A stretch of 64,000 nt of DNA from Bacteroidota bacterium (GCA_016866335.1 VGMT01000011.1:4033-68032), one strand, 5' to 3'; positions 1 to 64,000 are shown, numbered from the stretch's first letter. A program made the numbers and translations. The notes: generated by a model from the sequence alone, not told the origin.

Positions 1-1
1 C

Positions 2-616
2 GAATATGTGGCTTTTATGGGCCCTTCGGGATCTGGAAAATCGACCTTTATGAACATTATTGGCTGCCTGGATTCGCTCACGGCCGGCGAATACCGGCTG
101 AACGGCACCAATGTGGCGGGACTGAACGACAATCAACTGGCCGAAATTCGGAACAAAGAAATCGGGTTTATTTTTCAGACCTTCAATCTAATGGCGAGGT
201 ATTCGGCCCTAGAGAATGTGGCCTTGCCCTTAATTTACGCGGGTGTGCCGAAAGCCGAACGGCTGAGGCGCGCCAAGGAAGTTTTGGAACAGGTGGGGCT
301 GGGCGACCGCATGAAGCACAAACCCAATGAATTGTCGGGTGGGCAAAGGCAGCGCGTAGCTGTGGCCCGTGCCTTGGTTAACAATCCCACCATTTTGTTG
401 GCCGATGAGCCAACCGGAAACCTGGATACCAAAACCTCGTACGAAATCATGGGTTTGTTCGAAGAACTTCACAAAAAAGGGAATACCATTATTTTGGTAA
501 CCCACGAAGAAGACATTGCCCGGCATTCAACCCGCATTGTGCGCCTGCGCGATGGATTGATTGAATCGGACACACCCAACACACCTGTAACCCTAAGCAT
601 ACCTGAGGAAGCATGA
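2..616 (+). CDS. ABC transporter ATP-binding protein (LolD/MacB-type), 5' end outside window
   Basis: Walker [10 protein letters not shown], signature LSGGQRQR, Walker [12 protein letters not shown]; frame open to window edge. Confidence 0.93.
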
Positions 617-1158
617 AAATTTACACCAAAACCGGAGATTCGGGTACGACGGCCTTGTTTGGCGGAGCACGGGTTCCCAAGCACCACATCCGTATTGAAA
701 GCTACGGTACCTTAGACGAGCTGAATTCGGCCCTGGGATTGCTGCGCAGCGGCGGAGTTCCCGGCGATTTGGACGGTTTTTTAATGGGTGTACAGCAAGA
801 CTTGTTTGTATTGGGGTCGCATTTGGCGGCCGAACCGGGCAAAGAGCATGGGTATTTGCCTGAACTGGAGGTGGGAGCTGTGGAGAGTATAGAGCAAGAG
901 ATTGATGCAATGGAAGCGGTGTTGCCTGCGTTAAAGAATTTTATTTTGCCTGGAGGACACAGTTTGGCGGCTCAGGCCCATGTGTGCCGGTGCATTTGCC
1001 GCCGTGCTGAACGCTTGGTTTGCCATTTGGCCGAATTGGAAACGACTCCTCCGGAAATTGTACGCTACTTGAATCGGTTGTCGGACTATTTTTTTGTGTT
1101 GGCCAGGACCTTGAACTCGCGTATGGGAATAGGGGATGTGGAGTGGAAGCGGACGTAG
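613..1158 (+). CDS. ATP:cob(I)alamin adenosyltransferase, PduO type
   Basis: [43 protein letters not shown] motifs. Confidence 0.93.
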
Positions 1159-1192
1159 GGATTGTAGGCGGTGTTTAGGCTTCGCCAATTCA

Positions 1193-1972
1193 CTACACCC
1201 AAATTTCCATTCCATCTACCGCCAAGGCAACCGAATCGGGCAAGGATTGGCTCACCGACTGGTGCGGGCCTAGGTAATGCGATATGTGAGTAAAATAGGT
1301 TTGGTCGGCGGCAATGTAGGCAGCTACGTTTAAGGCTTCGGTCAGGTTGAAATGCGAAACGTGGGGAGCAATTCTCAAGGCGTTTAATACTAGAACCTTG
1401 CTTCCCTTTGCTTTTTCCAACTCGGCCGGTTCTATGGAGTTTGCATCGGTAATGTAGGTTAAATCTCCAACCCGAAAGCCAAACACCGGCAGCCTATGGT
1501 GCAATACCTGTATGGGAGTAAATTCCAAATCGCCCACCATAAACGGTTTATTTTCAATGCGTCGAAACTCCAAATTGGGAACACCCGGGTATTTATGCTC
1601 GGCAAAGGCATAATGAAACTCCCGCCTCAAGGCCGTTTCAACTTGGGCCGTACAGTACAAGGGCATGTCTTGCTGTTGCTTGAAATTAAAGGCACGAACA
1701 TCGTCCAAACCCGCCACGTGGTCTTTGTGTTCATGGGTAAAAACCACCGCATCCAACCGATTGGGCTTTGCCCTAAGCATTTGCTGCCTAAAATCCGGTC
1801 CGGTATCAATCACCACGGTGGTGGTTTCCGACTGAATCATGACGCTGCTGCGCAAGCGCTGATTGCGTGGGTCTTCGGATGTACATACTTCACACTGGCA
1901 AGCAATGACTGGTACGCCTTGCGAGGTTCCTGTTCCTAAAAAAGTAAGTCGAATGGAACCTGCCTGTGGCAT
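1193..1972 (-). CDS. MBL-fold metallo-hydrolase (PhnP-like)
   Basis: LGTGTSQGVP, IDTGPDFRQQ, THEHKDHVAGLDD metal-binding motif. Confidence 0.9.
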   Translation of the reverse strand: MPQAGSIRLTFLGTGTSQGVPVIACQCEVCTSEDPRNQRLRSSVMIQSETTTVVIDTGPDFRQQMLRAKPNRLDAVVFTHEHKDHVAGLDDVRAFNFKQQQDMPLYCTAQVETALRREFHYAFAEHKYPGVPNLEFRRIENKPFMVGDLEFTPIQVLHHRLPVFGFRVGDLTYITDANSIEPAELEKAKGSKVLVLNALRIAPHVSHFNLTEALNVAAYIAADQTYFTHISHYLGPHQSVSQSLPDSVALAVDGMEIWV

Positions 1973-1975
1973 TAT

Positions 1976-3124
1976 TTAAGCGTTTTGAACCAGGGGTTTC
2001 CAAATTTTTTGCAGGACCTCTAAGGCATAATCTACGTCTTCGATCTGGTTGTATCGGCTAAAGGAAAAGCGTATGGCCGGTCTGCCCTCTGGAGCTCCGA
2101 TGTTCGACAAGACATGGCTGCCTTTTTGCGAGCCAGAGGAACAGGCGCTGCCACCTGAGGCTGAAATTCCATGGATGTCTAATTTCATTAAAAACATTTC
2201 GGCATCTGGGGTAGGGGGAAGGCTAACGTTCAAAACCGTGAATAAATCCGATTCCTCCATGCTTCCGTTGAATTCGCAATCGGGAAACAAGCGTTTTAGA
2301 CCTTGGGACATTTTCATTTTAAGGGCGTAGATATGCTGCCGGTGTTCGTGCATTCCGTCGGTGGCAAGTTCAAGGGCCTTGGCCAGGGCTGCAATTCCAT
2401 ACAGGTTTTCGGTGCCAGCGCGCAAATTCCGTTCTTGGGCGCCTCCGGTGATGAGGGGTGAAATTTTTACCCGATCTAGGTTTACATACAAAAAACCGAT
2501 GCCTTTGGGGCCATGAAATTTATGGGCCGAGCAGGTGGCTAAATCTACCGGCAGGGCATCGAAATTCAATTCGAAATGCCCCATGGTTTGCACGGTGTCG
2601 CTGTGAAACAGGGCGCCGTATTTTCGGCAGAGCTGCCCAACGGCCTGAAGGTCAATGGTGGTACCAATTTCGTTGTTGGCATGCATTAGCGAAACCAAAC
2701 AGCCCGGATTCTTTTGAAGGGCGGTTTCCAAATCTTCCAAGCTGTGGCGACCTAAACGGTCGGGTTTTAACCAGGTGGCGCTGACTTTTCCTTCGGTCGC
2801 CAACTCTTCAATGGTATGGGTTACGGCATGGTGTTCAATGGGCGAGGAAATCACATGTGAAATTCCCATTTGAGCTATGGTTTGTCGAATGGCCATGTTG
2901 TCGGCCTCGGTTCCTCCGCTGGTGAAAAAGATTCGAGAGGGCTGGGTTCCGGTAAGCTCGGCAACTTTGCGTCGGGCTTTTTCTAAAATTGCCTTGGCTT
3001 CGCGTCCATGCCCGTGAATGGAAGAAGGGTTTCCAAAGCAGCTTTGCATCAATTCGGCAATTTCTTGAGCCACTTCAGCGGCTACGGGGGTGGTTGCCGC
3101 GTTGTCTAGGTATATTTTTTTCAT
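1976..3124 (-). CDS. Cysteine desulfurase (IscS/NifS class)
   Basis: YLDNAATT, GNPSSIH, PLP lysine SAHKFHGPKG, catalytic SGGSACSSG. Confidence 0.93.
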   Translation of the reverse strand: MKKIYLDNAATTPVAAEVAQEIAELMQSCFGNPSSIHGHGREAKAILEKARRKVAELTGTQPSRIFFTSGGTEADNMAIRQTIAQMGISHVISSPIEHHAVTHTIEELATEGKVSATWLKPDRLGRHSLEDLETALQKNPGCLVSLMHANNEIGTTIDLQAVGQLCRKYGALFHSDTVQTMGHFELNFDALPVDLATCSAHKFHGPKGIGFLYVNLDRVKISPLITGGAQERNLRAGTENLYGIAALAKALELATDGMHEHRQHIYALKMKMSQGLKRLFPDCEFNGSMEESDLFTVLNVSLPPTPDAEMFLMKLDIHGISASGGSACSSGSQKGSHVLSNIGAPEGRPAIRFSFSRYNQIEDVDYALEVLQKIWKPLVQNA

Positions 3125-3130
3125 GCGCTT

Positions 3131-4513
3131 TTAAATTAGGGCATTCAGCCATTCATGCGCTTGTTTGGCATAGGCCTCGGCTGTTTCTTTGGTCAACCCC
3201 TCGGTGTAAATTCTAAAAATGGGTTCGGTGTTTGACCGGCGAATGTGAATCCAACCCTCTTCTTTTTCAAACCACAATCCATCGATGGTCAGGGGGTTTA
3301 AATGTGCAAGCTGTTCAGCCAAAGTTGCCAGTATTTCGTGGGTGTTCAAGTGAGGTCCTGCCTGCACCTTCGATTTTACCATAATGTATTCGGGGTACAT
3401 GGCTTTGAGGTCCGACAAGCGAACCTGATTTGCCGCCATGTGCGACAGCAGCAGGGCAATGCCGGCCAGAGCGTCGCGGCCGTAGTGCAAATCGGGCAAA
3501 ATAACTCCTCCGTTGCCTTCGCCACCCAAAACGGCGCCCACTTCTTTCATTTTGGCCACCACATGCACTTCGCCTACGGCCGATGTAAAGCGTTGGCATC
3601 CATGTTTTTTGGCAATGTCGCTTAGGGCTCGGCTTGAGGATAAATTTGAAACCACGGGACCTGGCCGAATGCCCAAAACATAATCGGCAATGGCTACCAG
3701 GGTGTTTTCTTCTCCAAAAAAGTCTCCGTTTTCGTCAACCAGAGCCAAACGATCTACATCGGGGTCCACTACGATTCCAAGGTTGACCGATTCATTTTTA
3801 ACCATTTCACAATAGGTGGTTAAGTGTTCTGGTAATGGTTCTGGATTGTGGGGGAATTTGCCGCTGGGTTCTCCGTATGGATTATGGATATAAATGGCAC
3901 CTAATTTTTCGAGCAATTTAGGGACGGCTACGCCTCCGCTGGAATGAACACCGTTTACCGAAACGCGAAACCGGGCTTTGCGAATGGCATCTACATTCAC
4001 CAGGGGGTGTTTTAAAATGGCATCGATGTGGTGATCTATAAAATCACCCGGTTGATGAATGCTGCCTAGGGCTTGAACGGAGGCGTACAAAATGTCTGAT
4101 GGATCGATATCGAGCAGAGCTTGTCCGTCTTCGGCCGATAAAAATTCGCCTTTTTCGTTCAGTAATTTCAGGGCATTCCATTCTACCGGATTGTGTGAGG
4201 CTGTAAGAATAATGCCACCTTGGGCAGCATAGAAGGGGACGGCCATTTCAACGGTAGGAGTGGTAGAGAGGCCCAGGTCAATAACTTGAATTCCCATTCC
4301 AATCAGGGTTTGGCTGACCAAATTTGAAATCATGGGTCCAGAGGGTCTTGCGTCGCGGCCAATCACTACCGAAAGATGGGGTTGTGGGTGTCTATGCTGT
4401 AGCCAATGCCCATAGGCTGAGACAAAGCGAACCGCATCGGTCGGAGTTAAATTATTTCCAGCAGCGCCACCGATGGTGCCTCGAATTCCAGAAACAGACT
4501 GAATTAGTGTCAT
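3131..4513 (-). CDS. glmM: Phosphoglucosamine mutase (phosphohexomutase family)
   Basis: MTLIQSVSGIRG start (ATG 4513 preferred to TTG 4540), TASHNP phosphoserine loop, DPDVDR metal loop, GEGNGG. Confidence 0.85.
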   Translation of the reverse strand: MTLIQSVSGIRGTIGGAAGNNLTPTDAVRFVSAYGHWLQHRHPQPHLSVVIGRDARPSGPMISNLVSQTLIGMGIQVIDLGLSTTPTVEMAVPFYAAQGGIILTASHNPVEWNALKLLNEKGEFLSAEDGQALLDIDPSDILYASVQALGSIHQPGDFIDHHIDAILKHPLVNVDAIRKARFRVSVNGVHSSGGVAVPKLLEKLGAIYIHNPYGEPSGKFPHNPEPLPEHLTTYCEMVKNESVNLGIVVDPDVDRLALVDENGDFFGEENTLVAIADYVLGIRPGPVVSNLSSSRALSDIAKKHGCQRFTSAVGEVHVVAKMKEVGAVLGGEGNGGVILPDLHYGRDALAGIALLLSHMAANQVRLSDLKAMYPEYIMVKSKVQAGPHLNTHEILATLAEQLAHLNPLTIDGLWFEKEEGWIHIRRSNTEPIFRIYTEGLTKETAEAYAKQAHEWLNALI

Positions 4514-4548
4514 ATCAAAAGGTGCAAAATCAAATTCCAACTACCTGG

Positions 4549-4556
4549 CAAAGATA
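4549..4556 (-). promoter_or_regulatory. Bacteroidota -7 promoter element (TATCTTTG) upstream of glmM
   Basis: Exact match to TAnnTTTG in the divergent intergenic region. Confidence 0.55.
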
Positions 4557-4681
4557 GGTAGCAGGGCGGACATTCCCTATGAAAGAAAGGAAGGTTTTTC
4601 CACAGGTTAAGGGTTTAAAAATCGCTGTTTAATTCATAAAACCACAATAATTCTCTAAGTTTGTTTGTTACCTTCACAGCG

Positions 4682-6091
4682 ATGTTTGACGATTTCGAGG
4701 ACGACGATATAAATCCTTTGTTGGAGCGGTTCCGCGAGGGGGTCCACCGCAACGAATCGGTGTATTTTGATGTGGAGGATTTTGAAGCGTTAATACAGTT
4801 TTTTTTAGTTCGAAACAACGCTGAAAATGCATGGAAAGCGTGGAATTGGGCGGCTGATTTTCACGCTGAAAACGCTTGGATTCCTTTGCTGAAAGCACGG
4901 ATTTTGATGTTTGAGGGGCATTTAGCGGAAGCCCTAACCTGCCTTGAAAGGGAACCTGAGGACGAAGAGATGTTGGAAGTCTTGTGGCATTTAAGGGCTG
5001 AGATTTACAGCGACCTATTGGAACATGACCTTGCTTTGCTGTATTATCGAAAAGTAGTTAAGGTTTGTCCTGATGATGCTAAAGCCATGATTTGGATGGA
5101 CATGGCTCATGAATACGTCATGAATGACGAGCAAGATGAAGCCATAATGGCTCTAAAGAGAGCTATTCGATTGCAGCCTGAAGCAGAACAGGCCTATTCA
5201 ACATTGTTCCACTTGACCGATGAATTGGGGCTGGCTCAAGACAGCCTTTCATTTTTTAGTGGCCTAACCGATTCGAATCCCTACAATTGGATGGCTTGGT
5301 TTTATTTGGGACTGAGCTATAAGACCTTAGATTTGATAGAAGAAGCTTTGCGCTGCTTTGATTTGGTTATAACCATAAAGGAATCTACACCTGAAGCCCA
5401 TATGGAAATGGCTTCATGTTTTATGCATTTGGAATCGTGGGCATCGGCAAAGCGATCCATAGAACAAGCGCGAAGGTTTGGGGGCGAAGCTGTAGGACTT
5501 GATTTTATGACAGGGGAATGCCTTGAAAACCAAGAAGATTGGCAGGGTGCCTTGTTGTATTATAGAAAGGTAGCTGAAGCAGTTCCCGGCTATGCAGAGG
5601 CCTGGATGGGCATTGGTGTTTGTTTATGTGAATCGGGATTTGTGGCCGAAGGTATTGCCCACATGGATCATGCCATTGAATTGGAATCGGAGTACAGCGA
5701 ATACAGGCTCATTCGTGCTGTATGGTTGCGGGATTCGGGAGCCTTGGGTGAGGCTGAAACGGAGTACCAAACCCTTTCTGAAATGGATGCTAGCAATTGG
5801 GAAGTGTACTACGATTGGGCGGCACTTTACGTGCGCATGGACGATTTGGTTATGGCCCTAGAAACCATGATGCAAGCCTTAAAGTGCGAACCCAATTCGG
5901 CCTTAATTCATTACCGTATTGCAGCTGTTGCATACCGGCAAGGTTCAAGGCAACTGGGCCAAGATTTTTTGCAAAAGGCGCTTCAAATGGATTATTCCGC
6001 TTTCCCTGAAATGCTGGATTTGATTCCAGAACTAGCTACTGATTCCGATATAGCTCAACTGATTGATAATTACAAAACCCATGAAAATTAA
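4682..6091 (+). CDS. Tetratricopeptide-repeat protein
   Basis: Repeated TPR-like helices (AWFYLGLSY, AWMGIGVCL); acidic N-terminus; ATG 4682 preferred. Confidence 0.85.
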   Translation: MFDDFEDDDINPLLERFREGVHRNESVYFDVEDFEALIQFFLVRNNAENAWKAWNWAADFHAENAWIPLLKARILMFEGHLAEALTCLEREPEDEEMLEVLWHLRAEIYSDLLEHDLALLYYRKVVKVCPDDAKAMIWMDMAHEYVMNDEQDEAIMALKRAIRLQPEAEQAYSTLFHLTDELGLAQDSLSFFSGLTDSNPYNWMAWFYLGLSYKTLDLIEEALRCFDLVITIKESTPEAHMEMASCFMHLESWASAKRSIEQARRFGGEAVGLDFMTGECLENQEDWQGALLYYRKVAEAVPGYAEAWMGIGVCLCESGFVAEGIAHMDHAIELESEYSEYRLIRAVWLRDSGALGEAETEYQTLSEMDASNWEVYYDWAALYVRMDDLVMALETMMQALKCEPNSALIHYRIAAVAYRQGSRQLGQDFLQKALQMDYSAFPEMLDLIPELATDSDIAQLIDNYKTHEN

Positions 6092-6884
6092 CCTGTCTTA
6101 CATCCCAGAACGTCCAGAAAAGCCCCGTTCAAATGGACTCAATATGGTAATGGATAAAGGACTTAGCCTAAGACAAGCTCAAGATCTGATTGAGGTCAGC
6201 GCAAATTTGGTTGATTTTGTCAAATTGGGCTTTGGAACTTCTTTCGCTACTCCCAATGTACACGATAAAATAAAGTTGTATCAGAATGCTGGCATTAAAG
6301 TGTACTTAGGTGGTACCTTTTTAGAGGCATTTGTGAAACGTAATGCGCTAAAAGAATACTACCGAATTCTTGATGAATGGCATCTTGACACCGTTGAGGT
6401 TTCTGATGGCAGCATACATATTTCCAACAAACTGAAATGCAAGTTAATCGAACACCTTGCCAAACGAGCCTTGGTTCTCTCGGAGGTTGGTTCAAAGGAA
6501 GAAGGCATTTTGATTGCTCCCAACAAATGGAAGCAAATGATAAAAGACGAACGAAACGCCGGAGCATGGAAGGTGATTGCTGAAGCCAGAGAAAGCGGAA
6601 CGGTTGGTATTTATCGCCCTTCTGGGAAGGCGCATACCGCTTTGGTTTCCAAAATTTTGGCTGCCGTTGACCAAACTCACCTGATATGGGAAGCACCTCA
6701 AAAAAGCCAACAGGTATTTTGGATAAAATTGCTGGGTTCCAATGTAAACCTTGGCAACATTGCCCCTGATGATGTAATACCATTAGAAACGCTTCGCTTA
6801 GGTCTTCGGGGAGATACCTTTTTTCAGTTTATGCCTGAAGATTTGGTTCAGGCTGATGTTACCAAACTTGATTTCCCCAAATAA
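6081..6884 (+). CDS. Phosphosulfolactate synthase (ComA family)
   Basis: KPRxxGLNMVMDKG, KLGFGT, EVSDG, SEVGSK, EARESG, WEAPQK, LETLRLGLRGDT. Confidence 0.9.
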   Translation: MKINLSYIPERPEKPRSNGLNMVMDKGLSLRQAQDLIEVSANLVDFVKLGFGTSFATPNVHDKIKLYQNAGIKVYLGGTFLEAFVKRNALKEYYRILDEWHLDTVEVSDGSIHISNKLKCKLIEHLAKRALVLSEVGSKEEGILIAPNKWKQMIKDERNAGAWKVIAEARESGTVGIYRPSGKAHTALVSKILAAVDQTHLIWEAPQKSQQVFWIKLLGSNVNLGNIAPDDVIPLETLRLGLRGDTFFQFMPEDLVQADVTKLDFPK

Positions 6885-6895
6885 TTCTTAATGCT

Positions 6896-7213
6896 ATGCA
6901 GGAAATTTCAGTTCAAGCGTTAAAGGCTTGGTTGGATAGTGGAGAACCATTCACTCTAATTGATGTTCGTGAGCCCTACGAGGCTGAGCTGTCAACCCTA
7001 GGCGGAAAGTTGATTCCCATGGGAGAAGTTCTTTCAAGGCTTTCAGAAATTCCCCAAACAGGCAAGGTGGTTATGCATTGCCGGTCAGGTGGTCGCTCAA
7101 GTAGTGTTATTCAGGTGCTTCAAGAAGAATTTGGCTATTCCAATTTGCTTAATCTGAAAGGGGGCATAATGGCATGGGCGGCTGAAATAGACCCAAACAT
7201 CAATTTAGGATAA
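6896..7213 (+). CDS. Rhodanese-domain protein
   Basis: LIDVREPYE, active loop HCRSGGRS, NLKGGIMAW. Confidence 0.92.
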   Translation: MQEISVQALKAWLDSGEPFTLIDVREPYEAELSTLGGKLIPMGEVLSRLSEIPQTGKVVMHCRSGGRSSSVIQVLQEEFGYSNLLNLKGGIMAWAAEIDPNINLG

Positions 7214-8134
7214 ATGAAAGACAAACTCATGTTGTTTTTAAAAGGCATAGCCATGGGCGCTGCCGATGTAATTCCTGGCGTTTCGGGAGGCACCATTGCT
7301 TTTATTGCCGGAATTTACGAACGACTTATCAATGCTTTGTCTTCCATTGATTTAAGCCTAATTCAATTGCTCAGAAAAGAAGGTTTTTTGGCCGTTTGGA
7401 AAAAGGTGGACGGCCTCTTTTTGCTTGTTCTGCTCTCTGGAATAGGCAGCAGCATTCTTTCTTTGGCCAAATTGGTTACCTATTTGTTGGAGTTTCACCC
7501 AATTCCATTGTGGTCCTTTTTTCTTGGCCTTATCATTGCCTCTGTGGTGGTGGTGCAACGTCAAATGAAACAGGTTAAATGGATTCACCTGATTCCATTT
7601 ATTGTTGGAATCGCTTTTGCTTGGTGGATTACCACTTTGGTTCCAGCGCAAACCACCAATGCGCTTTGGTTTGTTTTTTTGTCGGGTGCCATTGCCATTT
7701 GTGCCATGATTTTGCCAGGTATTTCAGGGTCTTTTATTCTGGTGGTTCTTGGCAAATACCAATATATTTTGGAATCCCTTCACGAATTGCGAATCGATGT
7801 TATTTTGGTTTTTATGGCGGGTTGCTTAATTGGTTTGCTTTCGTTTGTTCGCTTGGTTAAATGGCTTTTTTCTCGCTACCACGACCTGAGCATTGCTGTG
7901 CTGGGTGGCTTTATGGTGGGTAGTTTAAATAAGGTTTGGCCTTGGAAAATAACCTTGGAATCTGCCCATATTGAAGATAAAATTGTTCCTCTGGTTCAAG
8001 AAAACGTGAGCCCTTTTGCTTTTGAGGCTTTAACCGGAGCACCGGCCGAAATCGTTTCAGCTATGATTAGTGCAGCCGTAGGTCTTGCCCTTATTTTGGT
8101 TTTGGAATATGTCGGGCAACGACGTGAATTCTGA
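7214..8134 (+). CDS. DUF368 family membrane protein (undecaprenyl-phosphate translocase family)
   Basis: MGAADVIPGVSGGTIA and AMILPGISGS re-entrant motifs; many TM segments. Confidence 0.9.
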   Translation: MKDKLMLFLKGIAMGAADVIPGVSGGTIAFIAGIYERLINALSSIDLSLIQLLRKEGFLAVWKKVDGLFLLVLLSGIGSSILSLAKLVTYLLEFHPIPLWSFFLGLIIASVVVVQRQMKQVKWIHLIPFIVGIAFAWWITTLVPAQTTNALWFVFLSGAIAICAMILPGISGSFILVVLGKYQYILESLHELRIDVILVFMAGCLIGLLSFVRLVKWLFSRYHDLSIAVLGGFMVGSLNKVWPWKITLESAHIEDKIVPLVQENVSPFAFEALTGAPAEIVSAMISAAVGLALILVLEYVGQRREF

Positions 8135-8900
8135 TTTGTTCGGTCTTTTTGGATTTCCTTTAGGGCATTCTCATAGCCCTACCTTGTTCAAGGGTTTTTT
8201 TCAAACCTACAAACTGCAGGCCGAATACCAACTTCGGCCCGAAAAGACGGCAGAAAATTGGAAGATGTGGGCCAAGGAGTTCCCCAACTTGCTCGGGTTC
8301 AACGTTACGATACCCCACAAAGTTTCTATTTTACCCGGTTTGCAACTAAGCCCCGAAGCAAAAGCGATTGGAGCCGTAAATTGCGTTGCCGTTCACCGTG
8401 ACGACCATTCCATTTGGGGGATTGGATACAATACAGATGCCATAGGATTTTGGACCGACCTGCAGGCCTGGATGCCCAAAAAACCCAAAAACGCTTTGAT
8501 TTTGGGGAACGGTGGCTCGGCCCACGCGGTTTCGTACGCCTTAACTCAGAACCAGATTCCAAACCTACAAGTTGGCCGCATTCGCCGCAATGCCAGCGAC
8601 CTGTTGTGGCATGAATTGCAGGCCGATTTTTTGAGGCAGTTTGATTTGATAGTGCAATCAACCCCTTTGGGTATGTGGCCTAACATCGAAGAACAACCTC
8701 CCATTCAAGTGGATTGGTTGCTGCCCCAGCATTTTGTGTACGACCTGATTTACAACCCTTCTCCCAGTCGATTTTTAGCACAAGCCGCTGCCCGAGGTGC
8801 CCAGGTTCGAGACGGCAGTGGAATGCTCTACCAACAAGCCTTGGCCTCTTTGCACATTTGGAAACCTGAATTAAAAAGCGAAAGTGCGAATCGGCTTTAA
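8109..8900 (+). CDS. aroE: Shikimate dehydrogenase
   Basis: GHSHSP, GFNVTIPHK, IGAVNC, GYNTD, LGNGGSA, YDLIYNP; start uncertain. Confidence 0.9.
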   Translation: MSGNDVNSDLFGLFGFPLGHSHSPTLFKGFFQTYKLQAEYQLRPEKTAENWKMWAKEFPNLLGFNVTIPHKVSILPGLQLSPEAKAIGAVNCVAVHRDDHSIWGIGYNTDAIGFWTDLQAWMPKKPKNALILGNGGSAHAVSYALTQNQIPNLQVGRIRRNASDLLWHELQADFLRQFDLIVQSTPLGMWPNIEEQPPIQVDWLLPQHFVYDLIYNPSPSRFLAQAAARGAQVRDGSGMLYQQALASLHIWKPELKSESANRL

Positions 8901-8933
8901 TTTTGCATTTTTTTCACCAAAGCCGAACCGGAA

Positions 8934-9326
8934 TTAGGGAACAATATTGAATTCCAATACTGAAATATGGTAACTAAAGGTATAGGTGTTGCAGCAATTT
9001 GCCGAGGCCTCTAACCGAACCTGATCACCGGCTTTTAGCCAAATGGGTGTGGGATCGCCCGACAACAAAGAATAAGCTCCCTATGCGTTCCCCGAATTCA
9101 CTTGTATGGTACGGGTTACGTGCGAAGAGTTGAGTCCTGCGAATGGAGCCGCCGCTTCTATTTTCCAAACCTTGTTGGCTGGAACCGTCCAAGTTGGGCT
9201 GGTGTACGAATTGGTGCCTGATGAGGTGCCAGAATGGCTAACAACCTGGTTAAATTGTAAATTTCCTTGAGATTGAAGGTGCATTGAAAAAAGAAAAACG
9301 AACAGAGCGAGCATCCCTGATTTCAT
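8934..9326 (-). pseudogene. Small secreted hypothetical protein (130 codons plus stop) interrupted by an in-frame TAG at 9081-9083; paralogue of 28134..28565
   Basis: Frame continues after the TAG as GAYSLLSGDPTPIWLKAGDQ...ISVLEFNIVP*, matching the paralogue C-terminus MWLPAG...LSVLEFNLVP*. Confidence 0.75.
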
Positions 9327-9409
9327 GAGCCGGCAGATTATTTTAAACAAAAATAGACATTGCCCTTGACAAGTTGATTCTTTTATGGGAACTTTGAAGC
9401 CTAACACAT

Positions 9410-10186
9410 ATGGACATGAAATACCTGCTTGGTTTGGCCTTGCCTTTGCTGCCGGCCCATGTCCCTCACCCTGGGCCGGTTTACGCCCTAAGTAAACCAA
9501 TAGAACTGGAAAGCACTCCGCCAAAAAGGGAGGTTGGTACCCTCTTCAAGCCTAAAGAGGTGCCAATGGCGTCGGTTACCTTGTATGTTTGGTACAGCCA
9601 CTATGCCGCCAACAACCATTGGAAGTTGGTTGACTCTGCCGGCAATGTGGTGGATTGGGGCGGCCCAGGCAAGGAGCAATCTTGGAATCGAAAACAGGAA
9701 TTGGAATTGGCAGCAGGGCGGTATCGACTGCATTGCATGGGAATTCACCCCGATGGTTGGAACGGTGGTTTTGTTATGCTGCAGGGCAAAGGTTGGCAAT
9801 TTGGACCGGTGCAACCCGGAAACGGGGCTTCGGCCTGGTCCTTTGTGGTTCCTGAACCCCAGGTTTCTTCAAAATCCGATACTACCGTGCAGAGCTTCCC
9901 GCAATTGCTGCACGGATGGATAGGCGCCGCAGGCGAAACCGTTCAGGGGTATGGTTTTGATTTAGAAAAGCATGGGGCAGGACTGTACCGCATCCGTTTC
10001 CGAAATGCCTTTTCTAGACCGCCGACCGTAGTGGCTAGTCCTGCCACGGTGGCCAACCGACCCATCGGGATTCCGCTCAACATGGTTCAAATTGCCGCCG
10101 TTCAAACCCAAGATTGCTGGATTGAGGTGTTTAATTACGAAGGTTTGCCCGAAGACGGTGGCTTTACATTTATGGCTTGGCAGTAG
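9410..10186 (+). CDS. Hypothetical exported beta-rich protein
   Basis: 258-aa ORF, signal-like N-terminus, C-terminal GLYRIRFRNAFSRPPTVVASP segment reminiscent of tail-fibre/H-lectin-like domains. Confidence 0.6.
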   Translation: MDMKYLLGLALPLLPAHVPHPGPVYALSKPIELESTPPKREVGTLFKPKEVPMASVTLYVWYSHYAANNHWKLVDSAGNVVDWGGPGKEQSWNRKQELELAAGRYRLHCMGIHPDGWNGGFVMLQGKGWQFGPVQPGNGASAWSFVVPEPQVSSKSDTTVQSFPQLLHGWIGAAGETVQGYGFDLEKHGAGLYRIRFRNAFSRPPTVVASPATVANRPIGIPLNMVQIAAVQTQDCWIEVFNYEGLPEDGGFTFMAWQ

Positions 10187-10282
10187 GGCAGCCGAATTCA
10201 TCGGGTTTAGAAACCTGTTGAGCGATTGATTGAAGGCCATTTTCGTTGCTTCCTTTTTTATGGGTAAGCTAGGTTCAATGAC

Positions 10283-10429
10283 GCCCGCGGCAGGGATTGA
10301 AAGGGCTACCCCGCAAAGGTGCCGAAGCCTTGCCCGCTAGGTGCGGAGGCGACGTTAGGAGCCCCCGCAAACCAGCTGGGCCAGCCTTTCGGCAACTGCG
10401 GAGTAGCCCAGAAAGCCCGTAGCCGCCCC
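10283..10429 (+). repeat. Rod-like structured repeat, copy A (extended Flavo-1-like; possible ncRNA)
   Basis: Termini GCGGCAGGGATTG...AAAGCCCGTAGCCGCCC; nested stems GGGCTAC/GTAGCCC, CCGCA/TGCGG, TGCCGAA/TTCGGCA, GCGG/CCGC. Confidence 0.8.
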
Positions 10430-10457
10430 AGAAATCCCCAAAACCGATTAAATCGCT

Positions 10458-11222
10458 TTAATCTGCCAACTCAAGCAGCGTAGGGCAGTGGTCCGAATGT
10501 ACTGCGTTTTGCAGCAGTCCAGCCGACCTGAGCTTGGGCCTGAGCGACTCAGAAACAAACTGATAATCAATCCTCCAGCCTTTGTTGTTCGCTCGGGCAT
10601 TGGCCCGAAAACTCCACCAAGAATACTGCTGCAAGTCCGGATTCAGCGCCCGAAAACCATCTATCCAGCCTTCGGCCAAAAAGGCATCTACCCAGGCGCG
10701 CTCCTCGGGCAAAAATCCCGTACTGTTCTTGTTCGAAACCGGGTTGTGAATGTCGATTTCCCTATGGCAAATGTTTACATCGCCGGCAATAAGCACCTCA
10801 GGCCGCTGCTGTAAAAGACCCGAAGCCCATTGCCGAAAGTCCTCTAAAAACAGGTATTTCACGTCCTGCCGCTCCTCGCCCGAGGTCCCACTTGGAAAAT
10901 ACGCACTCACCACCGTACGGCCTCCAAAATCGGAACGAATTACCCGTCCCTCGGCATCGTGCTGGGCAATTCCCATTCCGCAAACAACTTGGTCAGCCGG
11001 CATTTTCGATAAAATCCCCACGCCGCTGTAGCCCTTTTTTTGAGCAGGATTCAGGTAAATGTGGTAGCCCATTTCCTTTAGGGGTGTCCAATCCACTTGA
11101 TCTTCCATGGCTTTTAGCTCTTGCAGGCAAAGTACATCCGGGTTTTCAGTGCGGAGCCACTGTAGCAAGCCTTTGTTGATGGCCGAGCGGATTCCGTTCA
11201 GGTTGTAGGAGATGATTTTCAT
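10458..11222 (-). CDS. xth: Exodeoxyribonuclease III
   Basis: SYNLNGIR, LQELK, GYSGV, EGR, GDVNICH, GWRIDY, SDHCP. Confidence 0.95.
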   Translation of the reverse strand: MKIISYNLNGIRSAINKGLLQWLRTENPDVLCLQELKAMEDQVDWTPLKEMGYHIYLNPAQKKGYSGVGILSKMPADQVVCGMGIAQHDAEGRVIRSDFGGRTVVSAYFPSGTSGEERQDVKYLFLEDFRQWASGLLQQRPEVLIAGDVNICHREIDIHNPVSNKNSTGFLPEERAWVDAFLAEGWIDGFRALNPDLQQYSWWSFRANARANNKGWRIDYQFVSESLRPKLRSAGLLQNAVHSDHCPTLLELAD

Positions 11223-11230
11223 AGGAATGC

Positions 11231-11256
11231 AAAAAAAAGGCGCCCGAAGGCGCCTT
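11231..11256 (-). terminator. Intrinsic terminator after rpsF-rpsR-rplI
   Basis: Minus strand GGCGCC-TTCG-GGCGCC followed by T8. Confidence 0.85.
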
Positions 11257-11272
11257 GAAATTCAAGTTTTTG

Positions 11273-11722
11273 TTATTCAGCAACCACCTCAAAGTCGAAT
11301 TCCACACTTACTTCCTTGTGAAGCAAGGCGCTGGCACGGTAGGTGCCAATGGTGCGGATGTTGTCTTCTTTGATTTTCAGCTGACGGCGTTCAACCGAGT
11401 AACCGGCTTTCACCAACGCGTCGGCCAACATAATGGTGTTGATGGAACCGAAAATTTTCTCGGAATCGCTGCCCACTTTGGCTCCAACCTTCACGTTCGA
11501 TTCGGTCAAACGCGCTGCCAAATCTTTGGCTTCGGTCAAAATACGCTCAGCTTTATGGGATTGCTGCCGCATGTTTTCGGCATGCACTTTCCGGGCCGAT
11601 TCGGTAGCCATAACGGCCAAACCATTCGGAATCAAATAATTTCGAGCATAACCTGGGCGAACCTTAACGATTTCGTTGACATAGCCAACGTGCTCAACGT
11701 CTTTTTTCAATATGATTTCCAT
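11273..11722 (-). CDS. rplI: 50S ribosomal protein L9
   Basis: VKVRPGYARNYLIP, KIFGSI; follows rpsF-rpsR. Confidence 0.97.
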   Translation of the reverse strand: MEIILKKDVEHVGYVNEIVKVRPGYARNYLIPNGLAVMATESARKVHAENMRQQSHKAERILTEAKDLAARLTESNVKVGAKVGSDSEKIFGSINTIMLADALVKAGYSVERRQLKIKEDNIRTIGTYRASALLHKEVSVEFDFEVVAE

Positions 11723-11728
11723 GGCTTC

Positions 11729-12025
11729 TTATTTTAAAAGGTCAGCAACGTAAGGCATAAGAGCCATGTGTCGAGAGCGTTTAACGGCCTGAGCCACTTT
11801 GCGCTGGTATTTAACTGAGGTTCCGGTAATGCGGCGGGGCAGCAATTTGCCCTGTTCGTTTACCAAACGCAGTAAAAAATCGGGGTCTTTGTAATCGATA
11901 TACTTAATGCCCAATTTTTTGAAGCGGCAATATTTAGAATTGCTGACTTCGATGGGTGGGGGAGTCAAATAGCGTATTTCGCTTTGGTTTCCCTCTTTTT
12001 GATTAACGTCAATGTTGGTGCTCAT
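11729..12025 (-). CDS. rpsR: 30S ribosomal protein S18
   Basis: [29 protein letters not shown]; Bacteroidota-type EIRYLTP N-terminus. Confidence 0.97.
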
Positions 12026-12036
12026 GGTGCTGCAAA

Positions 12037-12375
12037 TTAAGATTTACCTGAAAGTTTAGTCCGACGCTTCTCGCTGTAGGCAATGGCATGCTTGTCCTGA
12101 CGGAATGTGCCAAAGCGAATAATGCGTTCGTCGCGGCGATACGTTAATTCCAACTGGTCGATAAAAGCCGGATCGGCCTTAAATTCAAACAATTGATAAA
12201 ACCCGGTCGACTTCTTTTGGATCGGGTAAGCTAATTTGCGTAGGCCCCAGGATTCGTCATTGATGACTTCACAACCGTTGTCTTTCAGCAAAGTTCTGTA
12301 GCGATCAACGGCCTCCCGAAGCTGCTCATCGCTTAACACAGGGGTTAGGATGAACATCGATTCGTACTGATTCAT
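12037..12375 (-). CDS. rpsF: 30S ribosomal protein S6
   Basis: [22 protein letters not shown]. Confidence 0.97.
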
Positions 12376-12407
12376 GAAAATGTGTTTTTCCGTTTAAAAT
12401 TGGACGG

Positions 12408-12415
12408 CAAAGTTA
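12408..12415 (-). promoter_or_regulatory. -7 promoter element (TAACTTTG) of the rpsF operon
   Basis: Exact TAnnTTTG about 30 nt upstream of the rpsF ATG. Confidence 0.7.
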
Positions 12416-12469
12416 GTGTTTAAAGTTGAATAATGCAAGGCGCTTGGATTTTGGTTGACTGAAGGGGTA

Positions 12470-12612
12470 TTTGGGCGGCTGCGGGCTTTCCACTGTAGCT
12501 CACTTGCCGGCAGGGGCAGGGGCTTCGTGCGGGCGGGGCTTCCTCTGGTCGCCGCGCCCGCTCGGCCCCTGCGCCTGCCGTCTTCGCTCACTGCCGTTGC
12601 AATCCCTGCCGC
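12470..12612 (-). repeat. Rod-like structured repeat, copy B (141/143 identical to copy C)
   Basis: Direct comparison with 25281..25423 shows 2 mismatches; stems CGGCAGG/CCTGCCG, GCAGGGGC/GCCCCTGC, GCGGGC/GCCCGC. Confidence 0.92.
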
Positions 12613-12686
12613 AATCCTCAAGGCCTAACTCTTAAACATGTACACAACAACTTGGGGGTGATTGAAATATTGTTTTTCCTTCAGCG

Positions 12687-12707
12687 TTGTGGTATTAAAT
12701 ACAATAA
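12687..12707. promoter_or_regulatory. Putative NrtR-family operator upstream of the GH3 gene
   Basis: TTGTGGTATTAAATACAATAA, a 21-bp imperfect palindrome with a GT-N7-AC core. Confidence 0.65.
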
Positions 12708-12749
12708 GTATTTGTACCTTTCGGGACCGATAACCACAAAGTTACAAAA

Positions 12750-15077
12750 ATGTCCATACACCAATCCGAACGGTCTCTTTTTGTTTTTTGTTTATTGCTC
12801 TTGCTGTTTTGTGTAAAGCCTTCTAAAATGCCTGCTCAGATGAACTGGACCGAAATTGATGTTCAGGCTGAAGCGATTTTAAAAACCATGTCGTTAAAAC
12901 AAAAAGTAGGGCAGACCTGCCAGATCACGGTAGAGGGTATTCTGAGATTTAATCCCGATGGCACTTTGCCTTTGCCTCTTCAAGTGAATGGTGAAGAGTT
13001 GAGTGAGGCTGTGCAAACGTATAAAGTGGGTAGCATTCTCAATGCTCCTGGCCGGGCCCTTCCACGAACTGAATGGCTGAAACTCATTCAAGCCATTCAT
13101 GCACCCTATGTTAAAAAGGAAATTGATATTCCTATACTATATGGTGTGGATGCCATTCACGGGGCTAATTATGTATTAGGAGCTACCTTATTTCCACAGG
13201 AAATTGGATTGGCAGCCACGTTTAATGTTGATTTGGCGCGGCAATTTGGAGAAGTCACTGCCGTGGAAACCCGTTCTTCGGGTGTTCCTTGGAATTTTTC
13301 ACCGGTATTGGATTTGGGACGGCAACCGCTATGGTCTCGTTTTTTTGAAACCCTAGGTGAAGATCCTAAACTGGCATCTGTGTTGGGTGCTTCTATTGTT
13401 AAAGGATATCAAGGTGATTTGAACCAATCTAAATTGGGTCCCGACCGGGTCCTAGCTTGCATGAAGCATTTTGTGGGCTACAGCGCTTCTGCTTCTGGCC
13501 GCGACCGTACACCCGCTATTGTTTCGCCCCGAGATTTGACGGAATTATACCTGGTACCTTTTAAGTCAGCTGTTGAAGCAGGAGCTCTAACTGTTATGAT
13601 CAATAGTGCTTCTCTGAACGGTATGCCGGGTCACATCAATTCTCATTTAATTACGGATGTATTGAAAAATAAGTGGGGTTTTAAGGGTTTCGCTGTTACC
13701 GATTGGGAAGATATCCTATTTCTGGACCGTGTTCATCAGGTGGCGGCTTCACACAAAGATGCCATCGCTATGGCAATCAATGCCGGAATTGATTTGAGTA
13801 TGGTTCCCTTAAATCCTCAATACAAAGAATACTGCCGATTGTTGGAAGAATTGGTGCTGGAAGGAGGTGTGCCAATGGCGCGCCTTGACGATGCGGTGAA
13901 ACGCATTTTACGGGTAAAATTGGCAGCAGGTTTGTTTGATGTACCTAGCAAAAAAAACAAAACAGTTCCAATCACACTGCAGTCTGAGTCAGCTGTTTTA
14001 GCTGCAAAACAAGCGGTTTCAGAGTCGTTAACCTTATTGAAAAATGAACATTCGGTTCTGCCGCTTAAACCTAATTCTTCAATTCTAGTTTTGGGGCAAG
14101 CAGCTGCCGACCGCCGATTCTGGAATGGAGCCTGGACACACACGTGGCAAGGGAGAGATTCCAGTTATTTTTCAACGGATATTTCCCTGTTGAAGGAATG
14201 GCAACAGCGGGCCCAAACGCAGCAAGGCAAGGTTGATTACCTTGTTGGTAGTTCTTGGTCAGAAAGCACCGGTATACCCAACGAGGGGGCTGGGTTAACC
14301 CCTCAAAATCAAAAATCGATTGAATCGGCCGATGTGTGTGTGGTGTTCGTTTCAGAATGGCCAGGAACCGAAAAACCAGGCGATGAGGAAAATCCGTTTG
14401 TAACCCAAAATCAAATGGACTTGGTCCATGAACTTAAGGCTGCAGGTAAACGGGTTGTTGTGGTGCTAATGTTAGGTCGCCCTAAATTGCTGGGTAGTAT
14501 TCTTGACGATGCAGATGCTATTGTTCACGCCTATTTGCCGGGTGAACATTTTACCCAACCTTTTCTAGATAAGATATATGGATCTGCTGATTTTTCAGGC
14601 CGACTCCCATTTACTTATCCTAGGTATCCGGGCCGGTGGGAGCATTACGACCATGCCAACAGCGAAACCATCGCCAAAGACAATTCTGGGAATGGATACA
14701 ATCCGCTCTTTGATTTTGGTTTCGGCCTTTCCTACGCTACCTGGTCGGTCGATGCCAGTTCAATTTCGGCAGATACGCTAAGGTCTGCCGATACGGTATG
14801 GCTTGAAGTGCGCTTGCGGCACAATGCCGACCGACCATGCCAAGTGACAGTGCCGGTTTTTGGTAGCAGAAGAAATCTGCCCATTGCTCAACGGGGAAAA
14901 TACCTGATTGACTTTCAAAAGAAATGGGTGCCACAGGGAAATTCTGCGCTCTTCCGCTTTCCTCTTTCGGTTTCTCAATTTGAATTTTCAGATTACAACG
15001 GAAATTGGACTCAGGCTCGTGGCCCAATTCGCCTGGATGTGTTCAATTCCACTCTAAACGTTTACCTAGAACCCTAA
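12750..15077 (+). CDS. Glycoside hydrolase family 3 beta-glucosidase, exported
   Basis: YGVDAIHG, WSRFFETLGEDP, MKHF, nucleophile VTDWED, SGRLPFTYP, FGFGLSY; signal peptide. Confidence 0.93.
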   Translation: MSIHQSERSLFVFCLLLLLFCVKPSKMPAQMNWTEIDVQAEAILKTMSLKQKVGQTCQITVEGILRFNPDGTLPLPLQVNGEELSEAVQTYKVGSILNAPGRALPRTEWLKLIQAIHAPYVKKEIDIPILYGVDAIHGANYVLGATLFPQEIGLAATFNVDLARQFGEVTAVETRSSGVPWNFSPVLDLGRQPLWSRFFETLGEDPKLASVLGASIVKGYQGDLNQSKLGPDRVLACMKHFVGYSASASGRDRTPAIVSPRDLTELYLVPFKSAVEAGALTVMINSASLNGMPGHINSHLITDVLKNKWGFKGFAVTDWEDILFLDRVHQVAASHKDAIAMAINAGIDLSMVPLNPQYKEYCRLLEELVLEGGVPMARLDDAVKRILRVKLAAGLFDVPSKKNKTVPITLQSESAVLAAKQAVSESLTLLKNEHSVLPLKPNSSILVLGQAAADRRFWNGAWTHTWQGRDSSYFSTDISLLKEWQQRAQTQQGKVDYLVGSSWSESTGIPNEGAGLTPQNQKSIESADVCVVFVSEWPGTEKPGDEENPFVTQNQMDLVHELKAAGKRVVVVLMLGRPKLLGSILDDADAIVHAYLPGEHFTQPFLDKIYGSADFSGRLPFTYPRYPGRWEHYDHANSETIAKDNSGNGYNPLFDFGFGLSYATWSVDASSISADTLRSADTVWLEVRLRHNADRPCQVTVPVFGSRRNLPIAQRGKYLIDFQKKWVPQGNSALFRFPLSVSQFEFSDYNGNWTQARGPIRLDVFNSTLNVYLEP

Positions 15078-15086
15078 ACAACTGTT

Positions 15087-15791
15087 ATGGTCTATAAAAT
15101 TAAATTTGACCAGTTCTTTTCCTACTCCTTTTCCATGGACTGCCTGATTTTTGGCTTCTCCAATGGAAAAATTCATATCCTACTGGTAAAACGCGCAATG
15201 GAACCTTACGGAGGATATTGGGCAATTCCTGGAGATTTAGTGTATCCAGACGAAGATTTACCCAATGCTGCAGAACGTATTCTGGAAGAACTTACCGAAC
15301 TTAAGAATGTGGCCCTGCGCCAAGGTGGCGTTTTCGGAAAGCCCAACAGGCATCCTCAAGGCCGGGTCATAACCAATGCCTATCTGGCTATGGTTCGCAT
15401 GAATGAAACCAACCCTCAACCTTCATCTTGGGTGGAGGAATTGCGTTGGGTTCCTGTTGATGAAGTAGAAATGCTCGCCTTTGATCACAATGAAATTTTA
15501 ACGGCAACTTACCAGCGCCTTAAAGAGCGTTTTATCCATGAACCCATTTGTTTTGATATGCTGCCCTTGAAGTTTACACTAAATGAACTTCAACAACTCT
15601 ATGAATATGCCTTTGGTATTTGCATCGATAAACCAAATTTTAGAAAACGGATTAAAAATCTGCCATTGATCGAGCTGAAGGAGCGTCAGGAAAATGTAAA
15701 GCACCGACCCGCAACCCTGTATTCCTTTGATTGGGAAAAATACAAGAGCCTGGTAAGTGAGGGCCACTTTGAATTCAATATGTGGCTGTAA
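15087..15791 (+). CDS. NrtR-family transcriptional regulator (degenerate Nudix plus winged HTH)
   Basis: Nudix box eroded (RILEELTEL), LAFDHNEI, C-terminal FTLNELQQLYE...DKPNFRKRI...RPATLY. Confidence 0.88.
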   Translation: MVYKIKFDQFFSYSFSMDCLIFGFSNGKIHILLVKRAMEPYGGYWAIPGDLVYPDEDLPNAAERILEELTELKNVALRQGGVFGKPNRHPQGRVITNAYLAMVRMNETNPQPSSWVEELRWVPVDEVEMLAFDHNEILTATYQRLKERFIHEPICFDMLPLKFTLNELQQLYEYAFGICIDKPNFRKRIKNLPLIELKERQENVKHRPATLYSFDWEKYKSLVSEGHFEFNMWL

Positions 15792-15825
15792 GGCCATTTT
15801 AATGGAAAATTAGTCAAAGTTTAAC

Positions 15826-15846
15826 TTATTGTAAAAAATACTATAT
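15826..15846. promoter_or_regulatory. Putative NrtR-family operator overlapping the susC -7 element (TATATTTG, 15842-15849)
   Basis: TTATTGTAAAAAATACTATAT, GT-N7-AC core. Confidence 0.65.
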
Positions 15847-15866
15847 TTGACTTCTAATCTTTAGGT

Positions 15867-18800
15867 ATGATTCGTTTTCTACTGATTCCTTTATCGTTTC
15901 TCCTTTCATTGGTTTTCAACCTTTCTGCCCAGGTTGTTAAAGGTTTGGTGAGCGATTCCAAGGGGCAACCCATCCCATTTGTCAATGTGTTATCTAAGGG
16001 TAGTGGCTCGGGGACTCAAACAGATTTAAACGGTATTTTCCAATTGAGTGTTTTAGATTCTTTGGGTTCTACCCTTGAGTTTAGTGCAATTGGGTTTAAA
16101 AGGCAGTTTATGCCTGTTGGCGGTTCTGAGTTTGTAAAAGTGACTCTTCTAGATGATGTTCAGCGCTTGTCTGAATATCAGATGGTAGGGTATGGAACTT
16201 CCTCTCGCAAGGAAATGACAGCCGCATCTAGCCAAGTAGAAGGGGAAGATATAACCAAATTGAATGTTTCGCGGATGGATCAGGCCCTCCAAGGCCAAAT
16301 GGCCGGAGTAAGCGTAACCACAAATTCAGGGAGTCCTGGAGGGTCTTCAAGCATTCGGATACGTGGCTTATCCACCTTTGGCGACAACGATCCCTTAATT
16401 TTGGTCGATGGTGTTGTGTATGATTCTGAAGGTTTAAATGCATTGAATCCCTCTGATATAGAGTCGGTGCAGGTTTTGAAGGATGCATCGGCCGGTATTT
16501 ATGGCGTTAGGGCAGCCAATGGGGTTATTTTGGTAACCACTAAGCAAGGTAAAAAAGGTGCTCCTATGCGCATCACGTATGATGGGTATGCTGGAATTCA
16601 ACAGACTGCTCGTCAATTAAATTTGTTGAATGCTCAGGAATACGCTGTAATAAAAAACGAAATGTTTGCTATGGGCGGACAACCTCTGCCCTTTAACAAT
16701 ACCAATGTAGGTGTTGGTACGCCTTGGCAAGACAGCGTATTTTCCTCGGCTCCCATTCAATCGCATCAACTGGGAATTCAGGGAGGTTCCGAAAAGTCCA
16801 CCTATTCTATGGGTTTGGGTTATTTTAGTCAAGATGGTATTGTAGGCGGAAATAAATCCCACTTTTCAAGATACAATGGGCGGTTGAATTTTACCCATGT
16901 GCTTTCAAAGCGCGTACGATTCAATTCTGTTTTGTTGTTTTCAAGTGAATTCCGCCGAACCCTACCTGAAAATGGAATAGGTTCCGTATTGTACAATACA
17001 ATTAATGCCTTTCCTACGGCTCCCGTTCGTCAACCCGATGGTCGTTTTTCTTACTTGGAAGAAGTGAACGACATTATCAATCCCATTGCTCAAATTCAAA
17101 ATCAATACAATGGAGTTCAAACCATGAAATGGGTTGGTAAAGAAGAAGTTGAAATCGATATCTTTAAAGGATTAACCTTTACCAATCGCTTTAATTTTAA
17201 TTACGCAACGCTTCAAAATAAGGTGTTCTCCCCTTTGGTGTGGTATGGGCAAGGTAAATTTGCGAATACAGCCATCAATGAGCAATTGGAATCGCCTATG
17301 GTGGCTATTGCCGATAGTTTTATGGTGGAACGGGGAGCTGCAGTATATGAAGAAAATACTTCATTTCTTGATCTATCCTACGAAGGGTTCATGAACTATG
17401 AGGCTACTGTGGCTGAGCACCATAGATTGAAGGGTTTGATTGGATTTTCGTTGTTTGAGCGGAAAGGGGAGTCGCTATCGGGCATTGGCTATGGAATTCC
17501 CAACAATTCTTTAGAATTTGCTGACATCTCAGCGAATACCGCCGCCGGAGGTTTTTTGAACAATACCTTCAGTTGGGAATTTACAGAACGCTTGTTGTCT
17601 TACTTTGGTCGGATAGAATATGCCTACAAGGAAAAGTATATGGTTTCGGCTTTGTTGCGGCGCGATGGCAGCAGTAAATTTGGTCCGAATAACCGATATG
17701 GTTGGTTCCCTACCATTGCCGGAGCTTGGGTAATATCAGACGAAGGTTTTTACTCCAGTTCATTCATTGATTATTTGAAGTTACGTAGCAGTATAGGCTT
17801 ATCTGGGAACGATCAAATTCCCAATTTTGCCTATCGTGCTTTGTTAAACGGAGAAGGGGTTTACGTATTTGATGATGTGATTACTTCTGGAGTGGCAATT
17901 GGTACTGCTGCCAATCCAGACTTAAAATGGGAATCTACACTGCAAATAAATGTTGGTGTTGATTTTTCATTGTTCAACTCCATTCAATTGTCATTGGATG
18001 TGTACGAAAAACGGACATCCAATTTGTTGTTTCAGCCCGATGTTTCAGCTTTGATTGGTTCTTATGGTCCGGGAGGATTCCCGCCTGTAATTAATGCTGG
18101 CGATGTATTAAATCGTGGTTTTGAGTTGGAACTGGCCTATCAAACTCCTGTCCGTTCTCCATTCCAATTTTCAGGAAAATACACCTTTGGAATGGTGCAC
18201 AACGAGGTGCTTTCGGTCCCTGTGGGAATTGATTACCTACCGGGAGCAGCCTTTGGGGTAGGTGGCGATGTGGCTACCCGTTTCCAGGTTGGACAGCCTA
18301 TTGGGTATTTTTTTGGATTTGAAACCAACGGTGTTTTTCAATCTCAAGAACAAATTGACAATGCTCCCCAGCAAAACGGTGCTCAGCCCGGTGATTTAAT
18401 TTTTGTAGATCAAAACGGAGATGGGGTCATTAATTTCAATGACGACTCTGACAAGGCCTTTTTGGGTTCCCCCATTCCTGATTTCACTATGGGTTTGATG
18501 CTGAATGCCGGATTTAAGGGGTTTGATTTGTCGGTCAATCTGTATGCGGCAGTAGGGCAGGAGGCCATCCGAAACTACGAGCGCCAACAGCCCTTCGCCA
18601 ACCAGTTGGATTATGTAATTGACCGCTGGGTAGGTCCAGGTTCTACCAACGAGCATCACAGGCTAACTACAGAACCCACTCGAAACGCCATTTTTTCCTC
18701 ATATTTCGTTGAAGATGCCTCTTTTTTACGCATTCGCAACATTCAATTGGGGTACAGCTTACCCACAAAATGGCTTTCAAAACTTAAGATTCAGGGAATT

Positions 18801-18956
18801 CGAATTTATGGGTCGGTAAACAATGCCTTTACCTTTACAGCATATAAAGGGTTTGACCCTGAATTTTCTTCGGCTTCGATTTTGAGCGCTGGAGTTGACA
18901 ATGGTTTTTACCCTCAAGCCCGTTCATTTATGGGCGGTGTTCAAATTAAATTTTAA
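15867..18956 (+). CDS. SusC-like TonB-dependent transporter
   Basis: PLILVDG, LKDASAGIYGVRAANGVILVTTK plug, NPDLKWE, C-terminal YPQARSF...IKF. Confidence 0.96.
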   Translation: MIRFLLIPLSFLLSLVFNLSAQVVKGLVSDSKGQPIPFVNVLSKGSGSGTQTDLNGIFQLSVLDSLGSTLEFSAIGFKRQFMPVGGSEFVKVTLLDDVQRLSEYQMVGYGTSSRKEMTAASSQVEGEDITKLNVSRMDQALQGQMAGVSVTTNSGSPGGSSSIRIRGLSTFGDNDPLILVDGVVYDSEGLNALNPSDIESVQVLKDASAGIYGVRAANGVILVTTKQGKKGAPMRITYDGYAGIQQTARQLNLLNAQEYAVIKNEMFAMGGQPLPFNNTNVGVGTPWQDSVFSSAPIQSHQLGIQGGSEKSTYSMGLGYFSQDGIVGGNKSHFSRYNGRLNFTHVLSKRVRFNSVLLFSSEFRRTLPENGIGSVLYNTINAFPTAPVRQPDGRFSYLEEVNDIINPIAQIQNQYNGVQTMKWVGKEEVEIDIFKGLTFTNRFNFNYATLQNKVFSPLVWYGQGKFANTAINEQLESPMVAIADSFMVERGAAVYEENTSFLDLSYEGFMNYEATVAEHHRLKGLIGFSLFERKGESLSGIGYGIPNNSLEFADISANTAAGGFLNNTFSWEFTERLLSYFGRIEYAYKEKYMVSALLRRDGSSKFGPNNRYGWFPTIAGAWVISDEGFYSSSFIDYLKLRSSIGLSGNDQIPNFAYRALLNGEGVYVFDDVITSGVAIGTAANPDLKWESTLQINVGVDFSLFNSIQLSLDVYEKRTSNLLFQPDVSALIGSYGPGGFPPVINAGDVLNRGFELELAYQTPVRSPFQFSGKYTFGMVHNEVLSVPVGIDYLPGAAFGVGGDVATRFQVGQPIGYFFGFETNGVFQSQEQIDNAPQQNGAQPGDLIFVDQNGDGVINFNDDSDKAFLGSPIPDFTMGLMLNAGFKGFDLSVNLYAAVGQEAIRNYERQQPFANQLDYVIDRWVGPGSTNEHHRLTTEPTRNAIFSSYFVEDASFLRIRNIQLGYSLPTKWLSKLKIQGIRIYGSVNNAFTFTAYKGFDPEFSSASILSAGVDNGFYPQARSFMGGVQIKF

Positions 18957-18960
18957 TCCG

Positions 18961-20421
18961 ATGAAAACGGTTTTACGTATCGCTGCCTTTTTCTGCCTGA
19001 CGCTTCCTTTTTCTTCCTGCGATGATTTCCTAGATGTTAATCCTCCCTATTCACAGGATGCTGAAAATTACTTTAGGACTCCCGAAGATTATCAACGTGC
19101 CCTAGTTGGAGCTTACGATTTATTGCAGGCTTCCTTCTTATCGGTATGGATTGGAGAAATCGCATCGGATAATACCATAGCTGGAGGAGAAAGCTTCAAC
19201 GACACCCAAGGCCTACACCAAATTGATGGTATGCAGCATGGAGCCGTCAATACCGAATTGAGAAATGTTTTTCGTTGGAATTACGCCGGCATTGCCAGGG
19301 TCAATTTTATTATGGAAAACAAAGACAATATTGATTTTCCTGGAAAAGCACAACTTTTGGCTGAGGCACGTTTTTTAAGAGCGTTCTATTATTTCGAGTT
19401 GACTAAATTTTTTGGAGACATTCCACTCATTATTGATGAACGCCTAGGAATCGAAGATGCGGCTAAACGGCCAAGAGTACCTCAGCCCCAAGTTTATGAC
19501 CAAATTGTAGCCGATTTATTGGCGTGCATTCCTGATTTGTCAACAGTAGCTGCGCAAAAGGGAAGAGTAACCAAAGCCGCAGCACAAGCCTTATTGGGTA
19601 AAGCCTATTTGTATCAAAATAAGTATGCGGATGCCTTACCGGTGTTCGAGGAAATTATTCAGTCAGGCCAATTTGCCTTACATCCAAATTATTCGGAATT
19701 GTGGACGTTGGTAAATGAGCAAAATTCGGAAACCATTTTTAGCGTAGAATATTCCGGCTTAGAAGGAGGAAGTTATGGCTGTTTGGTTTGCCTTGAAGGA
19801 AATGCAGGTCCCGGATTTCACGGCATACGGCAGTACACCGGGCCTGTTTATGGCGATGGTAACAGCTACAATTTACCTACCCCAGAATTGTATGCAGCAT
19901 TTTCTCAAATTGACCCAAGGCGAGATGCAACTGTTTTAGATATTGAAGCGTTCATTGCAGCTCAACCGAATCCTTCCGCCATCACCTATGCTGTCGGCGG
20001 TGGCGGTCACACTGGATATTACAACAACAAATACATCAAGCGTCAGGGTGAAATTGGATTGCCCGATAATGATTTGACAAGCCCCCTGAACTACAAGGTA
20101 ATCCGCTATGCCGATGTGCTTTTGATGGCGGCCGAAGCTCATCTGATGACAGGCAATAAACCGCAGGCTCAACAGTATGTAAATCAGGTTCGAAGCCGGG
20201 TACAAATTCCTGGAATTTCCGTAAATTCAATCGATGATATTTTAAAAGAACGAAGATTGGAACTTGCTTGCGAAGGTCACCGCTTTTTTGATTTGGTCCG
20301 TACAGGAAAGGCGGCTGATTTTATCGCTGGGTATGTTCCTTCAAAACATGATTTGTTCCCTATACCCCAAGTTGAAATTGATTTGGCCGGTGGATCATGG
20401 ATGCAAAATCCCGGATATTAA
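18961..20421 (+). CDS. SusD-like glycan-binding lipoprotein
   Basis: Lipobox FSSC-DDFL, EARFLRAFYYF, RYADVLLMAAEA, ERRLELACEGHRFFDLVR, QNPGY. Confidence 0.95.
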   Translation: MKTVLRIAAFFCLTLPFSSCDDFLDVNPPYSQDAENYFRTPEDYQRALVGAYDLLQASFLSVWIGEIASDNTIAGGESFNDTQGLHQIDGMQHGAVNTELRNVFRWNYAGIARVNFIMENKDNIDFPGKAQLLAEARFLRAFYYFELTKFFGDIPLIIDERLGIEDAAKRPRVPQPQVYDQIVADLLACIPDLSTVAAQKGRVTKAAAQALLGKAYLYQNKYADALPVFEEIIQSGQFALHPNYSELWTLVNEQNSETIFSVEYSGLEGGSYGCLVCLEGNAGPGFHGIRQYTGPVYGDGNSYNLPTPELYAAFSQIDPRRDATVLDIEAFIAAQPNPSAITYAVGGGGHTGYYNNKYIKRQGEIGLPDNDLTSPLNYKVIRYADVLLMAAEAHLMTGNKPQAQQYVNQVRSRVQIPGISVNSIDDILKERRLELACEGHRFFDLVRTGKAADFIAGYVPSKHDLFPIPQVEIDLAGGSWMQNPGY

Positions 20422-20432
20422 TTACTTGAATT

Positions 20433-21290
20433 ATGAAACATATAGCATTTTATCTACTGGGTTTTATTCTAATTGGAAGCGCTTGCCAGCAAACCGATCC
20501 TGAGCTGGGGCCACCACCCACCGAACAGGATGCTCAAATTTTTATGGAAGTTTCACCCAACTCCAACAACATTCTTCTATTTCGCTGCGGAAATCAACAA
20601 CTTCTAGCTATCTGGGATTTTGGCAATCAAACCGGAGCCAAGGGCACCTCTGTAGAAGGGCGTTTCCCATACGCAGGAACCTATACAGTTCAGGTACGGG
20701 TTTTTAATAAAGGAGGTAGCCGTACCAATTCCATTACTGTTACCATTGCCCAAGACGACCTGTCTTTGCTCGACCATCCTATTTTTAATGCCCTTACAGG
20801 CGGTCCTCAAAATGGGGGCATTAAAACCTGGCGCATTGATTCAATGGCTTCCGGCCACATGGGCGTTGGTCCCGACCCCGAAAGTGCCGCAGGCGCCATT
20901 CCTGAATGGTGGGCAGCAAGTCCTGCCGACAAATCCGGTTGTGGGATGTACGATGATAGATTTACCTTTTCACTCAGTGGATTCGGTTTTACCATGCAAA
21001 CCAATGGAGATGTATACGTTCACAATACCATTGCTAATCAATTTCCAGGTTCATTTATGAATAAAGGAGACTACACGGCACCCTTCGATGACAACATAAC
21101 CTCTTCATGGAACCTGATTGAAGAGGGAGAAAATTCATTTCTAGAAATTTCAGGCAGCGCATTCCTAGGTTTTTACACGGGGGTACGTACCTACCGAATT
21201 TTAGAATTTTCCGATTCTCATATAAGCCTTCAATATAAACACCATGCTGGTGGTTTGCATTGGTACATTAAACTCGTTCCTGCCCAATGA
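20433..21290 (+). CDS. PKD-domain surface lipoprotein (probable glycan-binding protein)
   Basis: Lipobox GSAC, PKD WDFGN...GTYTV, C-terminal GVGP/WW/DD domain; position after susD. Confidence 0.75.
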   Translation: MKHIAFYLLGFILIGSACQQTDPELGPPPTEQDAQIFMEVSPNSNNILLFRCGNQQLLAIWDFGNQTGAKGTSVEGRFPYAGTYTVQVRVFNKGGSRTNSITVTIAQDDLSLLDHPIFNALTGGPQNGGIKTWRIDSMASGHMGVGPDPESAAGAIPEWWAASPADKSGCGMYDDRFTFSLSGFGFTMQTNGDVYVHNTIANQFPGSFMNKGDYTAPFDDNITSSWNLIEEGENSFLEISGSAFLGFYTGVRTYRILEFSDSHISLQYKHHAGGLHWYIKLVPAQ

Positions 21291-22387
21291 TGTATTCTCT
21301 TTTGTCGGTTTCAGCTCTGGCAGCTGTCCTTACTCTTTCTAGTTGTGAATCTGATCCCGTTAATCAGGTGATTTTGCCAGAAAATCTTCAGATTTCCACT
21401 TTAGTTTCTGAAACTGGCCTAGCTGAAATAACAGCTCAAGCTGACTTTACTAATTTTTACACCGCCACGGTTTGGAATGGTTCAGATTCCGTTCATTTTC
21501 AGGAAACCTCTGGCAATTTTTCCTGGCAATTGACTGCCCCAGGCACATACGCCTTCAGGGTTCGTGCTCACACTACCGCTACCGATTTCATTGAAAAATT
21601 AGATACTCTTATCTGGTTTGTCGATACCAGCAACTCTGGTAGCTTCCCTTCAAGCGGGTATTCCACTCCAATTTCATACCCTGGTTATACCTTGGTTTGG
21701 AACGATGAGTTTTCAGGAACCGCCTTATCGTCCGATTGGGTGTTTGACATTGGAACAGGAAATTTCGGCTGGGGAAACAATGAACTTCAATACTATACCA
21801 ACCAAAACGTTAGAGTTCTGAAAGGAGTTCTTGAGATTACGGCTAAAAAGGAGCCATTCAATACCTCTCAGTATACATCTACCCGAATCAAAACTCTAGG
21901 TCAAAAATCGGTGAAATATGGCCGCATTGATATCCGCGCAGCCATGCCACAAGGTCAAGGGATTTGGCCCGCTTTGTGGATGCTTGGTGATGCGTTTTCA
22001 TCCATTGGATGGCCTCACTGTGGAGAAATAGATATTATGGAAATGATTGGAGGCCAGGGCAACAACGACCGCACAGCCCATGGCACTGCACATTGGTTTA
22101 ACAACGGCCATGCCAGCCATACCGACAGTAAAACTATTCCTTCAGGTACCCTTGCCGATAAGTTCCATGTTTACAGCATAATATGGAACGCTCAATCCAT
22201 TACTTGGCTGTTTGATGACCAGGTATACAATACATTGTCCATTACAGATGCTCAATTTTCAGCGTTTCATGAACCTTTCTTCTTCATATTTAATGTAGCA
22301 GTGGGTGGAAACTGGCCAGGCCCACCAAATGCCTCTACCAGTTTTCCTCAATCTATGTATGTGGATTATGTTCGGGTTTTTCAATAA
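21287..22387 (+). CDS. Glycoside hydrolase family 16 endo-beta-1,3-glucanase (laminarinase), lipoprotein
   Basis: LVWNDEF, GWGNNELQYY, WPALWM, catalytic EIDIME, NVAVGGNWPG; lipobox LSSC. Confidence 0.93.
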   Translation: MMYSLLSVSALAAVLTLSSCESDPVNQVILPENLQISTLVSETGLAEITAQADFTNFYTATVWNGSDSVHFQETSGNFSWQLTAPGTYAFRVRAHTTATDFIEKLDTLIWFVDTSNSGSFPSSGYSTPISYPGYTLVWNDEFSGTALSSDWVFDIGTGNFGWGNNELQYYTNQNVRVLKGVLEITAKKEPFNTSQYTSTRIKTLGQKSVKYGRIDIRAAMPQGQGIWPALWMLGDAFSSIGWPHCGEIDIMEMIGGQGNNDRTAHGTAHWFNNGHASHTDSKTIPSGTLADKFHVYSIIWNAQSITWLFDDQVYNTLSITDAQFSAFHEPFFFIFNVAVGGNWPGPPNASTSFPQSMYVDYVRVFQ

Positions 22388-22393
22388 TTTCCC

Positions 22394-22414
22394 TTATTGT
22401 ATTTAATACAATTA
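22394..22414. promoter_or_regulatory. Putative NrtR-family operator upstream of the T9SS cargo gene
   Basis: TTATTGTATTTAATACAATTA; perfect inner palindrome ATTGTATT-T-AATACAAT. Confidence 0.7.
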
Positions 22415-22456
22415 TTATTTACTTTTAACTTACAATTAAACTAAAACATTCTTCTT

Positions 22457-23569
22457 ATGAAAAAACTTTTTCTTGCAATGATGCTTCCAACCGCCCTGAT
22501 GGCTCAGGTTGAAGGAACATGGAAACTGGCTCAACAATCTGGTGCTTTGGGTGTAGGCCCCAACAAAGGCAATATTTCCTGGTGGAGCAATTCCCCAACC
22601 GATTTAACAACGCGCGCCTGTTTGTTTGATGACTCTATTACCTTCAATACCAACGGTCAAATGTTGCATTACATGGATGGCAATACTTGGGTAGAGGTAT
22701 GGCAAGGCGCTGGCGCCGATGGCTGTGGTACTCCTGTAGCGCCCCACGATGGTTCTGGTCAATACACTTGGAGTTTTGATGCTACTCAAGGAACTTTGAC
22801 TGTTAATGGATTGGGTGCCCATATGGGTTTGGCTAAGGTGATTAACGGTGCCGAAATTAACAACCCCAATTTGGCGGCCTCTTCTATTACCTATGAAGCT
22901 GCACTTTCCAACAACAACCAAACTTTGACCTTAGATATTAACTTCGGTGGTGGCTACTGGCGTTTTGTTTACAATAAAATCACTTCAATCCCTGTTCCCC
23001 TTCCAAAGGTTACGTTCCGAGTCGATATGGCAGATTACACCGGATCCACCGCCAACGGTGTCTTCCTAAACGGTGAAATGAATGGCTGGTGCGGTTCTTG
23101 CGCTCCTATGGTGAATACCTCGGCAGACATCTGGGAACTGCAAGTAGATGTGCCTGCAGGACCAGTTCAATACAAATTTACCGTTGACGGCTGGTCCGAT
23201 AAAGAGAATTTCGTTGGCGGTGAGGCCTGTGTAGACACAGTTAACGATGGTTTCTTCAACCGCGTATACGATGTAACAGGCGATGCAGTTCTTGCCCTTG
23301 TTTGCTTCAACAGCTGTACAGACTGCGCCACCACAGGTATTGAATCAAACGGTATTTCCGTAAACGTGTACCCCAATCCCACCGAAGATTTAGTTCAGGT
23401 TACTTCATCCAATTCTGTAATTTCAATAACTTTATTTGACCTTGTTGGTCGTAAGGTGGCTGAAAACCATTCTGATGTATTGAATGTAGCTCATTTAAAC
23501 AGCGGTACCTACCGTTTGGTAGTAGAGCACGAAAAAGGAATCTATTCAACCACCCTAATTAAACGGTAA
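22457..23569 (+). CDS. T9SS type A cargo protein with putative glycan-binding domains
   Basis: Signal peptide, GVGP/WW/DD domain, CBM48/Ig-like VTFRVDM...YKF, C-terminal VYPNP...GTY...LIKR. Confidence 0.8.
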   Translation: MKKLFLAMMLPTALMAQVEGTWKLAQQSGALGVGPNKGNISWWSNSPTDLTTRACLFDDSITFNTNGQMLHYMDGNTWVEVWQGAGADGCGTPVAPHDGSGQYTWSFDATQGTLTVNGLGAHMGLAKVINGAEINNPNLAASSITYEAALSNNNQTLTLDINFGGGYWRFVYNKITSIPVPLPKVTFRVDMADYTGSTANGVFLNGEMNGWCGSCAPMVNTSADIWELQVDVPAGPVQYKFTVDGWSDKENFVGGEACVDTVNDGFFNRVYDVTGDAVLALVCFNSCTDCATTGIESNGISVNVYPNPTEDLVQVTSSNSVISITLFDLVGRKVAENHSDVLNVAHLNSGTYRLVVEHEKGIYSTTLIKR

Positions 23570-23593
23570 TTTGGTTTTCTTTGAATAGCATTG

Positions 23594-23626
23594 CAGAGGT
23601 GGGGGAAACTCCACCTCTGTTTTTTT
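23594..23626 (+). terminator. Intrinsic terminator after the T9SS cargo gene
   Basis: CAGAGGTGGGG-GAAA-CTCCACCTCTG followed by T7. Confidence 0.85.
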
Positions 23627-23638
23627 AATCTATCGCCT

Positions 23639-25279
23639 ATGTCCACCATTGACCTTTTGGTAATTTTTTCTTACGCCATGATAATTATGGGCTTAGGTTG
23701 GTTTGTTGCCCTTCGCTCTAAAAAAATAGACCAAACCGCCTCCGATTTTTTCTTGGCAAACAAATCCCTTCCCTGGTGGGCCATCGGTGCTTCTTTGATT
23801 GCAGCCAACATCTCGGCCGAACAATTTATTGGCATGTCTGGATCAGGGTTCTCGGTAGGTCTTGCAATTGCCTCTTACGAATGGATGGCCGCCATTACCC
23901 TTTTGCTCGTTGGCAAGTTTTTCTTGCCCTTGTATCTAAAACTGGAAATTTCTACCATCCCTGAGTTCATCGAAAAACGATATTCCTCCCAACTTAAATC
24001 CATCTTAGCACTTTTTTGGGTTTTTCTTTATGTATTCGTAAACATTGCCTCTGTTTTATACCTTGGGGCTCTCTCCATACAAGGATTGTTCGACCTTCCG
24101 CTAATTTATGGTATTCTATTGCTGGCCCTTTTTTCAGGAGCCTATTCCATTTACGGTGGATTGGCATCCGTGGCATGGACCGATGTAGTTCAAGTGGTTT
24201 TCTTAATTGTTGGAGGCTTCCTAACCACGTTTCTGGCCTTGGATTTGGTTTCCCAAGGACAAGGCGCTTGGAATGGCCTTGTGCTTCTTTATGAAGCTGT
24301 TCCCCAAAAATTTGAAATGATTCTTGAGCCTTCCAACCCCCAATACATTAATTTGCCAGGCATCGCTGTTTTAGTTGGTGGTATGTGGGTTGCAAATTTG
24401 TACTATTGGGGTTTTAACCAATACATTATTCAACGCACCTTGGCCGCCAAATCTTTGAAGGAGGCACAAAATGGGATCCTTTTTGCAGCTGGAATAAAAT
24501 TATTATTGCCCCTGCTGGTTGTTATTCCAGGCATTGCGGCCTTTGTTATTGTTCAAAATCCAGATATTTTGGCTTCCCTCGGAAGCAATGCACTTGAATA
24601 CGCCCCCAACGCGCAACACCCAGATCGGGCCTACCCATGGTTGCTAAACCTACTCCCTCCCGGAATTAAGGGACTCGCTTTCGCTGCACTATGCGCTGCC
24701 ATTGTTTCTTCCCTAGCCTCTATGGTTAATTCCACTTCAACCATCCTTACCCTTGATGTTTTTGCCCCTTTTTCAAAAGTACGCCCAAACGACAAACGCC
24801 TGATTCAATTCGGACGCATATCTGGGATTTTCGCCCTTGGGCTAGGAGTCCTTACTGCCCCCTTATTGGGCAACATCGAACAAGCTTTTCAATTTATTCA
24901 AGAATACACAGGCCTGGTTAGCCCTGGTATTTTAGCCATTTTTGTTTTAGGCCTTTTTACTCGATTTGCAACAAATAAAGCAGCCATTTTTGGAATTATT
25001 TTCTCTACAGCGCTCGCTCTTTATTTCAAAGTTGGTGCAAACGGCTGGATTGCCTCCTCCTTGTTCCCATCCCTTCCATTCATGCATCAAATGGGTATTA
25101 CCTTTGTAGGCACCTGCTTGTTTATTGCCGGATTTAGTTTAATTCAAAATCAAGGAAAGCCCGATAGCAAGGGGTTCCACATTCAAGCCCTCGATTTCAA
25201 AACAGGCTGGGCTTTTAATTTTGCGGCAAGCATCTTGGTGCTAATGGTTGGGTTGTTGTACTGGTTTTTAAGAGATTAA
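23639..25279 (+). CDS. Sodium/sugar symporter (SSS family, SGLT-like)
   Basis: FFLANKSLPWW, IAANISAEQFIGMSG, YYWGFNQYIIQR; many TM helices; ATG 23639 lies after the terminator. Confidence 0.93.
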   Translation: MSTIDLLVIFSYAMIIMGLGWFVALRSKKIDQTASDFFLANKSLPWWAIGASLIAANISAEQFIGMSGSGFSVGLAIASYEWMAAITLLLVGKFFLPLYLKLEISTIPEFIEKRYSSQLKSILALFWVFLYVFVNIASVLYLGALSIQGLFDLPLIYGILLLALFSGAYSIYGGLASVAWTDVVQVVFLIVGGFLTTFLALDLVSQGQGAWNGLVLLYEAVPQKFEMILEPSNPQYINLPGIAVLVGGMWVANLYYWGFNQYIIQRTLAAKSLKEAQNGILFAAGIKLLLPLLVVIPGIAAFVIVQNPDILASLGSNALEYAPNAQHPDRAYPWLLNLLPPGIKGLAFAALCAAIVSSLASMVNSTSTILTLDVFAPFSKVRPNDKRLIQFGRISGIFALGLGVLTAPLLGNIEQAFQFIQEYTGLVSPGILAIFVLGLFTRFATNKAAIFGIIFSTALALYFKVGANGWIASSLFPSLPFMHQMGITFVGTCLFIAGFSLIQNQGKPDSKGFHIQALDFKTGWAFNFAASILVLMVGLLYWFLRD

Positions 25280-25280
25280 T

Positions 25281-25423
25281 TTTGGGCGGCTGCGGGCTTT
25301 CCACTGTAGCTCACTTGCCGGCAGGGGCAGGGGCTTCGTGCGGGCGGGGCTTCCTCTGGTCGCCGCGCCCGCTCGGCCCTTGCTCCTGCCGTCTTCGCTC
25401 ACTGCCGTTGCAATCCCTGCCGC
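25281..25423 (-). repeat. Rod-like structured repeat, copy C (direct repeat of copy B)
   Basis: 143 bp, differs from 12470..12612 only at 25380 and 25384; begins 2 nt after the SSS stop codon. Confidence 0.92.
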
Positions 25424-25441
25424 TCAGCGCCTTCGTGGGCA

Positions 25442-27142
25442 TCAACCGCCTTGGCTTTTTTTCATTCCTACGATTTGGGTGCTAACCGTATAAACCCCTA
25501 TGCTCTTTTTTTTGCCTTTTAAGGTCAATGTATCAATAAATACGGCCTGCATGGGTGCCGGAAAGTCAAGCCGCTTGGCAATGTATTCCGACATAAGCAG
25601 GCGCTGCCCCATGTTTCGGCATTGCTGTAAAATTCGCTCTGTGGTGTTCATTACATCGCCGTGAAACACTATGTCGGCTTTGGTTTTTCCAATCTCGCCC
25701 GCAATTACCCAACCCCCATGAATGGCAACTTTGAAGTCGGGCATAAATCCGTACTTCCGAATGTAAAACCGCTGCTGCCGTTCAACGCCTTGCACAATGC
25801 GGTGATAACAACGCAGGCAGTTGGCCCCATTTAGCCCTTCTTTCATTGGCCAGGTTATAACAGCCTCGTCTCCCACATATTGATAAATTTCGCCGTTGAA
25901 CCTTGCCACCGGTCCCGACAAGGAATTAAAGAAATTTCGGAGTAGGGAATGGTATTTTTCCAAGCTCATGGTCTCGGCCATACCCGTACTTGAATTTAGG
26001 TCGATAAACATAAAAATACGCTCCTCGCCAACGGGCTTATGGTATTTTCCGCGCAAATAACTCCAGAATATCTGTGGTCCAATAATTCGAGAGGTAAGTT
26101 TGATGATATTCAAAATCAGGCTCAACAAAAAGGCATTCCAAGCCAGTCCTAAATACAAGCTGGGCTGCAAAAAATCGTTAGAAATCACCCATTCGCCACT
26201 TTCAACGTACTGCACAAAGGTTAGGGTAAATATCTCGGCCCCAATAAACAAACTTAAAAGTAGGCCAGTTCCCAAAGCCAATGTGGTCGGAAAATTAAAT
26301 TTTCGGGTTATGTACTTGTCAAATGGCTTGTCGCCCCAGCGTAAAATAAGGCCAATCAGTATTCCACTCAATAGGCCTTGGGCAAAGGCCCTCCATTCCG
26401 AGCCCAGCACCGCTACGTTCATGGTTATGGCAATCAAAATGCCTAAAAACAACGATCTAAGGAGTCCTTTTCCTTCGCGCACCCATTGTCTGGGCCAGCG
26501 AAAATGAAATTCTTGTTGGCGCTTTAATCGCTTGGCTCCAAAGGCATCTTGAAGCGCTCCTATATTAAACTGCCGGTTTGCCTCAAACAACGATTTGGCC
26601 GATTCTGTATTAAATGCAGTAGTTTGAATGTAATTCAATTGATGTTCCAACCATTCAATGTCGTTGTAGGTTTTCGATAAATAGACTTTCCATTCATGCC
26701 GAAGAAGTTCGCCTTTCTGAAGAAATTCTCGGCTTCCCATGTTTGCCCTGTCGGCATCTACCAAAATTTTTTCCAATTCGGTTTCAGGCCGGTGGTTGAA
26801 TTTGGTGGCTGAAATTAAATCCAAGACCTGCTGAATGCCATCATCGGGTATTTGTATGGCTTCAAGGAATTCTTTGGCCATGGCTGCGCTGCTTTCTTCA
26901 TGTCCAATGTAGGTACTTAAATAACCAAGGTCATGAAACCAAGCCGCCACCTGAAGCAAAATCAAATCAGAGCTGCTTAGATTCTCCATTTGCCCCAATT
27001 GGTAAGCGGTGGCCACAACTTCGTGGGTATGCTTTAAATTATGGAACATCAACGCGGGCTGCGGATGCGTTTCCATTTGCCGGATTACAAAGGCCTTTGC
27101 CTTGCTTACTACCGAAGCGTCTATGGGTTTTACCGGTTCCAT
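25442..27142 (-). CDS. HD-domain / 4TM / class III adenylate-guanylate-cyclase-family fusion protein
   Basis: FHNLKHT, AAWFHDLGY, HEE, DAD (HD domain); four hydrophobic segments; FIDLNSST, YVGDE, IHGG, GDVMNTTERI (cyclase). Confidence 0.85.
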   Translation of the reverse strand: MEPVKPIDASVVSKAKAFVIRQMETHPQPALMFHNLKHTHEVVATAYQLGQMENLSSSDLILLQVAAWFHDLGYLSTYIGHEESSAAMAKEFLEAIQIPDDGIQQVLDLISATKFNHRPETELEKILVDADRANMGSREFLQKGELLRHEWKVYLSKTYNDIEWLEHQLNYIQTTAFNTESAKSLFEANRQFNIGALQDAFGAKRLKRQQEFHFRWPRQWVREGKGLLRSLFLGILIAITMNVAVLGSEWRAFAQGLLSGILIGLILRWGDKPFDKYITRKFNFPTTLALGTGLLLSLFIGAEIFTLTFVQYVESGEWVISNDFLQPSLYLGLAWNAFLLSLILNIIKLTSRIIGPQIFWSYLRGKYHKPVGEERIFMFIDLNSSTGMAETMSLEKYHSLLRNFFNSLSGPVARFNGEIYQYVGDEAVITWPMKEGLNGANCLRCYHRIVQGVERQQRFYIRKYGFMPDFKVAIHGGWVIAGEIGKTKADIVFHGDVMNTTERILQQCRNMGQRLLMSEYIAKRLDFPAPMQAVFIDTLTLKGKKKSIGVYTVSTQIVGMKKSQGG

Positions 27143-28029
27143 GGATGAAATTGAATGAGCTGTTCTTTAATAAAGCTACGGTCTAGGTGGGTGTAAATTT
27201 CAGTGGTGGTAATCGATGCATGCCCCAGCAATTCTTGAACCACCCGCAAGTCGGCGCCCCCTTCTATCAAATGTGTTGCAAAGGAATGCCTTAAGGAATG
27301 GGGCCCAATATTTTTTCGAATTCCAGCCAAGGCAAGGTGCTTTTTTAGGCTTAAAAATACCCATTGCCTCGACAAGCCTTTGCCCCTGCGGTTCAAAAAA
27401 AGGGTGTCGTTGTGGCCTTTGGCTTTCGGAATATCTGACCGAACCGATGTTAGGTATTGACGAATAGCCAAAACCGCGGAATCGGCAACGGGCACCAGCC
27501 TTTCCTTGTCGCCCTTGCCAATCACGCGAATGAAACCATCGTCAAAATACAGCTGCGAGCAGGTTAGATTGACCAATTCTGAAACCCGCAATCCGCAGGC
27601 ATACAGCAATTGAAAAATGGCATAATCGCGTATTCCATCGGGCCTGCTGCGATCTACAATTTCAAGCAGGGCGTCCACTTCTTGAATTTCCAGGTAATGG
27701 GGTAGGGGCTTTGATAGTTCCGGCATATCCACCTCAGTACTGGGGTCGAGTTCACAGAGTTTTTCTTGCCGTAAAAACCGGTAAAAAGCACGCAATCCCG
27801 AAATGAATCGAGCTTGTGTTCGGGCAGAAATACCCAAATCATGGAGTTCGGCTAAAAAGTGCTGCAATTCAGCAACATCGGCCTGAAAAACCGCTATTTT
27901 TTGCCTTTCCAAAAAACCGAGCCAAGACCGTACATCATGGTCGTAGGCTTTCAGGCTGTTGTCGCTAAGCCCTTGCTCTAAGCTAAGCCATCGGTAAAAG
28001 CGCTCTGGCAGGTCGGTGCTTGTTGACAT
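27130..28029 (-). CDS. xerD: Site-specific tyrosine recombinase XerD
   Basis: GLRVSEL, GKGDKERLVP, HSLRHSFATHL, LLGHASITTTEIYTH. Confidence 0.9.
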   Translation of the reverse strand: MSTSTDLPERFYRWLSLEQGLSDNSLKAYDHDVRSWLGFLERQKIAVFQADVAELQHFLAELHDLGISARTQARFISGLRAFYRFLRQEKLCELDPSTEVDMPELSKPLPHYLEIQEVDALLEIVDRSRPDGIRDYAIFQLLYACGLRVSELVNLTCSQLYFDDGFIRVIGKGDKERLVPVADSAVLAIRQYLTSVRSDIPKAKGHNDTLFLNRRGKGLSRQWVFLSLKKHLALAGIRKNIGPHSLRHSFATHLIEGGADLRVVQELLGHASITTTEIYTHLDRSFIKEQLIQFHPWNR

Positions 28030-28133
28030 ACTTCAAAGGTACATAGGCTGAGCTTAGCTTGCAAGGTTATGAAATCCCCTTGATTTTGCTAAGCTGTTCA
28101 ACAAAGGTTAGTTTTACCTGAAATCCAAGTACA

Positions 28134-28565
28134 ATGAAAACCATTTTCCGTATCGTTCATTCCGCTTTATTTGTTCTCATTTTTGTATCGTTTCAATCGC
28201 TTTTAGCCCAGGGAAGCCTTCAATTTAATCAGGTATTGCTCATTTCGACGGCCGATACGGTTCCGGCAAACAAGGTGTGGAAAATTGAGGCATTGGCTTA
28301 CAACGGTGGGGCACCTTTTGCCAGTGGAGCAAATAACTATAGCCACCTTTTTTCAGGAAACCGTGGATTTGAGGGTATAGCCCGTTTTCTAATCAATGGC
28401 AGTCCAGTTGTTTTGCCCGTTACCTACCTGACAAATAATTATAATGCAACATCAAGCGTTAACCCAAACTTTACCTTCCCTATGTGGTTGCCAGCGGGTA
28501 GTATTTTAACACCCCAAACCAATATATCTTACCTCAGCGTACTTGAATTCAACCTTGTTCCCTAA
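28134..28565 (+). CDS. Small secreted hypothetical protein (TVPANKVWKIE family)
   Basis: Signal peptide ending LLA-Q; conserved blocks shared with 8934..9326. Confidence 0.75.
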   Translation: MKTIFRIVHSALFVLIFVSFQSLLAQGSLQFNQVLLISTADTVPANKVWKIEALAYNGGAPFASGANNYSHLFSGNRGFEGIARFLINGSPVVLPVTYLTNNYNATSSVNPNFTFPMWLPAGSILTPQTNISYLSVLEFNLVP

Positions 28566-28618
28566 ACATGGGTCAAGGGAATGAACTGCTCCGTTTTTTC
28601 TTGCTCTTCTTTTGGCTT

Positions 28619-31321
28619 TTAGGCCTTTTGAAGTAAATCCCGAAGCACATAGTGAAGAATGCCTCCGTTCTTGTAGTAGGCAATTTCGATTTCAGAATCT
28701 AAGCGCGATAAAGCCTGAAAAGAAACCACACTGCCATCGCTCTTTTTGGCCTCTACCTGCAACAACTGCTGAGGCTGAAGTCCACGGCTAATGCCTGCAA
28801 CGCTGAACGTTTCTAAGCCAGATAGCCCCAAAGACATGGCGTTTTGCCCCTCAAGGAACTGCAGTGGCAATACACCCATGCCCACCAAATTTGACCGGTG
28901 GATGCGTTCGTAGCTTTCGGCAATTACCACCTTTATTCCCAATAAGTTTGGACCTTTTGCCGCCCAGTCGCGGCTGGAACCAGAACCATACTCTTTGCCT
29001 CCTAAAACCACCAAGGGAATTCCTTCTGCTTGATACCGCATTGAGACTTCATATACACTGCTCACTTCGCCACTGGGTTGGTGCAAGGACCAACCGCCCT
29101 CTTTTTCAACAATCTGGTTCTTTATGCGAACATTGGCAAAGGTGCCTCGAACCATAACCTCGTGGTTTCCACGGCGGGCTCCATATGAATTGAAATCGCC
29201 TTTTTCTACCCCATGTTGAATCAGGTAGCTGCCCGCGGGGCTATCGGGTTTGAACGAACCTGCCGGTGAAATATGGTCGGTGGTTACACTATCGCCCAAC
29301 ATCAACAATACCTTTCCGTTTACTATGTCAGAAGGCTCGTTTACCTCTTCAGAAATTCCTTGAAAGAAGGGAGCTTCTTTCACATAGGTTGAAGTAGGAT
29401 TCCATTTAAACAGCTGACCTTCGGGTGCTTTAAGGTTTTGCCAATCGGCATCTCCATCAAAAACAGTCGCGTATGTGGCTCTGTAATCTTCAGGTACAAT
29501 AACCCGATTTCTGATATCGGCTATTTCTTGGTCGCTGGGCCATATATCGCTCATCATTACCGGTTGGCCATTTTTGTCCACTCCTATAGGCTCGGTAGTC
29601 AAATCGATGTCGGTTCTGCCGGCAATGGCATACACCACCACCAACATAGGCGAGGCCAAGAAATTCATTTTAACTTGAGGGTGAACCCTAGCTTCAAAAT
29701 TCCGGTTTCCTGAAAGTACGCTGGAAACTACCAAATCGTTTTCTTCAACGGCTTTAGCAATGTGCAGAGGCAAGGCTCCTGAATTGCCAATACAGGTAGT
29801 ACAGCCATATCCAACTACATGGAATTTCAATTGCTCCAAATAGGGCAGCAAGCCGGCATTGCTTAGGTAGCTTGTAACCACCTTAGAACCGGGAGCCAAG
29901 GAGGTTTTTACCCAAGGTTTAACCTGCAAGCCTTTTTCAATGGCCTTTTTGGCCACCAACCCAGCTCCAAGCATTACACTTGGATTGCTTGTGTTGGTGC
30001 ATGAGGTTATGGCTGCAATCACTACAGAGGCATCGGAAAGTTGAAACGCTTCCTGTTCATCGTGCACAGCAACCGATCTTAATCGACCTTCTTCAATTTC
30101 GGTTTGCCTTGCTCCAGCTGGAACATAGGCACGTTGGAATGTTTCTTGAAGAATCTGTTGGACTTTTGAGTTCAAATCTCGAACCAAAATTCGGTCTTGT
30201 GGTCTCTTAGGACCTGAAACGGCCGGCTCTAAGCTGGATAAATTTAGCTCGACCAAACTGGAATAGGCAATGTTTTCGTTGCCGGTTCTCCATAACAGGT
30301 TTTCTTTGCAATACGATTCCACCAGATCAACTTGCTCATCGCTGCGTGCCGTACGCTTCATGTATTCTAAGGTTTGACCATCTACGGGGAAGTAAGTGAT
30401 GGTGCAACCGAATTCAGGCGACATGTTTGAGATGGTAGCTCTATCGGGAACAGTTAAGGTATCCAATCCTTCTCCGAACACCTCAACAAATTTGCCTACC
30501 ACTCCATGTTTGCGGAGAGCCTCGGTAATGGCCAAAACCATATCGGTGGCTGTAACTCCTGCCGGCATTTTGCCGGTAAGTTTTAAACCAACAACTTCGG
30601 GAAGAATAAAATAGGAAGGTTGGCCCAACATGGCGGCTTCGGCCTCAATACCGCCAACTCCCCAAGCCACAACTCCAATTCCGTTTACCATGGGAGTATG
30701 TGAGTCGGTTCCAAAGCAGGAGTCAGGAAAAGCCACCCCATCGCGAACCAAAACGCCCTTGCTTAAAAATTCTAGGTTAACCTGGTGGCAAATACCCATT
30801 CCAGGAGGAACAGCGGTGAAGTTATCAAAAGCTTTTTGAGCCCATTTAAGCAACTCATAGCGCTCTCCGTTTCGCTCAAATTCCAAATCAACGTTTTTTT
30901 GAAGGGCATCGCTGCTTCCAAAATATTCTACCTGAACGGAGTGGTCAATAACCAAATCTACCGGAATCAATGGATTTATTTTTGAAACATCTTTTCCTTT
31001 TCGACCCGCCTCGGCCCTTAAGGAAGCTAAATCAACCACACAGGGAACCCCAGTGAAGTCTTGAAGCAAAACCCGAGCAGGCATAAAGGGAACATCTTTA
31101 TCTGATTTCTCTGGTTTCCAATTTAAATAGGTTTCAACATTTTCTTTGGTCACACGCAGGCCATCGTAATTGCGTAAGGCGTTTTCAATAAGAACCCGTA
31201 TGGAATAGGGTAAGGATTGAATAGAATAACCTTGTTCCTCAAGGGCTTTAAGGCTGTAAAAGGAAATGGTTCCGACCTTGGTATTTAAATGGCGTTTGGT
31301 GGTAAATAAATCTTGATTCAT
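28619..31321 (-). CDS. acnA: Aconitate hydratase A
   Basis: RVLLQDFTGVP, DHSVQV, TDSHT, AITSCTNTSNP, GYGCTTCIGNSG, TTDHISPAG, YGSGSSRDWAAKG. Confidence 0.96.
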   Translation of the reverse strand: MNQDLFTTKRHLNTKVGTISFYSLKALEEQGYSIQSLPYSIRVLIENALRNYDGLRVTKENVETYLNWKPEKSDKDVPFMPARVLLQDFTGVPCVVDLASLRAEAGRKGKDVSKINPLIPVDLVIDHSVQVEYFGSSDALQKNVDLEFERNGERYELLKWAQKAFDNFTAVPPGMGICHQVNLEFLSKGVLVRDGVAFPDSCFGTDSHTPMVNGIGVVAWGVGGIEAEAAMLGQPSYFILPEVVGLKLTGKMPAGVTATDMVLAITEALRKHGVVGKFVEVFGEGLDTLTVPDRATISNMSPEFGCTITYFPVDGQTLEYMKRTARSDEQVDLVESYCKENLLWRTGNENIAYSSLVELNLSSLEPAVSGPKRPQDRILVRDLNSKVQQILQETFQRAYVPAGARQTEIEEGRLRSVAVHDEQEAFQLSDASVVIAAITSCTNTSNPSVMLGAGLVAKKAIEKGLQVKPWVKTSLAPGSKVVTSYLSNAGLLPYLEQLKFHVVGYGCTTCIGNSGALPLHIAKAVEENDLVVSSVLSGNRNFEARVHPQVKMNFLASPMLVVVYAIAGRTDIDLTTEPIGVDKNGQPVMMSDIWPSDQEIADIRNRVIVPEDYRATYATVFDGDADWQNLKAPEGQLFKWNPTSTYVKEAPFFQGISEEVNEPSDIVNGKVLLMLGDSVTTDHISPAGSFKPDSPAGSYLIQHGVEKGDFNSYGARRGNHEVMVRGTFANVRIKNQIVEKEGGWSLHQPSGEVSSVYEVSMRYQAEGIPLVVLGGKEYGSGSSRDWAAKGPNLLGIKVVIAESYERIHRSNLVGMGVLPLQFLEGQNAMSLGLSGLETFSVAGISRGLQPQQLLQVEAKKSDGSVVSFQALSRLDSEIEIAYYKNGGILHYVLRDLLQKA

Positions 31322-31383
31322 AATACGGTTCCGTGTTTATCGTGCAATCAAAGTTGTGCCGCGAAGGTAGCAAAATCGAAGGC

Positions 31384-31407
31384 AAAAAAAACCGCCTTGC
31401 GGCGGTT
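31384..31407 (-). terminator. Intrinsic terminator after tRNA-Lys
   Basis: Minus strand CCGCC-GCAA-GGCGG followed by T8. Confidence 0.85.
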
Positions 31408-31410
31408 AAG

Positions 31411-31483
31411 TGAATCCTCTGGGGCTCGAACCCAGGACCCCAACATTAAAAGTGTTGTGCTCTGCCAACTGAGCTAAGGATTC
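31411..31483 (-). tRNA. tRNA-Lys(UUU); CCA not encoded
   Basis: GAATCCT acceptor, TAGCTCAGTTGGCAGAGC D arm, CAACA-CTTTTAA-TGTTG anticodon arm, GGTTCGAGCC T arm. Confidence 0.96.
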
Positions 31484-31502
31484 AGGTCTTAAAATCGGAG
31501 TG

Positions 31503-31510
31503 CAAATGTA
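31503..31510 (-). promoter_or_regulatory. -7 promoter element (TACATTTG) for tRNA-Lys
   Basis: Exact TAnnTTTG about 20 nt upstream of the tRNA. Confidence 0.7.
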
Positions 31511-31751
31511 GGGTAATTTAACAATGTGAACAAAAAAATGCCTAAAAAACTGGTAAGTTGCTGAATTTCAATGTCACTCTCAACCGATTGAACCTGCTGC
31601 GTTTCAAATAGAATAAGGTTAAAGGAATCAAGGTTGGCCTATTTTGCCTCTGTTTATTCACATTGCTTTGTTTAAGCAATTTTGTGAGCTGCCCCCCGTT
31701 TCTATGCTGTTTGAATTGTACTTTTGAACACCGAAAAAACCGCTCTTTTTC

Positions 31752-33704
31752 ATGCATAATCTATTTGCTGTTGTTGCTTTTTTTTTCCTAGCCTTTCTAA
31801 TGCATGCCCAAAAGGTGAACACGGAAGGTTGTCCAGATTTAACCAATAAAGAGGCGGAAAAACTCCTTAAAAAGGCACTGAAGGCGGAGGAGGCAGGCGA
31901 GGCTAGAATGCTGCTCCGTAAAGCCTTGGAGTTGGAGCCCAGCCATTATGTCGCCGCTTGGGAATTGGGGCGCCGCACCTGGGTTAACAACATGAAAGCC
32001 GAGGCATTAGAACATTTTAAGGTTCTTACCGAACAATGCCCAGGCTACCATCCAGATGTATTTTATTTTCTAGGAAAAGCGTACGAAGAACAAAGAGACT
32101 ATACCCAAGCCATCAAGGCATGGGAAACTTTTTTGAAACGAGACGATATCTCAGATTCCCACTACGAAGAGGTTAAATCTGCATTGCCAGAGCTAAAGAA
32201 AAAAGAAGGTCTATTTAAAAAGGTGGTCGATTTTAACCCCACGTTTATTTCGGGTGTGTGCACCCCGGGTGATGAATACTCTGCTTCTCTTTCGCCCGAC
32301 AATACTTTTTTGTTTTTTACCCGTAAAGAAAACCGAAGCCCAAGCGAATTTGGTGGTTCGGTGGCCAGAGCGCCGGTAGGGGTAGAGATATTTTACCGGT
32401 CTAAAGCCCTGGGGAACAATACATGGTCAAAGGGCGAAGAAATGGTAAGCCCCTTTAACCAAGGCCACACAAACGGGGCCGCAGCCTTAACAGCCGATAA
32501 CAAAACCATGTATTTTGTGGTATGTCCAAACAATGAGTACCAAGCCTGCGACTTGTGGTTTAGCCGTTGGGAAGGCTTTGCTTGGGCCCCCCTGCAAAGG
32601 GTTAGTCAAAACCTCAATTCTGCTCAGTGGGATTCTCAACCTACCATTTCTTACGACGGGAATACCCTGGTTTTCTCCTCAAACCGTCCGGGCGGGTTGG
32701 GCGGAACCGATTTATATATGTCTGAAAGAAACCCCCAAACCAATCAGTGGGGACCACCCAAAAACCTTGGGGCGGTTTTGAATACAGACAAAAATGAACT
32801 AACTCCCTTCTTGCATTCCGACTCTCAAACCCTTTATTTTTCTTCGAAAGGCCACGATAACATTGGGGGCTATGACGTATTTTATACCCGCCGTAAGCCC
32901 GATGGAACCTGGGAAAAGCCTGTAAATATTGGCAACCCAATCAACACCGAAGCCGATGAGGTTAGCTTTTTCGTTTCATTAGACGGTAAAACAGGCTATT
33001 TCTCTTCCAACAATCTAAAATCCAAAGATGGCAAAAGCATTGGCCCCGGTGGACTTGATGTCTATTCCTTTGATTTGTATGAAGAGGCTAGGCCTGCCGA
33101 GGTTTTTGTGGTTCGGGGTGTTTTGAAAGACAACGATGGCCAGCGTTTGGGCGGCAGCATTGAGGTGTTCAATGAAACGACGCAGCAAAAAACCACCATT
33201 GAAGCCGATCAGCGCGATGGAGAATTCGTTGCCATTTTAAAGGCCAACGAAGAGCATACCATTTCCGTGGAAACCCCTGGTTTGGCCTTTTCGGCTAAAT
33301 CCATTACCAAAGAAAACGCCAAAGACACCGTTGCATTAGCAACAGGTAAAATAAGCGAAGGGGCGGCATTTAACCTTTCAGAATTGTATTTTGAAACCAA
33401 CAGCATTGCCTTGAGCCTAAAGGCAAAAACCTACCTAAAGGCTTTTGCGCGCTGGCTTGACAAGAACAAATCTGCTCAAATCGCCATACACGGACATACC
33501 GATAATGTTGGCGATTCGAATGCCAACCTGGCTCTTTCGTCCGATCGAGCAAATGCCGTGAAACAATGTTTAATTGATTTAGGTGTTCAGGCTCAACGCA
33601 TTGAAGCAAAAGGCTTTGGCTCTACCAAGCCAATAGCCTCCAATACTTCAGCTGAAGGGAAATCCAAAAACCGCCGCACCGAATTTGTTATCCTTAAGCC
33701 TTAA
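31752..33704 (+). CDS. TPR / PD40 / OmpA-C peptidoglycan-binding protein (PorE-like architecture)
   Basis: N-terminal TPR, PD40 repeats (FSSNRPGGLGGTDLY, LYFSSKGH), GHTDNVG, NLALSSDRA, NRRTEF. Confidence 0.88.
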   Translation: MHNLFAVVAFFFLAFLMHAQKVNTEGCPDLTNKEAEKLLKKALKAEEAGEARMLLRKALELEPSHYVAAWELGRRTWVNNMKAEALEHFKVLTEQCPGYHPDVFYFLGKAYEEQRDYTQAIKAWETFLKRDDISDSHYEEVKSALPELKKKEGLFKKVVDFNPTFISGVCTPGDEYSASLSPDNTFLFFTRKENRSPSEFGGSVARAPVGVEIFYRSKALGNNTWSKGEEMVSPFNQGHTNGAAALTADNKTMYFVVCPNNEYQACDLWFSRWEGFAWAPLQRVSQNLNSAQWDSQPTISYDGNTLVFSSNRPGGLGGTDLYMSERNPQTNQWGPPKNLGAVLNTDKNELTPFLHSDSQTLYFSSKGHDNIGGYDVFYTRRKPDGTWEKPVNIGNPINTEADEVSFFVSLDGKTGYFSSNNLKSKDGKSIGPGGLDVYSFDLYEEARPAEVFVVRGVLKDNDGQRLGGSIEVFNETTQQKTTIEADQRDGEFVAILKANEEHTISVETPGLAFSAKSITKENAKDTVALATGKISEGAAFNLSELYFETNSIALSLKAKTYLKAFARWLDKNKSAQIAIHGHTDNVGDSNANLALSSDRANAVKQCLIDLGVQAQRIEAKGFGSTKPIASNTSAEGKSKNRRTEFVILKP

Positions 33705-33731
33705 CCTGAATTCACCTTCTTAAAGCCATTT

Positions 33732-35267
33732 ATGTCGGAAAAAATACTCATCCTTGATTTTGGATCTCAATACACCCAGCTTATTGCAAGAAGATTAAGG
33801 GAGTTGAATGTGTATTGTGAAATTTTGCCTTACCATTCCCCCACGAATTCCATAGACCTCCATGGAGTCAAAGGCCTTATTTTGTCAGGTAGTCCAGCTT
33901 CTGTTCGGCAAGAAAAGCCCTTGATTCCCGATTTGAATTGGTTGAACATGGGTTTGCCCATACTTGGAATTTGCTATGGCGCCCAGTGGTTGGCCCATAC
34001 GCATGGCGGCATCGTAGCCGCTTCGAAACACCGAGAATACGGAAGAGCTAGGGTAGAGGTGCTTGATAATAATGCACTGTTTGCCCAAATACAATCCGGC
34101 TCCACCGTTTGGATGTCGCATGGTGACAGCATTCAGGTTTTACCTTCAGAATTTTTTTTAACGGCAAAAACAACCGATATTCCGGTTGCGGCTTTTCAGC
34201 ATACGTCTAAGCCTTGGTTTGGGCTTCAATTCCATCCTGAAGTGGTGCATAGCCAAGATGGACTTTTGCTGTTGCGAAATTTTGCCTTTCAAATATGTGG
34301 CTGTTCAGGCGACTGGACAGAAGGCCATTTCATTGAAGAGATTACCGAAAAAATTCGTTCACAAGTGGGTGCCGACCATGTTATATTGGCATTGAGTGGG
34401 GGTGTAGATTCAACGGTAGCTGCCATTCTATTGAATAAAGCCATAGGAGACCAACTTCATTGCATTTTTGTTGACAATGGGTTGCTTCGAAAAGGTGAGG
34501 CTGAGCAAGTAATGTCAACCTATTCTGAATTGGGCCTTTCGGTCTCCTGTGCCAAGGCAGGCCCCCTATTTTTTGATGCCCTTTCTGGAAAAACCGAACC
34601 CGAGGCCAAACGAAAAGCCATTGGCGAAATGTTTATTCGTGTTTTTGAATCGGAAGCAAAGGCCATTCCCTATCCCATTCATTGGTTGGCTCAAGGAACC
34701 ATATATCCCGATGTTATTGAGTCGGTTTCGGTAACCGGTCCTTCCGTAACCATAAAAAGCCACCACAATGTTGGTGGATTACCGGCTGCCATGAAAATGG
34801 GATTGGTTGAGCCCCTTCGGTCTTTGTTTAAAGATGAAGTGCGCCGTGTGGGCAAATCGTTGGGAATTCCACATGCTTTCATTAATCGCCACCCATTTCC
34901 AGGACCTGGATTGGCCATTCGGTGCTTGGGTGCAATTAGCCCAGAAAATATAGCCATGCTTCAAGAGGCAGACGCTATTTACATACAAGCACTTCGAGAG
35001 GCCAACCTGTACGATTCCATTTGGCAGGCTGCAGCCATACTTTTGCCCGTTCAATCGGTGGGAGTTATGGGCGACGAGCGAACCTATGAAAAGGTCGTGG
35101 CGCTGCGCGCCGTAACCAGCACTGATGGAATGACAGCCGATGTATTCGAATTTCCAGAAGGGTTTTTAAGGGAGGTGGCCAATAGAATTATCAATCAGGT
35201 ACGGGGTATAAACAGAGTGGTTTACGACGTAAGTTCAAAACCACCTGCCACCATAGAATGGGAATGA
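33732..35267 (+). CDS. guaA: GMP synthase (glutamine-hydrolysing)
   Basis: [40 protein letters not shown]. Confidence 0.97.
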
Positions 35268-35293
35268 TTATTGATAAGTGTATCTTTATGCGC

Positions 35294-36760
35294 ATGCTTC
35301 GTTTTTATACCTCTGTTTTTTTCCTTTTATCAGGGCTTTACCTGAATGCTCAGGATTGCTCAAAATACCACCAGGTTCTAAAGGGCGAAACCTTGTACGG
35401 AATTGCCAGGGTTAATGCGTGTACAGTTGATCAATTGGTGTCGGCAAATCCTAATTTAATCTTGCCTTTGCAAGAAGGGGCCTCTATTTGTATCCCCTCT
35501 AAAAACCAAAATGCTTTAAATGCCCAAGAAAGCTACTCGGTTTCCTACCATACCGTGGCTTTAGGAGAATCCATCTATGGTTTAAGTAAAAAATACAAAT
35601 GCTCGATAGATACCCTGTATAGCCTAAACCCCTCCTTACTAGAAACAGGTTTAAATGAAGGCCAAAAAATTCGAGTACCTACTTTAAAACTGCAGGAAAT
35701 TCAAAATTCAATGCCCAATTCAAACCGAAGAGGCGCACCCACTAAACCTATCCAAATTGCCCTTTTTGGCCCCTTTGATGATTCAAGGCCAGAGTATTTC
35801 GAAGTAGCCTTGTCATTCATGGAAGGTGTTCAATTGGCCATTTCGGATTGGTCAGACAGTTTGCCTTCAGGGGTTTCGTTGACCGTTTATGATGAGTTTG
35901 AGCCTTTTGCTGGATTCAACGCAAATAAACCCTCGGTGGTTTTTGGGCCCTTTTTAAGTCAAAACTACGGTCGGATTAGTCCTAAAATAACCAGCCAAAA
36001 TATTCCGATTTTTTCTCCTTTTTCCAAACAATGGGAACCCAAATCTCAAAGCGAGTTCAAGGTAAATCATTCAGAGGTTGAGGCTTGGGTTACCTACATT
36101 GCCGGATATTATAAGGAGAATCCCAACAGAGCCATTTTCCTGTCGAAGGCTTCAATGGGTAAGGACAGCGTGCTTAGGAGCCAGGTTGCCGCCGAATTAA
36201 AAAAACAAGGTGTAGCCTTTTCTACCTGCGAGGCTACGGGGTCTGGAATAGCCTCCCAGTCTTCGGTTGGCCAAGAATCTTTGGTGGCCTTGTTTGTATC
36301 GAATGAACTAAGGGTACGAAATATCCTTACAGGCTTAACTCGTTCATCGTCCAATCCAAAAAATGTTCAATTGTTGGTACCCGATGATTGGCTTAATTTC
36401 CAAGTAATGGAAGTGGGCTACTATCAGAAGTACAATGTTCATATTTTGGCTTCTTCGCATTTTTTGGAATTTCCCTTAGAGGGTTCAAGTTGGGCAGAGC
36501 GTTTTAAGTTGTATTTTAGAGCTTGGCCCGATTCTTATGCTGAAACAGGCTATTTATTGGCATCGTTTGCACTAAGGAAATCCATGTTTCTAGATGGCAG
36601 GAATTGGGTTGAAACGATAAAAACAACGGAGGTGGATGGGCCGAATCTTCGGTTTGATTTTAGCAAACAAATCAATTCAGGCTCGGTAGGTTTAAATAGG
36701 CGGGTTCGCATTATTGGTTTTGAAAACGGCCAGGCCGCTTATAAAATGGAGACCAATTAG
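35294..36760 (+). CDS. LysM-repeat protein with periplasmic-binding-protein-like domain
   Basis: Two LysM repeats (HQVLKGETLYGIA, HTVALGESIYGLS), signal peptide; start could be 35264 or 35288. Confidence 0.8.
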   Translation: MLRFYTSVFFLLSGLYLNAQDCSKYHQVLKGETLYGIARVNACTVDQLVSANPNLILPLQEGASICIPSKNQNALNAQESYSVSYHTVALGESIYGLSKKYKCSIDTLYSLNPSLLETGLNEGQKIRVPTLKLQEIQNSMPNSNRRGAPTKPIQIALFGPFDDSRPEYFEVALSFMEGVQLAISDWSDSLPSGVSLTVYDEFEPFAGFNANKPSVVFGPFLSQNYGRISPKITSQNIPIFSPFSKQWEPKSQSEFKVNHSEVEAWVTYIAGYYKENPNRAIFLSKASMGKDSVLRSQVAAELKKQGVAFSTCEATGSGIASQSSVGQESLVALFVSNELRVRNILTGLTRSSSNPKNVQLLVPDDWLNFQVMEVGYYQKYNVHILASSHFLEFPLEGSSWAERFKLYFRAWPDSYAETGYLLASFALRKSMFLDGRNWVETIKTTEVDGPNLRFDFSKQINSGSVGLNRRVRIIGFENGQAAYKMETN

Positions 36761-36814
36761 AAGCCATTAGCTCTAAATTTAATTTTAAATTAAAGCTTGT
36801 AACAAATTAGGTTG

Positions 36815-36822
36815 TACATTTG
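36815..36822 (+). promoter_or_regulatory. -7 promoter element (TACATTTG) upstream of guaB
   Basis: Exact TAnnTTTG about 100 nt before the ATG. Confidence 0.65.
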
Positions 36823-36913
36823 CAGGCAACTTTACCCGTTCCAACCATTTTGAAATTTCGATTTCAAAATCTATCCTTCAGATTGATTTTTAAACGAGAT
36901 TTTAAAAATTTGA

Positions 36914-38401
<1,488 letters not shown>

Positions 38402-38536
38402 GCCACATTGGCCAGGGATTTAGGTTCCAAATTTCGGCCCTTTTGTCCTGATTTTTTGACCTTCTTAGCCTTGTTTTTTATTGATTCCCTTTTTCCACCG
38501 ATTTTGTACCTTCGTAGGCTTTAAACTATACAAACA

Positions 38537-40477
38537 ATGAAAACTTCATGGTTGATTTTATCAGGTCTTTTGGCTTGTGCTCATTTATCTGCTCAAAATC
38601 AGAACGCTGTTGTTATGACAGTTGGCTCAGTAAGCGTTACTCTTGAAGAGTTTAATGCCATTTTCAGAAAAAACAATCAGGACAAAAAGGTTACCAAAGC
38701 AGAATTAGACGAATACGTAGAATTGTTTCGGATATTCAAATTGAAGGTTTACGAAGCGAAGCAATTGGGAATGGACACATCGGCAGCCTTTAATAGAGAA
38801 TTAAACGCCTATGTTAAGCAGTTGGCTCAGCCATTTTTAAGGGACACTTCGGTTGAAAACAACATGGTGAGGTCAACATACCAGCGTATGCTCAGGGATA
38901 GAAAGGTGAGGCAAATTGTAATTCGATTGCCCAAATGTGCTTCCGAAAAAGACACCTTGACGGCCTACAATCAACTTTTAAAAGTGGCCGATCGAATCAA
39001 TAAAGGAAGTTTGTTGTTTTCGGATGCGGTGAAGCAGTTTAGTCAAGATAGTTTGGGTAAATTGAATGGAGGAGATTTAGGTTGGATTACGGGGTCCCCA
39101 TCGGTTTCGTGGTCTTTTGAGTCTGCTGTATTTTCAACTCCCATCGGTAAAGTGTCGCAACCCGTGCGTTCATCTTTGGGTTATCACCTTGTTTTTGTAG
39201 AACAGGAACGCCCTGCAAGAGGTCGGGTTCAGGTTTCACATATTTTTATTTCAGGTAGCGAAGATGCAGAAATGAAGACCAATGCCAAGGCCAAAGCCGA
39301 AGAAGCACAGCGAAAAGCCAAGAGTGGAGAGGCGTGGGAAGCGTTGGTTCGTAACTACTCGGAAAATTACCAAAATTCTAGTCGAGGAGGCATTTTAGAG
39401 CCGTTCGGAATCAACGAATACATTCCATCTTTTGAGGATGCAGCCTTTTCTTTGAAATCCATTGGAGATATTTCGGAGGTTATAGAAACCCCGCAGGGCT
39501 TTCATGTGCTTAGATTGGAAAAACAAGCCAACATTCCTGACTTTAAGGACTTTGAGTCCGACCTTAAAAAATTGCTATCCAAGTCAACGCGGTGGAAGCA
39601 ACCTGCCGACGCTTTCGTTGAAAAACTTAAAAAGGAATACTCTTTTACCTGGCTAAAAAAAGACTTTAAATTTTTAGCAACCCCGACGGGAGACTTCACC
39701 AACGAATCGTTGGCCCCGCATTCAAATGTGGTTTTGGCTCAATTTGGAGAAACCCAAATTAAAGTGCAAACCCTGATGGACTACCTTCAAGCCGAGAAAA
39801 AAACCGTGCAACAAACAGATGCGTGTTCATTTGAAAACCAAGTTCTAAAGCCCTTTGTTGAATCTTTACTGCTTTCTTATAAGGAAGAGCGGCTGCCCAG
39901 GGAAAATGTTAAGTTTCGGTATTTGATGAATGAATACAGGGAAGGAATTCTATTATTCAGTTTAATGGATGAAAAGGTTTGGAAACGCTCTGTACGCGAT
40001 ACGGCCGGATTGATAGCATTTCATGAAAAAAACAAAGAAAAATACATGTGGGATGTTCGGTCTGAAGCCATCGTTGTAGATTGCAAGAACGAATCCATAG
40101 AAATGGAAGCCCGACAATTGGCTGAAAAACTGGTGGCAGGGAAACTAAGCCTTCAAAAGTTCAGCCAAAAACTCAATAAAAAATCCGCCGACAACGTACT
40201 GGTGCAGCAGGGGCTTTTTGCAAAAGGTATGCATTCTGTGGTAGATTTAGCAAATCAAAAAGTGGGAGTAGGCCCCACCGACCTTGGACAACAAAAAATC
40301 AGGTTTGCCGTTGTTACTCAGGTGCTTCCCCCAGCCCCCAAAAAATTAGAAGAAGCGAGGGGGCAAATTATCTCCGATTATTCTGGCTTTTTAGAAACAA
40401 AATGGGTTGATGATTTAACAGCCAAATACCCTGTGAAAGTAGATTTAAAGGTGTTATACCAATTAATTGACCCATGA
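38537..40477 (+). CDS. Periplasmic parvulin-type peptidylprolyl isomerase
   Basis: Signal peptide; two PpiC domains (GGDLGW...GYH; VSHIF...GFH). Confidence 0.85.
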   Translation: MKTSWLILSGLLACAHLSAQNQNAVVMTVGSVSVTLEEFNAIFRKNNQDKKVTKAELDEYVELFRIFKLKVYEAKQLGMDTSAAFNRELNAYVKQLAQPFLRDTSVENNMVRSTYQRMLRDRKVRQIVIRLPKCASEKDTLTAYNQLLKVADRINKGSLLFSDAVKQFSQDSLGKLNGGDLGWITGSPSVSWSFESAVFSTPIGKVSQPVRSSLGYHLVFVEQERPARGRVQVSHIFISGSEDAEMKTNAKAKAEEAQRKAKSGEAWEALVRNYSENYQNSSRGGILEPFGINEYIPSFEDAAFSLKSIGDISEVIETPQGFHVLRLEKQANIPDFKDFESDLKKLLSKSTRWKQPADAFVEKLKKEYSFTWLKKDFKFLATPTGDFTNESLAPHSNVVLAQFGETQIKVQTLMDYLQAEKKTVQQTDACSFENQVLKPFVESLLLSYKEERLPRENVKFRYLMNEYREGILLFSLMDEKVWKRSVRDTAGLIAFHEKNKEKYMWDVRSEAIVVDCKNESIEMEARQLAEKLVAGKLSLQKFSQKLNKKSADNVLVQQGLFAKGMHSVVDLANQKVGVGPTDLGQQKIRFAVVTQVLPPAPKKLEEARGQIISDYSGFLETKWVDDLTAKYPVKVDLKVLYQLIDP

Positions 40478-41346
40478 TAAAGACCCTTAGGGTAGGAGTT
40501 CTTTTGGTTGGCTTTGCTATTTTATTGAGCTGTTCAAGCGGAAATAAACCGGTAGAAAACGGCGCTGTTATTGCAAAGGTCGGGAGTGCAACACTAAATC
40601 CGGAGGATATAAGTGGACTTAATTTTGGCGATAACGCCGAAGACAGTTTAATGCTGCTTTCTGCCTTTGCCCATAAATGGGTAGAGGAGCAGGTTTTATA
40701 TCAGCGGGCGCAAAAAGAACTGGCAAGCAGTTCATCTATTTTTGAACGGCAACTGGAAGCGTATAAAAAGTCATTGTTTATTTATTCATTCCAACAGCAA
40801 TTGGTAGGCGAAAGCATGGATACAGCGATTTCAGACCAGGCCGTTGAGGCCTATTACCTGCAAAATGAAAAGCACTTTTTACTCAAAACCGATATTGTTA
40901 AGTTTCGCTTGGCCATTTTTCCATCTAAGGCAAAACCACCGGCAAAAATCAGGGCAATGTTTTCTGATTTGAATTCCAAAAAAATTCCAGCTCTTGAGTC
41001 TTTTCTAAGGGTGAATTCAAAGTCTTTTTTTTTAAACGACACGGCTTGGATTTCTGTTTCTGACGTTTCTAAACTGCTTCCATCGAGTCTTGAATTGAGC
41101 CACGAGAAGCTTTCGAAAAAATCTTTCATTGAACTGAATGACTCAACTGGATTGCATTGGCTTTGGATTCAAGATGTAAAAATGAAAAAAACGGTTTCGC
41201 CATTGGAGTTTGAAATTCCGCGCATCCGGGCTATCCTTTTGCACCAAAAGAAACAAATTTTTTTAAAAGACCTTGAACGAAAATGGGTACAACAGGCCCT
41301 AACAGAAAAAACCGCGGAAATTTATGTGGGAAAATCCAACCCTTAA
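40474..41346 (+). CDS. PPIase-associated lipoprotein
   Basis: Lipobox LLSC; IAKVG, YYxxNxxxF; lies between two PPIase genes. Confidence 0.7.
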   Translation: MIKTLRVGVLLVGFAILLSCSSGNKPVENGAVIAKVGSATLNPEDISGLNFGDNAEDSLMLLSAFAHKWVEEQVLYQRAQKELASSSSIFERQLEAYKKSLFIYSFQQQLVGESMDTAISDQAVEAYYLQNEKHFLLKTDIVKFRLAIFPSKAKPPAKIRAMFSDLNSKKIPALESFLRVNSKSFFLNDTAWISVSDVSKLLPSSLELSHEKLSKKSFIELNDSTGLHWLWIQDVKMKKTVSPLEFEIPRIRAILLHQKKQIFLKDLERKWVQQALTEKTAEIYVGKSNP

Positions 41347-42673
41347 ATACTTTGCAAGTATTTTGGTCTTATTGTGCTTGTCCTTAGGAATCAGGGCTCA
41401 AACCGTGATTGATGAAATTGTGGCTGTTGTGGGTGCCTCTCCTGTGCTGCAGTCGGATGTGGAAATACGTTCCTTTCAAATGGAAGCAGATGAACGTGGA
41501 AACAGAGTTCGTTCGGTGAGTAGGTGCGAGGTCCTTGAAGATATTTTGATTCAAAAAATTTTGGTTGCTCAGGCTGTTTTGGATTCTGTAATCATTGAAG
41601 ACGATGAGGTCGATTCAGAAATCGACCGAAGGATTAATATGCAGGTGGCTCAGGCTGGCGGCAGAGAACGCCTTGAAAAACTAATGGGAAGAACCCTGGA
41701 TGACCTTCGATTGGACATCCGCGATAATGTGTACGATGATTTGGTCATTCAACGGATGCAGTTTAAAATTACTGGAGAGGTACAAGTAACACCCTCGGAG
41801 GTAAAAAAGTATTTTGACCGAATTCCGAAAGATTCCCTGCCATTGATACCGGGCGAGGTTGAGCTTTCGCACATTGCGCTCATTCCCGAGGTTAGGGAAG
41901 AGGAGGATAAGCGGGTTCTCCAAGCTTTGGAAAAATTGAAATCGGAATTGGAAAAGGGAAGCAGTTTTTGCATAAAATCAAAATTTTATTCCGAAGACCC
42001 CGGTTCGGCCGAAAATTGCGGAGAACTGGGTTTTATGAAAAGAGAGGATTTAGTCCCTGAATTTTCGGCGGTGGCATTTTCATTGGAACCCAAACAAATT
42101 TCGTCGCCCGTTAAAACTCAATTTGGTTACCATATTATAGAGCTGCTCGATAAAAGAGGGCAGTATGCAAACTTTCGGCATATTCTAATGCGCCCAAAGG
42201 TGTCGTTAACCGATTTGGTTCAGGCCGAGGAGCGTTTAAACGGGCTTCTTCCCCAATTGGATTCCCTGCCATTTTCAGAATTGGCGATTCGATATAGCGA
42301 AGACAAAGAAACGGCCAACAATGGCGGACGATTAATGAACCCCAATACTGGTTCTGGGCGTTTTATGTTGGAAGAATTGGATCCAACCACCTATCAGCTT
42401 TTAGCAAATCTAAGCGAAGGACAGCATTCAAAGCCCCAGGTAACTGTACATTCTCAAGGGCAAAAAATGGTGCGTGTCGTTTTTGTTCAAAAGCGAATTG
42501 AAGCCCATACGGCATCGTTAGAACAAGATTATGCCCGAATTCAACAAGCCGCTTTGAATGAGAAAAAAATGGAGGTATTGAAAAATTGGATAGATAAGCG
42601 AAAAAAAAACCTGCATATTTCTGTGCTCGGTTACTCAGATAGTTGCCCTGAATTAAGAAAATGGAATCCATGA
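41324..42673 (+). CDS. SurA-like peptidylprolyl isomerase
   Basis: IDEIVAVVG SurA N-domain; SEDPGS, VPEF, TQFGYHII. Confidence 0.87.
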   Translation: MWENPTLKYFASILVLLCLSLGIRAQTVIDEIVAVVGASPVLQSDVEIRSFQMEADERGNRVRSVSRCEVLEDILIQKILVAQAVLDSVIIEDDEVDSEIDRRINMQVAQAGGRERLEKLMGRTLDDLRLDIRDNVYDDLVIQRMQFKITGEVQVTPSEVKKYFDRIPKDSLPLIPGEVELSHIALIPEVREEEDKRVLQALEKLKSELEKGSSFCIKSKFYSEDPGSAENCGELGFMKREDLVPEFSAVAFSLEPKQISSPVKTQFGYHIIELLDKRGQYANFRHILMRPKVSLTDLVQAEERLNGLLPQLDSLPFSELAIRYSEDKETANNGGRLMNPNTGSGRFMLEELDPTTYQLLANLSEGQHSKPQVTVHSQGQKMVRVVFVQKRIEAHTASLEQDYARIQQAALNEKKMEVLKNWIDKRKKNLHISVLGYSDSCPELRKWNP

Positions 42674-43638
42674 ATTACAATTTTTCGTCAGATACCCAAG
42701 GGGTAGAAGCATTGGCCGAACGCTATTCTGCTTTTAAAAATGAAATTGCCCGTGTTATTGTAGGGCAAGATGAGGTAGTGGCACAGCTTAGTTTGGCCCT
42801 TTTTGGAGGTGGACATTGTTTGCTGGTGGGGGTTCCTGGATTGGCAAAAACCCTGTTGATTCAAACCGTTTCTAAAGCCTTGGGTTTGGATTTTCAACGC
42901 ATCCAATTTACCCCTGATTTAATGCCCAGCGACATTACAGGTTCTGAAATTTTGAATGAGCAGCGCAAATTTGAATTTCAGCCTGGTCCCTTGTTCGCCA
43001 ACATCGTGTTGGCAGACGAAATCAACCGAACCCCACCCAAAACACAGGCCGCCTTGTTGGAAGCCATGCAAGAAAAAGCGGTAACCGTTGCAGGAAAAAG
43101 ATACCCCCTGTCTAAACCTTTTTTTGTATTAGCCACCCAAAACCCCATTGAGCAAGAAGGAACCTATCCATTGCCAGAAGCCCAATTGGACCGGTTTATG
43201 TTTCAATTGGAATTGGGATATCCTAGCTTTGATGAAGAGGTTCAAATCGTTCGGCAAACCACCACCGATTATTCTCCTGAACTGAATACCATTATGGACG
43301 GGAATCTAATATCGGCATTTCAGGAATTGGTTCGCCGAATCCCCGTTACAGATCATGTTTTGGAATACGCTGTAGGATTGGTTACCAAAACACGTCCTTT
43401 CGAACCCAGGGCCGATGCCTTGGCAAAGGAATACCTAAGCTGGGGTGCAGGGCCCAGGGCAAGTCAAAATTTAATTCTTGGAGCCAAGGCGCATGCTGCC
43501 ATGCATGGTCGATTTACCCCCGATATAGATGATGTCAAAGCCATAGCAGCTGCGGTGCTGCGGCATCGCATTGTTCGAAATTATAAAGCCGAGGCTGAAG
43601 GGGTTTCTGAATCGGATATCATTCGTAAACTACTTTGA
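42670..43638 (+). CDS. MoxR-family AAA+ ATPase
   Basis: GVPGLAKT, RIQFTPDLMPSD, DEINRTPPKTQ, ATQNPIEQEGTYPLPEAQLDRF; ATGA overlap with the upstream stop (alternative start 42661). Confidence 0.94.
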   Translation: MNYNFSSDTQGVEALAERYSAFKNEIARVIVGQDEVVAQLSLALFGGGHCLLVGVPGLAKTLLIQTVSKALGLDFQRIQFTPDLMPSDITGSEILNEQRKFEFQPGPLFANIVLADEINRTPPKTQAALLEAMQEKAVTVAGKRYPLSKPFFVLATQNPIEQEGTYPLPEAQLDRFMFQLELGYPSFDEEVQIVRQTTTDYSPELNTIMDGNLISAFQELVRRIPVTDHVLEYAVGLVTKTRPFEPRADALAKEYLSWGAGPRASQNLILGAKAHAAMHGRFTPDIDDVKAIAAAVLRHRIVRNYKAEAEGVSESDIIRKLL

Positions 43639-43676
43639 TTCCAAGTATCTAAACTGGGATTTTGTACCTTTAGCAC

Positions 43677-44210
43677 ATGGAAGTAAAAATACACAATTCA
43701 ACCTTCGAATCTTGGCTTTTGCCCTCTGAAATTGCAGAGGCTGTAAGCATAATTGCACATCAAATTCGAAAAGAATTTCCAGCAGAACGCCTGGTTCTAA
43801 TGTGCGTAATGAAAGGCAGCATTGTCTTTTTTGCCGATTTGCTTCGGCAATTGGAGGGCGAGGTTGAAATGGGATTTGTTTCGGCATCTTCTTACAGGGG
43901 CACGGCCTCAACTGGGATTGTTCAAATTCATGCTCGTTCTGAAATTTCGTTGAAAGACAAGGTTTGTATTTTGGTAGAAGATATTGTGGATACAGGTCAA
44001 ACCATTCAGGCCATTCGGGATATACTTTCATTAGAGAAACCTAAAGCTTTAAAGGTGGCTACCTTACTTTACAAAAAAGAAACATTCTTGGGTGGAGATG
44101 AGCCAGATTATGTTGGAATTGAAATTCCCAATGAATTTGTTGTAGGTTATGGGCTTGACTTTGATGAGTTGGGCCGAAATCTGGAGGGCATTTACAAACT
44201 TAAGCGGTAA
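43677..44210 (+). CDS. hpt: Hypoxanthine phosphoribosyltransferase
   Basis: LVEDIVDTGQT PRPP loop, FVVGYGLD. Confidence 0.93.
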   Translation: MEVKIHNSTFESWLLPSEIAEAVSIIAHQIRKEFPAERLVLMCVMKGSIVFFADLLRQLEGEVEMGFVSASSYRGTASTGIVQIHARSEISLKDKVCILVEDIVDTGQTIQAIRDILSLEKPKALKVATLLYKKETFLGGDEPDYVGIEIPNEFVVGYGLDFDELGRNLEGIYKLKR

Positions 44211-44212
44211 TC

Positions 44213-44782
44213 ATGTTGAATTTTGTTTTTTTAGGCCCCCCGGGCTCCGGAAAGGGTACACAATCTGCAAAACTTATAGAGGATTTTGGATTCATTCATC
44301 TTTCTACCGGCGATATTTTTCGCGCAGAATTAAAATCAGGCTCTGCACTAGGCCTGGAAGCCAAAGGGTACCTGGATTCTGGACTTCTGGTTCCTGATGA
44401 TGTGGTTATTCGAATGATTGAGCAAAAACTGGATGCAAGTCCCGCCAATGCAGGTTTTATTTTTGATGGCTTTCCGCGTACCCAAGTTCAGGCAGAGGCC
44501 CTTGATAATCTGCTTGAGCTTAAAGGGATGCCATTGCAATTTGTTGTTTTGTTAGAGGTGCCAGATTCCATTCTGCGTGAACGCCTAACAGAACGCGCTA
44601 AAACCAGCGGTCGCAGTGATGACGCAAATCCAGAAATCATAGAAAAACGTATTCGGGTTTATCAAAATGAAACCTTTCCGTTGATTGATTTCTATGGGAA
44701 TCAAGGAAAGTTGAATAGAGTGGCCGGGGTGGGGCATATTGATGAAATTTATGCCCGCATTCGACTGTCGTTGCATATTTAA
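44213..44782 (+). CDS. adk: Adenylate kinase (short form)
   Basis: GPPGSGKGTQ, HLSTGD, FDGFPRT, GRSDD. Confidence 0.95.
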   Translation: MLNFVFLGPPGSGKGTQSAKLIEDFGFIHLSTGDIFRAELKSGSALGLEAKGYLDSGLLVPDDVVIRMIEQKLDASPANAGFIFDGFPRTQVQAEALDNLLELKGMPLQFVVLLEVPDSILRERLTERAKTSGRSDDANPEIIEKRIRVYQNETFPLIDFYGNQGKLNRVAGVGHIDEIYARIRLSLHI

Positions 44783-44818
44783 TCAATTAGGAAATACACG
44801 GCACTACCGCATTCGTTC

Positions 44819-46894
44819 ATGGAATCAAAATCGGTTTATTCTTCGCTTGTTACCTCGCATGTTAATTATTCCCAGGTTTGGGAACTGATGTGCAGGGCGA
44901 AAGCAATGACCGATTTGTATGAAAACCAGCAGAGCATAACCGCCAAATACGTCCATGCAACCAGCCGAGGACACGAGGCTATTCAAATAGCCTTGGGCTC
45001 TCAACTGAAACCTCAAGATTTTGTTTTTCCCTATTACCGAGACGATTCTATGCTTTTGGCCATGGGTATGCGGCCCTATGAGCTAATGCTTCAATTGCTT
45101 GCCAAACAGGCCGATCCCTTTAGCGGAGGGCGCACCTATTATTCTCACCCCAGTTTAAACGACCCCACCAAGCCAAAAATTCCTCACCAAAGTTCGGCCA
45201 CTGGAATGCAAGCTATTCCAGCCACAGGGGTGGCATTAGGTTTTTGGTACCGCGAACAAATGAAATTGGAGTCTTGGGCAGAGGGCCAAGCGCCCGTTGC
45301 CGTTTGTTCGCTTGGCGATGCTTCTATAACCGAAGGAGAGGTGGCAGAGGCATTTCAAATGGCCGTATTGAAATCCCTTCCTATTTTGTATTTGGTTCAA
45401 GACAACGAATGGGATATTTCAGCGCATGCTTCTGAGTTTAGAGCGATGGACGCCAGCAACTATGCCAAAGGATTTAATGGCCTTGAGGTGAGAGCCATTG
45501 ACGGCACCGACTTTGTTTTATGCTATCAAACATTGCAAGAGGTCTTAGAGCTAATCCGCAAGGAGCGCCGTCCTTTTTTAATTCATGCAAAGGTGCCGCT
45601 GTTGAACCACCACACCTCCGGAGTTAGAAAAGAGTGGTACCGAGATGATTTAGAGGTGGCTGCCCGACGCGACCCCATTGTAAAGTTTAGGCAATTTTTA
45701 AGTTCGAATGGCTACACAGATCTTGAATTGAACCGAATTTCTGAGCTTGCAGTTCAATTGGTGCAGTCCGATTTTGAGGAGGCATTGGCCATGCCAGATC
45801 CTAACCCTGAGGAATTAGAGCAGCATATTTTTGCGGAAACTCCTGTCATTGAAGAACGGGGCGAACGCCACCCAAAAGGGAAATTGCCGACGGTAATGGT
45901 TGATTGTGCCTTGTTTGCCGTTCGTGAACTCATGGAAAAACACCCTGAATGTCTATTGTATGGCCAAGATGTCGGGGCAAGGCTTGGGGGAGTATTTCGT
46001 GAGGCAGCAACATTGGCCAAGTCGTTCGGGTCGCACCGTGTTTTTAACACACCTATTCAAGAAGCTTTTATCGTTGGTAGTACGGTTGGAATGTCGGCTG
46101 TGGGCCTTAAACCGATTGTCGAGGTTCAATTTGCCGATTACATTTGGCCAGGGCTAAATCAATTGTTTACCGAAGTGAGTCGATCAAATTACCTTTCCAA
46201 TGGCAAATGGCCTGTTTCCTGCGTATTGCGGGTGCCTATTGGAGCTTATGGAAGTGGGGGGCCTTATCATTCTAGCAGCGTAGAATCCGTAGTGCTACAG
46301 ATTCGGGGGGTAAAGGTGGCCTATCCGAGTACCGGAGCTGATTTAAAAGGTCTGCTGAAAGCGGCTTATTATGACCCTAATCCTGTGGTAATGCTGGAAC
46401 ATAAGGGACTTTATTGGAGTAAAATAAAGGGGACAGAAGGGGCAAAAACAGTTGAACCTGATTCCGATTACATTCTTCCCTTTGGAAAAGCCCGGCTGGT
46501 TTTGGCCTCAGAAGTTAGGAACGAGCCCACTGCCGTTGTTGTTACGTATGGTCGTGGCGTCTTTTGGGCATTGGAAGCAGCCCAAGATTTTCCTGGAAAA
46601 ATTGAAATTTTAGATTTGAGAACCCTAAATCCTTGGGATAAGGAAACCGTCGTTGAATCGGTAAAAAAACATGGGCGGGCTTTGGTGTTGACTGAAGAGC
46701 CGCTGCCCCATAGTTTTGCCATGGCTTTGGTGGGCGAAATTCAAATGCAATGCTTTTCGTATTTAGATGCTCCTATTGCCGCCGTTGGAAGTGCCAATAC
46801 TCCGGCAATTCCTTTAAACAGTACTTTGGAGCAGGCTGCTATTCCAAATGCGGAAAAAGTAGGGCGAGCTCTTCAAAATCTCTTAGCCTTTTAG
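44819..46894 (+). CDS. 2-oxoacid (branched-chain type) dehydrogenase E1, fused alpha/beta
   Basis: GHEA, PYYRD, TPP motif GDASITEG...DN, GQDVG, NTPIQE, EVQFADY, LDLRTL. Confidence 0.9.
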   Translation: MESKSVYSSLVTSHVNYSQVWELMCRAKAMTDLYENQQSITAKYVHATSRGHEAIQIALGSQLKPQDFVFPYYRDDSMLLAMGMRPYELMLQLLAKQADPFSGGRTYYSHPSLNDPTKPKIPHQSSATGMQAIPATGVALGFWYREQMKLESWAEGQAPVAVCSLGDASITEGEVAEAFQMAVLKSLPILYLVQDNEWDISAHASEFRAMDASNYAKGFNGLEVRAIDGTDFVLCYQTLQEVLELIRKERRPFLIHAKVPLLNHHTSGVRKEWYRDDLEVAARRDPIVKFRQFLSSNGYTDLELNRISELAVQLVQSDFEEALAMPDPNPEELEQHIFAETPVIEERGERHPKGKLPTVMVDCALFAVRELMEKHPECLLYGQDVGARLGGVFREAATLAKSFGSHRVFNTPIQEAFIVGSTVGMSAVGLKPIVEVQFADYIWPGLNQLFTEVSRSNYLSNGKWPVSCVLRVPIGAYGSGGPYHSSSVESVVLQIRGVKVAYPSTGADLKGLLKAAYYDPNPVVMLEHKGLYWSKIKGTEGAKTVEPDSDYILPFGKARLVLASEVRNEPTAVVVTYGRGVFWALEAAQDFPGKIEILDLRTLNPWDKETVVESVKKHGRALVLTEEPLPHSFAMALVGEIQMQCFSYLDAPIAAVGSANTPAIPLNSTLEQAAIPNAEKVGRALQNLLAF

Positions 46895-47883
46895 GGGCTT
46901 TGGTGGTGAATTAACAGGTTGCAGCCACGCACATCGGCATTGTCAAACCGCCCCGCCACCACAAAGCCATCGGGGTTTTTTTCACCCAAATCTTGTGTAG
47001 AAACAAAACAGCAACTGTGAATGTTGGCTAAATCAATAACATTGATTCCACCTGAATTAACCCCGGTTTGCATTGGATTTAAAGGGTCTCGAAAAACAAC
47101 CCGCATCCATGGCGGGGTTTGAAATACACCTTTTCCTAAAGAATAACCCTGAGAAAGCAGCTCGGTCATGCCGTATTCTGAAAGGATGCCACGAACAGAA
47201 AAGGCACGTTGCAGAGTGGAATGTAGTTCCTCTCGGGTTAGTTCCTTTGCTCGCCCTTTCATGCCCCCGGTTTCCATTATTTGCACCTGAGGAATGGAAA
47301 TGGGATTGGTGTTGGCCCAATCTAAAAGAGCAAAACTGACTCCAATGACCAGCGTTTTTGTTCCTGATTTGATTGCCGAGTGAAGGTTTCCTAAAAAAAC
47401 CGGGTCGGGGTCAGAGAAAAATCCAGCCAAAGGCTGATGGCTTAATCGAATTAACTCGGTTACCATGTAAACCAAACTGGAATTGGGCCGTTCAAGGTAA
47501 GAGGGGAGTAGGGCTAAAATGATGCACTCTTCAGGGGGGCCAATATACCTTTTAAAGCATTCAATAAAAGACCTTTCGTACAGTTCAGGGTCGGCCACCC
47601 AATGCTGGGAACGGGTGTCGGAAGTACTGCCACTGGAATGGAATTCCAAGCTGGCAGAGGGGGCATTGCGGTCTAAGACTCGGTGGCTTCTAAAAAATTC
47701 GATGGGCAAAAACGGAACAGCATTAAGGCTGATTACCTTGGTAGGGTCGATTCCCAAAGCATTTACAAATTGGGAATATACCTCCACATTTTGGTACTGG
47801 TATTGAAAAGCCCATAGGGCTAATTCATCGAATTCAGCGTTGGACGAAATGGAAAAAATACGGTCTTTATACTCCCTCAGCAT
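46891..47883 (-). CDS. LuxE/PaaK-like acyl-protein synthetase (acyltransferase)
   Basis: PFLPIEFF, FHSSGST, METGGMKG, SEYGMTEL, TQDLG, RGCN. Confidence 0.8.
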   Translation of the reverse strand: MLREYKDRIFSISSNAEFDELALWAFQYQYQNVEVYSQFVNALGIDPTKVISLNAVPFLPIEFFRSHRVLDRNAPSASLEFHSSGSTSDTRSQHWVADPELYERSFIECFKRYIGPPEECIILALLPSYLERPNSSLVYMVTELIRLSHQPLAGFFSDPDPVFLGNLHSAIKSGTKTLVIGVSFALLDWANTNPISIPQVQIMETGGMKGRAKELTREELHSTLQRAFSVRGILSEYGMTELLSQGYSLGKGVFQTPPWMRVVFRDPLNPMQTGVNSGGINVIDLANIHSCCFVSTQDLGEKNPDGFVVAGRFDNADVRGCNLLIHHQSP

Positions 47884-47930
47884 ACTGCAAAACTACCATT
47901 ATAGTGAAGTAAAAAAGGTCCAGATTAAGT

Positions 47931-49178
47931 TTATCCTCCTTGCCTAATGGCTTCAACGGGCGGCAATTTACTGGCCGACCAAGCAGGGGCAATGCCTGCA
48001 ATCAGCCCCACCAAACTTGAAACCCAAAGGCCTCTAACCACATTATCAAAACTCAACACCATTTCAAAATCAGAAAAAGACCGAACGCCAAGAGCAGAAA
48101 GGTAAACCAACAAGAGACCAAGCAATCCTCCCAGCATTGAAAGCGAAATGGCTTCAAACAAAAACTGCCATAAAATAAAGGAGCGTTTTGCTCCTAAGGC
48201 CTTTTGAAGTCCAATTTGGGGAATCCGTTCTTTTACCGACACGAACAGAATATTGGCCACGCCAAAACCACCAACCAGAATGGCCATGCCGCCGATCAAA
48301 AGGGCCACCAGATTCAACACATTGGTAATGCCCGCCGTTTCTTTGGCAATCATACTTGCTTCATTTAATGTAAAATCTTCTTCTTCAAGTGGATGAATTT
48401 TACGAATTCCCCTCATGGCCCCCATGAGTTCATTCTTTACACGGGCACGTGGCACCCCTAACTTGGGTTTAACCACAATTTCACGGTGTATTCCACTGCC
48501 GTTCACCCCAAATAAAGCCTTAAAGGAGCCAAAAGGAACATAAATTCTACCGTCTTCACCAATATCAATAAGGGATTCTCCTTGGGTTTTGGTTAAGCCA
48601 ATTACTGCAAACTTGCGCGCTCCAATGCGCAAGGTTTGCCCTATGGGTTGGGCTCCCGGGAACAGGTTCTCGGCTACCTCAGGTCCAATAATGCAAACAT
48701 CTCGACCCGTAAGGATTTCCATTTCAGAAAAGGATCGGCCCTTTTCGATGTCGAGAGGGCTTACCCGATTCATTCCTTCGGCTTGTCCATAAATGGGGGC
48801 CGATTCTATGGAGAATTTTGAACTACGAACTTGGGCATTTGATTCAGCTTGAAAGGAAACAAAGGCTATGTTTTCGAGGCGTTCCTGCAACAAAAAGGCT
48901 TCGCGTGGATTGGGCTGTGGCCGCATTAGGTATTTCCAGAAAGGATAGTTAAATCCACCCTCCCAAGGCCATTTATGGACAAAAATCACTTCGTCGCCCA
49001 ACCTTGAAATAGAATCATTGATGTTCTTCTTTAGAGCATCGACGGCCGCCCCTATGAAAATAATCAAAAAAATACCAATCACCATGCCTAACAATGACAA
49101 GAGCGTCCTGAGTTTGTTCGCCTTTAAGCTGTTTAAGGCAAACGAAGCACTGGCAAACCATAAAAAGAGCCTTTTCAT
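47931..49178 (-). CDS. ABC transporter permease (MacB/FtsX type)
   Basis: NKLRTLLSLLG, GVANILFVSVKER, IGLQKALGA, APAWSASKLPPVEAIR. Confidence 0.92.
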   Translation of the reverse strand: MKRLFLWFASASFALNSLKANKLRTLLSLLGMVIGIFLIIFIGAAVDALKKNINDSISRLGDEVIFVHKWPWEGGFNYPFWKYLMRPQPNPREAFLLQERLENIAFVSFQAESNAQVRSSKFSIESAPIYGQAEGMNRVSPLDIEKGRSFSEMEILTGRDVCIIGPEVAENLFPGAQPIGQTLRIGARKFAVIGLTKTQGESLIDIGEDGRIYVPFGSFKALFGVNGSGIHREIVVKPKLGVPRARVKNELMGAMRGIRKIHPLEEEDFTLNEASMIAKETAGITNVLNLVALLIGGMAILVGGFGVANILFVSVKERIPQIGLQKALGAKRSFILWQFLFEAISLSMLGGLLGLLLVYLSALGVRSFSDFEMVLSFDNVVRGLWVSSLVGLIAGIAPAWSASKLPPVEAIRQGG

Positions 49179-49289
49179 AATAATTAGAAAAAAGGGCATT
49201 AAATCTTACACAATTCAAGTCAAATTGATGAACTTTGCCCTCCAAAGATACAGCCTAGGCCCGTGTAAAAATTAATCTTTGGTTTTATT

Positions 49290-50801
49290 ATGAATTCCCA
49301 ACCCATAAAACGTGTTTTGATTTCGGTTTTTACCAAAGAACCCTATGCCGTGCTGGCCAAACAGCTTCATGAAATGGGAGCCGAATTAATCAGTACGGGT
49401 GGAACAGGCAAGGCTCTGAGCGAATGGGGATTGCCTTGGACTTCGGTGGAATCTTTAACCGGGTTCCCTTCCGTTTTTGGGGGAAGGGTAAAAACCTTAC
49501 ATCCCAGCATTTTTGGTGGTCTGCTTCAGCGCGACGAAGATCAGGCTGAAGCGGAGCTTGTGGGTATTGATTCCATTGACATGGCGGTGGTGGAATTGTA
49601 TCCCTTTCTTGAGGCCGTTGCCTCGGGAAGCGACTACCAGGCTTGCATTGAAAAAATCGATATTGGGGGTGTTTCCTTGATTCGTGCAGCAGCAAAAAAC
49701 CATGCCCGCGTTCTTGTGCTAAGTGGAACAACCCAGATTCAAGAAGTATTACAGCACCTTCAGGTGAATGAAGGCAGCACCGCGGAGTTCAGATTAAAAA
49801 TGGCGGTTCAGGGATTTGAAAAAACAGCGGCGTACGACCGCAGCATACAACAATGGTTGAGTTTGGGATTTGTTCCGGAAATGCAATTGGACTCAGGCCC
49901 TTTGCTTACGTTGCGTTATGGCGAAAATCCGCACCAAAAAGGTTTTTTTCAAGGTAATTTAGGCCGAATTTTTAAGCAGCATTCGGGCAAAGACCTTTCG
50001 TACAACAATGTATTGGATTTGGATGCCGGTTGGCTATTAATGAGCGAAGCAGATGGACCCGATACCGCCGTATTGAAGCACAATATATCGTGTGGAGCTA
50101 GCCGAAATGCCGATGCAAAAACAGCTTGGGAACAAGCTTTGGCTGGCGATCCAGTAAGTGCATTCGGGGGAGTTATTTTGACCAAGCATCCTGTAGATAT
50201 GACCTGGGCCGAAGCGCTAAATCAGGTGTTTTTTGAACTGCTTCTGGCTCCAGCATACAGCGAAGAAGCCCTTGAATTGCTGAAGCAGAAGAAAAATAGA
50301 ATACTATTGGAATGGAATCCGGAACATCGGTTGCCCACCTATGCTGAGCGGGGTGCCTTGGGGGGAGTATTGATTCAGGAAACAGATCGGCTTGATTCGG
50401 GCCCAGAAAACTGGGATTTAAGCCATTGTATTGATTTGCCTGAACAGGCAGTTGAAGATATGAAATTGGCTCGTGTGCTGGTGAAGCATGCCAAAAGCAA
50501 TGCCATAGTGTTGGTGAAAAAGGGGCAATTGATTGGAATTGGTGCCGGTCAGGTTTCGCGTATTGATGCAGTAAGGCAAGCCATTGCAAAGGCGGAACAA
50601 TTCAACCACGATGTACGTGGGGCGGTCTTGGCTTCGGATGCCTTTTTTCCTTTTGCCGATGGCATAGAAGCTGCGGCGCAGGCAGGCATTGAATGGGTTT
50701 GGCAGCCCGGAGGAAGCATTCGCGATGCCGAAGTTCTTGCTGCAGCCCGCGAAATGGGTGTTCAAATGGTACTAGGGGGGAGCCGGCATTTTAAACATTA
50801 A
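49290..50801 (+). CDS. purH: Bifunctional AICAR transformylase/IMP cyclohydrolase
   Basis: [45 protein letters not shown]. Confidence 0.96.
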
Positions 50802-50833
50802 TACCTTTTTGATGGCCTTTGCTTTATAGGCGG

Positions 50834-50978
50834 ACCGCGGCCCGGATGGAGCGGAAAGCCCGCAACGTGAGGGCTTAACCTGCGCGTGCTGCGGAGGCCC
50901 GAGGAACGAGGGACCCCGCAAAGCCGCTGCAGGTTTTGCCCGCACGGAGGACTTGCAGCAACAGCCGGTAAGCCGCCC
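50834..50978 (+). repeat. Rod-like structured repeat, copy D
   Basis: GCGGCCCGGATG...CAGCCGGTAAGCCGCCC; stems CGTG/CACG, GGGC/GCCC, AACCTGC/GCAGGTT, GCGG/CCGC. Confidence 0.75.
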
Positions 50979-51109
50979 AACTAAATCTTTAAAAAAAGTC
51001 AAAAAAAAATACCTAAGGATTTATTAAAACGACTTAAATTTCACTTAATTTTGTTCGATAGTGCTTTTTGCACCTTCCAACCGTTTGAATATCTGAAATA
51101 CTTGTACAC

Positions 51110-52132
51110 TTGGGCTGGCTAGATTTTTTGACGCAAGACATTGCAATTGACCTTGGAACAGCGAATACGCTGATTATACATAACGATAAAGTGGTGGTAG
51201 ATGAACCTTCTATCGTTGCTGTGGACCGCAAAAGCGGAAAAGTAATTGCCATTGGGAAACAAGCCCTGATGATGCATGGAAAAACCAACGCAAATATTGA
51301 AACCATTCGCCCGCTGAAAGACGGGGTGATTGCTGATTTTTATGCTGCCGAAGAAATGATTCGAGGCATGATTAAGAAAATCAACGAAACAAAACGCTGG
51401 TTTAAACCCTCGCTGCGTATGGTTATTTGCATTCCATCGGGGATTACCGAGGTGGAAAAGCGTGCCGTTAAAGATTCGGCCGAACATGCCGGAGGAAAAG
51501 AAGTCTGTTTGATTCATGAACCCATGGCCGCGGCGCTGGGAATTGGAATCGACGTGGAAGAACCCCAAGGCAATATGATTATTGATATTGGCGGAGGAAC
51601 CTCTGAAATTGCCGTAATTTCTTTAGGCGGAATCGTTTGCGATAAATCAATTCGGGTAGCGGGCGATGACCTGACCCACGATATTGAGGATTATATGCGC
51701 CGGCAACACAACATAAACATTGGCGAAAGAACAGCCGAACGCATTAAAATTGAAGTAGGGGCCGCACTGCAAGAATTGGAGAATCCGCCGGCCGATTTTG
51801 CCGTGCATGGCCGCGATATGATGACGGGAATTCCAAAAGAAATAACCGTTTCGTACCAAGAAATTGCGTATGCTATTGATAAGACCATTAGCAAAATCGA
51901 GGCTGCCATTCACAGCGCCTTGGAAATGACTCCACCCGAATTGAGTGCCGACATTTTTAAAACAGGGATTTATTTGGCTGGCGGGGGTGCTCTGCTGCGG
52001 GGCTTAGACAAACGCATTAGTATGAAAACCAAGTTGCCTGTGCACATTGCCGATGACCCGCTTCGTGCCGTGGCTCGGGGTACAGGACTTGCCTTGAAAA
52101 ACATGGACCGCTATCCCTTCCTAATTCGCTGA
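51110..52132 (+). CDS. mreB: Rod shape-determining protein MreB (TTG start)
   Basis: IAIDLGTANT, EPSIVA, DIGGGT, GGGALL. Confidence 0.96.
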   Translation: MGWLDFLTQDIAIDLGTANTLIIHNDKVVVDEPSIVAVDRKSGKVIAIGKQALMMHGKTNANIETIRPLKDGVIADFYAAEEMIRGMIKKINETKRWFKPSLRMVICIPSGITEVEKRAVKDSAEHAGGKEVCLIHEPMAAALGIGIDVEEPQGNMIIDIGGGTSEIAVISLGGIVCDKSIRVAGDDLTHDIEDYMRRQHNINIGERTAERIKIEVGAALQELENPPADFAVHGRDMMTGIPKEITVSYQEIAYAIDKTISKIEAAIHSALEMTPPELSADIFKTGIYLAGGGALLRGLDKRISMKTKLPVHIADDPLRAVARGTGLALKNMDRYPFLIR

Positions 52133-52145
52133 TGGGTAGGTATTC

Positions 52146-52976
52146 ATGAAAAACCTGTTTCTCATACTGCGCAAACTGCGTCTGTTGTGGGTTTTTTTGC
52201 TGTTTCACGGAATTTCATTGGTGTTTATTGTACGGCAGTTTAAATACCACCAATCTGTTTTGTTTGAAACCTCGGCACCCCTTACCCGTGAATGGTGGAC
52301 TCGGGTAAAAGAAGCCGAGCATTTTTTGTTTTTAACCAGCGAAAACGAACTGCTGCATAAAGAGGTTAACCGATTGCGTATGCAGGTTATGCAGCAGCAG
52401 GTAAATGGCGAAAGTTTGTGCTGGAACAGCGACACAGCTTTGCTTGTTCCGTATTCTTGGTTGCCTGCCCGGCTTATTCATTTAACCTTAAATCAAAGCC
52501 AAAACCGATTTACACTCAATCGGGGTAGTTTGCAGGGACTCAAGGCCGACATGGGGGTCATTGGCCCCGGTGGGGTAGTGGGTGTCATTACTCAGGTTGG
52601 CCCGCATTTGGCAACCGGCTTAACCTTAATGAACGAGGGGCAGGGATTGCTGCTGTCGGTCCGGCTAAAATCGTCTGGAGAACTTGGGAATTTGGTTTGG
52701 GACGGAAAATCGGCTTGCTGTGCCCGAATAGAAGGACTGGCGACCCATGTAAAGGTGAATCCTAGCGACACAGTTGAAACCAGTGGATTGTCATCGATAT
52801 TTCCGAGAGGCATTGCCGTGGGGTATATTTTAGAAAAACGGAGCGATCAAGATGTGGAGGCAGGTTATGCCACGCTGCGTTTTGCCACGCGTTTTTCGGC
52901 GCTTGACCACGTTATGGTTCTAGATTACACCTACCAAGCCGAACAAGATACGCTTGAAAATCCTGAATTGCCATGA
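52146..52976 (+). CDS. mreC: Rod shape-determining protein MreC
   Basis: TM plus coiled coil, LNRGS..G...MGV, ETSGLSSIFPRGI; synteny. Confidence 0.9.
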   Translation: MKNLFLILRKLRLLWVFLLFHGISLVFIVRQFKYHQSVLFETSAPLTREWWTRVKEAEHFLFLTSENELLHKEVNRLRMQVMQQQVNGESLCWNSDTALLVPYSWLPARLIHLTLNQSQNRFTLNRGSLQGLKADMGVIGPGGVVGVITQVGPHLATGLTLMNEGQGLLLSVRLKSSGELGNLVWDGKSACCARIEGLATHVKVNPSDTVETSGLSSIFPRGIAVGYILEKRSDQDVEAGYATLRFATRFSALDHVMVLDYTYQAEQDTLENPELP

Positions 52977-53482
52977 TTGCGTTCCTAAATTACTTTGTTC
53001 GGGGGCTGCTGTTTCTAGTTTTAGAATGGTTGGTTGTTTCTAAATTGGAACCGGGGCCGGGCTGGTCTCCTGTTTTATATCCCATGTTTTTCTTTGCATT
53101 GCCGGTTCAATTTTCGGCCTCGGCCAGAATGATGCTTGGATTTGCTTTTGGGCTCTTGTTGGATTTGGGTTTAGGAACAGGTGGCTTGCATGCTGCCTCG
53201 ACCACCGCCATGACCTTTGTGCAGCCATTCATTTTACGCTATTTTTTATCGGTTGATGAACGTGAAACCAACCTGAAACCCGGCCCCAAAAGTTTGGGAT
53301 GGCTTAGGTACTTATGGATGGCCTTTTGGTTGCTTCTGGTTCATCAGTTTTTTTATCAATTGTACAGCTTGTTTTCGTTGGGCGCCCCCGTATTACTGCT
53401 TATGCGCTGGATTGGAAATACATTTATGTCGTTGGCTTTAATCGGTCTTGTTCAGGGACTTTTCTTTAAAAAGAAGAAATAA
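52973..53482 (+). CDS. mreD: Rod shape-determining protein MreD
   Basis: Hydrophobic, FGLLLD...GLHAA; between mreC and mrdA. Confidence 0.85.
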   Translation: MIAFLNYFVRGLLFLVLEWLVVSKLEPGPGWSPVLYPMFFFALPVQFSASARMMLGFAFGLLLDLGLGTGGLHAASTTAMTFVQPFILRYFLSVDERETNLKPGPKSLGWLRYLWMAFWLLLVHQFFYQLYSLFSLGAPVLLLMRWIGNTFMSLALIGLVQGLFFKKKK

Positions 53483-53486
53483 ACCC

Positions 53487-55298
53487 ATGGAAAACCGGCA
53501 GCGCATATACCTGGTTTTAATTGTATTGGTGGGCCTTATTTTTTGGGTTCGTTTGTTTTTTCTGCAGGGTTTGGACGATCGATTTAAATTGGCTGCCGAC
53601 ACCTACAGCATTCGCCGATTGGTGAACCAACCGCTCAGGGGTAATATTTTTGACCGGAATGGGAAGGTTTTGGCTACCAACGATTATGCCTTTGATTTGA
53701 TGGTTATTCCCCTTGAAACGAAGGAAATGGATACCCTTGCTTTGGCCACTCTTACCGAGGTTCCTATTGAAGAAATGAGGAACGCATGGAAAAAGGTGAA
53801 TAAGAACATTGAAAAGAAACGGCGCTACAAACGCCAACCGCAACCCTTAATTCGGGATTTGTCTCAAAAATCCATCGCCGCTTTTCAAGAAAAAATGTAC
53901 CGATTCCCTGGCCTTTACGTTGAAAAACGATCGGTACGCCGATACCCAGAACCCTTTGCTGCGCATGCCCTAGGTTATGCGCGCGAAGCCGATGCTGCGG
54001 TGCTTGAAAAAGACGCCTATTACCAGCCGGGCGATTACGTCGGAGTGGCGGGAATTGAAAGGGCATACGAGCCATATCTGCGCGGGGTAAAAGGCGTGCG
54101 TAAAATTTATGTAGATGTACGAAACAACGAAAAGGGAAGCTTTATGGATGGGCTGTACGATACCCTTCCGGTTCCTGGTGCAGACTTAACCAGTACCCTA
54201 GACATTGAACTTCAAAAGTACGGTGAGCAGTTGATGCAGGGCAAACGCGGAGCTATTGTTGCCATTGAACCAGCTACGGGCGAAATTCTGGTACTGGTTT
54301 CCTCGCCCTCTTTTGACCCAAATTGGATGGTGGGCCGAAACCTTCGGCAGCACTACGGTAAATTGATTTTAGATCCGGCAAAACCCATGTTGAATAGAGC
54401 TGTAATGGATGGTTACCCCCCAGGTTCTACCTTTAAGGTAATGAATGCCATGTTGGGGTTGCAGGCTGGAGTAATTAACCCTGCGACGGTGGTGCCTTGT
54501 GGGGGTGGATTCCGAATTTCGTCGGCGCATACCGTAGGTTGCCATGGTCACCCCAACGCCGATTTGCGCTTTTCAATTACCACCAGCTGCAATGCCTACT
54601 ATTGCCATGTATTCAATGAATTAACCAAAACCAATGCCTCAGCCCGACAAGCCTACACAGCCTGGTATTTGGGGGCACAACGCTTTGGATTTGGAACAAA
54701 ACTCGGCACCGATATTCCAGAGGCAAAAACAGGCTTATTGCCCTCGCCTGAATACTACGACAGGGTTCATGGCCAAGGAAAATGGCGGGGACTTACCATA
54801 ATTTCGCTGGGAATTGGGCAGGGCGAACTAAAGGCCAACGCACTTCAAATAGCTAATTTGGCCACCATTATAGCCAACCGTGGATACTTTATTTCCCCGC
54901 ATTTGGGCAAAGCCCTAAACGGAAAACCATTGCCCGATAGTTTGTTTAAACGAAATTACACTCGAATTGATACCGCCCATTTTCAAATTGCTTGGGAGGG
55001 CATGTATGGAGCGGTACATAAACCGGGAGGTACGGCAAAAATTGCCCGGCTCGATTCCATTGCAGTTTACGGCAAAACAGGAACCGCTCAAAATCCGCAT
55101 GGCAAAGACCACTCCGTCTTTATGGCCTTCGCACCCTCAACATCGCCAAAAATTGCCATTGGGGTGCTGGTTGAGAACGGCGGATTCGGAGCTACCTACG
55201 CGGCTCCTATTGCCTCTTTGCTCATGGAAAAATACCTGACCGATACCATAACCCGGCCGGAACTCGAAGAGCGCCTGCTGCAAACTCGATTGGAATGA
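53487..55298 (+). CDS. mrdA: Penicillin-binding protein 2
   Basis: RGNIFDRNG, STFK (SxxK), SCN (SxN), KTGT; ATG 53487 preferred. Confidence 0.94.
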   Translation: MENRQRIYLVLIVLVGLIFWVRLFFLQGLDDRFKLAADTYSIRRLVNQPLRGNIFDRNGKVLATNDYAFDLMVIPLETKEMDTLALATLTEVPIEEMRNAWKKVNKNIEKKRRYKRQPQPLIRDLSQKSIAAFQEKMYRFPGLYVEKRSVRRYPEPFAAHALGYAREADAAVLEKDAYYQPGDYVGVAGIERAYEPYLRGVKGVRKIYVDVRNNEKGSFMDGLYDTLPVPGADLTSTLDIELQKYGEQLMQGKRGAIVAIEPATGEILVLVSSPSFDPNWMVGRNLRQHYGKLILDPAKPMLNRAVMDGYPPGSTFKVMNAMLGLQAGVINPATVVPCGGGFRISSAHTVGCHGHPNADLRFSITTSCNAYYCHVFNELTKTNASARQAYTAWYLGAQRFGFGTKLGTDIPEAKTGLLPSPEYYDRVHGQGKWRGLTIISLGIGQGELKANALQIANLATIIANRGYFISPHLGKALNGKPLPDSLFKRNYTRIDTAHFQIAWEGMYGAVHKPGGTAKIARLDSIAVYGKTGTAQNPHGKDHSVFMAFAPSTSPKIAIGVLVENGGFGATYAAPIASLLMEKYLTDTITRPELEERLLQTRLE

Positions 55299-56674
55299 GT
55301 ACAAACGATCGCCGTGGAGGTTTTGTAGGTCAGGTTGACTGGGTTTTGGTTGGCATATACCTGATTTTGGTCGTTGTAGGCTGGATGCATATTTGGTCTG
55401 CTGTCCCCAGCCAGGAAAGGCTTTCACCCTTTGATTTTTCAAGTGAGGCAGGCAAACAGTTCGCCTGGATACTAATTTGCTTTTTGGTGGGGGCAGTCTT
55501 GATGCTAACCGACATGAAACTGTATTATGTTTTGCGCTGGCCCTTTTTCGCCCTTGGATTGGCTTTGCTGCTATTGGTTTTGGCCATTGGGCAAGAGGTT
55601 GGAGGAAATAAAAGCTGGATTGTTCTGAACTCCTTCATTAAAATTCAACCCTCAGAATTTGCAAAGTACTTTACCGCTTTGGCCTTGGCAGGTTATTTGT
55701 CAACCCCCCTTCATTTGGCTCCTCCGGCTGCCCGTTGGCCTACGTTTTTCTGGATTTTTATGGCTCCCATAACACTGGTTATGAGTTTGGCCGATTTGCT
55801 TTTGGGCCAAGGCCTTCAAATGAAACGCGTAGTATATTGGTTAAAGGCTTTTGTCATTATTGGTGTGCCCGCAATTTTGGTTTTGGCCGAAAAGGACACC
55901 GGCTCCACCTTGGTGTACGCTGCATTTGTGTTGGCCATGTTTCGTTTTGGGCTCTATTTGCTCCTATTCTATTTGGGTATCGGATTGGCGTTTTTATTTC
56001 TTACCTCTTTGCTTATTCCACCTTGGATTCTGGTCTTAGGTTTGGTGGTTTTATCGCTAGGTATTTGGGTTTTTATTTTAGGACGAAGCCCAAAAGCCAT
56101 CCTTCCTATGGGCTTTTTTTTAGTTCTACTGTCGGGCTTTACCATGGGTGGGCGTTGGGTTTTCGACCATGTATTGATGCCCCACCAACGCACCCGGATT
56201 ATGGTTTTGTTTAACCCTGATTTAGACCCCAAAGGCAGCGGTTGGAATGTGAACAATTCTAAAATGGCCATTGGTTCTGGCTCTTGGTTTGGTAAGGGGT
56301 TTTTGAATGGAACCTTAACCCAATTGAATTTTGTGCCCAAGCAGCATACCGATTTTATTTTTTCGGCCATAGGCGAACAATGGGGTTTGCTCGGCACTAC
56401 GGTGGTTATTTTGCTGTTTCTAACCCTGCTGATGCGCCTTATTTTGCGCGCCGAAATGCAGAGGTCTCCCTTCGCCAAAGCATTCGGTTACATTGTTGCT
56501 TGCATTCTGTTCTTTCACTTTTTCATGAACGTTGGCACAACCATTGGTTTGGCACCCGCGGTAGGGGTTCCCTTGCCCTTTGTGAGTTATGGCGGCTCCA
56601 GTTTGCTGGGCTTTACCTTGCTGTTGTTCACGTTTATAAAATTGGACGCTCAAAATTTAGAGGTTTTAAGGTAG
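55295..56674 (+). CDS. rodA: Peptidoglycan glycosyltransferase RodA
   Basis: IQPSEFAK, AIGSG, HTDFIFS, PFVSYGGSS. Confidence 0.94.
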   Translation: MSTNDRRGGFVGQVDWVLVGIYLILVVVGWMHIWSAVPSQERLSPFDFSSEAGKQFAWILICFLVGAVLMLTDMKLYYVLRWPFFALGLALLLLVLAIGQEVGGNKSWIVLNSFIKIQPSEFAKYFTALALAGYLSTPLHLAPPAARWPTFFWIFMAPITLVMSLADLLLGQGLQMKRVVYWLKAFVIIGVPAILVLAEKDTGSTLVYAAFVLAMFRFGLYLLLFYLGIGLAFLFLTSLLIPPWILVLGLVVLSLGIWVFILGRSPKAILPMGFFLVLLSGFTMGGRWVFDHVLMPHQRTRIMVLFNPDLDPKGSGWNVNNSKMAIGSGSWFGKGFLNGTLTQLNFVPKQHTDFIFSAIGEQWGLLGTTVVILLFLTLLMRLILRAEMQRSPFAKAFGYIVACILFFHFFMNVGTTIGLAPAVGVPLPFVSYGGSSLLGFTLLLFTFIKLDAQNLEVLR

Positions 56675-56675
56675 T

Positions 56676-56823
56676 GGGGCGGCTTTTCGGGCTGTACGCT
56701 TGTATTCAACCCCGCCAAGCTTGGTTGGGGCTGGGCCGTGCGGGGTCCCTGCGGGCCTCCGCCGGCTTGGCCCCAACTGCAAGCTTGGCAGGGTTTCATA
56801 CCGCTGCCATCCCGGCCGCGGGC
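56676..56823 (-). repeat. Rod-like structured repeat, copy E
   Basis: Minus strand GCGGCCGGGATG...CAGCCCGAAAAGCCGCCC; stems GCCAAGCTTG/CAAGCTTGGC, GTTGGGGC/GCCCCAAC, GCCG/CGGC; begins 2 nt after the rodA stop. Confidence 0.8.
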
Positions 56824-56840
56824 GGCCCAATACAATAATA

Positions 56841-57146
56841 TCAAACAGGTTGAACTAAGCTGTACGCTTGGGGTTTACCCTGAAACATGGCCTTGGTTTT
56901 TGACCAGGTTTTAATAAATAAGTCGCTGCTTCTATAGGCATTTAAATCGGCTTCGGAACGCCAATGGCTAAGGGTGTAAAACACATTGGAATCAGCAATA
57001 TCTTGCTTTATTTCAACGCTTAGGCAGCCCCTCATATCGGCAATTTTGGGCTGTGTTTCATAAAACATGTTCAAAAAATCTGGAACCAAGGTTGGGTTGA
57101 ATTCCATTCTAACTATTCGCAACAAGGGAATTTCGTGCTGACTCAT
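56841..57146 (-). CDS. Antibiotic-biosynthesis-monooxygenase (ABM) family protein
   Basis: RIVRMEF, GC, W.SEADLNAYR.S.LF. Confidence 0.8.
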   Translation of the reverse strand: MSQHEIPLLRIVRMEFNPTLVPDFLNMFYETQPKIADMRGCLSVEIKQDIADSNVFYTLSHWRSEADLNAYRSSDLFIKTWSKTKAMFQGKPQAYSLVQPV

Positions 57147-57147
57147 T

Positions 57148-57933
57148 TTATATTCTTTCTTCAGGTTCTATGTTAACGGTTTCTCCTTCATGAATTCCCA
57201 ACATATCGCGAAAATTACCCAGGTGAATGGCCAGCTCTAAATATCCAGATTCATTAAATACGGCCACCAAATTGCCCGCAGGAACCTGAGAATACCGTTC
57301 GCTTATTTGCCTTACGGTGTAAGCCGCCATCCGAAACTGAATTCGAAAACCGGTACCCGTAGGATAAATTTGTTCAAATAAATCCCGATGAATGTTGGTA
57401 ATGGCATTCCCCGTTCGGTCTATGTAAACAATGTTACCCAGAATCCGGCCCTTTCCTACCGAAGGCTGAAAATCCAAACGTTCAACCAGCCTTACTTTTG
57501 AAACACCCCAGGTTTCGGGGCCATTTCCCGAAATGAGTGCTTTTGCCACTCCAGGAAACAATTTTAAGGCCGGAAAACTACCCTCGCCGCCCGCTAAATG
57601 CGAAATGTCCCAGGCTTCTAAAACCTGCCCTTTCAAACCCATAAAGTACTGACCGGTATCTAGGCCTATAAAATATTGATTCCCAAATTCAAAACACACC
57701 AAGGCATAAGACCCCTCTTGAGGGGTTAAGGCCATTAAATGAATGCTGCTGTCAGGAAAATGCCGATAGCATTGGTGCACAATCATGGCGGGCTTACGCA
57801 AATCGCCGGGCGTCAATGCATGACTGATATCAATAAATTGGGCCGATGGTATTTTTTTCATCAAAGCAGCCTTAAGTACCCCGACGTAAAAATCATCGGT
57901 ACCAAAATCGCTGCTAAGGGTAATTAATGCCAT
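57148..57933 (-). CDS. SAM hydrolase/halogenase family protein (DUF62)
   Basis: ITLSSDFG, DISH, YIDRTGNAITNI, FNESGYLELAI. Confidence 0.88.
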   Translation of the reverse strand: MALITLSSDFGTDDFYVGVLKAALMKKIPSAQFIDISHALTPGDLRKPAMIVHQCYRHFPDSSIHLMALTPQEGSYALVCFEFGNQYFIGLDTGQYFMGLKGQVLEAWDISHLAGGEGSFPALKLFPGVAKALISGNGPETWGVSKVRLVERLDFQPSVGKGRILGNIVYIDRTGNAITNIHRDLFEQIYPTGTGFRIQFRMAAYTVRQISERYSQVPAGNLVAVFNESGYLELAIHLGNFRDMLGIHEGETVNIEPEERI

Positions 57934-58026
57934 TGAGCAAAGGTAGTAAGCAGAACAACAAAAAACATGAGCTGTGTATAAGATAGTCCGTTCGAAGTTC
58001 GTTACTTTTGACTAGGATTATTTGAA

Positions 58027-58980
58027 TTGGAACAGCTGATCATTCATTTGGAACATTTGCACCCTGTTCGCTTGTTTGGGGTTGATTTGGAATTCTTGAA
58101 GCAAATTCAAGGGATTTTTCCTAAAATGAGAATTGTTAACCGGGGGCATGAAATTATTGTTCAGGGAAACAACGAAGAGCTGAATCTGTTTTCGGAGCGG
58201 TTTGGTCATTTGATGACCTATTTTGAACGCTTTGGTAAATTGAATGCCGAGGCTGTTTTGGCTTTAATGCAAGAGGGAGACTCAAGGCCATTGGAAGATC
58301 AGCCGCTAGAACAAGAAGTGGTTGTGTATTCAAACGATGGAGCAGCCATTCGGCCAAGAAGCCAAAACCAGTTAAAGCTGGTGAAAAGCATACAAAACCA
58401 TGACTTAACTTTTGCCGTGGGGCCCGCAGGAACAGGAAAAACATACTTGGCGGTGGCTATGGCGGTTAAAGCCCTGAAAGAAAAGCAGGTTAAAAAAATA
58501 ATTTTAACCCGACCTGCGGTCGAAGCTGGCGAGAACCTAGGATTTTTGCCAGGTGACCTAAATGAAAAATTGTCGCCCTACCTTCAACCCTTGTTTGACG
58601 CCCTTCGTGACATGATTCCCGCCGAAAAACTAAAGCATTACACAGAAACGGGTATTGTACAAATTGCGCCTTTGGCCTACATGAGGGGGCGTACCCTTGA
58701 CCATGCTTTTGTTATTCTTGATGAAGCCCAGAATGCCACGACCAACCAAATGAAAATGTTCCTTACCCGCATGGGTAAATCGGCTACCTTCGTTGTGAAC
58801 GGAGACGTAACCCAAATTGATTTGCCTGCTCGTCAAAAATCGGGCTTGCCCCAAGCCATTCGATTGCTTAAAGGCATAAAGAACATAGGTTTTATCGAAT
58901 TTGCTGAAAAAGATGTGGTTAGGCATCCTTTGGTGAAGAAAATCTTGAATGCATATGCTTCCCACGAATCAGAATCTTGA
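58027..58980 (+). CDS. PhoH-family ATPase (YbeZ-like)
   Basis: GPAGTGKT, RPAVEAGE, LGFLPG, YMRGRT, DEAQN, VVRHPLV. Confidence 0.94.
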   Translation: MEQLIIHLEHLHPVRLFGVDLEFLKQIQGIFPKMRIVNRGHEIIVQGNNEELNLFSERFGHLMTYFERFGKLNAEAVLALMQEGDSRPLEDQPLEQEVVVYSNDGAAIRPRSQNQLKLVKSIQNHDLTFAVGPAGTGKTYLAVAMAVKALKEKQVKKIILTRPAVEAGENLGFLPGDLNEKLSPYLQPLFDALRDMIPAEKLKHYTETGIVQIAPLAYMRGRTLDHAFVILDEAQNATTNQMKMFLTRMGKSATFVVNGDVTQIDLPARQKSGLPQAIRLLKGIKNIGFIEFAEKDVVRHPLVKKILNAYASHESES

Positions 58981-59887
58981 GCCAAAAGTTAGCCATTTGG
59001 TTGAACGCTTTTACAAGGGTAAGGTGCGCGATGTTTACTTTTTAAAAAACGGCAAACTGCTGATGCATGCCAGCGATCGCATATCGGCTTTTGATGCTAT
59101 TTTGCCCAAACCCATACCCGGAAAAGGGGCCCTATTAAATTCACTGGCTGCCTTTTTTTTAAACGAGGCCAGCAGCATATGCCCCGTGTGGTTAGAAAAC
59201 CTGCCTGCACCCCAGGTTTCGGTGGGAAAGGCCTGCAAACCTATTCCCATTGAAATGGTGGTGCGTGGCTACTTGGTTGGCCATGCTCTAAGAACCTATC
59301 AATCTGGGCAGCGAACCCTTTGTGGGGTTCAATTGCCCGAAGGGATGCTGCCTTACCAAGCCTTTAATCGGCCCATTGTTACCCCAGCAACCAAGGCCGA
59401 TCAAGGCCACGACGAAGACATTAGTGCAGCTGAAATAATGGAAAGGGGAATTTTATCTGAAGCCCAATGGAATGAAATTAGTTCGATGGCACTGCGGCTA
59501 TTTGAACAAGGCCAAGCCATGGCGGCCGAACGCGGTTTAATTTTAATGGATACCAAATACGAATTTGGATGGTACCAAAATCAACCCATGCTTATGGACG
59601 AAATCCATACTCCCGACAGTTCACGCTATGCCTATGCTGACGACCTGAAACCGGGAATCAGTCCCAAACAGCTATCCAAGGAATTTGTTCGGGAATGGTT
59701 AATGGAGCAAGGTTTTCAGGGTAAAGAAGGGCAAACCATGCCCATGATGAACGATGAGGTGGTAGAACGTATTTTTGATCGATATGCTGAATTGTATCGC
59801 GCGTTAACCGGTCAGGAGCCGCCTTGCAGAGATGCCTTGAACCCCCAACAATTATTGGTTTTATTGAAAGAGGTTTCAGAAGCATGA
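58955..59887 (+). CDS. purC: SAICAR synthase
   Basis: GKVRDVY, SDRISAFD, EMVVRGY, DTKYEFG, DEIHTPDSSRY; start uncertain. Confidence 0.95.
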   Translation: MLPTNQNLEPKVSHLVERFYKGKVRDVYFLKNGKLLMHASDRISAFDAILPKPIPGKGALLNSLAAFFLNEASSICPVWLENLPAPQVSVGKACKPIPIEMVVRGYLVGHALRTYQSGQRTLCGVQLPEGMLPYQAFNRPIVTPATKADQGHDEDISAAEIMERGILSEAQWNEISSMALRLFEQGQAMAAERGLILMDTKYEFGWYQNQPMLMDEIHTPDSSRYAYADDLKPGISPKQLSKEFVREWLMEQGFQGKEGQTMPMMNDEVVERIFDRYAELYRALTGQEPPCRDALNPQQLLVLLKEVSEA

Positions 59888-60831
59888 AAAAAACCCCCCA
59901 ACCTTTGAATGCCACAGTTTGTCAACCCATCGGGTCATTGGAATTCTTGGCACGGCAGGTGGTTGAGGGTTTTTTAACCGGTCGGCACCGATCGCCTTTT
60001 CACGGCTTTTCTGTGGAATTTGCTGAACATCGCCACTACAGAACCGGCGAATCTACCCGTTTTATCGATTGGAAGCTTTTAGCCAGAACCGACAAATTGT
60101 TTGTTAAACGGTACGAAGAAGAAACCAATTTGCGCTGCCATTTGGCTGTCGATTCGAGCAGCAGCATGCAATTTCGGGGTCAAAATAAAGAGGCATGGTC
60201 GAAACTTGAATTTGCCGCAGCCGCCGCCGCTTCAATAACCGAAATAATGCGAAGGCAGCGCGACGCTTCTGGGCTTTCTTTTTTTGATTCCCACGTTTCC
60301 TCTTACGCTCCTGCTAAGGTCAGCCAATCTCACCAACACAATTTGATTCGTCAACTTGAAGATAAAATTTTTCAACCCAGCCTAAATTTAAAAACCAGCC
60401 TTTGTCCTGTTTTGCACGAAATGGCCGAACGGCTTCCTTCGCGCTCCTTGCTTATGGTATTCAGTGATTTTTTGGAGCCCGATCTTGAATTGAATGAGCA
60501 GATTCGCCACTTCGACCAGGCCTTAGGGCATTTAAAATTTAAAGGGCATGAAGTGGTTTTTTTTCGCATTCTGCATGAATCGGAAGAAGTAAATTTGAAC
60601 TTGGGTAGCCAACCCGTTCAATTGGTGGATTTAGAGACAGGACAAAAAATAAAAACCCAGGCAGATTTGATTCAAGGGGAATTCAAAAATGCCGTTCATG
60701 GCTTTTATCAGGGTATGGAATTAACCGCCCGCAAATACAAAATGGATTGGGTGAATGCCTCGGTAGAACAAGGATTGCAATTGGTTTTATCAACCTATTT
60801 ACGAAAACGTGCACAATTAGCCCGATACTAA
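59884..60831 (+). CDS. DUF58 (VWA-like, MoxR-associated) protein
   Basis: GRHRSPFHGFSVEFAEHR, IDWK, DSSSSM, SDF; ATGA overlap with purC. Confidence 0.92.
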   Translation: MKKTPQPLNATVCQPIGSLEFLARQVVEGFLTGRHRSPFHGFSVEFAEHRHYRTGESTRFIDWKLLARTDKLFVKRYEEETNLRCHLAVDSSSSMQFRGQNKEAWSKLEFAAAAAASITEIMRRQRDASGLSFFDSHVSSYAPAKVSQSHQHNLIRQLEDKIFQPSLNLKTSLCPVLHEMAERLPSRSLLMVFSDFLEPDLELNEQIRHFDQALGHLKFKGHEVVFFRILHESEEVNLNLGSQPVQLVDLETGQKIKTQADLIQGEFKNAVHGFYQGMELTARKYKMDWVNASVEQGLQLVLSTYLRKRAQLARY

Positions 60832-60877
60832 TTCAACAAATTCCCTATTCGGTTGGTTATACCCTAAACGAAATACC

Positions 60878-61459
60878 ATGTTTAAATATCTGTTTCCTGC
60901 TTTTGGCTTTTTGTTTTCATTGTCGTGCCAAGGACAACCCTTAAAACCCATAACCCTTAAAACCAGCAAACCCATGCAATCATTCTACGAATTAGAAGCC
61001 CAATCTATCGAGGGAAAGGCGGTATCTATGTCGGCTTACAAAGGCAAAAAAATTATGATTGTTAATGTGGCCTCTCGTTGTGGTTACACCTCGCAATACA
61101 CCGAACTTCAAGCTTTGTACGAAAAGTACAAAAACAAAAACTTTGTAATTTTAGGTTTCCCTTGCAACCAATTTATGGGACAAGAACCAGGAACGGAAGA
61201 AGAAATTCAGTCCTTTTGCCAAAAAAACTACGGTGTTTCTTTCCCTTTGTTTTCTAAGGTCGAGGTTAAGGGAACCGAGTTGCATCCGATTTACCGTTGG
61301 TTGACTCAAAAATCGTTGAATGGGGTCGAGGATGCCAAGGTATCTTGGAATTTCAATAAATTTTTAATTGACGAAGAAGGTAATTATGTGGTTCATCTAG
61401 AGAGTGGAGCCAAACCAATGGATGCCGAAATTACCGCTTGGATCGAAGGGAAAAAATGA
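60878..61459 (+). CDS. Cys-type glutathione-peroxidase-family protein, possible lipoprotein
   Basis: NVASRCGYT, GFPCNQF, WNFNKFL; N-terminal FSLSC. Confidence 0.93.
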   Translation: MFKYLFPAFGFLFSLSCQGQPLKPITLKTSKPMQSFYELEAQSIEGKAVSMSAYKGKKIMIVNVASRCGYTSQYTELQALYEKYKNKNFVILGFPCNQFMGQEPGTEEEIQSFCQKNYGVSFPLFSKVEVKGTELHPIYRWLTQKSLNGVEDAKVSWNFNKFLIDEEGNYVVHLESGAKPMDAEITAWIEGKK

Positions 61460-62169
61460 TAAAACCGGTAGATGTCCTAGCATTTGGGGCTCATCCCGAC
61501 GACATTGAATTGGGAGCTGCCGGCACCTTGTTGTCGTGCAAGGCAAAGGGCAAAAGCCTTGGATTGGTTGACTTGACCCGCGGAGAATTGGGTACCCGAG
61601 GGAATCCTGAACTGCGCCGCTTAGAAGCCACCGAAGCGGCTAGCATATTGGGTGCAGATTTTAGATACAATTGCGGATTTAAAGACGGAAAATTCGCCTA
61701 CGATGAACAGCATCTTCAACTTCTGATTTCTATTGTTCGGAAGGCAAAGCCCGAATTGGTTCTGGCCAATGCCCTAGAAGACAGGCATCCAGACCATGCT
61801 CGTGCGGCTAAATTGGTGGCCGATGCGTGCTTTTATGCCGGATTGGTTCAATGGCAAGACCCGGAAAATCTACCAGCCCATAGGCCACGGCTCCTGTTGC
61901 ATTACATTCAATTTCAAAATTTAAAACCCGATATCCTGTTAAGCATTGATGGTTTTTTTGAAGCAAAAATGAACAGTATTTTGGCCTATGCTTCTCAGTT
62001 TTACAAGGTTGAAAGCCAGGAGCCCGAAACCCCAATTTCAAATCAAACCTTTTTAGAATCGCTGAAAGGACGTGCTCAAGATTGGGGTAAAATTATTGGT
62101 GTTAGCCATGCCGAAGGCTTTAACAGCTCCAGGCCACTGGGGGTCGAAGATCTTTTTAATTTAAGGTGA
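61456..62169 (+). CDS. bshB1: Bacillithiol biosynthesis deacetylase (PIG-L family)
   Basis: AHPDDIELG, DLTRGELGTRG, DRHPDH, AYASQF, AEGF. Confidence 0.88.
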   Translation: MIKPVDVLAFGAHPDDIELGAAGTLLSCKAKGKSLGLVDLTRGELGTRGNPELRRLEATEAASILGADFRYNCGFKDGKFAYDEQHLQLLISIVRKAKPELVLANALEDRHPDHARAAKLVADACFYAGLVQWQDPENLPAHRPRLLLHYIQFQNLKPDILLSIDGFFEAKMNSILAYASQFYKVESQEPETPISNQTFLESLKGRAQDWGKIIGVSHAEGFNSSRPLGVEDLFNLR

Positions 62170-62185
62170 TTCCGCTGATTTAAAC

Positions 62186-62216
62186 AAAAAAAGGCTGGGA
62201 TAACCCAACCTTTTTT
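62186..62216. terminator. Bidirectional terminator between bshB1 and nhaD
   Basis: A7-GGCTGGG-ATAA-CCCAACC-T6 between convergent genes. Confidence 0.7.
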
Positions 62217-62236
62217 GCGTACTGTTTGGTTGAACA

Positions 62237-63616
62237 TCAATGGGAAACCAATAGATAAGGGTAAATAAGCATGTAAACGCCTGCCCCAGCTAGGTATCCA
62301 AGCATGGCCAACCAGCCAATTTTCTTTAGGTACCAGAAAAAGTCGATTTTCTCCATTCCCATAACAGCAACACCTGCAGCTGAACCAATAATGAGCATTG
62401 ATCCACCTGTTCCAGCAGTGTAAGCTAGAAACTCCCAAAAACTACCGTCCACTGCAAAACCTTCTTTGCCAGACATAAAGGCTTCGCTGTACATACCCTG
62501 CGATGCGGCAACCAGAGGCACGTTGTCAACAATAGCCGATGCCGCGCCAATGGCCAACGCAATTACATGCCGATCACCAATGGCATGGTCCATCCATTCG
62601 GCCAAGGAATGCAGAATGCCCATGGACTGAAGGCCGCCAATGGCCAATAGAATTCCTAAGAAAAATAAAACGGAAGGAACATCGATTTTGGTAAGGGCAT
62701 GCAAGGCCGTATATTCTTTGCGGGCCTCTTCGTCTTTATCTAAGTGCAGAAGTTCAGAAACAATCCATATTATCGACAGAGAAATCAACATTCCAAGGTA
62801 GGGAGGTAAATGGGTGAAAATTTTAAATATAGGGACAAAAATTAGCCCCAAAACTCCAAGTACAAACATTAACCCCGAACCCTTAACCTGTTCGTCTTTT
62901 GATGCCTGGGTTGAATCGTATTCGTTCCGAACCACATCGCCTTTCAAGAACAAATTGGCCACCAAAATGGGCACAACCAAACATACCAACGAGGGTAAAA
63001 TCAAGGTTTTCATGATATTCACGTCGGTGATTTGTCCTTTGATCCAAAGCATGGTGGTAGTAACATCGCCAATGGGTGACCAAGCACCACCGGCATTGGC
63101 CGCAATAACCACAATGCCAACAAAAAACATCCGCTGTTTGTCGTCGTGAATCAATCTTCGAAGCAACGAAACCATTACAATGGCAGTGGTTAGGTTATCG
63201 AGAACTGAAGACAAGAAAAAGGTAACAATTCCAATGATCCAAAGCAATTTGCGTTGGTCTTTGGTCTTAATACGGTTGGTAATAACTTTAAAGCCTTGGT
63301 GAGCATCTACCGTTTCTACTATGGTCATAGCCCCCATTAAAAAGAACAGAATTTCTGAAATTTCACCCAAGTGTTCACGCAGAAAGAATTTTACTTTTTC
63401 TAAAAAGGTAAGCTCAATCCCCACAGGCAATTTTGAGGCAATTTCGTGGTCCATAAACGACAAAACCCCATCGGCAGATTGACCAAACCCGGCAAGGATG
63501 GTCCAAATTAAAGCTCCCGTTAATAAGGCCGGGGCTGTTTTATTGATTTTTAAAGGATGCTCAAAGGCGATTGCAGCGTATCCTAAAATGAAAATGAGAA
63601 CGGCAGCTAGTATCAT
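62237..63616 (-). CDS. nhaD: Na+/H+ antiporter NhaD
   Basis: LDNLTT, NAGGAWSPIGDVTT, VDNVPLV, GGSMLIIGSAAGV. Confidence 0.92.
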   Translation of the reverse strand: MILAAVLIFILGYAAIAFEHPLKINKTAPALLTGALIWTILAGFGQSADGVLSFMDHEIASKLPVGIELTFLEKVKFFLREHLGEISEILFFLMGAMTIVETVDAHQGFKVITNRIKTKDQRKLLWIIGIVTFFLSSVLDNLTTAIVMVSLLRRLIHDDKQRMFFVGIVVIAANAGGAWSPIGDVTTTMLWIKGQITDVNIMKTLILPSLVCLVVPILVANLFLKGDVVRNEYDSTQASKDEQVKGSGLMFVLGVLGLIFVPIFKIFTHLPPYLGMLISLSIIWIVSELLHLDKDEEARKEYTALHALTKIDVPSVLFFLGILLAIGGLQSMGILHSLAEWMDHAIGDRHVIALAIGAASAIVDNVPLVAASQGMYSEAFMSGKEGFAVDGSFWEFLAYTAGTGGSMLIIGSAAGVAVMGMEKIDFFWYLKKIGWLAMLGYLAGAGVYMLIYPYLLVSH

Positions 63617-63700
63617 TTTGGTTGGTTTTAGGCCTCAAATGTATACCATATCTGCAAAGTACAAAGCAGATTGAAGCCTTTTTTTAATCAATTTTAGGGC

Positions 63701-64000
63701 TCAATCAACCAAGGTTTTGGTGGCCCTTCCAATTATCTTTAAAATTTCAATATCCTCGGCATTTAAGGGATTGTTTTTCACCCTTAATTCCTCCAATTCG
63801 GGGGCATACATTAAAAATTCTGGGAAGGTGGTAAAGGAGTTCCCCGAAACATTCAAACGCCTTAAAGCTGGTAAACGGGCCAGTGCATTCGGCAAATGGC
63901 TTAATGCATTGTTTTCAAGGTCTAAAGTGTGAAGTTTATTAAGAACCGAAATGCCATCAGGTATAGAATCTAAGCGGCATCCATTCATAATTAATTGCTC
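63701..64000 (-). CDS. Leucine-rich-repeat protein, 5' end outside window
   Basis: LxxLxLxxN repeats (LHTLDLENN, LRRLNVSGN, LEELRVKNN); frame open to window edge. Confidence 0.85.
   Translation of the reverse strand, partial: EQLIMNGCRLDSIPDGISVLNKLHTLDLENNALSHLPNALARLPALRRLNVSGNSFTTFPEFLMYAPELEELRVKNNPLNAEDIEILKIIGRATKTLVD

Follow-up and report, generated by a model that had tools for sequence, protein, structure and literature searches.

The window, a stretch of 64,000 nt that was analysed as a whole, contains five rod-like intergenic elements, here called copies A to E, and a block of polysaccharide-utilisation genes enclosed by two of them:

10283..10429, + strand: copy A, between convergent genes, with the most abundant interior type (from sequence)
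12470..12612, - strand: copy B, upstream of rpsF-rpsR-rplI, left direct repeat of the 12.7-kb block
12613..25280, no strand given: polysaccharide-utilisation block of 12.7 kb, with B and C as direct copies at its two ends (Pfam)
25281..25423, - strand: copy C, right direct repeat of the 12.7-kb block
50834..50978, + strand: copy D, basal variant CGGATG/CAGCCG
56676..56823, - strand: copy E, basal variant GGGATG/CAGCCC, the most stable rod of the five

A check against the sequence confirmed the coordinates, strands and end motifs that a first-pass annotation had given for these islands. As described there, each copy folds over its full length as an interrupted rod (z-scores of -4.3 to -7.7, with -5.15 for copy A and -7.67 for copy E; none of 200 shuffles equally stable). 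The folding energies with RNA parameters range from -74 to -95 kcal/mol, and the result is alike for the opposite strands and with DNA parameters. In sequence, A, B/C, D and E indeed have unlike interiors (mean column identity 66%), which are nevertheless paired. A covariance model, R1, was built; at E<=0.001 it matches exactly these five copies in the window, with 51-113 bits (A 112.7, B 59.3, C 51.3, D 68.8, E 66.4). In the related genomes G003 and G001 the site of copy A is filled, but with a different interior, and the orthologs of copy B carry compensatory changes. Copy C has an ortholog in G003, where that of copy D is highly conserved between diverged flanks. Copy E is missed by nhmmer, and a BLAST alignment with G003 runs through it at 85% identity.

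The five rods are members of a family of more than 250 hairpin repeats in the small genome of a lake Flavobacteriales bacterium. The whole 2.45-Mb genome holds at least 241-265 copies, equal to about 1.4% of its sequence or one in every 10 kb, in a genome that is streamlined: nhmmer returned 252 matches, 241 of them near full length, a second HMM raises the total to 265, and a strict regular expression recovers 137. Such numbers lie far outside what chance would give. These 142-base hairpin repeats are uniform in length (138-144 nt in 240 of the 241 near-full copies) and richer in GC than the genome (69% vs 47%). Their sequences are diverse: clustering at 90% identity leaves 165 groups, two copies share a median of 58% identity, and 110 copies form an abundant subfamily inside 25% distance.

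The co-variation of the basal stem, first noted among the five copies, is real: several Watson-Crick combinations occur at single pairs among 41 diverse copies, the first basal pair being U-A in 25, G-C in 13, A-U in two and C-G in one, and the second C-G in 21 and G-C in 19. The A.G mismatch, reported as constant, sits in GAT and A.AGC columns that are invariant across these 41 copies. Among 94 distinct family members both sides have changed at 42 of 46 pairs, and the covariation score of 0.453 (against 0.075-0.114 for slid partners) is reached by none of 500 shuffles, in an alignment that was fitted to R1 and thereby favours the structure. RNAalifold on a plain MAFFT alignment yielded five basal pairs only, and the consensus was therefore taken from the folds of individual copies. 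The covariation at the basal pairs and along the rod supports the selection on structure that had been proposed. Two conserved parts stand out: at the base a non-Watson-Crick box that contains tandem G.A (GAT-N-GA / GA-N-AGC), and at the apex the tip (GC-GA-C-loop-G-GA-GC).

The family belongs to Flavo-1 (RF01705), as a long form that is rich in GC and high in copy number; its basal part had been likened to this motif before. The Flavo-1 RNA motif (Weinberg et al., 2010, PMC2864571) carries the Rfam label Gene; sRNA and, in the accessible text of two reports (PMC9029176, PMC9723704), counts among the most numerous Rfam entries since 2010 and stands without a function; a paper on dCas12f and sigma-E is, in the part available, unrelated to the family. 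The window has no Flavo-1 match at gathering level or at E<=10, a tRNA being its sole gathering-level Rfam match; eight copies from the same genome, searched as short loci, have none at E<=10; and the whole-genome search with RF01705 returns three matches (best E 2.2e-4), all under the 42-bit gathering cut-off. Intermediates from related genomes, in contrast, match both models; L063, for instance, has 46 bits with RF01705 and 44.8 bits with R1. The link came into view only via lower-GC relatives, in which RF01705 aligns the basal ccGAUuGaAGcGG...CGgAaAGCggGA core, with its GAT and A.AGC columns and purine-purine internal loops, around an apical insertion of 73-83 nt. In a sister genus (g4) RF01705 scores above its cut-off on long forms of 138-153 nt in genomes that also have R1 matches, and R1 in turn aligns short forms of 78-103 nt. 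Both groups share basal architecture and core sequence, are multi-copy, intergenic and confined to Bacteroidota, have no fixed relation to transcription, and occur as short (~77 nt) and long (138-153 nt) forms side by side in sister genera. Flavobacterium selenitireducens is an example of a cultured carrier. What sets the copies studied here apart is one more stem, of 5 bp, on the outside, an inserted GC-rich stretch of ~70 nt that has a conserved tip to itself (GCGAC-loop-GGAGC), their number (more than 250) in 2.45 Mb and their scores below the Rfam cut-off.

Judged by their sites, the copies are old, position-stable and vertically inherited. Of 32 G001 sites with mappable flanks, 30 hold a copy in the genome under study (G000), at ~83% genome identity over aligned blocks. 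In 24 pairs of orthologous copies the ends are 96.6% identical, the tip is 95% and the stems are 81-89% identical, while the intergenic DNA flanking copies is mostly unalignable between species. Three Draconibacterium species keep a single copy beside the same MFS gene, the copy being 92-93% and the gene 89-95% identical. Such conservation could partly reflect gene conversion instead of selection. For a copy present in G001 only, the intergenic DNA is too diverged for an empty-site alignment to place boundaries.

This stability bears on the idea of a selfish, non-autonomous mobile element (REPIN- or MITE-like) that was amplified by a lost or unrecognised enzyme, serves no host function and owes the likeness of its copies to gene conversion. 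We regard this explanation as unlikely, though the high copy number and the close subfamily speak for it, as do occasional presence/absence (two of the 32 sites compared with G001, and one extra copy in G003), the wholesale replacement of two of the 24 orthologous copies, and seven head-to-head doublets whose narrow spacing of 47-60 nt and unrelated spacers look like targeted insertion. In addition, one RAYT subfamily of G002, G005 and G006 has a single copy 80-365 nt away, on one side only, at four loci (~3 independent). Against it stands that 30 sites have been retained, their pairing intact, in 2.45 Mb of which crude gene calls mark 89% as coding, together with the single copy kept in Draconibacterium. 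The first-pass annotation had seen neither a transposase nor a clear target duplication, and the wider genome searches agree. The Y1 transposase PF01797 has no match in G000 (four candidates scored) or G001, and tblastn with seven RAYTs of relatives reaches a best E of 0.09. The 99%-complete own genome has no reverse transcriptase, no TnpB (PF07282) and no multi-copy protein gene, the sole 8-member 'family' consisting of ORFs across a tandem repeat; three tyrosine recombinases were found in it. For target-site duplications (k = 3-8, 9 x 14 offsets), copy-specific matches are not above those of permuted flanks. The REPIN reading offered earlier thus lacks its defining RAYT in this genome, and in relatives three further RAYTs are accompanied by short GTAG-type REPs of their own, unlike the 142-base family in sequence. 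MITEs such as Correia and ERIC are similarly dispersed, intergenic and foldable at ~100-150 bp, but the present family has neither target-site duplication nor parent insertion sequence and forms one whole rod instead of terminal inverted repeats around a core. IS200/IS605-derived elements (PATE, omega-RNA) differ as well, since neither TnpA nor TnpB has a match here, orientation shows no significant tie to the replication strand (odds ratio with local GC skew 1.6, p 0.07) and near neighbours alternate.

The position of copies relative to genes was counted on the gene calls of our own crude ORF caller. Between co-directional genes 51 copies lie sense and 53 antisense, so that their orientation is independent of transcription direction. 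A further 44 lie between divergent genes, at a median of 73-112 nt from the starts, and are probably untranscribed. G.U (in DNA, G.T) and A.C pairs are about equally frequent (~245 vs ~216, five position-fixed columns set aside), with no wobble excess on the + strand. Gene-independent orientation and equal wobble counts argue against an RNA gene, and the ncRNA reading of the first-pass annotation found no support. The Rfam label would imply independent small-RNA genes, each with its own + strand promoter. The strong covariation fits such genes, as do the tandem G.A loops (purine-rich internal loops of this kind are classic RNA motifs) and a strand-specific 3' flank with C at +1 in 95% of copies followed by 65-70% A. 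Yet no conserved promoter-like box lies within 40 nt upstream and no U-tract follows the rod, a set of over 250 paralogous genes would be without precedent, and in the accessible part of the F. psychrophilum transcriptome study Flavo-1 matches lie sense or antisense of transcribed regions, with many outside, which does not support dedicated transcription (PMC9723704). We consider this explanation highly improbable.

An RNA element that works in either orientation, a UTR rod that blocks exonucleases or recruits an RNA-binding protein whichever strand is transcribed, appears rather unlikely. In its favour, the two strands hardly differ in folding energy (mean -85.0 and -85.2 kcal/mol), 80 of 228 copies lie between convergent genes where 14.6% would be expected to, and the 3' side of copies lies a median of 21-30 nt from the stop codons of genes running towards them. 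Contigs of two of two metatranscriptome runs contain copies, though they give no strand, ends or level. Against it, the 44 copies between divergent genes are probably untranscribed, a plain exonuclease block needs neither conserved asymmetric motifs nor a fixed length, and the context-specific wobble test points the wrong way: copies expected to be read on the + strand have 39 G.U and 43 A.C pairs, those expected on the - strand 52 and 27, opposite to the prediction of RNA selection. This reading also leaves the arrangement of neighbours unexplained. A similar role has been proposed for REPs located in 3' UTRs. Copies would equally turn up in RNA-library contigs if DNA of such a 250-copy repeat were carried over, and DNA contigs from sequencing runs simply break at copies.

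Neighbouring copies are predominantly inverted. Less than 4.5 kb apart, 59 of 63 pairs are inverted and four direct (p 1e-13); at 4.5-10 kb the counts are 38 and 14, and beyond 10 kb parity is reached. By our own count, two unrelated genomes have six inverted and one direct neighbours. Similarity between neighbour copies is only modestly raised, and the type of pair shows no relation to the direction of enclosed genes. A composite transposon was rejected for inverted pairs ~1.2 kb apart, the DNA enclosed being unrelated; a candidate conserved upstream module was likewise dismissed, its sole similarity consisting of head-to-head neighbour copies.

The direct pair B and C, 141/143 identical as stated before, had been taken as a sign of recent copying. 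Both sites are occupied in G003, whose two copies are also 141/143 alike but match their counterparts here at only 120-123 of 143 positions. With both sites filled and the pair alike within each species, the likeness is, on this sequence comparison, concerted evolution of two old direct repeats and not recent copying; gene conversion takes place between copies. The intervening 12.7-kb block (by Pfam GH3, an NrtR-like regulator, SusC, SusD, PKD, GH16, CBM48/T9SS and an SSF transporter) is present in G003. In G001 one element joins the two flanks, and the first kilobase of the block has no counterpart there among the matches listed. In a second case a near-identical direct pair flanks a lineage-specific block, in place of which a sister species has a single copy; in these cassette-like cases, few as two are, the gain or loss of blocks falls precisely at copies. 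One more direct pair, 94% identical and spaced 15.7 kb, was rejected as a third case, as the flanked DNA is conserved, and so was an 8.3-kb G001-specific block that touches a copy on one side only. Size-changing indels touch a copy in four of ten instances, a weak enrichment by our own count, and PADLOC gave no match on a 6.9-kb block.

These cases invite the proposal, in our view distinctly doubtful, that in freshwater Flavobacteriales the folded elements serve accessory gene blocks as sites of docking and exchange. A hairpin copy already in the chromosome would recombine and so be duplicated when a block such as the laminarin-type polysaccharide locus enters or leaves, and this traffic would have left the inverted-neighbour rule as its footprint; Flavo-1 would then be an integron-like or REP-like gene-exchange scaffold of Bacteroidota instead of an RNA. 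Integron attC sites and CALINs likewise keep structure over sequence, with conserved ends and fixed unpaired bases, the present elements lie in the upper attC size range, and direct copies bound gene blocks with a single copy at the 'empty' site of a sister genome. On the other hand, R''/R' core sites were not seen by eye, the copies are not in co-oriented arrays, most neighbours being inverted, and each block comprises several genes where an integron cassette would be single and promoterless.

With confidence a little short of even, we favour the reading that the elements are imperfect REP-like palindromes, old and passed on vertically, in which the selected trait is fold-back of the DNA, and not dedicated RNA genes. 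As DNA, both strands fold with z-scores of -3.5 to -7.0. The fold-back form would be a hairpin in transiently single-stranded DNA or an extruded cruciform (a 142-bp GC-rich palindrome is expected to extrude slowly), a host protein may read the conserved basal box and tip, and the folded sites might mark off gene blocks from one another, either structurally or as places prone to recombination. The family would have grown by rare copying, followed by partial homogenisation or replacement by gene conversion. The REP/BIME/REPIN-RAYT systems of Proteobacteria share high-copy extragenic palindromes, compensatory change in hairpins, alternating neighbours, long vertical persistence and recombination hot spots. 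They differ in hairpins that are 3-4 times shorter, in the cognate RAYT that our genome lacks and in alternation over tens of bases instead of kilobases; the hallmark of REPs, a palindrome of just 20-40 bp that bears a GTAG or CGTC tag, is not found in elements of 138-144 nt.

It is the extreme abundance in this genome that exposes folding selection without a tie to transcription, cross-species site conservation, the inverted-neighbour rule, concerted evolution, and the gain or loss of gene blocks, a polysaccharide-utilisation locus among them, precisely at copies. New here are the gene-independent orientation, the equal G.U and A.C counts, the inverted neighbours, the shared sites, the concerted B/C pair with the second such case, and the negative searches for RAYT, reverse transcriptase, TnpB, target duplication and multi-copy transposase. 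If the DNA-level reading holds, the Rfam 'sRNA gene' label is misleading, Flavo-1 would be a REP-like system of Bacteroidota, and a role in the swapping of carbohydrate-use loci among these bacteria becomes possible. In a cultured carrier, which has no fewer than 74 long-form copies, this reading can be tested.

We propose, as the best-supported reading, that five GC-rich islands of the window belong to a family of REP-like palindromic DNA elements that is old and position-stable, with selection acting on the fold-back pairing of the DNA. The end motifs read by the first-pass annotation are present in all five islands:

10283-10429 (+), copy A
12470-12612 (-), copy B
25281-25423 (-), copy C
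50834-50978 (+), copy D
56676-56823 (-), copy E

The full-length interrupted rod described for each of them was borne out as well (-74 to -95 kcal/mol, z -4.3 to -7.7, 0/200 shuffles equally stable). The complementary strands fold too, and so do both strands under DNA folding parameters. Besides the ends, alignment of the five copies reveals a conserved central block, GCGG-A/C-GGC...CCCCGC.

In the 2.45-Mb assembly from which the window derives (62 contigs, 99% complete, 47% GC), a strict regular expression recovered 137 copies and nhmmer 252 matches, 241 of them near full length. An HMM built from all copies raised the number to 265, and a relaxed motif alone recovered three more divergent copies, so that the family count of 241-265 is a lower bound. 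R1, the covariance model that we built for this long form, matched all 150 scored candidates of this genome, drawn from 526 candidates. The element is 138-144 nt long in 240 of the 241 near-full copies (mode 142), has a GC content of 69% and makes up 1.4% of the genome. The copies are highly diverse, forming 165 clusters at 90% identity with a median pairwise identity of 58%; only 17 of 28,920 pairs are more than 97% identical. One common shape was found in all 41 diverse copies that were folded.

Layers of the common shape, from the outermost stem to the tip
Layer 1 (outermost): 5-bp stem, GCGGC/GCCGC, GCGCC/GGCGC, GGCCC/GGGCC and others
Layer 2: 3-bp stem
Layer 3: A.G mismatch, fixed
Layer 4: two pairs, the second co-varying (U-A 215, G-C 18, A-U 4, C-G 2)
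Layer 5: tandem G.A
Layer 6: variable helix
Layer 7: C.A mismatch, fixed, in 211/241 copies
Layer 8: long rod, variable
Layer 9 (tip): GC-GA-C-(4-5 nt)-G-GA-GC

Among 94 distinct members, drawn from our genome and others, both sides change in 42 of 46 pairs, and the covariation score, from an alignment that was fitted to the model, is 0.453 versus 0.075-0.114 for slid partners, a value matched by 0/500 shuffles. In 95% of copies the first base of the 3' flank is C, followed by 10-20 nt that are 65-70% A and almost free of G, while the five bases directly before the element tend to GGCCY. A protein reading the conserved loops is something we infer, as are the cause of the inverted-neighbour rule described below and any host function.

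The element family is a long, GC-rich branch of Flavo-1, a Bacteroidetes motif in Weinberg et al. (2010; PMC2864571). The resemblance to Flavo-1 suspected in the first-pass annotation held, with lower-GC relatives as the link; the window copies themselves match no Rfam family at cut-off or at E<=10. Likewise, the Rfam Flavo-1 model RF01705 (cut-off 42 bits) did not match eight copies from the same genome searched as short loci, and gave three weak matches on the whole genome. Three lower-GC relatives found by pattern score 46, 27.7 and 27.4 bits, and in each the whole 76-position model aligns, interrupted by a 73-83-nt insertion at the apex. Across 41 related genomes RF01705 matches in 24, above cut-off in 11; one of these genomes carries at least 86 classical Flavo-1 copies of ~77 nt, and in genus g4 forms of 138-153 nt exceed the cut-off. 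R1 in turn matches 21 of the 41, including all six other genomes of the genus, where every scored candidate matched, as well as four further genera of the family (1-18 matches). Among 48 DNA stretches from a pattern scan with one genome per species, all those confirmed by R1 come from records labelled Bacteroidota: Draconibacterium (D. sediminis 3 copies, D. orientale 1), Prolixibacteraceae, Lentimicrobiaceae, Flavobacteriales, Sphingobacteriaceae (at least 28 copies in one MAG), Crocinitomicaceae, a Chryseobacterium MAG and Flavobacterium selenitireducens (at least 74 copies). It is from this spread, together with the RF01705 matches around an apical insertion, that we derive the assignment to Flavo-1.

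A 2022 review (PMC9029176) ranks Flavo-1 with the most abundant sRNA families and gives no function for it; our literature search found neither an assigned function nor an account of the long form. The first-pass annotation considered a non-coding RNA, a reading that random orientation to genes and the missing G.U excess on the + strand speak against. Based on crude gene calls (longest ORFs after element masking), 80 copies lie between convergent and 44 between divergent genes, with 51 co-directional sense and 53 co-directional antisense, hence no orientation preference. Guérin et al. (2021; PMC9723704) describe Flavo-1 matches sense or antisense to transcribed regions, with many outside. Selection on one RNA strand should leave G.U pairs far above A.C, yet some 12,700 pair cells, counted without five columns of fixed or subfamily-fixed state, hold ~245 G.U and ~216 A.C. 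Split by the strand that neighbours would transcribe, the counts run opposite to the RNA expectation (sense copies G.U 39 / A.C 43; antisense 52 / 27). Copies occur in metatranscriptome contigs from two runs, which carry neither strand nor ends, and a DNA repeat of 250 copies can persist in RNA libraries. True sRNA genes are highly improbable. A hairpin acting in untranslated regions independently of orientation would suit the enrichment in convergent intergenic regions (35% of copies vs 14.6% expected, p 1e-14) and the absence of any orientation preference; the copies show no avoidance of promoter-bearing regions, and we regard this explanation as quite unlikely.

The age and stability of a REP-like DNA element are apparent from comparison with sister genomes of the same genus. 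The window is collinear with one contig of G003, where nhmmer detects orthologs of A, B, C and D, E lies inside a BLAST block of 85% identity, and one additional copy is present. A 470-kb portion of G001 (aligned blocks ~83% identical) yielded 40 copies, 32 of them with both flanks on a single contig of our genome; at these 32 sites our genome has 27 nhmmer copies, three divergent copies and two empty sites. Over 24 orthologous pairs, the ends are 96.6% identical, the tip 95% and the stems 81-89%; in two of the 24, A included, another type has replaced the copy. The flanking intergenic DNA is mostly unalignable. A single copy follows the same MFS transporter gene in three Draconibacterium species and is 92-93% identical; the gene itself is 89-95% identical. 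An 83% identical copy occurs in D. aestuarii, in a different context. Synteny with G001 and G003 stops exactly at 10283, the left side of copy A. The gene upstream of it (9410-10186) is on another contig in both genomes, internal to that contig in G003.

The first-pass annotation took the 141/143 identity of B and C for recent copying. Their G003 orthologs are equally alike (141/143), whereas between the two species the identity is only 120-123/143; the likeness is therefore concerted evolution, not recent transposition. Two gene blocks are enclosed by direct pairs:

window 12613-25280: 12.7-kb polysaccharide-utilisation locus with GH3, NrtR-like regulator, SusC, SusD, PKD, GH16, CBM48/T9SS protein and SSF transporter
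L133 2661-9593 (our genome, G000:C25:20160-27092): 6.9-kb lineage-specific block between a second direct pair (140/142 identical)

The 12.7-kb locus is complete and bounded exactly by B and C. It is present in our genome and G003 and absent at the corresponding place in G001, where one copy, 127-129/143 like B and C, joins the two flanks. The 6.9-kb block encodes a NADAR protein, a calcineurin-like metallophosphoesterase and four proteins without Pfam or PADLOC match; one copy takes its place in G001 and G003, and G004 lacks it, with contigs that break at the site. A Pfam scan found no integrase or transposase family in either block. A head-to-head pair (G000:C20:12596-14312) surrounds 1.7 kb including a 377-residue ORF, and the interval enclosed in G001 (C31:13544-13789) measures just 246 nt; a 41-nt repeat lies at the boundary of this interval in both genomes. 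In a third direct pair (94% identical) the enclosed DNA is conserved. In our reading, gene blocks are gained or lost at copies.

Among adjacent copies separated by less than 4.5 kb, 59 of 63 pairs are inverted (p 1e-13). In the 4.5-10 kb range 38 are inverted vs 14 direct, and beyond 10 kb the numbers approach parity. G001 gave 10 inverted vs 0 direct, and 10 vs 2, at sites orthologous to ours and hence as dependent counts; two unrelated genomes gave 6 vs 1 below 4.5 kb among the copies listed. Whether a pair is inverted or direct bears no relation to the direction of the genes it encloses. Of 13 pairs less than 300 nt apart, 11 are head to head, seven of these with a spacing of 47-60 nt and unrelated spacers. 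Across copies, variation in the basal helix is almost independent of variation in the inner rod (r 0.27): inner rods at least 95% alike go with basal helices at most 60% alike in 395 pairs of copies, and in some sets two basal and two inner types occur in each of the four possible combinations. This assortment points to loci exchanging either the contiguous inner segment or whole copies; in our reading, copies interact by recombination and gene conversion.

A selfish element whose enzyme has since been lost would account for the copy number in a genome where no partner gene was found; with sites this stable, we hold it to be unlikely. As the first-pass annotation noted, neither transposase nor target-site duplication is evident: Y1 transposase was not found in our genome or G001, and no duplication was found at copy ends. 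No RAYT (the Y1 transposase of REP systems), reverse transcriptase or TnpB was found in our genome, nor any multi-copy protein gene. Three tyrosine recombinases are encoded, none shown to be linked to elements; one of the three genes (27181-27693, - strand; Phage_integrase 167 bits, 300-residue frame) is situated ~1.8 kb away from copy C. G003, G002 and G006 harbour the classical REP-RAYT arrangement (L163, L164, L168), in which each of three RAYT genes is flanked by its own short GTAG-type palindromes in arrays; these palindromes differ from the Flavo-1-like family of the same genomes. At four loci of G002, G005 and G006 (L165, L167, L169, L170; approximately three independent), a gene of a second RAYT subfamily is accompanied on just one side by a single Flavo-1-like copy, at a distance of 80-365 nt, and is flanked by no other inverted repeats; we consider this subfamily a lead rather than a partner.

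Eight loci of our genome (on C17, C1, C22, C45, C58, C59, C6 and C7, e.g. C7:96047-96367), several at contig ends, carry a tandem DNA repeat with spurious ORFs of 29-residue period (~87 nt). It forms a second repeat family and is not related to the hairpin element. The SdsR/RyeB model matches weakly at 26343-26444 (-), with 29.3 bits against a cut-off of 38; the match ends in a hairpin and U-run and could represent either a terminator or an unrelated small RNA.
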